A stretch of DNA of 64,000 nt, taken from Paecilomyces variotii (Eukaryota). This document shows positions 1 through 64,000 of the stretch, piece by piece (position 1 is the stretch's first letter; each line of letters opens with the position of its first letter). The position numbers and the translations under genes are program-made. The stretch lies in NCBI GenBank assembly GCA_004022145.1, contig RCNU01000001.1, one strand, 5' to 3'. Under the pieces are notes generated by a model. It had not been told where the DNA came from. It did not search any database and was given only the letters and a program-made list of their open reading frames with translations.

Positions 1-2322
1 AAGATCCGAGAGATCGTACCTCATCGCTACTTCAACGATCATGCATTCTTCCTTACAGATAGCAAACAGGCCTTCTGGACGGTCGATCGTGCTCATCATC
101 TTTCCGAGTTTGAGGCCCCAAGTCCCCCAAACAAGGACAGAGTGCCGACCCTTGGCTTCCACCCACAGTACAAGGACTGGCTGATCTGGACTGGGCATGC
201 TTGTACCGGACTTGGCTGCAATTCCGTGGCTTCTATCACCAAAAACAGAGGCGCCAAGTGGGAGCTTCTCCTCCGTGGTGTCCGCAAATGCGATTTTATG
301 GCCAGGGATGATCGCAAAGACAGCGAGAATCTCATCTTCTGCGAGCAATTTGAGAACGAGGATCCAGACAACGGCGCTCTGCAGCTCGTCTCTAGTGACA
401 ATTGGTTCTATGAAAGCAAGGTCCACTTCACTAAGGTTGTTGATTTTGCTACGATGGAGGAATTCGTCGTCGTAGCTGCGCGGAACCCCGAGAACGAGGA
501 GTCGCTCAAGGTGGACACCAGCGTTGACGCAAGAGTCTTTGCTGATGCCGAGTTCCCGCCCAACTTTGATGTCCCTGTCCAGAAAGCCTACACGGTTTTG
601 GATAGCTCGACACACGCTGTCTTCCTGCATGTGACTGTGAACAACATGGAAGAACGTGCCTATGGATCGATCATTAAGAGCAACAGCAACGGCACCTCCT
701 ATGTCCTCAGTATCGATGCTGTCAACAGGAACGACAACGGTTACGTCGATTTTGAGAAGATGCAGGGTCTGGAAGGGGTCGCGGTAGTCAACGTTGTTGG
801 GAACGTCAAAGATGTGGAGAAGGGACAAGCGAAGAAGTTCCGGACCATGATCACCCACAATGACGGAGCACAATGGACACTTCTGGCGCCGCCATCGAAA
901 GACTCAGAAGGCAAGGGCTACAACTGCAAAACCAACAACGGAAAGCCTACGGAGAAGTGCGCGCTACACCTTCATGGCTATACTGAGCGAAGAGATCCTC
1001 GCGCCACCTATGCGTCCGCCTCGGCGGTTGGTATCATGATGGGCGTTGGAAACGTTGGTGAATACTTGACCAACAAGCAAGATGGCGAGACCTTTATTAC
1101 CCGGGATGGCGGTATTACCTGGAAGGCTGTCAAGAAGGGAAGCTATTTATGGGAGTATGGCGACCAGGGTTCGGTCATTGTCATCGTTGAAGAGTCCAAA
1201 CCGACCAAGGTTGTCTACTACAGCGTCGACGAGGGCGAGACTTGGGAGGAATATCAGTTCTCGGATGTGGAGATGCAGATCGATGTGATCTCCACCGTTC
1301 CCTCGGACACGTCAAGGAACTTCCTCCTCTGGGGACGAGAACTGGGTGACAAGAAGAAGATTGCGACTGTTAACCTCGACTTCAGCGGTCTTCGCGACCG
1401 GCTTTGCAACTTGGAAGAAGACTCGGCTGAAAATGAAGATTATTACCTATGGGAACCCAAGCACCCGATGCAGGAAAACAACTGTCTTTTCGGCCACATT
1501 GAGCAGTACCACCGCAAGAAGCCGTCGGCGCACTGCTGGAACGACTGGAAGCAGCCGCACATCCACCGCATTGCTCAGAACTGCACCTGCACTAGAGAGG
1601 ATTATGAATGGTAAGGAGACTCTTCTAATAAAAATAGTCGTTTAATCGCAGGTTTAATGCTGACACCGTTTAATAGCGATTATAACTACGAACCGCAAAG
1701 CGATGGCAGCTGTGCTCTGGTTCCAGGCCTTCCGAAGCCGGACGCCTTGGCTGTCTGTCGGGATGACCCTGAGGCAATTGAATATTGGGAGCCGACTGGC
1801 TACCGTCGTATTCCGTTGACAACCTGCCAGGGTGGACTGCAGCTTGACCACATCGTGTCCAAGCCGTGTCCCAACAAGGAGAAGGAATACGAGAAAAAGC
1901 ATGGCATCAGTGGTGTCGGACTGTTCTTTGCCATTGTGACCCCCATCGCAGTGGCCGCAGGTGCTGGATACTGGATCTACACGAAATGGGACGGCAAATT
2001 CGGTCAGATCCGTCTGGGTGAGAATGTTGGTGGCGCCGACGGCATGTTCTCACGCGACTCTTCCCTTGTGACCGTGCCGATTGCGATCATCGCCGGCATT
2101 GTCGCTGTGGCCAAGGCACTTCCATTGCTAGGCATGAGTCTCTGGAGAAGCGTTAGCGGATATGTGCGTCTTCCCGGACGAGGTGGCATCGGTTCGCAGA
2201 GGCCATATTCGTCAAGAGGCGCATTTGCCGCTCGAAGAGGCGATTACGCGAGCGTTGTCGAAGACGAGGACGAACTCCTCGGCGTTGAAGACCTCGAAGG
2301 GGAAGAGGACGAGGAGGTGTAA
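1..2322 (+). CDS. VPS10: Vacuolar protein sorting receptor Vps10/Pep1 (3' part; gene begins upstream of window)
   Basis: BNR/Asp-box repeats ([27 protein letters not shown]), Cys-rich 10CC region ([28 protein letters not shown]), one TM segment and acidic tail. GT-AG intron 1611-1676 joins the two ORFs in frame (EC|DYNY). Confidence 0.95.
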
Positions 2323-2952
2323 ACATAGAGCGCTTTCCTTTTTCTGTTTTGCCTTTTATCTTCTGGTGTTTCCGCTGAGTGAGCTATGTTTTTTGTCCTC
2401 TATATGATATATGAGTGAACGGATTCAGAGATGCATCTTTTTTTCGTCTTTTTGGAGATGTGATGTTGCTGGTCCTGTCGAATGGCAGGTCATGTTTTGT
2501 ACTTAGAGAAGGTAGAATGGAATGATATGATACGATAGATATATCAGCTTCCTTTGTATGTGGTTGGGAGTGGTTTTGAGTGCGCTGCGTTTCAGATATT
2601 ACCATACTTTGAGGCTGTAACTAGAGTAGATCCAATAATCTACCAATGTCCTTTCTCCTTAGGTTCTTGGTGACTTGCGGGATGACTTGTTGATCGTTGG
2701 AGCTATTATTCTATAAAAAAAAACATTACATATTACAATCGGTTACTAGCTACAGAGAAATCCAGCACAAAGAATAGACAGCTATATATCTATCTCCAGA
2801 AACACTTCTCCATTATCACGAACTTCAACGCATCTCCTCTAAACTCCCCCACCTCAAGACTCCTACTTATATAAATACTGAAACAAGTCCTCTTTCCGAC
2901 TTCAGAAGCTCATCAATCGCCAGTATAATCCGAGACATGATCATCCATTTCT

Positions 2953-3955
2953 TTATTTGTCCTGCTCACTTCGAGACAGCAGATCATTAGGCCCAAACGA
3001 ACCCGGAAGAAGCTACTACGTGTCAGTATCTACTCCACGAGTTCAACGAATTGGATCATCCCGGAATTCTCGAAAGAGAGAGAGAGAGAGAGAGAGAGAA
3101 AAGAAAAAAAAAAGGGGGGGGGGGGCTAATACTCACCTCTCCCATTGTCACGACGGTGTGATTCCCATCCCCATCGTACATGTACACGGGGAAAGAAGGG
3201 GTTGTAAATTCGCGCATGCTGCGGTTTTCGTATTCATATTAGTTTGGTTTGATCACAAGATCAGGGAAAAAAGAAAAAAGAAAAAAGAAAAAAGAAAAAA
3301 AGAAGAAAAAAAAAAAGCGGGAAAAGAGAAAAAGAAAAAAAAGACATACAATTGTCTACACATCCCACACGGCGACGCGCCGGGCTTGATATCCGTCGCG
3401 ACAGCAATGGCCTTGAAGTCCTTATGGCCCGCTACCTATAACATGAAAATCAGCACTCATATTATCCTATCTCAGATAATAATAGAAACCGAAACAATTT
3501 CCATATATGCATGGTATCATAGACTGGAAAAACATAAACCTACAATAGCCGTTCCAAAAGCCACTCTCTCCGCGCACGTCCCAACAGGATAAGAAGCATT
3601 CTCGACGTTGGCGCCGGTGATGCATTCACCACTCTGCGTGAGTATGCATGCCCCCACGCGGAATTTGGAGTAGGGGCCTATAGTATTCGTTGTTAGTTGT
3701 GTTCTGACTATATCGTGAGAGATCACCCGTATAGAGAGGGGTGAAAGCGGGGTGTGGACTGCACCACAAGTTCTCCTAAAAAGAGCGCAACAACGAGGCG
3801 AATGGATGAAATGTGTATGGCTTACGGCCTTGATTCGTGTGATGTATAAAAAGAAAGGAGGGTAGTAAATACATACAGTAGGCAGTGGCCTTAGCCGCAA
3901 TGGCTTTGGTGGAGAGGATCTCCAGCTCAGAGGCGGTTAATGGAGAAGTTGACAT
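2953..3955 (-). CDS. CDD1: Cytidine deaminase (homotetrameric zinc type), 5 exons
   Basis: Spliced translation gives [40 protein letters not shown] and LLPGSFGP; four GT-AG introns. Confidence 0.93.
3075..3345. repeat. (GA)n microsatellite, A/G homopolymers and (GAAAAAA)-type purine tract within cytidine deaminase introns
   Basis: Visible at ~3075-3125 and ~3265-3343; these read as polypyrimidine tracts on the transcribed minus strand. Confidence 0.9.
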
Positions 3956-4407
3956 TGTTGAAGGTTTAAAAATCGATGTCCTGCGATTGGTGGTGATCTG
4001 TCCCGTCTGAGAAAAAGCAAGTAAATAATACGAGGGGAGAGTTGTTTGGGAACAGAATCCTTTAAAGATATCCTGTTCTTTCCGGTGGGTCGTCAAGTTG
4101 ATGCGGTGAACGGACGGTTGATGTTGTGCAGCAGACGCGGACCGGACTCTCCGACGGGTTTCCGAGAATGGATGATATTATCAGTTCTACAGGAAGATAA
4201 TGAGATAACCGGCAAGAGAAAAATCATGATTGAAGTTCTATCTATGTTGCTTTTTTTTTATCCAGATTAGCGACCAGTCGCCGCATAACACCGAAACGCC
4301 TCGTCAGCTAAGTGCCTTGCCACGTATTCCCCCACCGTTGTCAGAAAAAAGAAAAAAGGAAAGAAAGAAAAAAAAAATATAGACGATCACACTGCGCTCT
4401 ATGGGAA

Positions 4408-5454
4408 TCAACCGAAATAGTGTCGTAAGCATTCGTAGATGGAGAAGATAAAGGCAGAGCTGGGTGCAGAGCGTCCCACGGTGATGCCGCAACCGCGGTA
4501 CAGCCCCTTCAGGCCATGCTGTTGCCAGATGCTCTTCCCGACGCTGAAGAAGGTTGGTCGTCGAGAGTCTAGACTCAACCGTGAGACGTCCTCTGTCTGC
4601 ATCCGTGATTTGATGGTATCCGCTGGGTAGAAGAGGAAATTATAACTGATTCCAGCCGCAGCTCCAGCCAGCATCTGCTGGTAGATCGGGAGCGGAGGCG
4701 AGTCTGATACACTACCATCCGCTGTGGGCGAAGCAGAATAGCCTCGGAAAAAAGCAGACACGCCTTCGTAGCTACCGAACCAAGCGGCAGAACCACCCGT
4801 TTCGCGGATCAATGTTCCCAGTTGGCCCCGCCAGAATCCAAACAAGCCCGAATGGCGGAAGACCGACACGATCAGGGCCAGTGGACCTGGAGGCTTCTGA
4901 CCGGCCGAGACAGGGACCTGCATCTTGCACTTGATGAGCTCAACGGGCGTGAGGAGTATCGATGTAAAAGCACCGGACGCGGCACCGCAGAGTAAGAGAG
5001 CGGAGAATGGCAGCGGCTCCGTAGGTGAATAGATGGCAGCCTGAAGAGCCTCCTGCGCAATGCGGTAGCTGAAGAACAGACTGCTATTCTCGATGGCAGC
5101 CCCCGCGAGAGGAGCACTAATGCCTCGGTAGAGACCTCGAATGCCCTCTGCCTGGAACGACTGCCGGAAGCAATCCAGAGGCCCGCTATATCGTAGGGGG
5201 AGGTGGTCTGGCTGCGACTGTAGCCGCACCTTGATCGTATCGAAGGGATACTCGATGAACTTGCCCGCAATGCCTGCAGTCTAGTGGGGAAGTAAACGTC
5301 AGCATGGGACAGCTCAGAACATCCTGTACCCAGTGCAATGGCATACCGATCCAAAGATTATGTCCTTGAAGGCCTCAAGGCCCTGATTTGGAGGCAGGGA
5401 CGGGAGTTCCACTGCCATTTCATCCTTGAGGATTACATGTTCTGCCGCCGCCAT
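4408..5454 (-). CDS. Mitochondrial carrier, probable ornithine/amino-acid carrier (Ort1/Arg11-like)
   Basis: Three PX[D/E]XX[K/R] carrier signatures ([24 protein letters not shown]) and an RETGG motif; one intron near 5281-5347; start [13 protein letters not shown]. Confidence 0.88.
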
Positions 5455-5982
5455 CAAGGTAAAAACGCGCCCAATTGGGCTCCTGCTCTAGGGACTAGGA
5501 AGAAGAGAGGAAGAAATCACAGAGATTGCTATCGCTGGAGCATCGTAGGGACTCTGGTGGTCGAGGATGGGAAAAAAGGTGGAAGTTGGGCCGCCGAAGC
5601 GGGGTGATAGCTGAGGTATTAAATATGGAACTGGCAGCGTCTCAGACCGACTTCGGGAAAAAAAGACGCAGCCCGGCTCATAGCAAAAGAGATACTAAAA
5701 CAGCCAAGACGGCGGGACCCTCCACGAGCAGAGTGAATGGTGGATGAAGGCGTGTTTTCGTCGACGATGCAAACTTTAGGGCGTTGACGAGGCAGAAAAA
5801 GGAACAGTGAGTGGGATTCGGAGTGGGTTTTTCCGCTTATCTGATCTAAGATAATCTGCCCGCGCCAAGGCCGAGAACGCTGAGGCGAAAAGGGCAAAAA
5901 GAAGAGACGAAGAGACGAAGAAGAAGAAGAAGAGGAAGAGAGAAAGGACAACCACCCACGTCGTGACACAGCTTCATCCACC

Positions 5983-6479
5983 ATGTCTGCTCCGGCCACT
6001 ACCCCGGCGACTACCCCTGCGGCAAATGCTACCCAGGTCAAGGGGATGAAGAAAAATGGTACGTACACCCTTTCTTTCCACGCAGCAGTTTTATTTTTAT
6101 TACTTCTCTCCCGTCCCGCAGTCTCTGACGGTCCCCTCCAGGCAAGAACTGGCATGCCACCAAGAAACCCTTCCGCCCCGGTTCCGGCCTGACCTCCTAT
6201 GCAAAGAGAGTGGAGGAGCGCAAACAGCTGGCTGCCGTCAAAGAACGCGAAAGAGAGATGAAGGAGGAGAAGGAGGCTGAGCGACAGGCGGGTTCAGCCC
6301 ATACGGAGTGGTGTGATTCCCAGCTAACCGCCATGTAGGCCCGCATCCAGAAGATCAAGGAACGCCGAGCAGCCAAGGAAGAAAAGGCCCGGTATGAGAA
6401 GATGGCGGAGAAGATGCACCACAAGCGGGTGGAACGACTAAAGCGCAGAGAGAAGCGCAACAAGCTGCTCAACTCCTGA
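5983..6479 (+). CDS. CGR1: rRNA-processing protein Cgr1/CgrA, 3 exons
   Basis: Spliced KGMKKNGKNWH...SYAKR...[40 protein letters not shown]...[11 protein letters not shown]. Introns 6059-6141 (GT-AG) and 6288-6338 (GC-AG). Confidence 0.93.
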
Positions 6480-7702
6480 GCGTTTTCTGTTTCTTTCCAT
6501 CGATATGCCTCATTGCCTTGATATCTGTCCGACGTGGATTTCATTGAACATAATGGATTGGTGTATGGGTTTACGGCGTTGGTTTTCAGCGGATAAATAT
6601 GGAATACAGAGTGGGTTTCAATATAACAATTCGCCTACTCGGTCTCTTTGTGGACCTTCTCTACGGACGTCCGTCGTGGCTATGCTGAAGATCTCTATGA
6701 AATCCCAGACTTAACAGAGTGAGTCTGGATGTCTTGTTGGTATATCACCAAGTCCTGAGTGCATGGAAGGGGCACTTTACAGAGCCTCCCCATCCCAGTG
6801 GTTCTCCCCGTGATATATCCGAACGATGACCTTTCCTACGATCAAAAGGTCTTCACTTGCCATGCGTACTGCATTGGTACTTGCACTATCTAGGTGTAAT
6901 TGCTGTGAAGCGAACCAATAAATCAGAACTGCTCATTTTATATCTATCCGGAAATCTAATAGTTGCAATGTACTATTTCCTTGGATCGTCCCATCTAAAC
7001 GAGACCTAGCAATGTCTAGGAAGTGGCAGACTGGTAGTAACGACGCTTGTCATAAGAAAGAAAAGGTGTTATGGACACTCTCCACTTCCACCCCATTCCT
7101 GCCTCTTACTGTAGTTCGATCGTGTCAACAGTATCATCTATTAAGATATCACATGTCTCTATTATGATGTCGCTGCAGTAGATCTAGATGTCCTAACAAA
7201 GATTGCAAATTCAGATAGCACATATGCCGCCTCAATTATAGGAACAAAATCAGTGCCTAGATAGATGATTTAGACCTTGACCCAAGGTTATAAGCTTGAA
7301 CTTAGAAACTCGATGCTATCTGGAGAAGTTGACTCCAGTAAATTAAGCTATCCAATCCCGGCGGCGCGATCGGCGCAGCCAAACCCAACCCAACCCAACC
7401 GTCCGGGGCAAACTACATCCTGCAACCATTGTTTCGAGTTCCTGGGCCCCGGACCCTGATCGTCGCGAGCGTACTTAATCTCAGCAGTGCAGCTTAACTA
7501 GTTATTGTTACTTTTGTTAGATTGAGTTTTCGTCTGTTGATCAGTTAACATAGTTCCCAAGTTGACGGGTGCGTCATATTGATATGTGCATGTACCCGAG
7601 CCCGCAGCAGAGTACCGTTGCGACGAACCGACGACGACAGCCCATTCTACGACGAGGGGAAGAGTAGACTCCCAACGGGGTGGTTAGCGATTAGTAGCAG
7701 CC

Positions 7703-8791
7703 ATGAGTCACTTGACGTCAAATAATGCTGCTCGGGGTCTCCTCTCCACGCGATCGCACGGGAAGGAGAGGGAGAGGGATAAGGAGAAGGAGAAGGAGAA
7801 GGATCATGATGGCGATGACGGTCTGCTCCGACCGACGGCCACGCGCGAGTCGCCACGGGCACGAGGGGGATCGAATTCGACAGGTCATCTCAGTAGTAGG
7901 AAGAGCAGCCAGTATGAGGACAGCGACCCGGGAGGGGTGTCCAGACTGAGGCGACGGACTATTACGACGGAAGATCTGAGGCGAGAGAGGGAGATGCGGA
8001 AGCAGGGCGAAGAGTATGTTACGATTCCTCTGTCGATACGATAACAGAGGGATGAATATGTACTGATTTTTCGTCGTACTCACTTCAGACAACTCCGCTC
8101 GGCACTCTTCTCCATCAGCACGTTCGCTACGGAAATCACTCGTCGACTCGATTACACCTACTACAACCTCCTCGAGAAACTGACGACGCTCCACGCGGTG
8201 ATGGATTCTTTTCACGAACTCACCAAATCCACCGCGTTACTTGGCCAAGACTTTGAGAAAGAAACCGCAAACCTCGACCAAGATACGCGCAGACAGCTGG
8301 AGGAGTTCAAGGGCTTCGAGACCCAGATACGGGATATAGAAGCGTTGGAGAAGCGCATGGACGCTGGACGTGAGAGGGTGGATGCTCTCGGGCAAAGAGT
8401 CGCTGCGGTGAAAAAGCAGATTGAAGACTGGGAGAGGAAAGAGCTTGAGTGGCAGACACAGACGGCGAGGAGGTTGCGTATCTTTTGGGTTGTGGCAGGG
8501 ACGGCCATTTTGGTCCTGGTGATTGCCGTTGCTATGCAGACTCGGCCGCATGAGGGTCTGGGCAGACTGGCGAACGGGTCGACGAATGGTTCTTTCGGTC
8601 GTCTTATTCCAGAGGTAGATGTGAATCAGGTGCGGTTGGAAGACGACACAAGCTGGACCAAACGGCCGTCGCGACTCGGACATGCCACCACTTCTACGCG
8701 ACCTCATCCGAATCTCAAATCGACAGAAGAAGCAGAGTCGAAGACGTCAGCGCCGGAAATGAATCCTTTTCGGTTACTAGACGAGTTATAA
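7703..8791 (+). CDS. Hypothetical coiled-coil protein with a C-terminal TM segment
   Basis: Two ORFs joined by intron ~8014-8089; TRRLDYTYYNLLEK segment, heptad-rich region and hydrophobic IFWVVAGTAILVLVIAVAM. Start codon uncertain. Confidence 0.75.
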
Positions 8792-9077
8792 TCAGGTCGG
8801 GCAGGTTAAGTCTTTTGTCATTTACTCATTCCCTGCATAACAGGGATTGTATTTTGCTATCCAGCGACTATTTGTATGTAATAAGAGGTCTGTTTTGTTT
8901 TATGAGATACCCAATATGATATGCACCGTGACATCTAAATACGTTTTCATCCTCCTAATACATCCCAAAAGAAGAAACATATAAACTCCGGTATGCCTTT
9001 AAATTGAAAATCGATGTGCACTTTCTCTGCCCTCCCACCCTGGCCGTCATCATCATAATCATGACCCATCAGCATAA

Positions 9078-9963
9078 TCAAGCAGGAGCAGCACTGCTCT
9101 TTTTCTTCTTATCCTCAATCAGCTCGATATTGTCCTCTGGAACCTCCTTGCCATGGACCTCGAGCAGCCAATCGTACAGATCGTCACTGACGTCTCCCTG
9201 TACTGTGATCTCCTCGGCGCCAGCCGGCGACTTGGTCACCGACGAACCAGTCGCGAACTTCTTGCCGAGCTCCTTTGCGATCTTCTTGTTGTCCAGTCCA
9301 TGAGCCTCCAGACCCGCCACGACCGTGACGAACTTGCGCTTATTCCGCTCGACACGCTTGATCTGGATCTTGGCCGCCGCCTTGCGCTCCGCGTCACGGG
9401 TCTCTGCTAGAGCGGCCTTGGCTTCCTTCTTCGCAGCGTCTTTGGCGGCTCGTTCACGCGCGGAAACGGAGAGAGTGGACAGGTTTGCGTTCAGGGCTTC
9501 TGCAGGTGGGAATGGGTTGTTAGCGTTCTGATATTTCAATCAAAGACAGACTGCGGGGGAGGCGAGGTGGGAGGCATACCTTCAGAATACAACTTATCAT
9601 GGAGATCCGGATGGCTACTCTTCAACCATTCCTCGCATTTCTTTGCTGTACCGCCAAATTCACAGTACTATATTCCGCACCAAGTCAATATCTATTCCTG
9701 CAAAGTGACATCGGTGCCCCGCTTCTCAATCACAATCGACAGCGCCCACTACAACGCAAATCCGACACAAGTATGAGAGACAAATTTCCCTTACCTCTGG
9801 AGGCAATGAACAGACTAGTACCAAGCACCATTAGCACTCCGGAGGTCCTCACCTAGAGTTGATGGAACGAATGAGGGGCATGCAAGCACAGAACAAACTC
9901 ACCTCCGCAATAGACAATGCGCCTTGCGCGGGACTCAACAGGGGCCGTTTCGACGTCAGCCAT
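9078..9963 (-). CDS. TMA22: Translation machinery-associated protein 22 / DENR (SUI1 domain), 4 exons
   Basis: N-terminal VYCGVCSLPPEYCEFGG motif (spliced) and SUI1 domain KRVERNKRKFVTVVAGLE...KKFATGSSV...ITVQGDVSDD. Confidence 0.93.
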
Positions 9964-10218
9964 GTTCAAATCTTTCGTCTTATCAAAGAAAAAAGAAAGG
10001 AAAAAGTGGCTCAATAATCCTGGTTTTCAATATCGCGGGGCAAAAACTTCGTGTTCAATACTCCCGACTTAGTTTCCACTCGCCATTGCCCGATATGGGA
10101 CGCGCGGGGTCGGCGCGATGTATTTCCATATTCCGTGTTTGTATGCAGTCACGTGATATACATACATACATTATCTGAACGATTCATTGGTATGAGAGAT
10201 ACCTAGATAGAAAATATA

Positions 10219-10441
10219 TTACTGGTAGCACAAAGTGGGCAGTCACACAGAGGAAGAAGCCCAGGCGACGGATGTTGGCTGGTCAAAAATTCCATAGAAT
10301 TAAATAGCTTGTGGCGCTACCTAAGCAAAATAGGTACTTCACACCATGAGCTTCCTTACCTAATTTAAAGAAGTGATGCCCCATCCTTAATTGTTTGCTA
10401 GTTGCACACGGCAGGTTTTGTGAGTAGCTTGGTGAAGGAAG
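10219..10441 (+). repeat. Degenerate direct repeat R1, left copy (partner at 14605-14890)
   Basis: Colinear shared blocks: ttact(g/a)gtagcacaa, gccc(a/g)ggcgac(g/a)gatgttgg, aattaaatag, ccatgagc, tgatgccc, gttgcac, gttttgtgagta, gtgaaggaag. Confidence 0.85.
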
Positions 10442-10726
10442 TTATGGAAATCTTGCTTGTCTAATTAATTGCAATCGACTAACTATCGGATGACTCGTGG
10501 AATAAGATAGAACAAACGAGATCTACAACGTAGATAAAGCACAGAAGTGAAGCACAAAATAGTATCTCTGGAGCAAAGCTCGCTGAGCTTGGATTTATCT
10601 AGCAACTAGCTCAGACTATTTATCCCTGTGGGTGGAGGGGCTAGAAAGGCGTGGGAGAAACCCGACAGGAGATCTGCCTGTAGGCAGATTCCGACATAGT
10701 ATCTGACGGTCCTTTAAGTAGACAAG

Positions 10727-11743
10727 TCACGCCGGTTGAAATCCCATATTGACGATTTCAGCACTCGCCCAAGTACGCAATATATCGACACTCAGATTCC
10801 ATACGTCGGCACCATTTCTTCCAGGAAATACGTGCGCGGGCCCAAAGAGCTGAGCTCGAGTTATAGGGATAACCTGGGTCGCTGCATTTGCCGGCACTGG
10901 GAAGATGGCCTATTATCATTATTTAATCACCTGTTTGGTACCAGGGTATCCAGTAGATTAATAACTTACTCCGCTTTGCTTCAGGTATGGAGTGTTTCCA
11001 GCGTCTCGTTCCCAAACTTCAAAAATTCCCTTGACTCTATGGACCGGAGTCTCGATGGTCTTTGTCCAACAGAGAACAATAACAACCTGTACTGCTGGCA
11101 GCCCACCAACAAGCCACATGCACATATCTCCATGGAGCCGTGGCAAACTTTCGGTCCACCCGCTTTCAATTGCAATGCTTGGCATCAGTACAGAATCATA
11201 GTGGATGAGGAAGTCTGGATCTTTTCGCGACCCAGTATACTGTCCCGTGAAATCAGAAATAGCTGTCCACTATTAGCAAATAACAATTGGAGGTGAAGTA
11301 TATTATGATCAAAGGGTATTAGCATACTCGTGCCAACCCCCGTCTTCAAGCCAAGCGCTTCTGCAGCATTTAAGAATCCAGAAAGAGCCATCCGCATGTT
11401 CTCTTCATGGATCCACTGTTGATGAACATTATGTACATTCGTGGGCATGATTAAAACGTTAAGCACTTTGGTAAAGGAGTTATAACTGAAACTAGGAAGC
11501 ATTAGTGAAATGAATAGGTAATATATTATTCAATCTTCTTCTCATGGAATTTTACCGAGGATTGCGTCGTTCAATATCAGGATCTTGAGAGAGTGAGTCA
11601 AGCAGTAATGAGCCCTGATCAGTCGAGATATTCTCGAATCTTAGCTCCGTGCATTGAGTAGCTGTCTGTATCTGCCTTTTGATTTGATCGAACCAGGCCT
11701 GGGCAGAGTTGTTCGACTGCGGGGGTGATGCGTTGACAGTCAT
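10727..11743 (-). CDS. PD-(D/E)XK / Uma2-like restriction-endonuclease-fold protein (gene A), 4 exons, apparently intact
   Basis: GT-AG introns 11492-11555, 11263-11327 and 10910-10969 give an open frame with SRKDPDF...PSIAIESGWTESLPRL...WLVGG...VVIVLCW...IFP...GRNGADVWNLSVDILR. Confidence 0.75.
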
Positions 11744-12436
11744 TGCGAAGGATGTTTTCGACAGAAAGTTTCTGCAGCCAGTATTTGAAAGATAGATTTG
11801 TGTTGGTTTCCTTCTGCGGACTTTTATGGCAGATGGTGAATGACAGAAATCCCGTGGCCGAGGGCTTCAGATTGTAACTAGTACGTACTAGGCCTCTGGA
11901 AAGTAAAATCTGAGGTAGATGTGAAAGGAATGCCCGCATAAAATGTACTGGGAAGATATATTGACTGGAGCTGACGAGATGCTGGATTGAGGATCGAGGA
12001 TACTGCCGTGACCTGACTCTGGCTTACTATGTAGTTAGTTAACTAGGTACTTACCTGTTAGTTACCGGTAGATATTATTTAAGTTAACTAGGTTGGTCTT
12101 CACTTAGTAAGGTCGCGCCGTAACTACCTAGGTAACTAATCTGGGCCGCCTTGGGAATTAATTCTACAACTAAATGTTATGTAATAAGCTGTGGTTTAGT
12201 TAGTTAACTAGGTATCTATCTATCTTCTTTTATACTTAACAACTTAGTGGACTTCAACCTAACTTTAGGAGCATTGCTTGACATCAGTGATCATACAGAT
12301 GAAGGGCAGGGTTGCTTAGCGACTACTCAGTGAGCAGATTAGTTGCGAGAGGCTTGGTAAAAGGAGTGCCCCTTATAAACCAAGGAAAGGTGACCGGCTT
12401 CAAGGTTGTTACTAGAGTAGTGGACACGCTTTGAAA

Positions 12437-12803
12437 GATGGCGCTGGCTGCTGCTCAAATGGACCAGCAGCAAATCTAACCAGTATTCGCCTCGCGGTAA
12501 GAGCTTTTTTATTTGGCACCCGAGAAATCATGATCTGAGAGATAAAACTTAACAAGGCAAAAAGAAGGTAGACCTACCATAGCTGATAGCCTGTCGTGTA
12601 TTTAAATATTAGCTTCAACCAGACCTCAGTATGCCAATGGTAAAGAGTGTGCTTACGATCAGATTAAAGATTAAGTTTGCAAGACCACATAACAAAATAC
12701 TCATAGCTGTGGCAATATTTAAATAGTCAATTGTGACTCTAGATTCTCTCATGAATCCTGTATACTGGACGCCGCCGATAGCGGTCGCAGCGCCTAGAAC
12801 CAT
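12437..12803 (-). pseudogene. Decayed MFS transporter N-terminal fragment
   Basis: Reads ...LCGLANLIFNLI|intron 12591-12656|AISYGR, then frameshifts to VYLLFALLSFISQI...RILVRFAAGPFEQ, resembling MFS GRRPVYL and GRILxG motifs. The rest of the transporter is absent. Confidence 0.65.
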
Positions 12804-13214
12804 GACCCGGAAACAGACAGATTATCTATCATTTGGAAAGGAAGGGAAGATATGTTAGGAAATGGTAGCCTGGTTGCCTACTAGTAGTCTAGGATCTGTT
12901 GCCTAACTTCTTGCCTAATATCAGACACTCTCCCTTTCCTTTTACAGTTTGAACCTCATCTTTCTTCATTTCATCTCTCAACCTCGACATGTGTCATATC
13001 GGAAGTCGACTAGACGACTCGACCAAAAAGGAGAACTCCTTAGAGGTCTGGTCCTAGCTGGATCTAACATCAGGTTATCTCTTTTTGTGTCCACGCTTTT
13101 CTGCTGTTAACAACCTTACATTCCATCTCTTCTGACGAGCCTCTCGACCTTTGATAACCTTATTTTCCCCTCTATTCTGTCCTTACATCTCTCACCTTCA
13201 CGACTTTCCATAAA

Positions 13215-14341
13215 ATGCCTCGAATTATGCGTCAAGGACTCGACAAAGTCAAAGAACTGCTTCGCTCAGTAAAGGGCATACTCAAGGAGGAGCCGGATAC
13301 AGGCCAGAAACTGGATGAGGCACGTCGGAAACTGGATAAGGCCTTGGAAGTAATGGACAGACTGCCAACTTTGGCAGCCAGCAGCTTAAGGGAACCAGAT
13401 GTCACGGATATATTCGGTCTATCATATGATAAAAGATCACCTGAAATATGGAAGATCGACGAACGTGATCTTATTCCAGTACCAGAAGCTCTCTGTAAGT
13501 CTTTATCCTAAATGCCATTCATTTCTTTAGGAAAATTCCCAAAATTCTAACCTTCCTAGTGTCCCGTATTGAAGAGATGGAAAAGGTCCGAGGAATACAT
13601 CCTATAAACGAGGCGACGGTTCGATGGCGATTAGATATCATTCTCCAGTATTGTGTTAGGCTCGAGCAGCAACGTGTCGCTGATATAGATCCGACCACAT
13701 CAGAGAGGCCTATTACTCTCACCGCCGAAACGCAACTGGAATGCAGGATAATGTATAAGAAGCAACCTGTCCTCCTGTCTGGAAAGGCAGACTATAGTAT
13801 CTGGTATGAAGACCACGGAATGTCAACAAATTTAGTGATATGTGAAGCTAAAGACCTTGGGCATGCATCCATTGGTATCCCTCAATGCCTAGCGTATATG
13901 GGTACGTTGACCAACATTATTGTATCTTTGAATAACAATAAACTAATTAGATTATATAGGTATGGTAAATGACATTCGTCGACGGGAAGACAGAATAAAC
14001 TCTATGGTCTATGGATGTGTTACGGATGGACAAGGGTTTACCTTTCTACGCATCGACAATGACCATAAGGTAAACTTTCCTCGTTTTGACCTATTATATG
14101 GTGCTAATACTTTCATTTATAGTACTCTGTATGGAACAGCCAACGGTGGGATAACGGCTTTCCAGAGAGAGACAAAATATGGACTCACTTGGTCCGTATG
14201 ACGAGATGTGCTAGTGCGTTATCGCCAAGGACGTCGGTGAAGAAAGTACATCGAGCAGTGGATGATACGACAAGGGGGCAGAAGCACTGGAGGCTCCATT
14301 TCGGTAGCAGTGAGCGGTCAGATGAAATGATGAGTATGTAG
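13215..14341 (+). CDS. PD-(D/E)XK nuclease-fold protein, Crinkler/REase-like (gene C), 4 exons, apparently intact
   Basis: Introns 13495-13559, 13902-13959 and 14070-14122 restore one frame. Motifs NEATVRWRLDIIL, LSGKADYSIW, LVICEAK, GIPQCLAYM, VYGCVTDGQGFTFLRIDN; coiled-coil-like N-terminus. Confidence 0.78.
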
Positions 14342-14391
14342 TACACTTTGGTAGGTTGCAGGATTAGAATGATATCGTCGATACCAGTGGC

Positions 14392-14583
14392 AACATATTG
14401 GCCATGATGGAAAGTATGGCCTAGACGAATCGGATGAAAACCACCAATGTCGTAATAGTCCGGCTCTTCTGCGACTGGGTAAGAATTGACGCGCTCTAGC
14501 GATGTCAGTTGAGAGGGTGTCCCAAAGAACTTTAACATTCGCGATCGTATTTGGGCTAAAGACGCTTTTAATAAACTCATCAT
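14392..14583 (-). pseudogene. Truncated SRPK/Sky1-like protein kinase N-terminus
   Basis: EEPDYYDIGGFHPIRLGHTFHHGQYV matches the SRPK-family pre-kinase motif. Similarity stops before the expected KLGxG Gly-rich loop. Confidence 0.7.
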
Positions 14584-14604
14584 CTTAGCAGAAGCTGCTC
14601 AGTG

Positions 14605-14890
14605 TTACTAGTAGCACAATGTTCGGGGGTCACGCAGAGGGAGCAGCCCGGGCGACAGATGTTGGTTATGTACTGTACCTAATGTTTTTCTTACCAGATA
14701 TTAATATAATTAAATAGTTTGTAGCGTTAAGCAGAATTCTTAAACCCATGAGCGTTCTCGTTCGAAGAAATGATGCCCATTCCTTAGTTGTTTACTGGTT
14801 GCACGCGACATGTTTTGTGAGTAAGTATTTAGGTTGGTCTTCAGTAAGATCGCGCCGCAATTCTATGTGACTAGGAGATTGTGAAGGAAG
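14605..14890 (+). repeat. Degenerate direct repeat R1, right copy
   Basis: Aligns by eye to 10219-10441. Contains an extra block (14830-14857) also present at 12089-12120. Confidence 0.85.
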
Positions 14891-17800
14891 CGGTGAGAAA
14901 CGTCCTAATTCATCGCCTCGCTAGCGCTCAGCAATCAATTCTTATCCTCCATATTTCTCCTCATCTTTAGGATAGTTATACATACTTCTTTGTCACAAAA
15001 TCACTGCTTTCCTTAATCATTTCCGACGTCCAACGGCCACCAATAGGATTAGGATTCCGGGGATCATTAGGCCTTAAGAGAATTCTGAAAGGAATCCTTG
15101 TTTATTTATATCCTCTTAGTGTAATGCAGCTTGCGTGCTTGATCTGGAGATAGCTCTAATCGGTTATTTTGGCTATATATTGGTCGCGTAAATATTAGAT
15201 TTTAAATCAGCGTATTATTTATAGGGATTGTCGTAAGTGTAAGAAGAAAGCGGACTTCTTATCACAATAGGTCCTATATAAAGGCATTCTAGATGAACTG
15301 GTAGTTGCTCTTGTTATAGAATATAGCCATATCATGATCTGCTAGCAAATTTATAAGGGACTATTTGGATTCGACAGAAAGACAAAGACATTATGAATAT
15401 CTAGATGACACTGAAAGTATTCAATTCGAGGCATGAATGTGATAAGTGTTGATGGGAAGTCTTACGTGATATGCGGGGAACATAGTTAAGTCACAAATTG
15501 ATATCATACTGCAGCCATTGGATAAGTCTACTGTCCGGATATAACGGAAAATCAGTGATATTGATCTGGTACCTATTAAAATTGCGGATGTTGACCGCTG
15601 AACATAAAGGTGGTAATTTGATGCAAGAGGGATCGCAGTTTTGCTACAGTCTTTGATTTTGGCTGGTCACTGAAGACAATAAGTTTTTTAAAATATTGTC
15701 GACCGCAACCTTTTCGTATAGGCGGACTCGAGGGATTCTAACCACGGTGTTTCGACCTGTTATTGCACTGCACCTGGTAGTCTCAGACTTTGAAGGTAGG
15801 CACGTCGTTATGCGTTATACGTCATGGCGGAAAGATCAGATATGAGCATCCGTTGCGGCAGGCATACGGCTCAAAATTAAAACAACATAATAATCAAATC
15901 AGACAGGAGGCAAGCTGCTGTTATGTGATGAGGTGATCTTTGACTTCATTCGGCTCCACTATCACGTATAATTTTAGGAGTCTGTAAGTCTGTAGCAGTA
16001 ACGAAGAACACGGTTGAGATCCGGTCAAACCCCGCAGCCGTTGGTAGCGGACCCCCACGAACAATGACAGGCAGGACGGTGAACACAGACGAACTCCTAG
16101 AAGGGATGCCAGAATCGCCTGGCAGGTGTTCTGTGGCACAGTCACTGGCGGGATCTGTTTGTATGCAGCACAGCTGGGATCATTACAGGCGGAATGGATC
16201 GCTCCGTGGGAGGACGGTGCAATCAGGACGCAGTGGCAGGTTTCTGTAGCCTCAAAGCTGGCCCGTGTAACGATCATGCAAGCGCTGGCGGGGACGTTGA
16301 TGGTTATTTTAGTAGGCGTTGAAAGTCAATTGACACCGTGGGTCGACGATGCAATCGGTTACTTTACGTCAATTGCCTGTTTCGAGTCAGTGGGACAAGA
16401 GAGAGGAGTCGCGGAGGAGAGACATTTCATTCGCAAGGATTGATCATACTCGCCTACAGTAACTGGAACTTATGATTATTGCTATCACTAGGGTGCAGCA
16501 ATCAAAACAAGGCGGATGCGATGCTGCACAGCGGTGTCTGCAAGAAAGCATCGACCCGTTATGTTGTATCACTTTCCAGTTTCCAGGGTCCAGCCCATGG
16601 CCCAAAAGACGGCCGCGATCTGCATTGCCATGCAATCAATGCCGCTGAATCGACTAACCAGGAGCTGGAGAAGGCATCAGTGGTGATCCAGCGAATACGA
16701 GGAGTCGAGGACCATATGGGATGTACCCACAGCATCTAAACCTCCGAGCACTCGACAGACGAACTACATACATACAATTACATCCATTCATTTCTCACGA
16801 CGGGACACACTTGACTTGCATCCGGCCAATGCAGGCGCACAGACAACCAGCTGTCCAGAACGCGCAAGTGGCAGCTCCATCGGATGGTCCAGATCGACCG
16901 GGACGACGTCGCTACATTTCCGCGACGGTCTAGAGTGCAGTAAAAAAAAAAAGAGAAGAATAGGCTTGGCTAGATGGATGATGTTGGACTCACCACCAGG
17001 GTCAGAGACGAGACAAGGTTCCAGTGACGGACTGCGTCGAGCATGCTGGATGAAGGAGCGTATTCTCGAAAGCAGGAACATTGTTATTATTCAATAATGG
17101 GTATCTAGTCTACACTATGTCGCACGGAAGCTCATGTTCTGGAACCCCGCAAGAGATGGATGATCCCGGCCAGTAGCAAGGGCGCCACTAATCTTCTCCG
17201 CACATTCCAAGTCGATCGAGTCCAGGCGTGCAGTGATGCGCTCGTCTCCGAGGCAGACGAAAAGGAGTTGTGATGCTGGTTCCCGCGGTGTTTGATTATT
17301 ATGCTATTGTGCTCACTGACTTCATCAGCAATTGATTCGCTAATCGCTGAGCGTCAGTTGCACAGGAGGTGTGCAAGCTCCCGAACATCTTGCGTTCACC
17401 ACCGTCCTGGACTGGTGGCGGCGATGTCGGCTTTGTCGGCTTGGGTGGCTTTGTTCATGCCTTTGATCATTACTATGTTGGGAGCCCCAGTGTGGTTGGT
17501 ATCCAAAAAGTGGCCGGTTCTTCGCTGATAAGCCCACAGTGGCTTCCCCGAATTATCTCCTGACATCTTCGATCTCTTTGGTCCTGGACTGATAACCCGG
17601 AATCGATGTTCTCAGAAGCATCTCGAAATGGAAGACAGACGGACCTAGGCCGGGGTAGACGTGCTACTCTATTGCCACTGTTTCGGTATCGTACCACATG
17701 CCAGTCTCACAACACTGGCCTTGACAGGCGAAAGGGAACCCCTGTTCCGCATCCACGATGCTCAAGAGAATGTGGAGGATTCCGGGGAAATGACAGATTG

Positions 17801-19494
17801 CACAATGCTCACAATCGATTGAATCCGGGGTATAGCCATCTTCCCCAGGGGGTTCCCCATCCACTGCAAACGGGGATTCCAGACAATTGCTACTTGGAGC
17901 ATACGGTAGTACCTGATAGCATCGAAGATCCTCGTGTTTCATCACATCGAGTCGAGATCTATTCGGTTCACGCTTCGTCAATGTTCAAATTGCGGGGGCA
18001 TCATCTGTTTATGAGAATCTCGATGGCTGATGCGGAGGACATCTTGGACGGGAAGTTCTACTTACGTATTGAAACATGAACCCAGGCAGGTTATCCATGA
18101 CAGCTGGAGCGATCGTGAAGGTAGATGAGGTGCTGGGTAGTAGTAGTTGTGCTCTCTACCTAATCTATCTCGTAAAATACCATCGATCAATCCATTATTG
18201 TCGAGCGGTGGCACAACAGGAAAGAGAACAGAACAGGAAGGAATATCCTATCTACGAGAGACAGGCCAGCTATCTCTGACCTCTCTGGATGCAGGACAAC
18301 GCATCCGAGATCCATGGATACAGGAGCCGGAAACATCAGGATCCCACGCACGAGGCACGGATCTCCTGCCAGTCGCTCGGATGCACAATTCTACGGTTCT
18401 GGCCCGGGCAAAACCCCCATCCTCTCGTACTGCCGCATCGGGGAGGGGGAAAAGATGCTGATGGCGCTCGTAAAAGGCTGGAGAATCATTCCTGCTTGCT
18501 CCGGACAAAGTTAGGAAGTTGTTCTGTCGGCACTGCTGCAGTATGTATCACCTTCCAATTAACTATTATTATTGTTTTAATAATAATGCCCCTCCGCCCT
18601 CCGTGCACTCTCTCCTCCTCTCTCCACTCCCCACAGAAAACGAGGATCGTCGGGTTTTTATCAGCCAACGACTATCTGGGGAACGGACGACGTGCTCTTC
18701 CATATTTTATTTCTCAAGTTCTGATACTACTAGTACTACTAGCGCTAGTTTTCACTACTCCCACGCCGCGAGTCTATCTCGGGTCCTGAGCGACAGACCG
18801 GACATCGGGATCGCAATATTCTCGGCCTTGCTGGTCTACAGAGGAGATTGTTGTTTGCCCCTCGCTGGCCGTGCGCCGGAACGATGGATGCCAGTTCCTT
18901 GCTGAGCCGGTGATTGATCGCACCAGGAATCGACAGTCTAGGTTACTCGTCCACATCCCGACTCGGATCAGCGTGCGATGACATCCTAACCCGATCCCTT
19001 CTAGCATCATCGTCCTCGAGAAGAAGTACTCTTAAGGGGCACAGCCGATTTTTCGTCTATTTTTGCCTCCTCCCCCGAACTCTTTGCTACCATATACCAT
19101 ACACATACTGCCGTTGTTCCCCGTCACATCCGGTTTCCAGGAAACAGGCCAGAACCCTTAGCGCCCTGTGGCTTTTTTTTGCGCTTTGGCTGCCCGGCTT
19201 ATCGCGCTGCTATCGCCACCATCCCGGCCCTCCGCGACTCCGCGCCGCCTCCCTTCGGTTTTGGACGGGCTCGAGCCTTTTACATCGAACAGTTACACCA
19301 CTGTCCTGTTGGCTCTTCTGTCTCTCTGACCGACTTGCTGAGGCTGTTTCGTCTACGTCTTCCATCCACCTAAACTACTACTACTACTATTACAGTCTCG
19401 ACCGCGGGCAGAAGGAAAACCTGAATATCAACCGCCTCATGCCAAACTATATCACCTTTTTGATCTGGTAGTCGTCTCCGATGCTGCTGCTAAG

Positions 19495-21187
19495 ATGACT
19501 GCTGTGCTTCTGGCTCCTGGCCGGTCGCCGGGGGACGTTCGATATTGTCACACGGATCTACGCCATGCCAGTGCGGAGGACCTGCTAGATGTCCAGGATG
19601 CCTTTCTTTCTTCGTCTCCTCGCGACTACACTGGCTATCCTGAGATATCGCGGTCGCCATCCGTCTCATCCTATGCTCACTCTGCGTCTACCTCTTCGAC
19701 CTTTGCCACATGCTCTCCTTCAGTGACACCAAACTCGTCCCTCAGCCCCAACGACAACAGTGTCGATGATGACATTGCGTTTCCGTCCTACGATGAAGAC
19801 TGTTCATTCGAAACCACCGTTCGGACCAACCAACAAACAGGTGTAGAGTCAGCGAATCCCTCTCTGGAGGCTCATTGCGGGACCTCCACCCCAGACTCTC
19901 TACTGCCAACCGGCAAGGCCGCCAATGACGATATAGCGATAGAAGATGAACCCTCGAGGCATGTGGATTATCTCTCGCATGATTGGCGTGAGGAGGATAT
20001 CTGGTCATCCTGGCGCTACGTTATCTCTCGAAGAAATATGTATGCAAATGCGGTGCGGTTAGAGAATGCCTCGTGGAGGACGTGGGCCAAAGCGAAATAC
20101 AAGTTGCGGACAGTGTCGCCGGAGACATTGAACTGGTGAGTCTTTATAATGTTATTCTTGCGCGGATACACTGTGTCTGTTTCTAACACTGAACAGGCTG
20201 AAGGACTGCGATGTAACCTGGCTATATGGGCCTCTCCAAACCGAGAATAAGCAACCAACAGTATCTAGTACAGGCAGCCGGGTTGGGACCCCTGCTTCGT
20301 TCAAGTCCATCTTGAAGAAGAAGACTGCTTCGGAGAATATTTTACAGCGCTCTCTCTCGCAGCATGTACTCCTCAAGCATGCCGGTGCAATTCTAAGGGC
20401 ACGAGAGGAGGAGACCAATCGTGGAAGATCCCCCTTTGAGAGGAGTATCTCTGACATGGGTGTGACGCGGACACCCGCGGTTGACTCGGCTTTCAGCTCA
20501 ATGGATACTACCCCGACGAACGCAACTTCGTCAGGTCTTACTTCCCCAGGAGAAAGACGCCACATTCACTTCAATAACGAAGTCGTCCAGTGCATCGCTG
20601 TCGAAGCGAAAGGCGCAGATGACGACTACAACTGTTGGTCTCATCCGTATGATCAGGACGATGAGTCGGATGATGATGGGCTGGTCATAATGAAGCGATT
20701 CTCTTCGAGGCCCCCAATTGCGAGGAAAAGAGCCCCTACCAGGAGTTCTAGCAGCGAAAGCAAGACGATAGCCCCATTGCCTCCGACCACGCTCAAGTAC
20801 CGCGGCGATACACCAGAGCTTCCATCATCGGAAGGTCCTGCTGGGATGACTGAGTCTCCGAACCTGACACACACACCATCAATGGAGACCCTACGGCCGT
20901 CCAAGTCCCAGACCAATTTCCTTCTTGATGACGAGGACGATCTGGATATGCATTGGCAGCCAAGGCAGCCAATCTATGCGCCTGGACCGGACCGACCATG
21001 GTTCGTCAACCCGGAAGACGAAGAATCTGAAAACGGGTGCGAACTCCACTTGACGCCGTCCGGCATGTTCATGCCTTACGAGGAAACAGAGGGCTCTTCG
21101 TCTGGTCTCTTCGGACGGGTCATTAACACCGTCAACACTGCGAGAGATATCGCTCACGTTATCTGGAACGTAGGATGGAGACGATGA
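19495..21187 (+). CDS. Reg1/Hex2-like PP1 regulatory subunit (DUF1752 family)
   Basis: HVDYLSHDWREEDIWSSW, RLENASWRTW, LNWLKDCDVTWLYGPL (across intron ~20136-20196), KSILKK, and RHIHF PP1-docking motif. Confidence 0.85.
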
Positions 21188-21987
21188 GCTGATCTCCCGC
21201 TAACGGTCCAAGGTCTTTGAAAGGCCGTTAAGTGGCCTGAGCACGAAGTATGGTCACGCCCGTTTTGAGTTTACCGTTCAGTCTTCGGACAGCATATCAA
21301 GGCGTTGTTTCGCAACTATTTTTTTTATTCTGGGAGGAAAGGATGGGATCATGGAAATGGGTTGTTTTCTAGCGCTTCTTCGATCATCAGCTGCGGAGTT
21401 GGGGCATATAGTATTGTCTGTTTTGCAGTGCCGCTTTGTTTGTTGCAGAAGATCCCTTATAGACGAGCTGCAGGCCTCTCCAAAGAGACACGATGAGGTT
21501 TTCTGGAGCAGGAGGAGGCATTCTTGACGATGGCTCTTTCATTTCAGACACGGCTATTACTGAACCACCGCTTGGCGCTAAGTATGCCTGTCGATCTTGT
21601 AAAGATAACGAATTCCTTTTTATAAAAAAAAAAAATACAATTACGATAGTTAGAAATAATACAGTGTCTACCATTGTCCCTGATATTGTGTTAAAAGTTG
21701 ATGCCAACCATGAAGGGTCCAGGGTCAAGGGCTGTGGACCCGCGGGACCGCAGACTACGGGGAAATCCCCATCGTCGTCCCTCTTGTCTCTGCCCCTGTT
21801 CCTGGTCGCAGTTCGCGGCTTGATCGCTGCACACCCGCTGTGGAAATATCACACCGATGAATTGTGGCTATCTTTTCTCAGATAGTCACTACCATACCGT
21901 CCTTGCGGTTTCTCCAGCGCCAAACGGCATTCTCGACCTGATCGGACGATCCTGACCATCATCCAGTCCGGTACTACGCTTCCCGCC

Positions 21988-24238
21988 ATGGAGGGCGTCA
22001 ACGTCGCCGAACTGGTCGAAAGACTAGGGAGCGACGAAGATGCGGTGCGAAAAATGGCCGTGTTCAAACTGCAGGGCAGCATTGGCGATCCCTCTTTCGC
22101 AGACATCTTCATCGCGGAGGGCGGACTGGTGAGATTACGCTTCCTGACTCTGCATTCGACGGGAAATACACTTGCGTACAGCTTGACGAGCTTTGCGAGG
22201 CTGCTGGAGGTGGATAAGGGATGGGAATTTGTCGATCAGGAATTGGTCGATAGGGTAAGTCGTGAATCACGAGCGTGATGGTTTTGCGCTGGCATCATAT
22301 CATGTCTGGTGATCGAATTGATACTGATGTGCTATGTGCTAGATCGTCGAGCTCATCGTCACTCATCCTCTCGTCAATATCCTGCGTGGCGCCATGGCGA
22401 TCCTTGTCTCCATCGTCTCTCGCCCTCACACTGCTAGCGGCTCATCCGAGCCTGATCTGTTCGGTTACCAGGCGCTGAAACCCTCGATTGCTCTCTATCC
22501 GCAGTTCCTCGAGATGCTCGTCAGCCGGCTCTCTTCGGCGGATCATGCCCTCTGTGCCAATGCTCTACAATTGATCAATTCCTTGATGCGGGATTCGATC
22601 ACGAACGATACCGAGACCGAGTGGCCCAAGTTTATCAAGCGACTACAGGATCTGGGTGTGATCAAGGCGGTCTATATCCTCATGCAGGGAACGGCATTGC
22701 AGGATCACGCACATCCTCTGATCGAGTTCCAGTCGCTCACCAAGGTGCTGTTGAGGAAGTGGAGAGATGTGTCTGTGGACTTGGAAAAGCCGGATCATAG
22801 GAGAGCGCTCAAGGGGATCCATCTGGCCAGCAATCCTCCCGAGAAACCGGAGGAGAGGTTCCTAGAGCTCAGTGAAGATGGTCGCAAGAAGAAGCACAAC
22901 CCGGAGAAATGGCGGCGCCTTGGCTTCACCTCGGAAAATCCCGTTAGTGATTTCGAGGAGATGGGATTCCTCGGAATGATGGACCTGACGGACTACGTGA
23001 GGAAGTACCAAGAAGAATTCCAGAGGATGCTGCTGGAGCTGTCGGCCAAACCGGCCGCACAGCGGTGCCCGATTGCGCGAGCCTCGTTGGCTGTGACTTC
23101 TGTGCTCTACGAACATTTTGAGGTTGACAAGTCCGCTATGGAGGATGCCAAGACCTACCTTGTTCTCGAATCCCGTTCTAATGTGGACAAGCTCTTCAGG
23201 CCTCTGCTGCTGCACTGGTCGCGACTGCATGTGGCGGGACTACATGCGTTCTTCCGTCTGTGGAAAGCCACTGGAGCAGAGGTGGATGATTTCGACAAAG
23301 TGGTCGAGCTCGTGCGGATCCTCATCGAATCTGTCGTCGGCGGTGCATCGCGCACCAAAGATGTGCAGGATGTCGAAGAAGAGCTAGCGGCTTTCGAGTA
23401 CCAACGACTGCGTGAGCTGCAGATGGAACTTCTCGAGCTGACGTACGAAGATGCATGGGGACAGCATCTGCGACTGGTCCGTGAGGAACTGCAGCATGAG
23501 GCCTTGCAGTTCGTCAAGGAGCAGCGAATCAGATGTTTATTGCAAGGTGCCTGGTTCCCTAATGAGCCCAAGCCTGAAAATGCCCCGGTAGGCAAACAGG
23601 AGACCAAGCGGGCGACCCCCTCGTCCTACAAGTATGCGCAGCTTTCTCACAACCGAAGATATCTCCATTTCGGTGATTTCGAATCGATGGACGATGAGAA
23701 GGCCCCCGAGCTGGACAGTTTGCCTGAGAGGAGTGAGTTTTCATCCATGTTTACTAACAGAAGAACCGTGCTAATCATGTATCCAGTTGATTTGTCCACT
23801 GTGTCGTCCGTTGTCTCCAATGTGTCCGCTTCGGCTGATGACTCGTCCGGTGCGACGATCAAGACGCTACCTCAGCAGTCTTCTACCAAGATAACGATCC
23901 ATGGCTATGCGCAGACCAACTCATCGGCCGTAAGTTCGAAAGGCCACGCCCGCTCGAACAGCAAAACGACCGGGAAGGAAGTCGTTCTTCTCACTCTGCG
24001 GCCGCAGACTCACAGTGTGGCGTCGGAATGGCTTGACGGGCTGCTTATGCTGCTCAACCAGCAACCGATCACGGCCGAGACCAACAAGCTGATCAACCTG
24101 GTGAGCAACTACGGGCTGAAGATCCGACTGCTGAACGTGCGATTCGACGACGCTGCTTTTGCCGGAGAGCCGCCGGAGGTTCCAAGCCGTGAAGGTCTCG
24201 ACGATGATTACTATTATGATGTTTTTGGCGGGGCGTAG
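21988..24238 (+). CDS. ELMO/CED-12 family protein with C-terminal PH domain
   Basis: WRRLGF...SDF...GFLGMMDL ELMO core, FVKEQRIRCLLQGAWF, LSHNRRYLHF, WLDGLLMLL. Introns ~22255-22342 and 23733-23786. Confidence 0.9.
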
Positions 24239-24603
24239 CCTTGCTTTATCTTTTTATTTCCCCTTTCTTAAACCACACTTTCGGATCTATACTTTACTTC
24301 TACCCCAGGCTGCAGTCGAGGGCGACAGCGCCGCATTCTTCTTCGGCACATGACAAATTTCTTCTTTTCGATTGGAACTGGTACGGTGCTCACTGACCTG
24401 ATGTGTTCAAGCACTTGTGTATTATTTTATTCTCTTGGAACTTTTGCAAAATACCCCTGAAGATTCAGATCTGTATATATTTTTCACTATTTACCTTCAA
24501 CATTGCTATGACTTGTTGCATATATAACCATCAAAAGATAGACAATCCAGGTGTCCCCAAGCACGCTCTATAATTATCTTCCAGTCTAATAATTAATACT
24601 GAC

Positions 24604-24630
24604 ACGCGTAATAAAGTTACGCGCCTCGCG
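24604..24630. promoter_or_regulatory. MCB-like (ACGCGT, CGCG) cluster upstream of RAD17
   Basis: ACGCGT at 24604-24609 plus two nearby CGCG cores about 230 bp upstream of the ATG. Confidence 0.5.
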
Positions 24631-24840
24631 CCAGGGCAGATCACATGACTCCATTCGAACCACCTTCGGACCCGAGACAGCAACTCCGCAATAAAGAATC
24701 AATGGAATTCAACTGTAATCCCCCCAGATCAAACGCATGTCAAAGTGCTGTTGCAGGTCATGAGAATGATCGCGAGATGAACTGAGATACAATGATACCG
24801 GCCGGGAATATATCGCAACGGAACAGGAACAGTTCGCGCC

Positions 24841-27618
24841 ATGGCTGCTCCTCCTCCGGCGAAGAGGCAGCGGAGAGTAGTGGTTTTGTCTTCGGACGAT
24901 GAGGACGTTGGAGCGGGGGGGATGGTTTGTCTCCTTGACTTTCGTTTATTCTGTTTTGCTTTTATATTTCAGGTGTAGGGGAGAAGGAGCTAATTGATGA
25001 TGATGATTGGAATAGTCTTCGACAGGATTGCGCACTCGATCTCGATCTACGAAGCACTCAGAAAGGACCAATGCGCGCAGTTCGAAAGCACCCTCCTCCT
25101 CACCGGAGAAGGATAGGAAAAGGAAACAAGTCCCTGCCAACGCATCCGGCTCAGGCTCACAATCTCTCCATGCCTTCTTCCAGCCCGCAACGGAGAAGCA
25201 GCGATGGTCGAAGTCGAAGTCATCGTCGCGAAGTTCTATTTCCGAGAACAAGACCGCCCAGATATCAATACCGAAACAGAAGCAACTGATAGACGAACCG
25301 TTGGAAGATATCGACGATCTTATTGAAGATGATTACGATTCCTACGATGAGATTTTCAGCCAGCATATTTCGGGTGAAAAGGAGAGTTTCCAAGAATGGA
25401 ATCAGCCCCCGAAATATAATAATAATCAGGGCTTAAAAAATAGTAGTAGTAATGATCGAAGGAAGCAAACGCGGGTGTCGCCTGCGGTGGGGAGTTCGTT
25501 GAGTAAATCTACCGCGTCGAGTAAGCGGTTTCTGCTTCCGAATGATCATACTTCATCTGGGAATGTGCGGAAGGCCTCGCCGGCTGTCTCTGAATCCGGA
25601 CGCGGTGAATCGCGGCCATGGGCGGAGCGTTATGCCCCAGTGGATATTGATGAGCTTGCGGTGCATAAGAGGAAAGTGACAGATGTGCGGAATTGGTTGA
25701 CGGGTGTGTTTTCAGGGAGTAATCGACGGGTGTGTGTTCTATTGAATCGTTTATGGGGTATGATGACGACTGACTGATATAGAGGCTACTTGTCCTGCGA
25801 GGCCCTGCAGGAAGCGGCAAGACTACGACCATCTCGCTGCTCTCGAAAGCTGTAGGATATGACATTGTCGAGTGGAGGAATCCTCTCGGGTCCGAGTACA
25901 CCGCGCATGACTATACGTCCATGGGCGCGCAGTTCGAAGAGTTTCTAGGACGGAGCGACAAATTCGGGAGCCTTGATCTGGACACTACTGGTATGCCGGT
26001 GCAGCATGATAGCCCTTCTGGACGGCGCATCATTCTCATTGAAGAATTTCCTACTGTGCTCAGCCGGACATCGCCGACCTTGATGGCATTCAGGTCTTCT
26101 CTACAGCGATATCTAGCCGCTAATAGCCACCCTTTCCTCAACAGGCAGGCTGCCCAGTCGATTCCTCCCGTGGTGATAGTGGTCTCGGAGACGATGCTCG
26201 GAACGTCGACCTCCATCTCAGATAACTTCACAGTGCATCGGTTGCTGGGGCCGGAGATATGCAAACACGAAGGAACGAGTGTTATCGAGTTCAACCCAAT
26301 CGCGCCAACTTTTATGTCGAAAGCACTCAATCTGGTACTGCAAAAAGAAACGAGTGACTCCAAGCGGACGAAGATACCTGGTCCGGCTGTGCTGAAGCAG
26401 TTGTCGGATATGGGCGACATTCGCAGCGCTATTTCGTCTTTAGAGTTCCTCTGCGTCCGCGGGGACGAGTCCTCAGGCTGGGGAGGCAGAACGGTTACGA
26501 AAAAGAAGAAGCCTCCAGGTGGAGTGGCTCTCACGACGATGGAGAAGGAGTCGTTGGAAATAATAACGCAGAGGGAGGCCAGTCTCGGGGTATTCCACGC
26601 GGTTGGCAAGGTCGTCTACAACAAGCGCGAAGACGCAAGTCTTGCAGCGGAAGGCAGCATTCAATATACCCCGGCACCAGACCACCTTCGCCACCATGAC
26701 CGCCGAAAGATATCGCAGGTCTCGGTGAACAATCTCATAAATGAGACCGGATCTGATATTCAGACATTCATTTGTGCACTGCACGAGAACTATGTGCCGT
26801 CTTGTCATGGTTCATCGTTTACGGATTCTCTTGAAGGGTGCATTGATTTCTTGTCGGATAGCGACATGCTCTCTGCTGAGTCCCGTAGAGGGATTCAGTC
26901 GAGCTGGACCGGTGCCGGTCGCGGTGCATCGGGCTACGGCAGCACGGTAGACAACATGCTCCAGGACGAAATCAGCTTTCAGGTGGCGGTGCGAGGATTG
27001 CTTTTCTCATTGCCCTACCCTGTCAACAGACGCCTAACGCAGGGCCCCCGGAGTCGGCCTGGAGACGCTCACAAGATGTTCTATCCTAGCTCCTTGCGCC
27101 TGTGGAGACAGACGGAAGAGAGGAGCGGTGAGCTAGACATGTGGATGCGGCGTCTCCTAGAGCCGTCCAGTGCAATCAGCGCGATTGGAAGAGGTTCGTC
27201 AGAAGGATCGAAGTCGGAGGGAGTAGAGTCGTGGGTGAATCGTGGGGTTGGTTCTGGTCATGCTGGACTGGAGGATCAGGCTGATCTGTCCGCGAGGGCG
27301 ACGTTGATGTCTCGCGATGAGGTTCTTCTGCAGACCCTCCCGTACATGGTCAGGATTTTGGGGAATGTGGGCGCGATGAAAGACCTGGAGGACCTAACCC
27401 AGTTCCACGGCATAGAGGCTGAACCCGTCGATGTGGAAGACGAGCTTGACGGGCTAGACGATGTCCCAGTCGAACCTGTGGTGTCTGCTCGAAGCTCGTC
27501 AACCTTGCGTCGGGAACGATGGCCGAAACAACCAAGCTCGGAAGCACCAGAACAACCACCGATTGAAGATACGGTTGAGAAACTGGTACTGAGCGATGAC
27601 GACATTGAAGATGATTAA
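24841..27618 (+). CDS. RAD17: Checkpoint clamp loader Rad17/Rad24
   Basis: PWAERYAP...ELAVHKRKV, Walker A LRGPAGSGKTT, ILIEEFP, FNPIAPT, GDIRSAI, FHAVGKVVYNKR. Introns 24925-25015 and ~25730-25782. Confidence 0.92.
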
Positions 27619-28223
27619 CACTGACAGCGGGCTGTCAAGGATTAATGGCGGATGGACATTGGCGTTCAATAATGCATGATACTTGGTTTGGATTTGGATT
27701 TGGGCCTGGACTAGGTAATGAGTTGGATGCATTTGCGGAAGGATTAATATTGAATCAAATTAGATCAGCAGTTGGCCTCTGCAGACTTGAGGTTAAGCGG
27801 GGGTTATTATTAATGTATCTACGAATTGCAGTACATTGTAACTATATTAAAATGTTTACTACCGCATACTAGTTACTACGTACATAGATAGTTCAGTAGT
27901 GGGTCTGATCCGAATTAAGTCCGATCCGATCTCCACGTGTTAGTTAATTGCTTAGTTTACCATGATTCAATTAGATTTACCCCGACTAAACTAACAACCA
28001 CACGAATCAATGGAATTGGAGCGATTTCTCGCTTGGTGCTAGAGGACCTCTAACTCCCATCTTGTCTGGTTCTCGCCCAGTCCTGGTGTCAATTGGTTTG
28101 TCGAGGGGAAGTTATCGCGCCGCGGAGTCGCGCCCATCTTACTTACGGTGAGTGAACAGCCCGTCTTGGAACCATCTGTTTTGTTGGATGAATTACTACT
28201 GACTGACTACATAATCTCATAAG

Positions 28224-29703
28224 ATGGCTAGATCTGGCCTGCACACGAATGAACAAAATGCCCACTTTCGCACAGAGTCCAATGGACACGTAGAGAAAGG
28301 AAAGACCATCTCCTCGTCGCGTCAGGAGAATGGCATGCGACACAGAAAAGATGGTTCGTTAGACAACACGCATGGTGATCTGTCGGAGATCGCTGCGGCG
28401 GCTGCGCAATCGACCTTTCCCGCATGGACGAATATGGTTGCGATGACGGCGTTGATTTTTGGAGGGTGTTGTGCGAATGTTCGTTTGGAATAATACCATA
28501 CCTACTCTCAAGTTGTTTTGTGAGAGTGGATTGGAAGAAGTTGGGTCAAGCTGACGGTGGATAGGTGTATGCGCTGGAGGGGATTATCAAGTGAGCCCTT
28601 CTCTACTTGTTTATTCTACTGAGACTGTGGCGCTGACGAGATTTCTGTCTAGGGATGCGCCGAGTGCGGGTGAGCAGAGTCGCTATTGACGAGACTGAAA
28701 TGAAATTCCAAACTGACAACAACAAGGTCCCTTGATCACGTTGATCCAATTCGTGACCGTCACACTGTTTACGATCCCCAGTTTCATCTCCTTCTCGGCA
28801 GGACCGCCGTCGGTGTTTGTCGTCCCCCGCGCGATCCCGCTGCGATCGTGGGTCATCTACACGGCGTTCTTTGTGACGGTGAATCTGTTGAATAACTGGG
28901 CGTTTGCCTATCGGATTTCCGTGCCGCTGCATATTATCTTGCGGTCCGCGGGCCCGGTAGCCTCGATGATCGTCGGGTATGTCTACAACGCGAAGCGATA
29001 TTCGGCTGGACAGATCTTTGCGGTGATTCTGCTTACGCTGGGCGTGAGCGGTGCCGCGTTGGCGGACGCGGAGGCCAAGGGCAAGGTACAGTCTACGGGG
29101 GGTGAGTCCTCGCTGGCGGATTTCCTGGTGGGATTCCTGATCCTGGTGCTGGCCATGATCCTGTCCGCATTCCAGGGCGTGTATGCGGACCGACTGTACG
29201 AGACGTACGGCCGGAATCACTGGCGGGAGGCCCTGCTGTACTCGCACATGCTGTCTCTGCCGGTGTTTCTGCCAACGTATCCGCAGATCTCGTCGCAGTT
29301 GCGGGCGCTGGTCGCCAGTCCGCCGGTGCAGTCGCTGGTTGGTCCCTCTGCGTCGAGCATCTTTCCCAACGACCAGTCCATCACGACATCGGTGTTGGGG
29401 ATGCTGTCGCGGGTGCCGGTGCTGGGGCAGATGCCAGTCAAGGTGGCGTATCTGGTGTTGAACGCGGTCACGCAGTACGTGTGCATCCGGGGGGTGCATC
29501 TGCTGTCGGCCAAGTCGTCGTCGCTGACGGTGACGATTGTGCTGAACATCCGCAAGCTGGTGTCGCTGCTGCTGTCAATTTATCTGTTTGGCAACCGACT
29601 GGCGACGGGGGTGATGGCGGGAGCGGCGCTGGTGTTTGCGGGGGCTGGATTGTATGGGTTTGAGGGAGCGCGATTACGGGGGAATCAGAAGAAGCGGGCA
29701 TGA
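28224..29703 (+). CDS. YEA4: UDP-N-acetylglucosamine transporter Yea4-like (UAA family)
   Basis: LIFGGCCANVYALE, LITLIQF, LLNNWAFAYRISVPLHIILRS, WREALLYSH, LNIRKLVSL. Two micro-exons (26 and 17 nt) near 28565-28670. Confidence 0.85.
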
Positions 29704-31058
29704 TTGTTGATTTCTTTGTATGTCTATCTTGTACGAGTCGACATACTCGTATATGTATGTATGGTATAGAGAGAGAGATAAGACACCAACCAGTCAGAAT
29801 CACTAGTTAACTACAATCGGAACATTACCAAGATTTATATGGTACATACACCAACGGGAGGAAACGGAGAATACTCGGACTGGTGGAGATGAAAGAAGAA
29901 CGGGAGTGGTCGACAGAAGAGAATCATGGCATGATCGGATTGTTGATATGGCATGGTTCATTACCATCCTGGATAACAGTATGCTTGTTGGGAAGAAATG
30001 TCTGTCTGAGTGACGGAAACGGCATGGGATTGTTGGATGTGGCGGGATGGTCGATTGCGGGGATTCGACAATAGATTATTAGTGAACTTGGTTAACTTGG
30101 CAAAAGTACGGAGTAGGGAGTAATTATAGTCATGGAGTGATTAATCTGGAGATAATGGGATAACTAGGTAGATGTGTATGCGTTAATTAGTATAGCGTCG
30201 TAGTACAGTACTTAATGAACTTGCATGCTGTGCTGGCACCAGCAGGATGGAGAATATATTGTATTCTAGTCGGACTATATTATACTAGATAAAGAAAGGA
30301 TAGGATAGATAGCTGTATTATATTCCAAGAATAAGTATGTATTCGCGCGCCCAACTTCTCCAAATCAGGAGATCAGAAGATTCCAGACCCGTCGAAGCAG
30401 CCACGATTCTATCTATGGCAGTATCTTTCCTCTTCCAACTCTGGCTTCTTTCTGTTCTTTCAATCCGATTATTTTGTCAATTCTTCTTCCAACCGATCGT
30501 CTCGTGTCGTCTAGTTCGCGCTGCTCCACTATTAGTTACTTACTTACTCTGTCTCGCTCTGGCCAGTGATCGACTCGACTTAGTGGATTAACTATCCTCT
30601 ACTTCTGATTTCCCCCTGTCCGACATCAAGCAGTCTGATGAACTTATTATTATTCTTCTAGAGTATTCGCAACCCGACTGTTCCAACATCTCCCGACATC
30701 CTGTTCTTCCCCGCATCCATCGCTTCTCGCCGGACGCGGGAGATCCTCGTGGTCCATTGCGATCTGGACAGCCTCCCCTTTCCATTACAACATCAGCATC
30801 ATCATCATCATCATTATTATAATTATCATTTCTGTTATCTTCGTCCTGGTCATCCTCTCTCCTGGTTTTTAAGATCTGGATTCACTCTACCATATAACAA
30901 CCCCCATCAATCTCTCTCGTCTTCCCATCCAACTGGACGGGCCAACCCAAACAGGGACCGGCTCCCTTCTCCTCAATGCTGCAAAGCGCATGCTCTCTCT
31001 CCCCCGCCGTCTCTGTCCCTGAGCGAAGCATGATCGGTCGAGAAGAAATTCTATAAAA

Positions 31059-33137
31059 ATGGGCGATTCCTCAGCGCCCTCTGCCTCGCCTCCGCGACGA
31101 TTCCTCCCGCAGCCCGTGGAGACGTCATCCACATCTTCCCGATCTCCGGCCGTCCACCGTCCCGCCGAGCACGACAACCGACCTGCTGCTGGGACTACTT
31201 CTGGGACGACTACTTCATCCTCGTCCTCCCAGCAGCATGTCAGACGCTTCCTCCCTCAGCCGGTAGAGACTACCTCCCGCAGCTCCAAGGCTTCGTCCCC
31301 CGCGGACCCGTCCAACAACCAGGGCGCATCATCAGCTCAGCTACAAGCCCCCGCTCCTCGCCGTCGATTCCTACCACAACCCATTGAGACCGAGACCCGA
31401 TCCTCCAAGCAGCCCAGGGATCAGTCTGGCGCTCGATCCCGGGGGTCCTCGGGAGCCTCTACCAGCAGCAACCGTCCGGTTCGCAGGTTCGCCCCGGAGC
31501 CCATCGAGACCGTCAGGGCGACCAACCGAAAGAGTGCTCCTGGCCGGTCCAACACTCTGCGATTGACATCAGATACTCGAGGGTCGACGTCGTCGGGCTC
31601 AATCTCCCCTCTGCGGAAGTTCACCCCGCAGCTGATTGAGACTGGCAAGCGCTCTGTCCGCAGGAGTGACACTATCGCACTCGAACGACGCCCGTCGGAC
31701 AATATCTTTGAAAGGCCTGACCCGTCCGAGTCTCGTTTCTCCTACGCCAGCCTGCTGCGTCGCCAGGAAGGTGGTGGCCGAAGACACTCATTCCGCGTGC
31801 CAGACCTCCCTGCCATTCCGTCCAACAGCGGAGAGAGCTCCGATAGTGATACGCCTTCATTGTCAACCTCCCCGACTACCTCGACCGAGGAGAGTCGGCG
31901 CCCCTCGAGGCTTTCGGACGAGCGTCGCGAAAGCTGTGACGAGCGTGTGTCCGGCTACCTGCTGTCGCTGGCCGCCCGCTCCGCCGAGAAGCAATTGCAG
32001 GAGACGGCGTTGGCGGCCTTCCCCAATGAGCAGGTCTACCACCCCGTGTCCCACTTTGCCATCGATCGGGAAGAGGATGAGTCGACCGTGAGCGAGGAGG
32101 AAGTCGTCGATGTGGTCTTGCGCGATATGAAGAGTGATCTAAGCGCTTTCCGGCGCGAGTCCACGACCGATCTGCCCTTCGAGATCGAGGAGTTGCGCCG
32201 GTTCAAGGAAGAGGCCCAGAAGAAGGACAATAAGAAGGATTACCACCACCAATATCATCGCCCCAAGGAGACCAATGCGGTAGAGTCGAAGTTCTCCGCC
32301 GCCGCCATTGCCGCGCGCCGCGCTCAACCTGCCGTGTCTCCCAATTTCCTGCGAGAATGGCAGAAGGAGAAGGATGCGCAGACCAAACGGGTCAGCCCGC
32401 CGATGCTGGGCGCCGACTTGGTCTTCCCCCAGAGTCTCTCGCCCCAGTCGACTCGCTGCGATGTCGACCACCCGCCGGTGGACCGCCACACGAGAGCTAC
32501 CCAAGGATGTACCAAGTGCGGCGGTCTCTGGTGTACCAGCTCTCATACCGATGACAGTCGCGGGAGTGGACTGTGGATGGGCACCTGCTCGAAACGCAAG
32601 GTGTCTGGCATGGAATCGTCTTCGCCAAACATACCGGGCATCCAGACCCCAGCCGTTGGCCCGGATGGCAAACGCTACTTGAGTGTGAATATGGGGCTTG
32701 CGTCCAGTCTACCCAGTCATCTCCCGACGACGCCAAAGGTGGTGGATCCCAATCTTGCTGATATGCAGAGGAGGCTGAGCGTCGAGGAAGAGATCGAGCG
32801 GGAATTCCACGATGGGTTCGTGACACAAGTCTACAACTATTTGTCGCTGGGATATCCGTGCACGGCGCGATACTTTGATGGAGAACTCAGCAAGATCTCC
32901 GGTATCCCCGTGCAGGATCTACGACAGGACGACCAGCACACGGATGCCAAGGGATACGTCGGCGCCCCTGAGGGAAACTGCCCTGACGCTGACGGGGTGA
33001 CGGGTGGAAAATGCATGAGATGGACGGCATTACGCTTATATATCCGCGAGTGGGCTCGACAGCAGCCCAGGATGTCTGGCAACGATCACCTTGAAGCTTG
33101 GGGGGTTCGGGAAAGACGAGGAAGCTGGGCTGTTTAG
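31059..33137 (+). CDS. Hypothetical Ser/Arg/Pro-rich protein with five RRFxPQPxET repeats and an ordered-looking C-terminal domain
   Basis: 692-aa intronless ORF; C-terminal FVTQVYNYLSLGYP...FDGELSKIS...RWTALRLYIREW segment. Confidence 0.85.
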   Translation: MGDSSAPSASPPRRFLPQPVETSSTSSRSPAVHRPAEHDNRPAAGTTSGTTTSSSSSQQHVRRFLPQPVETTSRSSKASSPADPSNNQGASSAQLQAPAPRRRFLPQPIETETRSSKQPRDQSGARSRGSSGASTSSNRPVRRFAPEPIETVRATNRKSAPGRSNTLRLTSDTRGSTSSGSISPLRKFTPQLIETGKRSVRRSDTIALERRPSDNIFERPDPSESRFSYASLLRRQEGGGRRHSFRVPDLPAIPSNSGESSDSDTPSLSTSPTTSTEESRRPSRLSDERRESCDERVSGYLLSLAARSAEKQLQETALAAFPNEQVYHPVSHFAIDREEDESTVSEEEVVDVVLRDMKSDLSAFRRESTTDLPFEIEELRRFKEEAQKKDNKKDYHHQYHRPKETNAVESKFSAAAIAARRAQPAVSPNFLREWQKEKDAQTKRVSPPMLGADLVFPQSLSPQSTRCDVDHPPVDRHTRATQGCTKCGGLWCTSSHTDDSRGSGLWMGTCSKRKVSGMESSSPNIPGIQTPAVGPDGKRYLSVNMGLASSLPSHLPTTPKVVDPNLADMQRRLSVEEEIEREFHDGFVTQVYNYLSLGYPCTARYFDGELSKISGIPVQDLRQDDQHTDAKGYVGAPEGNCPDADGVTGGKCMRWTALRLYIREWARQQPRMSGNDHLEAWGVRERRGSWAV

Positions 33138-34379
33138 CGAGTCTTGTTCTATTCCTACCGCTTTATATCACATTGAGCACACTTGGTTTTTTCACGCGGG
33201 ATCGGTTGATATGATTGCATCGGCATTGCATTTCCATCTCCTTCGAGAGTTATATGACTCGCCTCCTTTCTCACTCTTGCCACTTACACCGTCAGACGTA
33301 TATACAACCTTCCTTCCCTCCTGTCACATACATTTGTCACCCGATCGGACCTAGACCCTGCCAGAGTCAGTCAGCAGTGGTATCCAGAAGCACAGCACCA
33401 CAGTGCTCGGGACGAAGATAGATCATCCTCGTTTTTTATTATTCATCACATCATATATTGTATTTAATTCGACCTGCTCGGCGTCTGGAGCCCGTCTCGT
33501 TGGGGCCTTCCCTGTGCACAAACAACAATATTGTGCTTGTCATTGGCGTGCGTTTTATCATATCAGGTTCTTCCTTACTACTACTACTCGATAATCCGAG
33601 GGTAGGTTTAGCATACAGGTTAGACTAGGTAGCGTTGTTCGAATTCAGTCGTCTATTATCCATATTTAGTATCTCCTAGAGCATACAAAGAATCCAGGTC
33701 TCAGTAACCTAGTAGGTTGTAGTTCTATCCTGTAATAATTAGGATAAAAGCGTACAATATAGCTGTATATATTCATATATATATATGTTAACTTCCGACA
33801 AACCTTAATTACGTAGGGCCTTGTATACAAGAACTCATCATATGATTTTATTTTATCTTTTGCTCCTAGAAAGATTCCCTTCTTTCGTCTATAATAACAG
33901 GAATGACCATATCGGATATAGAGTAATATGTATTTATTTATTTATATTTATATTTATAACACCACGGATGCATACATAAAGAGAGAAGGGGATGGGGATA
34001 GGGGAGGCATATGACTGACTTTATTTAGCGTACAAAGGAGAACGTTAGGAATCGATTATTCAAACATTCGACGCGAAATTCGAACTAGTGTTACAGCATA
34101 AGACAGACAGACAGATAGGACAGGATAGGACATGCGAAGCGTGATTCGTTCCTTTCTTTACACGAATGAAGAGGAGAAAACGAAAGAAAAAAGAGGGCAA
34201 GAACGGCAGCCTGATATCTTTCGTTTTTCTCCCATCCAGTCTTTTAGTAGGATTTGATTTCTCTTTTATCGATCATCACATGGCTCGAAAGGGGTTCCCC
34301 CTTTCTGGCTTCCAAAAAAAAGAGAACGACAAAGTCGACATTCGTCTCTCGGATCGGTTCATACAAAAAGAAAAGATGC

Positions 34380-36940
34380 TTATAGCACTTCGCCCACGAT
34401 CTTGGCGGCTTCCTTGTAGGTCTCCAGAAGTCGTTCGCACTTCTCGCGCTCCGCTTTGATGCCGTCGTCTTCGTACAGGAGATCGCCGAAGAGATCCTCC
34501 TTGTACAGCTCGCTCACTAGTCGGTTCTGCACGACATCCTTGCTGTGGTTGACCAGGAGGTGCATAACCGCCTTGGGAACCTGGTCCGCGATGGTTTCCC
34601 GGACGATGTTAAAGTACGAGGAGATCAGACGTCGGATCAACTCCGTCTCCATCACTTCACGGTCGGTAAGAGTCGGTTCGGCATTATCCTGAGGCTGGAA
34701 CAGATGTTAGTAAAGTGTAAGACAAAATGCGAAAAAAAAAAAAAAAAGAGAGAGATAGCTGGACGGGGTCCTTACGAATTGAGGTGTCTCGCCTCCATAC
34801 TCGGAGAGTCCGGTGTAGTCATCCTGAACGGCAACAGGCGACCTCGGCTCTCCTCGACGAAGGCTCTGGCTGATGCTGGGCTCGTTGGTATGGCTGAAAG
34901 GCTTGCTTTGCGCCGCAGACGGTTGAGGCAGAGGCCCGGCGCTAGGCAGGCCTTCCTTGCCGAAGAAATAGTTCAGGAACGAGTCGCGGGCTGCGTTGCC
35001 CGAGCCGAATCGTGGTGGTGACGCTCCGTTTGTCGATGCGACACCATTCTCCACGTGCGGTGACATGCTTCGGCCCTTGGACTGGCCCCTGATCGGGATG
35101 GCCTTCGTGTCAGCCTGTTCATCCTCTTCACCGGTTCCATTGGCCGCAGCCAGTTCCTTCAGCCTCCGCTTCTCGCGCCGCCTCTTCTCTTCCGCCAACA
35201 GTGCCTTCTTCTCCTGCTCCTGCTTGTTCTGGATCACGGACGACATGGCCGCTGCAGCACCGAGGAAGTTGGGGTGATTCGTGTTGATGTATGCTCGCTG
35301 GATCGCGATGAGGGATTCGACGTAGCTGGAGCAGGGTCCCAGACGTTCGCGCAGTAGATCCGACACAACCTCGATCAGCTTGGCCTGCAGACGCGGGAAC
35401 CGTGACAGTTCTTGGGAACCGCAAGTATGGCATATCTTGATGAGTTCCTCGTAGACGAGTTCGACACATCGCTGACTGGGCACTTCCAGCAATTTAATCT
35501 GGGGCTTCACCAGCAGGTCAAAGGCAAGTTCGGGAACGAACAGACTAGGTCTGGGACCGGTTGAGTTTCGAATGGCGGTCCGGATATCGGAGACGGAGAG
35601 GTTCTGAGTCGGGTCGATCGTCTCCAACGAGTTGCCGAAGACCGAATTGAATATATAGTAGATGCGTGCACCACCGCAGAGCTCCTTCGTTGAGATTTCC
35701 GAAGAGGTTCCGTCGATGGACGAAATGAATGAAGAAGCAAATCGAGTCATCAGCTGTAGGATGAGCGAGCCGCGGTGCTCCTTGCCGCTGAACTGCTTGT
35801 TGCCGTAGCTAGCGAGCTCTTGCTGGGTCTGGCCCATCAAGGTATTGAGCCGTGCCTTGATGTCCGGCAGTCTCTCCCGGATATGGCCCATCAAGGTCGT
35901 GTTCAGGGTCTTTGCCAGGAAATGCGTACCGCAACGGTTGGCCATATTCCGGTAGGCCGGGTGGTGTCTGAAGAATTCCGCTTCCGCCTTCAGGGCTTCG
36001 GACAACGACTTTCCACTCTGGATATCCTGCTGGGAACGGTTGACGACGCCGATGAATCCCAGCTTCAGGGGATAGACGCGACCAGACAGAATGTCCATCG
36101 CATTCGTGCCGTGATCCATCAGATCCAGTTTCGTCAACACACCGATTGTCCTCCGACCCATGGGATCTACGTGGCGCGCCAGCTTCAAAGCCTCTGAGTT
36201 GACCAAGTCGACATTGGCCGGTGACACCGCGAGGATGATGCTGTTAGGCTTGGCGATATACTCGGAGATCAGGGTGCGAGTCTGCTTCTCGATGTCGGAT
36301 GGCTGGTCGCCGATTGGCACCTTGGTCAGACCCGGAAGATCGACCAGCGTCAGATTCAGGACGTGCGGCGAGAAGATCTTCAGGTTGATCGGTTGTCGAT
36401 TGATACCCTTGTTGTTACCTGCTATGCGCGCAGTTTCCGCCTCGATCTCCTGCTTGACCTGGGCGAAGTCTTCGAACTTGCGTCCGGGCTGATGATGGAA
36501 CTCTGCCCACTCTCCATGGCCTGCGACACTGGCGGCCGTGTGAGGCACATGGACTTCATCGCCGTCCAGTTGATCATCGCGATCGCTGGGGATGTTGATA
36601 AGCTGCAGGATCAAGGGTCTTCTGGTCACGATGCCGCTACCCCTCGGAAGGAAGTCTCTCCCAACGATATTCTCGAGCACCGAGGATTTTCCGGAGGATT
36701 GTGAACCTACCACCACCTGTGCTTCCGGGTCAGTTTATCTGGTCGAGGGAGGAGGGGGGAATGGCGGATGCAGTGGACGAGGAGAAAAGGTTGCGCATGG
36801 TCGCTCGCGTGAAAATTCCCCGAGAGAGGCGATCGACTTACAATCTGCGGCAGGTCTAAAGAATCATTGCCGATAGTGTTGAAGACGAGGTCTTGCAACT
36901 TGTTGACGGTAACGAGCAAGTCCTCACCCAGGGCAGCCAT
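34380..36940 (-). CDS. DNM1: Dynamin-related mitochondrial fission GTPase Dnm1/Drp1
   Basis: LPQIVVVGSQSSGKSS, LPRGSGIVTRRP, DLPG, TKLD, middle domain and GED (LISSYFNIVRETIADQVPKAVMHLLVN). Two introns. Confidence 0.93.
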
Positions 36941-38601
36941 CTTGTCGTCTCAAGCCGGGAGGTGGTTTCTTGAGGATGTCTGGGGTATCGACGGAGGACG
37001 GAAGGAGGAGAGACCAAGAGACAAGAGACAAGAGACAAGAGACCAGAGAACAGGGCGGCCACCACGGCCGTTGTAGGGAACGCACAGGTGGCTGATAACT
37101 AACTGCCAAAAGGGAGGATGCGAAATGAAAACCGTCAAGAAAGCAGGACACTTGGACCGTCAAGCGCCTCGTGGAGACGGAGAGCGTTTCATGAAGCAAG
37201 AGAAGCTGTTTATCCGCATTAGTCGCTTTTCGGCGTCTCGCATCGACGGAGAACACGTGACTTAGGTATTCAGCCACTGTCCAACTTTCCGTTCATTGAA
37301 GTATTTAGTAGTCTACTTAACTTATTATTATCATCATGATTCATTTACTATTATTGCCATGATGTCCCATATTTATAAAGAATTATCATCGATTAGATCC
37401 ATCCCAGCAATATATGGTATCGTGAACGCTCTATGGCGGGTGTCTATTCTCTCCTGTCCGATTCATAGAACGACCTAGACTATGGTAAACTGTTGCTCGC
37501 CACAGCATCCTTATGTACCCTTGACGTCTACCAGATTCGATTCAGGAGTCGCCAAATAAGCTTAGATCTCCGCCAACTAACTCTACCATAATCACTCACG
37601 ACCGCTATCAATGCGATTTACTTTCTGGTGCTTCTCCGCAGACAGGCGTAAGATAGCAGGATGTTTCAGTATGGAACTGATCGCAGAACAAATTCCAGAT
37701 TCCACGCTCGAGTCTCAACCTGATCGTAGAAGGCGCATAAATTGTTGCTTTGCCGTCTTCCCTCCAAAGTCTGGTATATAGTAGCCGATCGAGAGAATAC
37801 GACTGCCTGGTTCTAGCCCGCCCACCGGTCAGCCTTGTCGTACGTCTGCGCAGAAATCATCTACATAGCCATCTCGAGTCGACTGGAATGCGCAGAAATC
37901 ATGCTGCCTGGGATCGGGAGGCTGTGATGACGCTTCCTCAAGAGTCTAGATAACTCTGATGCTCTAGCAGACGGAGCAGAGGTAAGACAAAAAGCTCATA
38001 GTCCTAGAACGCTATTGAGCAGATTGCACTAGTTATTATTATTGATTCAGGCACATACGTGGAGTCCGTTGGGCAGATTGGGTAAATTGAATTAAATTAA
38101 ATCCAAATTAAATTAAATAGAACAAAATCAGAAATGTTGAATACTAATGGCAGAGATCGCCAACTGACGTACTGTTTTCCAAGCCACAGCCCGTGCTCCA
38201 CCGCAGCCTAAACTAAACATCAGCAACTTGGCCTAAGTTACTCTCATACATAATACAACCCCCTCGTCCATCCATACTCTCTCCGCCTTTGATTTACATA
38301 TCGTCCTCTACTGCTGGAGAAGATACAAGCACAAGGTGAATTGACGCTTACCCCTATTTTCTTTTCTTTTGGTCTACTTGGTCCCGAGACCGGAGAGGCC
38401 CAAGACCCGCAAGCTGTCACCCCGTCCCCTCAGTGCCAGTAGTAACCAGTACAGTGTCTACAACAGTCGCTCAGTGGTTAACTGTCTTTCGCGGTACAGA
38501 CGTTGATGTCCCCAACCTCGACCTGATCGGACGTCGTCGGTTCTCCCTTACTCTCACTTGACATTGGCACGTCGCCCTCGTCTGGACCCGACTCCTCCAC
38601 C

Positions 38602-41200
38602 ATGGCTACCCTCAATCTCTCCACGAACGGGCCGACGATATCCAGAAGCTACCAATCAGTCGTGAATGCCCCGGCTCCCAGTGGCCCTGCTGCTTCCTCT
38701 CCTACCTACGCCCAATGGGCGGTATTCTCAGTATCGGCTCCTCTGGCGAACGCCTTCCAGGATGTCGGCAATAAGGAAAGTGTCCTGAAGGTTCAGAGCA
38801 CAGGAGGTCAGTGACAGACGTCTTCGACCGGCTTCTCCGCCAGACCAAGGCTAACACACACACACACGTACAGAGGGCGAATTGATAGACCTGATCGACG
38901 AACTCTCGGAAGGACGAATACAGTTCGCCTATGTCAAGGTCAGAGACCCGAACACCGGTCTCCCCAAGAATGTCCTCATCGCCTGGTGCGGTCAAGGTGT
39001 TCCGGAAAGGACAAAGGGTTACTTTACCAGCCATCTGGCTGCCGTCTCGAAGTTTCTGCATGTTAGTTCTCCTTTCGTTCTCTCCGACGGAGGAAGCAAC
39101 CAACGACTAATTGATATCGGCCGGTTAGGGATACCATGTCCAGATCACCGCTCGCGCGGAGGGCGATTTGACCCCCGAAGGCATCATCCAGAAAGTTGCG
39201 GACTCCTCTGGTGCCAAGTACTCTGCTGGCGAGGCCCCTGCTCCACCCCCCGTCAGTGCTGCTTCAAAGCCCCCGGTGGCCACCAAGCCAGTCTTCACGC
39301 CTGTGCGGACTGGAGCCCTTGGATCAGGCACTGCGAGCCTTCCTCGCCGAACAGTACCCCGCAGGGAAGAGAATGTCGATGATGATGGGTGGGGTGCTGA
39401 TGCGCCTCCGGTGACTAGAACGCAGCTGGAGAAGGTCCAGCCAGCGTACAAGCCTACGAAAGTGAACATACAAGAACTGACCTCTCAAAAAACGGCCACT
39501 ACCTCATCCACCCCGGTCGACGACGCAGGCCGGAGTGATGTCGTTAAGGGAGGCTACCAGCCCATTGGCAAGGTAGACATCGCTGCTATCAGGAGACAGG
39601 CCCAGGAGTCTGGACAGTTGCAGGATGACCGTCCAGCGCCGGTCAAAGGCACATATGAACCGGTCGGAAAAGTTGACATCGCTGCTATCCGTGCACGAGC
39701 CAGGCAGCCCGACGAGACACCCTCATCGATCTCTCCTGCCGTGACGGGGGAGCCTGCAGATGAAGACCGGCCCAAGACCCTCGCCGAACGGTCCGCGGCC
39801 TTTACACCCTCTGAGCGTCTAACTTCCCTGCCCAAGCCTAAAGTGGAGAACAAGTTCGCTGGAAGCTCGCCCTTCACAGCCACTAAACCTCCAGTTCCTG
39901 GCGGCTTCGTTGCCAAACCCCCTCCTGCTGCTGCGCCCATTGGAGCCGCCAGCAGAACATTTGCTGACCAAGGCGGAAAGACGCCCGCTCAGCTGTGGGC
40001 GGAGAGGAAGGCGAGGGAACGCGGCGAAGCTCCAGCAGTGTCCGATGCGGGCGCCGCGCGACCCGTGAGTCGAGATCAATCAACCGGCGGAGGAGAGTGG
40101 AAGAGTGGATATACTGGCAAGTCGTGGGCTCCCGTCCAAACCACCCACACCGGCAAATCTGCCAGCAGTGCTCTTTCTGGCCAGCACACTGGATCTGTAG
40201 CTGGGGAGACCCCTGAGGACACCCCCTCTGGAGGTGTCGGCTCGCTTCGCGATCGGTTTGCCAACGTGGCACCCACTAGTGCTGCCCCCGCCGCTGCTTC
40301 TCCTCCTCCGCTGGATACCAGCAGTAAGCCGAACGCTGGACGTGGGATCCCCATGCCTGGACTTCCATCTGGTCCGGTGCAACCGGAGGAGAACTACGAG
40401 GCGGAAACTCATCAAGTTGCCCCTACTCCGCCGCCACAGCCACGATCTCCTACTCCACCCACTCCCCCTGCAGTGCGTGAGAGTTCTCCTATCCGTGTCG
40501 CCATGCCTGTCGGGCGCGGAGTTGCGGGTGGTCATGAAGAGATCAACTCTCCACCCCCGGCCATGCCCGTTGAGAGCCTTCAGCAGGCTGTGCCTAATGA
40601 GGAGGATCTGGAAGAGCCTGCTCATGATCCCGCCCGTGCGGCGGCTGAGACTACCGCATCACACGTGTCTCAAGGAGGCGGTATTCGAGCCCTTGTGCAG
40701 TACGACTATGAGAAGGCGGAAGACAACGAGATTGATCTGAGGGAAGGAGACTATGTAAGCGAGATTGAAATGGTGGACCAGGATTGGTGGTTGGGCGTCA
40801 ATATCAACGGCGAGCGTGGATTGTTCCCCAGCAACTATGTCGAAGTGGTCGAAGCCGGAGACGAGCAGCAGGCGGCACCTGCAGCCCCAGTACATGAGCC
40901 AGAGCATGAGCCAGAGCCAGAGCCAGAACCGACAGCGCCAGCGGCCCCAGCAGCCGCTGCTGGTGGAAGACCGACTGCGACTGCGCTGTACGATTATGAA
41001 GCTGCGGAAGACAACGAAATCAGCTTTCCTGATGGCGCCAAGATCATCAATATTGTAAGTGCCACGCAGTCTCAATCTATCATCTGGTCACATCGACTAA
41101 CAATTGTTCTCAGGACTTTCCCGATGAGGATTGGTGGTCTGGGGAGTACAATGGAAAGACTGGCTTGTTTCCGGCGAATTACGTCCAGCTGGACGAGTGA
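38602..41200 (+). CDS. ABP1: Actin-binding protein Abp1/drebrin-like (ADF-H domain plus two SH3 domains)
   Basis: ADF-H ([28 protein letters not shown]), two repeated GKVDIAAIR motifs, SH3 domains ([11 protein letters not shown]...[19 protein letters not shown]...GLFPANYV). Three introns. Confidence 0.92.
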
Positions 41201-42255
41201 GCCCGCTTGGACCCCAGGCTTGCGAATGTTGTCGTCAAACGTTTCGATGCTCCTTTCTCCCAACATCAGCTCCCGTGCGAGCACTGAATGCAGTTATACC
41301 GTGCAGTGCCAAGGCTCGAGTCCTAACCAGCTTCCTGGCCGCTAGATTCAGCTCCGGACCTCAAGCCGTGTCTTCCATTCACTGTATACATTGTTATATG
41401 TTGGCTGACGGTTTCTGGTATACCTTGGCTTCCTCCCTTTACATCGATCGTTGCTAGCCCAGTTTGCCTGTATTATTTACACGACTAGTCATCATCCAGG
41501 AGGGTTGGTGGACGCGACATATATCAGTGGCCGCCTTGTTAAATTGAAGATCACCAGTGAATAGAGTCTGATTTGAAGATCCGTAGCTTGTGCCTGCGCC
41601 ATGCCCTGGCGAAATTATTATTATTATTATATTCCTCTGTAGTCTTCTGTACCGTAAAGTACCATATGATAGTCGACGGGGCTTGTGATTGGCCAGCCAA
41701 AGTGAAGCGGCTCTCCACCTCGGCATCTGCCCTCTTGGCCTCTCCGTTTCCCCCTCGAGAGAGAGTCGAGACTGACTTGACTGTCACCAGTTGCATCTAT
41801 TTCAACTATCGCTCCATCTTGATCACCATCTCTATCTATCCTCATCTTGCCTCTGCCCTGCTGCTTCGTAGCCGGGTTAGCATCTTTTTTTTATTGATCT
41901 TTTTTCACGCCTTGAACTACTACAGTTCAGAGCTGCCCCGGGCGCACCTTGTCAGCTCAAAAGTGATACCCTAATCTACCCTGTATCATTTCATCCATGC
42001 TGCCATCCTGCGACTTGCTTGCTTGCTCTCTATTTCTATACATTCCTGTCTAAGCTTGGGTGAACTGCCTTCGTCATTACAGGAGCTCCCCAACGTGCAT
42101 GGGGAAGGATCCGCCTCGAGTTCTCCGTATCTCGTGCGCTCCTTCGCGGTGTTCAGACGCTTCTCCCGCTTGGTCTTCCCGTCCACACTCTTGTCCTCGT
42201 CTTCGAGGCAGCCCATACTGTTGCTTTTTAGTGTTATTGCACTATCTCTGCTGAA

Positions 42256-45200
42256 ATGGAGCATCGGTCACCGGTGTCGGGACCCGGTGCTTGAAAGCTT
42301 CTTTAGTTTTCCTTTCCTTCTATTATACTTTCCCGTTTCCTAATTCTCATATTTTTTTTATTCTGCTCTGCGCACCTGTTCATCCTAGGACAGGTGCCAC
42401 CGGCAGTTATGTCGGACTCTCTCAGGGATCCTGGAAATAGAGGGCCATCTTCTTTTGAACCAGACAAATCTACCGGCATCGAGGATGTCCGGACTCCTAC
42501 ACTCGATTCCAAGGATTACTCCCCTCGGACACAAAATGATCTGGACAGCCGTCAGGCAAATTCGACCGTGGATTTCCAGGATACGCAATCATTGTCTTCT
42601 TCTTCTTCGCCCCCATGGCATAAGGATTCTATTTCTCCAGGAACAGAACTTCAGCGTAAACGGAAACGTTCTCTAACGACTGACAACTTGGCAAAACCAC
42701 TTTTGACGGACCATATGGATGCTGACCACGAGGATCCTACCACTTTACATTCTATGCCGAATGTCAAACGGGCAAAGACCGGGGAAACTGTTGCAATGCC
42801 GGAAAGAAGTTCTATTCCCGTCGACAAATCCAAGTTACCCAAGGAGTTATGGCAGCATATTTTTACTTTCCTTCCTCCGGCCACACTTGGTGTCCTATTG
42901 CGTGTCAATAAAGCCTTCAATTCTTACCTCACTTGCAGTGAGACGGATTTCTCCAGCACTCCTCGCTCTACTGGTTTATTAAGATTCCAAACTCAGGATT
43001 CCATCTGGTCCATTTCCCGTAAAACCTTCGTCCCAGGCATGCCACGGCCATTGATAGACAAGACTGAGCTTGAAATGTGGCGTTTGACCCGTGGACTCTC
43101 CTGCCAGTTCTGTGGAAAGTCCAGGATACCGACTCGACCTGAGTCGTCACCCTGGGAGTCCGGTCCAGGTCCCGATGGTGTCCGTATCATATGGCCTTTT
43201 GGGATCCGGTCGTGTGGAGACTGCTTCTCTGCGAGAACCGAAAAGGTTCGTTCCGTTAAATCGAGGACCTGTCTGCTTTATTAGTGACTGACGCTGCCAT
43301 TCCTAGGAGCTAGATGTGATGCTCTCATCACTCCCAACGTTCTTGATTCCTGCGCTTCCGTTCGCCTTGGTTACCTCCACATTGCATTTTGTTCCATCCG
43401 TCACTCTCCGTTCAACACCCGTTCCACCGTCTGCTGCCATCACAAAGTATTATTTCAAGCCTCATATCGATAGCCTGAAGCTCAAGTTCGAGGATGTCAA
43501 AAGCCTTGGGCCGGCCGTGGTCGAGGAATGGATCAAGGGCCTTGACAGTAAAGGCAAGGAGCACCTGGCTGACTCTTCACGGTGGGAACAATGGGAAGCC
43601 AACGGTGGTTTGCGCGCAGTCCAGGAAGGCGGATCTCTCATAGGATCAAGGCGTCCACGCACCACTTCTCCCGCCAAATTTGATAATACTGTCCCGTCTT
43701 CCGCAGAGCCAAGGCAGACTGGTTTGTCTAATGGAAAATGGACCTCCAGCGAGCGAAGCCCTGCCGCTTCTGCGGCCAGGTATGGTACGTATCAAGACTG
43801 CTTTTCTTCGTCCGATATATCGACTATGATCACCATATTTTTGGTCTCTAATGTTCTTGAATTCGTCCGCTGAAAATTACCCCGCAGGTTTAATACTACC
43901 ACCTCGGCCTTTTAGTCCGCAGGTCCAACCGGGTCACCATTTCCAGCCACGCATGGAACGAAATCTGCGCGATATAAACGAAGCAAAGGCTGCGCGTCGG
44001 GCTGAAATCGAGCGTCGGTGTGCTGAAATGGATCCTCCTCTCACCCCGTCTGTTTTAAGTCATATGGAATCTTTCCTAGCTGCTATACAAATTCCCCATC
44101 CCTTCACAGATCGAGATTGGGAGATCCTAAAGCCCCGATTGATGACGCAGAGAGAGGCTGCTGAGCGAAAAGAAGAGCAGCGCCTGAGGCAGTCCCAACT
44201 CCTGCAGGCACGATCCGAAGAACGTCGACAGCAGGAGGCCCACTTGAAGGAAGCCAAGGAGATGCTCGACCGTGAATGGGAAGATGTCCAAAGACCTATT
44301 CGGGACCGAATGGCCATGTATGCTGACGAGATAATCAATGAAGGTTGGCGTGGTGGTAGCGCTGTTACTAAAGAGAAAAGCCCGAAATTTGCCGCGGATG
44401 TGTTGATGTATGTTCGCAATAAGTTCTACGGTCACATTGAGGAAGAGGATGCCATTGCCCGCGCCTCAGGGAAGCCTGTTGAGCTTGATCCACCCAACGC
44501 ACCCCCTCGTCGCAAGCTGATCCTGGAGAACATGAAGTGGATATTTGATACTAAGGTCAAACCTTTCACGGAGCAGTTCCAGAAGGAGTTGTTTATCTGC
44601 AATGGATGTGAGAACAACTCTAAATTTTACGGGTTCGAAGGCGTCATACAGCACTACGCTGCCAAGCATACAAATTCTCTCAGCCTAGGCAGTGTTGTTG
44701 TGCACTGGCGGTCAGAATGGCCCGAGAAGCCTCCCTTTCATCCAAACCCGAGTGCTGCCAAGGCTCTTTTCATGGCGATGGGCCAGAATTCCGGATTTCC
44801 AGGACACCAAAAGCCATCCGGGATGTTCGTGCCTGGCACCGATCAAGGTCATCCTATACACCCTGATACCCCCTCCATCTATCCACATCAGTCCCCAGGC
44901 CCGTACGGTCCTCATCCATATACTCCATATCCTTACGCCCATGGACCGTTCAGACCACCGTCCCCCAACATCAGTCACTATTATCCTGGTTCACCGCCAG
45001 CGTATGGATACCCTGCTCCCCAGACAGGATTTCCTGCTGGTGCTCCTTATGAACAACCTGTGCCGCCACCCACAGTATATGGTTCTCCATATATCAGACA
45101 CGCCTATCCTGTTTATCAGAGGCCCGATCATCACGTCGCGCCTTATGCGACACAGCCGTATGGACCGCCGCCACAATATGTGCCGCCCTATCAGAACAGT

Positions 45201-47435
45201 TCCAGGCCGCCGAAGCGTAACGGCCAGTTCCATCATTACAACTCACCAGCTCACTCGTTCGGGCCTTATCAGGATCAAGCTGATGAAATGGCAAGAACCG
45301 CACGTGAAGTATGGAACAGGACCTCCGGGATCAAGGACCTCCCAAATAGTGTTCGGGCGCATGTTCTGATGTACCATGTCATCACCGCGTTCAGAGAGCA
45401 GTTTCAGGGAGATCCGCCGGTGGCGCTCTTTGCTGATTGCTTAAACAATCACCCACAGATGAGACCCATCCGAAATCTGGGCGGTCTAGCATGTAGAGCT
45501 TGCATTCGAGGAGAGGTCTCTGGTGGATTCCAGCAGCCCGAAGCCGGAAATGATGCGAGACTCTATACACTGCCGGCATTGGTTAGTCACTTTCAATCTT
45601 CCCACGGAGAAGCCGTGAAGCCTAGCATTATCCCGCAAACTGGGGTTGAGGTATTGAGACCGGACTGGAAGTATGATATGATCGAACTTCCAGACGCATC
45701 AGCAGTCGCCTTGCTTCTCCAAGCTCCCGGTGTGGATGGGGCGAAACTTCAGCTTGTTGCCGATGCTTTCCCGGGCGTCTTTTCAAAACGTCCTGCGTCG
45801 AGGGAAATAGTCCATGCAAGATATCAGGCTCCTTCGCCACGTGCGAAAGCACATACAGATGCTCGAGAGGCAAAGCGACACTGCCGTGGTCTCTCCGTTT
45901 CTACGTATGACAATCTGGTGGCTGATTCAGAAGAGCGACGACGAGAGGTATCTTCGAATCTGTCAAGCCCTAGGCGGCGTGACTTGGAATTAGTGGTAAG
46001 CCGCGTACAAAGGGGTATTGAGTCCCCCATCAGAGACTCTGCCAGGCCGTCCAGACCATCGCGGGATGATGAGTACTATCCGCGCCGGCCATCATCCATC
46101 GAGCCAAGCCGATTCCCTTATGAGAGCATGGGTAACAGGCCACCTGCTTCACCGCTTCACCGACAAGTAATCATGCATGGGCCATCTCACGGATATTCCT
46201 CTTCCAGGGACTACGATGATAAATCTTCACGCGGGACTCCTGCTAGTAGAAACCAGGACATGGAAGAGCCGGACAGGAATGACCTTCGATCCCATACGTC
46301 GACGGTTGACCGCTCCAGACATATCTTGGCAGATGCGACAAGTCCGCGGCTTTCCAGGCATCGGGAGCATTCTGCTAAGCTAGAGTATCGAAACCTGGAC
46401 AGCGAAGTACTGGCTCCTGCACATCGTCAAGGATCCGTCAGGGCCCGTACTCCAGGGAAGGATCCCGAGGATGAAAAGATCGTTGACAAGCTTAAAGCCG
46501 AGAAAGGACCGATAGACGAGGTCGCTTCCACTGGAAGGTTGAGCGCGGCCGAACGTTTCTTGGAGAGTTTCTTTCCTGAGCAAGAAGCAGATACATATCA
46601 ACCGGACGATTCTGAAGCCCAACCTAGGATTGAGACATCCCCTGGACCGCAATGGCGGCAAGCAGAAATGGAGCCGCGGCAGTATCGTTATGGCCCATCA
46701 GCTGACAGACCAGGCGAAAAGAATCCGCGAGGTGTCCGTGGCCGCAACGCTGCCTCTAGCGGTTGGCCGAGGAGAAAAAGAAGTCCTCCTGCAGGTTCCT
46801 ATGACTACGAGGCACGATATGATTCCCGCAGCAGTAGGGGCCCGCCGCCGAGGTTCTATAACGGAAGATCCCCTGATCAGGCGGATTCTCGACAAGGAAG
46901 GAGGACTGCTAGCCACCAAGAGTCCAAACGGCCGCACAGTCGATTCGACCGCTATGAAGCTCAACGACAAGGGTCACTACGACCACGATCAAAGTCCCCT
47001 GGCGTCCGAGACCGAGTCCCTGCAGAAGTCTCTTATTATGACGAAGGCAGGCCTCAAGTCCAGTCTCGCGATGTATATCAGGGGCACACTCCCGATGCGT
47101 ACTATGAACGCAGTCGCGTTGAAGAGCTAGCATATACAACCGCCCAACGAGGGCGTTATCACTATATTGAAGAACCAAGAAGCGTGGAAACACAATACGA
47201 CAACCCTGTCGAGTACGTGCCCGTGCGTGTGGCCGCTCGAGAGCCTGGAGATTCCGGGACGTATTTCGTTGAACGAACGGCGCAGGCGAGCATCCCCAAA
47301 GACTACACCAGCTATGATATAGAGGCCTCCCGTCAGCCAGTATGCGACGGCCAGGTCCAGTCATATCACTCTCTTGCGCAGTCGCACGTCCTCGGTGAGC
47401 GCAATGCCGTTCGGCTGGATGGGAGTCTCCGATAG
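42256..47435 (+). CDS. Large F-box-like domain protein with Cys/His motifs and low-complexity C-terminus
   Basis: LPKELWQHIFTFL...LLRVNKAF F-box-like motif; CQFCG...CGDC and CNGC...HYAAKH motifs. Introns ~43246-43307 and ~43785-43887. Start is either 42256 (via intron 42287-42388) or 42409. Confidence 0.8.
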
Positions 47436-47893
47436 CTTTTGAATGAGCGAAACATTTGTCGTGTATATAGTTTTACGGCTGCTGCTAGAAAAAGGCCAGC
47501 TCAATGTAACTAAGAGGTATACCCTGCCACTGACTTGAGACCATTTCTCAGTTCTCTTTACTGTCCCAGTTACTATACCACCCAGTAGTATTACCATGCA
47601 TCTCTGGTATCTATCAAATTACATGAGGAGTAAGGTAATAGGCGATAACATTCACCTACCGTTCCGTGATGTAACTGTCTACTACTTACATGAACGAATG
47701 ACGCAATTCTCTCTACCCCACCTTGATTATTTATTTATAAGAACCGATCGCTCATCGGCAACAATAGACTATTCAACAATTCTACACTGACCCTCATTCG
47801 TCTCGATTTCCCGCACTATTTCGGACAGTTAAACAACTTACCACCGAACGGTATTAGGTCACATTGATATTCTGCCGTCGTGCTATATCTATC

Positions 47894-48823
47894 ATGGCGC
47901 TCCCTCCGAAGTACGCGGGACAGAAGTTGTTCGCAGCCGCAGCCACGGTGCAGCAGGCTCATCATACGCTTGAATTATGTAGGTTCGAACTAGATGTAGT
48001 TTAATTGAATATTGATGATGGATTCGAGCTAATGCTTGTGGTTGTTTGATTGATTTCATATAGATCTCGATTATGTTTGTCCTGTAAGTATGGTGTTCGC
48101 GTTTCCACCCTACAATAATAACAACTGGATACATACTAAAACCTGGCGCGGCAACTAGTTCTCCGCAAAGCTATTTAACACATTTTACACCTCAGTCAGG
48201 CCCGTCGTTGTGGAGAAATACAAATCTAAGCTCCAGGTAATCTTTCGTCAGCAGATTCAGCCCTGGCATCCATCGTCGACATTGACGCACGAGGCTGCCG
48301 CCGCTGTGTTGAAGGTAGCGCCTGAAAAGTTCTGGGACTTTAGCGCCGCGTTGTTCAAGCACCAAAAGGACTTCTTCGATGAGAATGTCGTGAATGAGAC
48401 AAGGAACAAGACCTATGGGAGATTGGCGAAGATAGCGGGTAGTATTGGAGTGGATGAGAGCGAGGTGCTTAGTTTACTGGTTATCAGTGACAAGCCTGGT
48501 CCAGGAGGCATCTTGAATACTGGCAATGGTGTCACTAATGATATTAAATTCATGACGAAGGTAAATAAGAACATGATGTCTGAGGGAATTGGCAATGTTG
48601 GGTTTATGGCTTATTTAAAATATAGGTGAACCGTGTTGTGGGCGTCCATGTTACTCCTACTGTATTCTTTGATGTGAGTTGGATCGTCGCTGCTGAGTTA
48701 CCATACATGAAGTAAAGTGAATGTTGACTGTGGTTTGAAATATAGGGAGCCGAGGAGAAGGCTATCAGCAGCAGTTTTACAGCCGCTCAGTGGGAAGAAT
48801 GGCTTCTGGAGAACGTGATTTGA
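47894..48823 (+). CDS. DsbA-like thioredoxin-fold protein
   Basis: Spliced LELYLDYVCPFSAK (CxxS), FRQQIQPWHPSS, GVHVTPTVFFDG; several short introns and micro-exons. Confidence 0.85.
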
Positions 48824-48887
48824 GACGTATCGAATCTGGATCCACTGGAGGTCTCCCAGATGAGATTCCCGGAGGCCAGAGTGAAAC

Positions 48888-49116
48888 GTGTCGTCGCATA
48901 AAAATTTGTGTAGGTGATCTGCCATATCGCCCGTTTGCGATAGGTTCCTTCATACCTATCCTAGTTATAGGATAGAACCTAATAAATCACTAGGACCTAG
49001 ATTTTTTTTATATGCTATAGGAGATAACCATGGGATTAATCCCCCCCTAGATCCAGAGTCAAGCCAGAAACCTAACAACGTAGCCAAGTAGTTCAAATCA
49101 TACCGTTGCTTCCGTG
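48888..49116 (+). repeat. Degenerate direct repeat R2, left copy (partner at 50637-50836)
   Basis: Shared colinear blocks: gtgtcg, aggtgat, gtttgc, ataggat.gaacc, atcactagga.ctagat, tatgct, atgggat, aatccc.ccctaga, ttgcttccgtg. Confidence 0.85.
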
Positions 49117-49637
49117 TCCTTTAGGATGCGACACGGTCATGTTGAAGGTCAGTTGGTCCTGTCCTTAGTCATCGTCGTTGTCCTGTCCTGTCGCGTTTCC
49201 CTCGTCGACTATAACTATCGCGCTATTACGGTTGGGAGTTGGCTGTTGGATGTCGGATCGGGTGTCCAATCTCCTGGCTGGGCGAAGGTCAACATGTTTG
49301 GCACCTTGACGTCGGGGATGACAAAGTGTAACTCGTCCTCCTCCACGTTTGTCCCCCCTGCTACTATGTAAAGTCTGGTTCTGACGGCGTAAGCCCACCT
49401 TTCCAGGTTATGAGCCGTAACTCGACGGAGCTCCTCATCGTCGTTAGCCAGTGCGAGTTCTACCATAACGTCCGTGACATCCAACTCCTCCGCCACGTTG
49501 GCCGGGGGCACGATCTGCCCCTGTCTGTCTATGAATTGGTGTGTATAAAGTTTCGGAGCGCCCCTTGTGACGCGGAGGTAGACGTCACTCCCTTCTTTGC
49601 GATGGGCTGGTGTCCTTGGTTTGGGGGGAACACCAGG

Positions 49638-50629
49638 TTACCCCTTTGGATGTCCTGGATCATCCGGGCTGCCTCTAGTGCGGAGGGAATCCAACGGCCA
49701 TTGCCATATATCACTAGCATTTCTGCCAAAAGGTACCTGACCCGAAGGATAAAAATCCCCCCTATAAAGGGTGATTTCCTGTGCCGGGACCCCTAGCGGA
49801 GGAGCTGGGAATATCTCCTATAATTGTATCCGATAAGTGAGCAGCAGAAAAAGAAAGAATAATAGATACTTAAAAGAAATTACTACTGTAATACTCACAA
49901 AACGTTGACAAGTTAAAGAATTCCGTCTCCAAACTGCCAGGAATCCTTCTACGATCGTTCCACTCTGTACTAGAGACCACTTTAGGATGATTACGACATT
50001 TACATCTGACGTTCCGTTTATCCAGATGTCCCTATGACAGATTAACTGTGGATAGGATTCCGAATAACCCGCCTCGAAAACAATAGTCGGATGGCGTGAC
50101 CCCGGGAGACGAAAATAGGCATCTGGTTGCTTAAGTGAGTTCTCATATGGCGGCAAGAAATTTTCAAAAGCTAGTTATTGGGTTTCGAATTAATACCTAT
50201 CTCTCTCTCTCTCTCTCGTCGTATATATAAGATCCGAATTAAGAAAGAAAACTTACTACTATCAGAAGAGAAAATAAACGCGTCAAACTCCTGCAATGTA
50301 AAGAAGCCGCTAGATAGACTCAGTGCGAACTCGCGGACAGCCCAAGCTATATGAGAATTCTGAAACGCAATGGGCGTTTTGATGGACAGAATGCGCGTAA
50401 ATGAGTTATATGAGATGTGGACTGAACGACGTTCGATCTCCCCGTTGCTATCGAGACTTTTCGACAGCAGCAAGCCAATGCTGGGGTCTGAAACATTGTA
50501 CTGGAAATAGCCTGGACCGTTGCTGGTGAGAATCCTTCTCTTTACCTCGTAGAAGAGCTGCTGGGCTGTGTGGGTACTCTCGGAAGGATTGGCTTCGCTG
50601 CGTAGGTAATGTCGCTGGTTCGGAGACAT
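49638..50629 (-). CDS. PD-(D/E)XK / Uma2-like nuclease-fold protein (gene B), paralogue of gene A, 3 exons
   Basis: Introns 50171-50256 and 49818-49898. SLKQPDAY...PTIVFEAGYSESYPQL...VVIILKW...EIFP...GRNASDIWQWPLDSLR; last residues diverge from gene A. Confidence 0.72.
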
Positions 50630-50636
50630 GGTGGTA

Positions 50637-50836
50637 GTGTCGGTGTACAAAAGAAATGCCAGGTGATATGTCGATCATCTGTTTGCAGCAGATCATAAAT
50701 ATAGGATGGAACCAACTAGATCACTAGGATCTAGATATGTTCTTTGTATGCTGAAGAGAAATATGGGATCGAATCCCGCCCTAGACCTAGAAGCAAGCAA
50801 GCAATTCAAGTGTTCAGGTCAGACCTTGCTTCCGTG
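50637..50836 (+). repeat. Degenerate direct repeat R2, right copy (5' leader/promoter of gene B)
   Basis: Aligns by eye to 48888-49116 and begins 8 bp upstream of the gene B ATG. Confidence 0.85.
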
Positions 50837-51719
50837 CCATTCAATATTCGAAAATGGCAGATCAGTAACAATGATAATAGCGCTCAGATAGAACGAAGTA
50901 GCGGTGCAGATAATGCAAGGAATAAAGAAGAGAAGGAGGTATCTATATCCTTTATGGAGGGCGGCAAAATTCCAGGCAGCGACTTCACTAAGCTCTAAGT
51001 TAATGACTCCTCCGTTGGCAGGTGTACATCACATAACTGATGGTATGGTCCAAGCGGGCGCGCCCGTAGAGTTCGGGCCCGTGGAAAGGATATTAAACAA
51101 TGGTAGTGAAGATCTATATATGTGACCACTTAATTGTGACGGCCATAGAACCGGAGATCCAAATAAGGCCTAGTAGGAAGTAGTCTACTAGGCTACTTTG
51201 GGAAGAAGGCGGTCTAAGTCAGAGGGCAGAATATTCCAGGATAACCCAGGATACAAAGGGCGGTAAAGGATGCATAAGTGCCCGCGCCCTTCTGCCGGCA
51301 AAATACCAATGTACCATACTGTATCTTTTGTCTTCATAGTTTTTTATTTCGATTTCTTTTTGATATTTGAATTTTTTTTTGAACTATCTACAGATATTTT
51401 CCTATTTTATATTGATTAAAATTATTTGCTGATTACCGAGTCTGAGAACGTCGTGAGTATCTAGAGTATAAAACTCTAGAGCGCCTCTGACTTGGCAAGG
51501 TGGCTCGAGCACTCGTCCGCCTCGTGAATGCCCACGTTATCAGGAATATAGTGAATTCCGGTGTATTCATGGGTCATCTCGAACTGATCTCAGCGCGAGG
51601 CAAAGTAAGTACTGTCCAGGAATGATCGAAGCAAAGATACACATGATCATGAGGTCGCCGTTTCAACGGGAACAAACCGTCGAGACGACTTGTAAAGTAT
51701 GGGAACAAACTGTAAACAA

Positions 51720-52239
51720 TTATTGAGAAACAGGAGGTTGGTAATTAATGGGACGCCTATTAGAGGTCAGTAGACGCTACAGTGATGTGGGTAGAAGAGC
51801 AGTTGCATACTTGAAAAGCAAGATATGTGGCTCCGGCTCGTGTACTTCGTAGTGTTCCCATCCCAGACTCTGAATCGCTTAGTCAATTGCCATGGACCAA
51901 TTTGGGGGGGTTGTTTGATTGCATTTGCGACATACCTGAGTGATGCCCAAGCCCCGCCATTCCTCTTCCCACAGAAGCTTCAACGTTCCTTTAGCGCTAT
52001 CAAAATAATCGGCCGGGATCTTTTTCAGCATATTCTTCGGCAACTGCACGTGTCGGTACTCGTATTCATCATCGGAATATCTGCGGCTTGTCAGCGGGGG
52101 GTTTCGCCAACGCTAAGTCTGGACCGCAATACCTAGCGGAGTAATGGATGGAGTCGATGAATTCCTCAAGCTTCTCCCGCTCCGACTCGAGCAAGAGACG
52201 GGGCTTTTTGTTTCTTCTGGAGATGTCGATGTCGGCCAT
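51720..52239 (-). CDS. CKS1: Cyclin-dependent kinase regulatory subunit Cks1/Suc1, 4 exons
   Basis: [21 protein letters not shown]...[36 protein letters not shown] reconstructed across three introns; absent from the ORF track. Confidence 0.95.
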
Positions 52240-53249
52240 TGTCTAGGATCTGATCTGACGAGAAAGGCGTCAGGATTCGGATAGGAGCCGGGATTCTGTG
52301 CGACGGCGAGGAGAGATTAGCAGGGAAACGCGTACTCGCAAAGAGAAGCCGGAAAGGACAGGGCCTTGCCGATCGATATCAATGTGACGCGAACTGTTAC
52401 GCACCACTCAGACCCGTAAGACACGGTGAGAAAAAAAAGCAACCGGACCGTGGTGATTCAGAACTTCCAGAATCGCGTTATCCAATACCGTGTTCTGGAT
52501 ATCAAGCTGTTTGAGGGGGGATCTAAAAACAGCAATAGAAAAGAAAGCGCAATTATTGAGAAGAGAGGACAAGCAGGAGAGTGTTAGCCTTCTTACTCCG
52601 CGGTGGGCTGTCAGTAGTCGGTAGTACTCGATGCGTATCTCAATAACCGCCAAGGAAGTTGGGTCAATTAATGCGGTACCGGCCCACCCAGTCGGGTTCT
52701 TCCTGTCTAGGACTTTCTGTGGCTGCCTCAGGTGTCGATCACGAGACTCTCCAGACTGTTATACAGCTAGACTAGTTATCTATCTACCATAGGAAGAGGC
52801 AATTGCCGCAGTGACTTGAGGACACGCCAGACTACAAAAAGGTCGGATGCCACTTAAGAACCGCCACAGAGTCTCTGCATTGCCCCCTTTGGGAAGCAAC
52901 AATGCTATACTTACCTTCCAGGACAGATCAGAAATGGAAGGAGGTCTTGCCCGGTGCATCTCATGTCGGATTACACGTTTCAGCCGTGCAACAGACTGGG
53001 ACTCAGCCTCGTTGCCGAAACACAGTGAAGGGGAGACTACTAATATGTTCCATAGTCACCTAGAATCTCGTTTCCTGTGTTCTCTTACTCCATTGTTTAC
53101 CATTTTGACCTGCATTACCTTCCTTTCTCTATCAGGGACTCTGCTTTAAGCTGTGCTTGGCAACCCACTTTATACGTTCTTTATTTAAGATTTATAGCAT
53201 TATCTGGGATAACTTTTATTTATACTATACTATATCAAACACACTCGAG

Positions 53250-53873
53250 ATGGCGGATTCTGAAAGGCAGCAAGAGGCCAATGAATTCGCTCGCGAAGCT
53301 GATGTATGTATAGACAGACAGACAGACAGACGGCAAGACACTTCATCTCAGGTTCGATTGAATACTGACCATGTATTAGACCATTCTCATTATACGATGG
53401 GCAATCTTTGCAGGTATTGCTCTGATTCTTCTGATCTGGTTTCTTGCGGGTTTCTTGCATGCTCGAGTACGGATGAGAAAGGGCCTTCCTCCACTCGCTT
53501 ATCACAGAGTAAGTTTATATGAGCAGATATATTCAAAAATCACGGCAGAATCTAACATGCGCGCCAGTGGTTCTATCCGCGCGACCAGCGTACTTATACG
53601 GCTACCAATGTTGGCTATGCCCAAATGCCTTATGGGGCACAACCACCAGGTGAACTGAACCTTGCCCAACAGGAGAAAGCTATACATTATTGCTGACTTT
53701 CATTAGCATATAACTACGGGAGTGCACCCCAACTAGCGCCAGAAAAGACAGAAGCGTGGCAGAACCAGCAGTACACAAGAGATACCTTCGGTGCGAGTCC
53801 TACTGCCGAAGCAGGAGCCGCGCCTGTGCTACCCCCATCAGCCTATATACCCAGGGCAGCACCCCAGATTTAG
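53250..53873 (+). CDS. Small single-pass membrane protein, RCR-like (Congo-red resistance / Rsp5 adaptor-like), 4 exons
   Basis: Introns 53304-53379, 53509-53567 and ~53650-53707 give MADSERQQEANEFAREADTILIIRWAIFAGIALILLIWFLAGFLHARVRMRKGLPPLAYHRWFY...QPPAYNY... Confidence 0.75.
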
Positions 53874-54023
53874 AGACCATGGAGATGTGGCCACTTCCTT
53901 TCGAGGAGATAATGAGCACTCCTCGAAAGTGACTTGCAATGTCCAGGTTGTGCTGGACACAACTCTCAGCCTATCATTAATGAAATTACCTATAAAGACG
54001 TCTGGCCCAGTGATATCTCACTT

Positions 54024-54690
54024 CTAATCGATATCCATCGTCTCGGTTGGATCTCGAGGCACATCCGCTGCAGTGCCAGAGGAGCCGTTCGGAGCATCGG
54101 TTGCCAAGTTGCGCTGGATCTCCGGATGATTCCTTCTTTGTATCTCAGCTTGCTTTTCTCTAGCTCTTGCTCTGGATTCAATAATAGCCTTTCGAACGCT
54201 GTCCTGTTCCTTGGGAACGGTCAATGACGTCGGTACTTGGTAGACCACAAGCTCATTATTTCGCGGCTTCGAATCTGCGAGTAAGGCCTTTGGTACTGAA
54301 ACCAGTCGCTTCTCGATTTCCGGCAGAAAGGCGATGCAGCCCTCCTGTGCTTCTATCTCTTTCAACTCGCGTTCTAAATCGTAGATGTAGGTCGTGTGCT
54401 CTGTGTCGTCTAACAGCATCGAGTCGCTTGGCAACGATGGCTGCCGGACTGCCGGTGGCGCGTGCTCCTGTCCGAACCCATTGCAATCTGGCAGAGGCCC
54501 TGTGGAAGATGATATGGTTAATACAGATCAAGCAGAATAGAGATAATCTCAATAGGACAGAAAATAATAGATCAATACCGATGTGCAGGCGCCCGAACTT
54601 CTTGGTCAAAGGTTGGTCGCCGTCGGGGTCGCTCTCCGCGGGGCGTTTCTGGCCTTGAGTTCGAACGCCCAGATCAAAATGCGGTGCCAT
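54024..54690 (-). CDS. Hypothetical protein, 2 exons
   Basis: KRPAESDPDGDQPLTKKFGRLHI exon plus DSMLLDDTEHTTYIYDLEREL...ELVVYQVPTSLTVPKEQDSVRKAIIESRARAR exon, ending MDID. Confidence 0.75.
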
Positions 54691-54825
54691 CAACCGACTC
54701 CCAAATCGGAGCGACCGCGATAAACTTTGGACGAGAGCGCGAAGCGCAGCTAATCTCTTCTGTTCTGGCGTTTCTGCTCAATCGTGTTTCGAGGCAGGAG
54801 TTTCTGCTCGTGGCCGGTCCGCTTT

Positions 54826-57800
54826 ATGAGAGTTCTGCGGGTTCTCAAGGATGGGGAACTGGCTTTGACTCACCTATTCTCGCCATCCCAGCCAATTCCC
54901 AGAACATTCCATCATCCTCACCTTCTCCGCAACAGCACAACCCAACACCGGACTGTTCCTTTCGCGCTGTTCAGGATGGCTTCCACTCTGCCGCGTCGTC
55001 CTGAGTGGACTGCCAGTCAAGTTAGGGAGACTTTCTTGGATTATTTCAAGAAGAATGGCCACACTTTCGGTATGCCCAATTTCGCCCCTCCTTTGCTCTG
55101 GTCTTTTTTTTGCCCTTCTTTTTGCTGACATGCGACATCGATACAGTGCCTTCATCTTCGGTGGTCCCTCTATCGGACCCTACTCTGCTCTTCACAAATG
55201 CTGGTATGAACCAGTTCAAGTCGATTTTCCTAGGAACTGTCGATCCCCAGTCCGACTTTGCGCAGCTCAAGCGTGCCGTCAACTCTCAGAAGGTACCCCG
55301 CGCCCACTTTCCCCCTCGATATTATACTTCTCTTGCTGACTCTATAACAGTGCATCCGTGCCGGTGGAAAGCATAATGTACGTCTATTCATTGCTAAATG
55401 TTCTCGTGACCTGCGTTTACTGATCATTCTAGGATCTCGACGATGTCGGGAAAGATAGCTACCACCATGTGAGTTACCCCGCTAAACAAAGGAAGCTTGA
55501 TAGAAGAACCACTCGCTGACCGGGAATTATCACTAGACATTCTTCGAAATGTTGGGTAACTGGAGTTTTGGCGACTACTTCAAGAAGGATGCGATCCGGT
55601 ATTCCTGGGACCTGTTGACGAAAGTATACGGTTTAGACCCGGACCGCCTCTACGTTACGTACTTTGAAGGAAGTGAAGCCGGTGGCCTGGAGCCAGACCT
55701 GGAAGCCAAAGAACTGTGGAGATCGGTCGGTGTCGCTGAGGACCACATCCTTCCTGGAAACATGAAGGATAACTTCTGGGAAATGGGTGACCAGGGTCCC
55801 TGCGGTCCTTGCAGTGAGATTCACTATGACCGCATCGGCGGACGCAACGCTGCGCATCTGGTCAACCAGGATGATCCTGATGTTCTTGAGATCTGGAACA
55901 ACGTCTTCATCCAATACAACCGCGAACCCGACCGTTCTTTGCGGCCCCTTCCCAACAAGCACGTTGACACAGGAATGGGCTACGAAAGATTGGTTTCTAT
56001 ACTGCAGGACAAGTCTTCGAACTACGACACAGATGTCTTCCTTCCTTTGTTCAAGAAGATCCAGGAAATTACCGGCGCACGAGACTACCAGGGACGTTTC
56101 GGTGCCGAGGATCCAGACGGTATCGACACAGCATACCGTGTGATCGCGGACCACGTCCGTACGCTGACCATCGCCATCACGGACGGGGCTGCTCCAAACA
56201 ACGAAGGTCGCGGTTATGTGATTCGTCGAGTCCTTCGTCGAGGAGCCCGGTTTGCTCGCAAGTATTTCCAAGTCGAGATTGGAAGCTTCTTTTCCAAGAT
56301 CGTGCCCACCGTTGTCGAGCAGATGGGCGGCATGTTTCCGGAGTTGCAGAAGAAGCAGGCTGACGTTATGGAGATCTTGGATGAAGAAGAAATCTCCTTC
56401 GCTAAGACTCTGGACCGCGGTGAGAGACAGTTTGAGAACTATGCACAGCAAGCCAAGGTCAAGGGCTTGGACAAACTGCACGGTGCTGATGTTTGGAGGC
56501 TGTACGACACCTTCGGCTTCCCTGTGGACCTGACTCAAATCATGGCTGAAGAACGCGGCTTGCGCATCGATGATGCCGAGTTTGAGGAAGCGAGACTGAA
56601 AGCCAAGGAGGCAAGCAGAGGCGAAAAGAAAGCTGCTGCTGATACTGTCAAACTGGACGTGCACGACCTTGGAAAGCTGGAAAAGATGAACGATGTACCC
56701 AAGACCGATGACAGTGCCAAGTTTGAGAGGGGCAACATCAGCGCCCAGATCAAGGCTATCTACCATGCCAAGAAGTTCGTTTCCTCCACGGATGAGATAC
56801 CAGAAGGGGAACAACTCGGTATCATCCTTGACCGCACAAATTTCTACGCAGAGCAAGGTGGACAGGAAAACGACACAGGCAAAATTATCATCGATGGAAA
56901 GGCCGAACTTGAGGTCGGTGATGTCCAATCATACGCCGGTTACGTTCTACACACTGGTACTATGAAATATGGATCTTTCTCTCTCGGTGATACGGTTATT
57001 GCTGAATACGATGAGCTTCGTCGGTGGCCCATCAGGAACAACCATACCGGAACGCATATTCTGAACTTCGCCCTGAGAGCGATTCTTGGCGATGGAATCG
57101 AGCAAAGAGGCTCGCTTGTTGCGGCGGAAAAGCTACGATTCGACTTTTCGCATAAGTCGGCCATCTCCGACAGCGATCTGGCGAAGATTGAGGACAAATC
57201 AACCGAGTATATCCGCCAAAATTGCGCTGTCTACTCGAAAGAAGTCCCGTTGGCAACAGCTCGGGAAATCGCGGGAGTTCGCGCTGTCTTCGGTGAGACG
57301 TACCCAGATCCTGTCCGCGTTGTCTCCGTGGGAGTTGAGTTGGAGGAGATCTTGAAGAACGTCAAGGACCCGCGGTGGGAAGAAGTCAGCATCGAGTTCT
57401 GCGGTGGAACCCATGTGCAGAAAACCGGAGACATCAAGGACCTCATCATCTTGGAAGAAAGCGGTATTGCGAAAGGCATCCGTCGTATAATCGCCGTGAC
57501 CGGTGAGGAAGCTCATGAGGTGCAGAGGGTGGCTCAAGAGTTCGAAAAGCGCGTAGACTTGCTTGATAAGCTGGAAATGGGCCCCAAGAAAGAGCAAGAA
57601 GCGAAGCAGATCCAGGTTGAGCTGAGCCAGCTCTCGATATCCGCAGTGCACAAGGCGAAATTGCGCGAGCGCTTTAACCAGATCAACAAGCAAGTTATCG
57701 AGGGCCAGAAGGCTCAGCAGAAACTCGAGTCCAAGAAGGCGCTTGAGACAATTACGACTTACTTCCAGGATCCCGAGAACAAGGATAAGCCTTGGCTAGT

Positions 57801-58175
57801 TGTGAGACTCCCCATTTCTGCCAACGCCAAGGCAGTTAGCGAGTCTCTCAATTATGTCAAGTCGAAGCTTTCAGACAAGGCTGTGTATGTCCTGGCTGCA
57901 GATTCTGAACAGGGCCGGGTGTCTCACGGGTGCTATGTCCCCAAGGTAAGCTCAGTGAACAGCACGATCTTCGAAGCATTGGTACTAATTCTTGACGATA
58001 GAACCTGGGCGAACAGGGCGCCTCGCCAAATGAGTGGGCTGGTGTTGTTGCTGGAGCTGTTGGTGGTAAGGCTGGAGGTAAGGCTCCTACTGCTATTGGC
58101 AGTGGCACAAACGTCGATAAGGTGGATGAAGCCATCGCTCAGGCTACGGAATACCTTCAGAAGTTTAAGTTGTAA
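54826..58175 (+). CDS. ALA1: Alanyl-tRNA synthetase (second in-frame ATG at 54976, probable cytosolic start)
   Basis: [60 protein letters not shown], editing-domain NHTGTH and EFCGGTH, C-terminal GGKAGGK. Five introns. Confidence 0.97.
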
Positions 58176-58442
58176 GCTCCGACCATTGTGTTAGCTCTGT
58201 GACACATGATTTTCTTTTCTTTCGGGAATTTGCATGATGGCTTGGTGGGAGAATCCACGTTTTGAGTATCTGCAAGAAACGGAGTGGTTAGGAAAACGGC
58301 AGAATACGATATCGTGCTACCTCATCATTTAGGGATGGTCTTCCAGGAACAATAGAGCGAATAGTATATAAAGCTACTTTTTCTTTTAGCCCTCTTTTAT
58401 TCTTTCTGTGTAGATCTCGACGGTATCACAAGCTAGCGAAGG

Positions 58443-58894
58443 TCACATTTCTCCGCACTGTACAATAACTACGTCCTGGTTTGGTTTATCTCTTGTTGTC
58501 CTGGTATTCTCTATCATACGGACAACATCCATCCCGTCAATGACTTTTCCGAAGACAACATGTTTGTTGTCAAGAAAGGGAGTCGGCGTAGTAGTTATAA
58601 AGAACTGACACCCATTTGTATTTGGGCCAGAGTTCTAGAAAGTGTTAGTTAGCCAGCACTCGCGAGAGAGAGGCATCCCAGAGAATGGTGGTGGTAGATA
58701 TTTCCTTGACTTACAGCCATACTGAGCACTCCTGGGCTATCGTGCTTCATGATGAAATTTTCATCTGCAAATTTTTGGGTACCGTAAATCGTAGCACTGC
58801 CCGTGCCATCACCCTTGATGAAGTCACCACCTTGGATCATGAAATCTTTGATCTGTGCATGTAACATTAGCCTGACTGAAAGTTCTTCTTCTGT

Positions 58895-58958
<64 letters not shown>

Positions 58959-59444
58959 AAAGGCGTTGCTGTTGAACATACCACTCGATGAAATTTACTG
59001 CCCTTGTAGCCTTGTGGCTGTCCTTGGGGATTCTTCGTCTCGCCGGTACAGAACTGACGGAAATTCTCCGCGGTGCGAGGGACAACATTGGCGAATAATT
59101 CCATCTTAATGCGGCCCAGTGGCTGCCCTGAAGTGATGGCTTTCATGTTAGATCTTGTCCCATTTTATTGATAGTAGCGAAGATGAATCCGGTGGACAGG
59201 TATACATATAAAAAAGTGATGCAGAAAAAAAAAGACACCATGGTTTCAAAGAAACATCAAGATTAGGAAGTGGGGGGTTTGTCCTCCTGTAGCTGGAAGA
59301 CTATTGCCCATCCTACTGAGATTTGAATGCTGGAGTGTTCCCTTCTGCGTTGTTTCGAGGCGATCCAGAAAGAGATGCATGTCACTTACCACCGAGGGCG
59401 ATGTCGAAAAAGACGACCGGATTCGGAGCCTTCGAATCTGCCAT
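58443..59444 (-). CDS. Peptidyl-prolyl cis-trans isomerase, cyclophilin H-like
   Basis: [83 protein letters not shown]. Three introns. Confidence 0.92.
58898..58955. repeat. 58-bp poly(A) homopolymer (poly-U in cyclophilin intron 2)
   Basis: Uninterrupted A run in the sequence. Confidence 0.95.
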
Positions 59445-60987
59445 TGTGTCCTTAGAGCGATACGATATTGTATTCGCGAAAGGAAATTGTCGTAATGTTT
59501 GCTTGATAGAGCCCCTTCAATGTAGGGATCTCCAATGTCAATTTTGATCTCCTCCTAGATTGGAGATGTTAAAAGCGGACGTCACCCTAGCTTAGCTTAG
59601 GTAGGGATTATGATTGTTTCCTGCCACACCTTCAAGCTTCACCCACGCCCATGAGGATGCCAACAACCACCATCGAGATAATACGGCCATACAACCTTGA
59701 TGCGCCATGGAATCTTCGTATTTAATGTAGAGATGGATCTAATTTCTTTTCGTATACAAGAAGTGCACCTATTCTGACAGGGGGTAATAGCTATCTTGTG
59801 TCATTGTACGTATCGATCTAGGTACAGTACTTTTGTAGTCCCTTGTACTGAAGAACTACTATAAAACGGCCTGAAGAAAGACATATTAATCAACGGAACG
59901 AGGTGATGGTCTACAGCTGCGAAACGACATCCAGTTAGAGTACCTGTTAGAGTAGTTATACTTTGTATGTACGAAAACGGCCGTCACGGACGTTTTTGAC
60001 CGAAAACAACCCGTTTATCGCACCAGAAGCACATTCTTTCCTACCACTTATTTACTATAAGCGATCGACATCTGAAACGAGGGCTACGTTAAGGGGCAGA
60101 TGGTCAAGATCCCTAGTTCAAATAAAACGAGGGCGTGTGCTCCTAAACCTCCATTAATTAATTAGGTTCGCGGGAGCAATCTCGTGACTTGCAGTGTCAG
60201 CCCCGAGATCTCGACTCTCTTCCCGTCTGCTACCATTATTGTCATTGCCAACTGCCATCCATTATCAGCAACGCTCTCCTACTTATCGCGGCACCTCCGG
60301 GGAGGTAGCATATCTCCATTACTGATACCCGCTTCATCCTACCTACCAACCCGGTGCACTTGTCGCCTTCTCCCGTGTTACCAGCCAGGGCCGGCCCCCT
60401 CCCGATCTCGGTCGACATATCCCAACTGCCCCGGTCGAAAGCGTTCGCAGTTACGGAGCTCCCAGCATTCGTCTATATATCCAATTCCAAGTGGTTAGGT
60501 CTAATGTGACCTCCATCCCGTCCTCGTCTTTGAGATACAATCTACCTAGTGGTGCACGGCAACTATAATCGCCTTTCATAGTTTGCGCTCGCGGCCCTAT
60601 CTATTTCGCGGAGTATCTCTCTGTCAGTTGCGAATGCTGTCAGTGGAATGGTCCACAGGCGCTCTCTAATGAGTGCGCATGCAGAGTTTGTGACGACTAC
60701 TGACAAACTTGGGCCCTGCCTGCCAAAACGAAAAGGAAAAAAAGCACCAGGCGAGCCTGGCTTGGTGCTTCAGTTCCCTCCCCAGCGCCGACGGTGAACT
60801 GGCGAGCGACTGGTCCTGAGAATTCTTTTCTATCGGTCTCCTAAACGAGAGAAGACGCATTCATCGGGGCGAGTAATTTCTCGAGCGTTTGCTCTATAGT
60901 ATACAACTTGACGCTCCGCCCTTATCACCGTCTTGTTTCCGAACTCCGCCCTTAACTCACGCCACGGCTGGCATCAGTGATCCCAAG

Positions 60988-62408
60988 ATGTCAGCAGCTT
61001 CTGCGACTACTTCCAGCGCGGCTGCAACGAGTTCCGCCGCGGGAAACGGAGGTGGTAGTGGTAACAGTGGGCCGACCAACTCGCCCTTATTATTCTTTGT
61101 CGCTCTCGGCTTTGGTGTTGTTTTTACAAATCTATGGTCAGTTTCTGATACTCGAAGAGAATTCCCTGCCTCTCATTTCTAACTCGCGACTCGCGGACGA
61201 TCAGGATCATTGTCGGTGTCAAATATTGTTTTCGTTATAACCAACGAAACCGTCAAATGCGCAATGAAGGAGCCGGGGAAACTATAGACCTAATCAGTGT
61301 GCCTAGGCCGCATAGGAGGCGACGAGAGAAGAAATTAATGACGATGGATGAAGTGAATGAGCGATTCCCCCTTGTCAAATATAAAGTGTGGCGATCGACG
61401 AGAGCGGACAAAGGTCTTCCGACTGCCGGAGGAATTACGGCACCGAGCAGTAGACCCCAGAGTCTGAAGAATGAAGATGGCATATCTGCTGTCACTGTTG
61501 GAATTTCCATTTCTCCCGAAGCGACTACATCCGCCCCAGCCGGGACCCATCGACGTGTAGAGTCTACTTCCTCGGACTTATCGAGTACCATTGAACAAGT
61601 CCAACACAACGAGCATATACTGGTCCAATCAGATGAAAAAGGAGAGGCAGGACCTCCCATCCATGACGATCGATCATTTGAGTCGACCAATGCCGACGCT
61701 CGCCAGACCAACGCAGATGACACTGCAAACAAAGAACCGCGTACCTCGGAAGACAACGAGGACGATCCCATTCGAACAGCAATTGCGGCTGAGCTACTTC
61801 CAGACCCAGGAGATTCCTGTGCTATTTGTCTTGACTTAATCGAGGACGACGATGAGATTCGGGGGCTCACGTGTGGACATGTATTCCATGCTTCTTGTGT
61901 AGACCCATGGTTGACAAGTCGTCGTGCCTGTTGTCCTCTCTGCAAAGCGGACTACTATGTTCCCAAACCGAGACCTGCAGGTACTGAAGGAGGGCAAGAA
62001 GATGCACGACATCGTCGACGTGTGCATGGTCGTACGAATGCGCCCACACAGCCGCAGGCCGTCTTCGTTGGTGGAAGAGTGAACTTGTTTCGGCCCAGAG
62101 TGGTATTACCCAGTCGGTCTATGGGGCCTCTGCCTCAAGGGGAAAGGAGATCACCCGTTGGAACACGCCTCGCTGCTCCTTCAGACAATGCTGCTGATCC
62201 TTCCGACACAGTCGGACACGGGCAGCGGACTTCAGGATGGAGATCATTATTAACCTCCGCTCGCTCGACGCTGTTACCTTCCTCTTCACCTAGGTCGCCT
62301 ATCTCCAGTCATTCTCGCAGAGGATTGCGCCTGTCATCAAATGCAGATACCAGGTCATCGAGAGAGGAGCCTACTCCTCGACAACTCGAGGCAGGCTCCG
62401 CCGTTTGA
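60988..62408 (+). CDS. Membrane-anchored RING-H2 finger protein (putative E3 ubiquitin ligase)
   Basis: N-terminal TM (SPLLFFVALGFGVVFTNLWIIVGVKYCFRY across intron ~61138-61204) and CAICLD...LTCGHVFHASCVDPWL...CPLCK. Confidence 0.9.
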
Positions 62409-63218
62409 GCCAAATGAGCCAAAGGACTCGAATCTCATTGAGGCTACGTGCGCATGACTATAATTGTATTCTTGGGACATATGCCATTTATAAAATCGAT
62501 GTTGATATTCGAATGTGAGTGCCTGTTTGACATCCAGTGGCTGTGCATGTTGCAACTGCGTTGCACATCATGCAGGATTTATGTACCATTACCCTCCATT
62601 TTTGTTTTCTATTGCTTTGGAGTATATCTGCGTTTTAACGAACATACCATGAGAAAGCTATTTATCTACTTTTCAAATTACTATGCAGTGACTATTCTCA
62701 CCCTAAGGGCGGACGGACTAGTACGTTCCCGTAGCTTTTCATCCTAGGTAGAATATCAGTCCTTGATACTCGTGTTGGTTGCGATCTTGCGTTTATCGCC
62801 CTTTTGAAGGGTTCTGGACCTGCGTAGCTTTAGTAGTATTCCGAAATTATCGCGTCTTTTCAACTCTAGTATATATCATCATTTAGGGAGTATCTCATAC
62901 AATCGATCCTTAAACGGTCATGCTCAAGGTCAGTTAACCTGCTAGGCTGTTAAAGCCGAGGCTTATCTTATCTTTTCTTTTTCTTTCTTTTTTAAAATAC
63001 GAAGAGTGATTATTGAAGTGGGGCCTACCCAATATCATTCTTCGTTTGTATTGGGAGCACAACATGAACATAACTTGAAAAAAGAAGCCTTCGTGCATAA
63101 GCAACTCCTGCTAAACAAGACTCAGATTTGGAAAACACGAGACGAGACGAGTGATATAAACAAACATGAGGCGGCATGTCGAATAGTTAGGTAGTTATAC
63201 AGCTAGCTTCGCAATGGT

Positions 63219-64000
63219 CTACCTCTGCGCCCTCGGCGCTCCAACACCGGCACCAATCACACTAGGTAGCTCCTGTTGCCCTACATTGAACAACATACCG
63301 ATGCCACTGGCAATCGCGAATACGATAGCTAGTGTTATGCCAGCCAGCAGGAAAAAGGGCGTGCTCACATCCTTCTTCTGGCATGCTGGACCACCCCACT
63401 GGATCGTTCTTACACTACCATCCTTGCCTTTCTCCACAGTTTCCACACATTTGCATGCATAGCAGTCGCTTCGAGCGGATTCATCCTTAGAACCATACTT
63501 GCGGTAGCAGTGTCCATGCCCAGAGCAGTTATTCGTAGCTTCAACACACGCAGAATCCGAAAGATAGCAGACTGGCATCAGCGTCGATGGAACTGAGCTC
63601 TCATACCGCGAACCGTGGAGAGACGAGGATTTTGACGAAGCCGCTTGTGACACGGCTGGCTTTAGAGCGCTCTCTTTTGTATCATAACGAGCATTGCGCT
63701 TTTGCTTTGTTGTAACATCCGTCAGGGGCAAGAGAAGGACGGTCGTCTCTTGTTCCGACTTGGCTGCCAGAGACGATAGGTTGTTGAAAAGAGACGACAG
63801 GGTGTTGGACACCGCAGCTTTCTCTTTACGTTCCATCCGAGACTAGATTGAAGGACACTACGTTTAGCGGGGAGTAGTATATAGTCAGGTCTGTAAATGA
63901 CATACCGGGAGTGTGATTCTTAGGATTGAAATTGCTCCATTTTCTTTGCTCCAACTTTCAACCCTTCTCACCGGGAATGATGGAGAGGATCCCCGGCCGA
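63219..64000 (-). CDS. DUF3844-type type-I membrane protein (3' part; continues beyond window)
   Basis: C-terminal CY...CVEATNNCSGHGHC...CKC...WGGPACQKKDVS followed by a TM helix and ELPSVIGAGV; intron near 63843-63905. Confidence 0.8.

Follow-up and report, generated by a model that had tools for sequence, protein, structure and literature searches.

The closest described relatives of the genes reported here are the Uma2/DUF820/TT1808 proteins (PF05685; 1wdj, 3ot2 and 9y1l), predicted endonucleases that, according to the sections of PMC3424549 consulted, occur in a mobile context in some bacteria. Two eukaryotic systems bear comparison, each as described in the consulted parts of the sources cited. 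The CR-REase proteins among the Crinklers carry a restriction-endonuclease-fold domain and form an expanded eukaryotic family tied to transposon-rich DNA (PMC5289972, PMC6131194). The Spok meiotic drivers are nuclease-fold, multicopy and dispersed, with pseudogenes among the copies; Spok itself has three parts, including a kinase resistance domain, and needs a lysine for killing (PMC12693581).

We analyzed a 64,000-nucleotide stretch of Paecilomyces variotii DNA (contig RCNU01000001.1; here, the window) that holds two genes, A and B, each lying in an island with other repeats and genes (Table 1). The two genes share 34% identity over 251 codons and have a phase-1 and a phase-0 intron position in common, a third intron being present in A only. 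Their spliced products (275 and 274 aa) are identical to database proteins P0162 and P0179, respectively. The original prediction that A and B are true paralogues with two introns in common is confirmed. The exon-1 boundary of gene A is also matched by a spliced-looking contig from the sequencing runs.

Table 1. Positions of genes and repeats in the two islands of the window
Feature	Position	Strand	Description
Repeat RA copy 1	10217..10426	plus	Locus-specific; TATTAC start; may extend to 10556
Repeat RX	10567..10696		Short dispersed repeat, probably solo LTR; 7-bp target duplication on both sides
Gene A	10727..11743	minus	Four exons (11743-11556, 11491-11328, 11262-10970, 10909-10727); intact, 275 aa
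Partial third RA copy	12044..12138	plus	Upstream of gene A; score 55 vs shuffle maximum 35-37
Repeat RZ	12997..13070		Short, dispersed; matches in L113 and L223
Gene C	13215..14341	plus	Four exons, intact, 316 aa; second multicopy family
Repeat RA copy 2	14603..14823	plus	In 3' region of gene C; TGTTAC start; may extend to ~14997
DsbA-like host gene, last codons and 3' flank	48804..48888	plus	Also behind stop of paralogue L039
Solo LTR RB copy 1 (LTR1)	48889..49133		TGTCG...CGACA ends
Insert D	49134..49656	minus	Extra-ORF fragment (after pol) of RIP-mutated Gypsy retrotransposon, joined to 3' end of gene B
Gene B	49638..50629	minus	Three exons (50629-50257, 50170-49899, 49817-49638); frameshifted, C-terminus lost
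Solo LTR RB copy 2 (LTR2)	50638..50853		8 bp upstream of gene B start codon

The structure predicted for gene A had a pLDDT of 95, and comparison of this model with known structures returned 1wdj (Z 14.0, rmsd 3.0, 169 residues aligned), 3ot2 (Z 13.2) and 9y1l (Z 10.4); Foldseek gave a match at E 4e-4, and the Atlas structure row lists TM 0.53/0.71 to Uma2. As modeled, the fold of A and B is the restriction-endonuclease-like PD-(D/E)XK fold of the Uma2/DUF820 type, closest to 1wdj and 3ot2, so that the PD-(D/E)XK fold originally predicted was recovered. The likeness to Uma2/DUF820 extends to the P-D and E core and to the expansion of stand-alone paralogues, whereas the fungal genes are spliced, have E-x-G in place of E-x-K, and encode an extra N-terminal alpha/beta domain (residues 13-79). 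In the comparison bearing on a Crinkler-type ubiquitin-like header fold, these residues, taken as part of the whole model, reached only Z 4-5.6, with small alpha/beta domains. Moreover, none of 77 members matched the PF05685 profile at E 0.01, no informative family emerged when A, B, C, D and 77 homologues were scanned with Pfam and NCBIfam, and a sequence search of solved structures produced a single chance hit.

Across 77 aligned rows, the candidate active site is conserved at H83 (88%), K131 (88%), D134 (88%), E150 (95%) and D163 (95%), and K-P-D and E-x-G are present in 19 of 23 loci. The lysine of the canonical (D/E)xK is replaced by glycine (G152) in 96% of the rows, which, together with nuclease activity being predicted only, counts against the reading that we favor below; judging from its conservation, K131 might stand in for the missing lysine. 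We infer that the proteins are metal-dependent endonucleases, which most likely serve in genetic conflict, whether in defence or in a toxin-like role. An unannotated family that comprises 531 clusters at 50% identity in the database can now be given a fold and a putative active site, a useful annotation rather than a new system. A literature search, with subscription journals mostly outside its coverage, found no paper on the family; the CR-REase classification of Zhang et al. (2016) may already cover it.

The search of the genome for a dispersed paralogue family, as had been anticipated, yielded about 24 loci, and two more rounds that started from distant homologues contributed a single fragment. 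About 7 of 23 loci are intact, 13 are broken and 3 are unclear, and the closest pair of paralogues shares no more than about 73% DNA identity. In eight paralogue pairs, dN/dS was 0.09-0.24 at dS 0.9-2.6 (four more pairs were saturated), implying purifying selection. The phase-1 intron is retained in nearly every alignable copy, in agreement with the earlier proposal that spread was at the DNA level and not by a retro route. At L035, L116 and L213, copies of the family and other fragments are nested together, and 6 of the 23 loci have RB or RX within 2 kb, against an expectation of 0.4 from known copy numbers, or of 2.0 should those numbers be underestimates by a factor of five. Comparison of flanks among loci revealed no terminal repeat common to the family, and inverted scores in the flanks, computed in the search for terminal inverted repeats, stayed at background (maximum, 40).

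We favor, with moderate confidence, the reading that A and B are members of an old family of Eurotiomycetes, made up of stand-alone Uma2/DUF820-like PD-(D/E)XK proteins, that undergoes birth-and-death turnover, with copying at the DNA level into intergenic sites where LTRs gather as well. Break repair would copy a gene, along with part of the sequence around it, into an intergenic site unrelated to the first, and such permissive sites would likewise accumulate solo LTRs and other gene fragments. The picture would then be mostly one of gene-family turnover at scattered sites rather than of a repeat-bounded mobile cassette, with about 24 old copies kept in a fungus where repeat-induced mutation is active, and with flanking repeats that are mostly bystanders.

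Compatible with this reading, since it concerns function, is the tentative possibility that the family is kept and diversified as toxins, drive genes or non-self-recognition effectors. High turnover together with purifying selection would fit such a role, as would P0005 and P0006, which are 71% alike, lie 6-7 genes from the same neighbor cluster and apparently represent one locus in different strains; by analogy, nuclease domains of the same superfamily kill in Spok and CRN proteins (parts consulted of PMC12693581 and PMC5289972). Gene A, however, is close to fixation and intact from strain to strain, which is not what a segregating killer would show; the copies have no recurring partner gene next to them, nor is there an antidote domain, kinase or other. 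Set against Crinklers as those parts describe them, the A/B family lacks an NTPase or kinase partner domain, and the LFLAK and HVLV header motifs were absent on reading P0162/P0001 and P0179. Set against Spok on the same footing, the 275-aa proteins have neither a kinase domain nor the lysine required for killing; no kinase profile gave a hit, and all 275 aa are covered by the structure model.

The original prediction placed each gene between two copies of its own direct repeat. Both pairs are real, but the pair at A also encloses gene C, and the pair at B consists of RB LTRs, a family with at least 28 hits. At A, the RA copies align at 67% (10219-10426 versus 14605-14823; E 3e-14; local score 161 versus a shuffle maximum of 37) and lie 4.4 kb apart, with genes A and C and two other dispersed repeats between them. 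A 26-letter RA core has only two copies across the genome, and no further RA copies were found by DNA, pattern or purine/pyrimidine-coded genome searches, of which the DNA search was of limited sensitivity, missing RA2 from RA1. RA is best explained as a local duplication, of the target or in the form of an old pair of LTRs, and not as a common element end; it has a TGTTAC start and may be an old LTR. The idea that A had split RA1 with a duplication of its own was discarded, the direct test scoring 14, below shuffles.

RX has 41 hits among 79 candidates in the genome, with 5-bp duplications at other RX copies, and contigs from the sequencing runs have loose ends at the position of RZ. The family of gene C is marked by a G-x-A-D...E-A-K motif and has 11 matches; by this motif only, C is putatively nuclease-like, and the Atlas offers no more than a lead. 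Its intron 1 is spliced in run X3, and a profile comparison from a single exon was uninformative about a link to the A family.

An empty site with one repeat copy, which had been proposed as a check, did not turn up at A: no in-register RA1-to-RA2 joint was seen in contigs of four sequencing runs. A joint from 10595 to 14903 (runs X6 and X15) was rejected as an empty site because one side of it is 28 letters long and lies inside RX, and because the joint is out of register with RA.

Nor did flanking repeats recur at most of the other paralogues, as had been envisaged. Clear direct repeats flank 2 of 21 other family loci and 0 of 40 control sites (P = 0.11, at a threshold chosen after the data were seen), leaving 19 of the 21 without a clear one. 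At L030, in the gap between two convergent genes, a 1.39-kb stretch holds the gene alone between direct repeats of 105-115 bp (84% over 97 aligned bases), and at L037 the repeat is about 190 bp (79% over 157). The repeats of L030, L037 and RA are mutually unrelated and fall outside the DNA common to close paralogues. These clear, locus-specific repeats, with none among the controls, speak against the reading that we favor, and provide a lead that some copies lie inside locus-specific duplications of 100-300 bp, as would be expected of long target duplications. Weaker repeats were dropped at L032 (AT-rich, below shuffles) and at L036 and L026 (marginal, at shuffle level).

One explanation of this lead, which we judge unlikely, is that the nuclease mobilizes itself: it would nick the two strands at points that lie 100-300 bp from each other, the gene would be copied with its introns into the gap, and the long locus-specific target duplication would then decay. 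The lone gene at L030, the repeat at L037, the two full RA copies with a partial third upstream of A, and the lack of kinship among these repeats all favor it. Weighing against it are the low frequency at unselected loci (2 of 21), the three weaker cases at shuffle level, the absence of flanking repeats at B and L039 after LTR masking, the lack of any paralogue pair closer than about 73% in DNA, and the possibility that RA, with its TGTTAC start, is an old LTR; ordinary break repair, or tandem duplication and gene loss, yields the same picture. It is correspondingly improbable that the family is a minimal intron-bearing DNA element, consisting of one Uma2-like endonuclease gene without terminal repeats of its own that copies itself into staggered breaks and leaves target duplications of 100-300 bp, as at L030, L037 and island A. 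If it were, eukaryotes would have a copy-in element that lacks a transposase, a recombinase and a reverse transcriptase. Should the long-duplication lead hold in young copies, it would represent a new route of eukaryotic gene spread, and it would account for many orphan nuclease islands among the Eurotiomycetes.

At B, the two RB copies align at 75% (48958-49070 versus 50692-50804; E 1e-12; local score 129 versus a shuffle maximum of 29). RB is a solo LTR family, about 245 bp long and dispersed in the genome, with TG...CA ends that carry a short inverted repeat and with 5-bp target duplications; among 14 aligned genome copies, these match at 5 of 5 positions in three and at 4 of 5 in three, and L037 adds a perfect one. 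The pair at B differs from other solo LTRs in having no target duplications, and no suitably spaced pair that could belong to a full-length gag-pol parent was found among the 28 or more hits. Neither LTR at B is the sister of the other, LTR1 ranking LTR2 15th of 19 copies and LTR2 ranking LTR1 13th of 19; LTR2 groups with L114 (95/84) and L037. They have no target duplication in common, their outer 5-mers differ and their outer flanks are unmatched. L039, the intact sister of B, has 85 bp of the DsbA-like 3' end behind its stop, and the native 3' flank of B, that is, the DNA common to B and L039, falls outside LTR1. The LTR relationships, the target duplications and the position of the 3' flank argue against B as the antisense cargo of an LTR element, and the repeats at B would represent two later, independent LTR insertions.

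It is accordingly very improbable that, as first proposed, each gene is a cassette that integrates and excises by homologous recombination through terminal direct repeats of its own, or, for B, that it is a non-autonomous LTR element carrying an antisense gene: two same-orientation RB LTRs do enclose B, an antisense cargo would keep its introns, RB-type LTRs also follow L039 and L043, and annotation of B is patchy, but the LTRs at B are not sisters, the native flank lies outside LTR1, the family has no common repeat, 19 of 21 other loci have no clear flanking repeat and island A gave no repeat-to-repeat joint.

In every one of the 7 assemblies with both genes annotated, 10-12 genes separate A from B, a constancy of position that does not support such cassettes. 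Two observations on B nevertheless weigh against the favored reading of turnover at scattered sites. Three B-clade genes (B, L039 and L043) each have an RB-type LTR on their downstream side, with one relative orientation throughout, so LTR homology may have helped to move or convert copies. Annotation of B is confined to 7 assemblies, compared with 24 contig records for A, and from this patchiness, LTR-to-LTR deletion alleles of B may exist. As to the absence of mobile-element genes nearby, claimed earlier, the 12 island exons and ORFs scanned for signs of a TIR transposon or Starship gave no Pfam hit, but solo LTRs and a Gypsy ORF fragment are present. The latter, insert D, has 16 matches in the genome, and L214 holds pol remnants and a polypurine tract that tie it to a Gypsy retrotransposon; this insert and a one-base frameshift near 49680 damage the 3' end of gene B. 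The gap between the DsbA-like gene and CKS1 measures 222-487 bp at 25 of the 26 loci compared in other fungi (the remaining alignment was unusable) and about 2,980 bp here; the absence of the B island at those 25 loci indicates a lineage-specific insertion into a conserved host interval. Beyond LTR2, there is a marginal promoter-like match (46-49 versus 34-42 for shuffles).

A structural model of the gene A product, built from 77 homologues (pLDDT 95), matched 1wdj (Z 14.0, rmsd 3.0, 169 residues aligned) and 3ot2 (Z 13.2), both of them Uma2/DUF820 structures and both scoring well above the next unrelated entries, and the Atlas agreed with this match. The nuclease fold proposed for genes A and B in the original prediction was therefore correct. 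Pfam and NCBIfam profile scans put no name on the family, which comprised 531 clusters at an E value of 0.001; the named clusters that we looked up came from Eurotiales and Onygenales. Its conserved residues are H83, K131-x-P133-D134, E150-x-G152, E155 and D163, and because a glycine (G152) occupies the position of the canonical lysine, we regard the proteins as putative endonucleases that would work like Uma2-type nucleases. The family resembles CR-REase expansions. It has no kinase part and so is not a Spok, as Spoks are described in PMC12693581, and it is missing the header motifs of Crinklers as presented in PMC5289972 and PMC6131194 (see also PMC12957317, PMC3424549, PMC4102429 and PMC9156397). 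Our literature search found no publication on the family; Zhang et al. 2016 may already list it.

The predicted placement of both genes was borne out, and their spliced proteins are identical to database entries. They are 34% identical and have two intron positions in common, a third intron being present only in gene A. The direct repeats predicted around each gene also exist, far above chance, but the copies at gene A lie 4.4 kb apart and enclose gene C, a partial third repeat copy and two dispersed repeats as well. A second dispersed family, with 11 matches and a G-x-A-D...E-A-K motif, includes gene C and loci L107-L115; several of its copies are broken.

Features of the two islands
Feature	Position	Strand	Description
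RA1	10217-10426		direct repeat, island A
RX	10567-10696		dispersed repeat, island A
Gene A	10727-11743	minus	275 aa, four exons; identical to P0162
Partial third RA copy	12044-12138		between RA1 and RA2
Gene C	13215-14341	plus	316 aa, intact
RA2	14603-14823		direct repeat, island A
LTR1	48889-49133		RB family, island B
Insert D	49134-49656		fused to 3' end of gene B
Gene B	49638-50629	minus	three exons; equals P0179
LTR2	50638-50853		RB family, island B

Searches of the genome returned at least about 24 family loci, plus fragments. Spliced alignment of 23 loci gave about 7 intact genes, 13 broken ones and 3 of unclear state, and K-P-D and E-x-G are retained in 19. The phase-1 intron is kept in nearly all alignable copies, which supports the predicted spread at the DNA level. 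In eight paralogue pairs, dN/dS was 0.09-0.24 and dS 0.9-2.6 (four further pairs were saturated), which points to old copies that evolved under purifying selection. They fall in many clades, intermixed with other database proteins. P0005 and P0006 (71% alike; L025 locus, G000:C10:241,000), each found on 3 contigs and separated by 6-7 genes from a neighbour cluster common to both, are possibly deeply diverged alleles.

The RB repeats around gene B are solo LTRs of a 245-bp family (28 matches in the genome; ends TGTCG...CGACA), with three perfect and three near-perfect 5-bp target duplications among 14 aligned copies and one more at L037. The two copies at gene B are not sisters, each standing low in the other's ranking of closest copies (15 and 13 of 19). 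They have no target duplication, whether taken singly or as a pair. At L225:4638-5122, two RB copies lie inverted, about 150 bp apart. A one-base frameshift disrupts gene B near 49680, and the gene is fused to insert D, which has 16 matches in the genome, most riddled with stops and in AT-rich DNA. At L214, D-type sequence comes after pol remnants (RNase H and SH3) and before a polypurine tract, which identifies D as part of a Gypsy extra ORF. By the names of near-identical database proteins the host is Paecilomyces variotii, a mould in which repeat-induced point mutation (RIP) is active (PMC6300479). L214:194-6200 and L215 are Gypsy elements mutated by RIP, in which a long sense ORF separates integrase from the 3' LTR. 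The six distinct B-like models at the position of gene B, in two clusters, are all truncated or chimeric (107-407 aa); a 77%-identical protein of another strain, possibly from a different site, has a normal end.

Of 80 other fungal loci retrieved, 26 contain both the DsbA-like gene and CKS1; the gap between the two is 222-487 bp in 25 of these, compared with about 2,980 bp here, and no family member occurs in any of the 80. Island B, absent from those 25 loci, is thus a derived insertion. Directly after the stop codon of L039, the intact sister of gene B, lie 85 bp of the DsbA-like 3' end; this end is conserved in outgroups and hence native, so the copied unit ran past the present position of LTR1. 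An RB-type LTR also lies downstream of L039 and L043, in the same orientation. The LTRs may therefore be more than bystanders and may have contributed through ectopic recombination with one another.

Solo LTRs are enriched near family loci (6 of 23, where 0.4 would be expected, or 2.0 should the true copy numbers be five times higher), and family genes are nested with other fragments at L035, L116 and L213. We consider it probable that this is a birth-and-death family of endonuclease-like genes with a putative role in conflict, in which break repair would copy a gene with some flanking DNA into intergenic sites that would also trap LTRs and retroelement debris. A toxin, drive or non-self function, compatible with birth and death, is a tentative candidate for the selective cause. 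Self-promoted copying with long target duplications, which some endonuclease-bearing retrotransposons make, seems unlikely: L030 is a neat 1.39 kb with the gene alone between 105-115-bp repeats, in a gap between convergent genes, but with dispersed repeats masked only 2 of 21 other loci (L030, L037) had clear flanking direct repeats, versus 0 of 40 solo-LTR and accessory control sites (p=0.11, at a threshold set once the data had been seen). Weak repeats at three further loci were not counted. The repeats at L030, L037 and island A are unrelated to each other and lie outside DNA common to close paralogues. Flanking repeats are thus no family-wide feature, and an in-register RA1-to-RA2 joint, the empty site anticipated at gene A, occurred in none of the contigs of the examined runs; the genes and fold of the original prediction stand, but its repeat-driven cassettes, suggested by the repeat pairs at both genes, are largely explained away and highly improbable.

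In the nested arrangement at L035:3620-6225, matches to exons 3 and 4 of a C-type gene enclose a further fragment and an A-type gene in decay. Gypsy extra ORF fragments adjoin Uma2-like genes at L213:4366-5786, with an RB LTR adjacent too, and at L116:4509-5080. A 1.2-kb block of 6-10% GC just upstream of a family copy (L032:6000-7200) is probably a fully RIP-mutated repeat.

At the sensitivity of the searches, RA occurs in the genome as two full copies. Their starts read TATTAC/TGTTAC and their ends may be CA, flanked by AAATA/AAATC, so that RA could represent either a duplicated target or an old pair of LTRs. RX is a separate insertion with its own target duplication; its 130-bp family, with at least 41 copies that are up to 95% alike, has TCTGG and not TG at its start, and 7 of 10 copies have perfect 5-bp target duplications, one more having a shift and two matching at 4/5. 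The gene A cluster has 10 named members (9 full length) on 24 contig records. In all seven assemblies annotating both genes, the accession numbers of A and B differ by 10-12, and gene B is annotated in seven assemblies only. Contigs from runs X4, X6 and X15 cover gene A, gene C and neighbours, breaking at dispersed repeats, so island A is in no single piece; X6 and X15 have about 1.06 kb extra just past the stop of gene C (window 14350-14396), which the window and X4 are without. In run X3, taken as RNA by guess, TMA22 and the first intron of gene C are spliced and one piece ends at the first exon boundary of gene A, hinting that genes A and C are both transcribed. A spliced TMA22-like X3 contig reaches upstream through RA copy 1 (window 9903-10447), and a long one (window 15361-18000), with a minus-strand intron at 16665-16730 opposite plus-strand ORFs downstream, is possibly an antisense transcript or a long 3' region.
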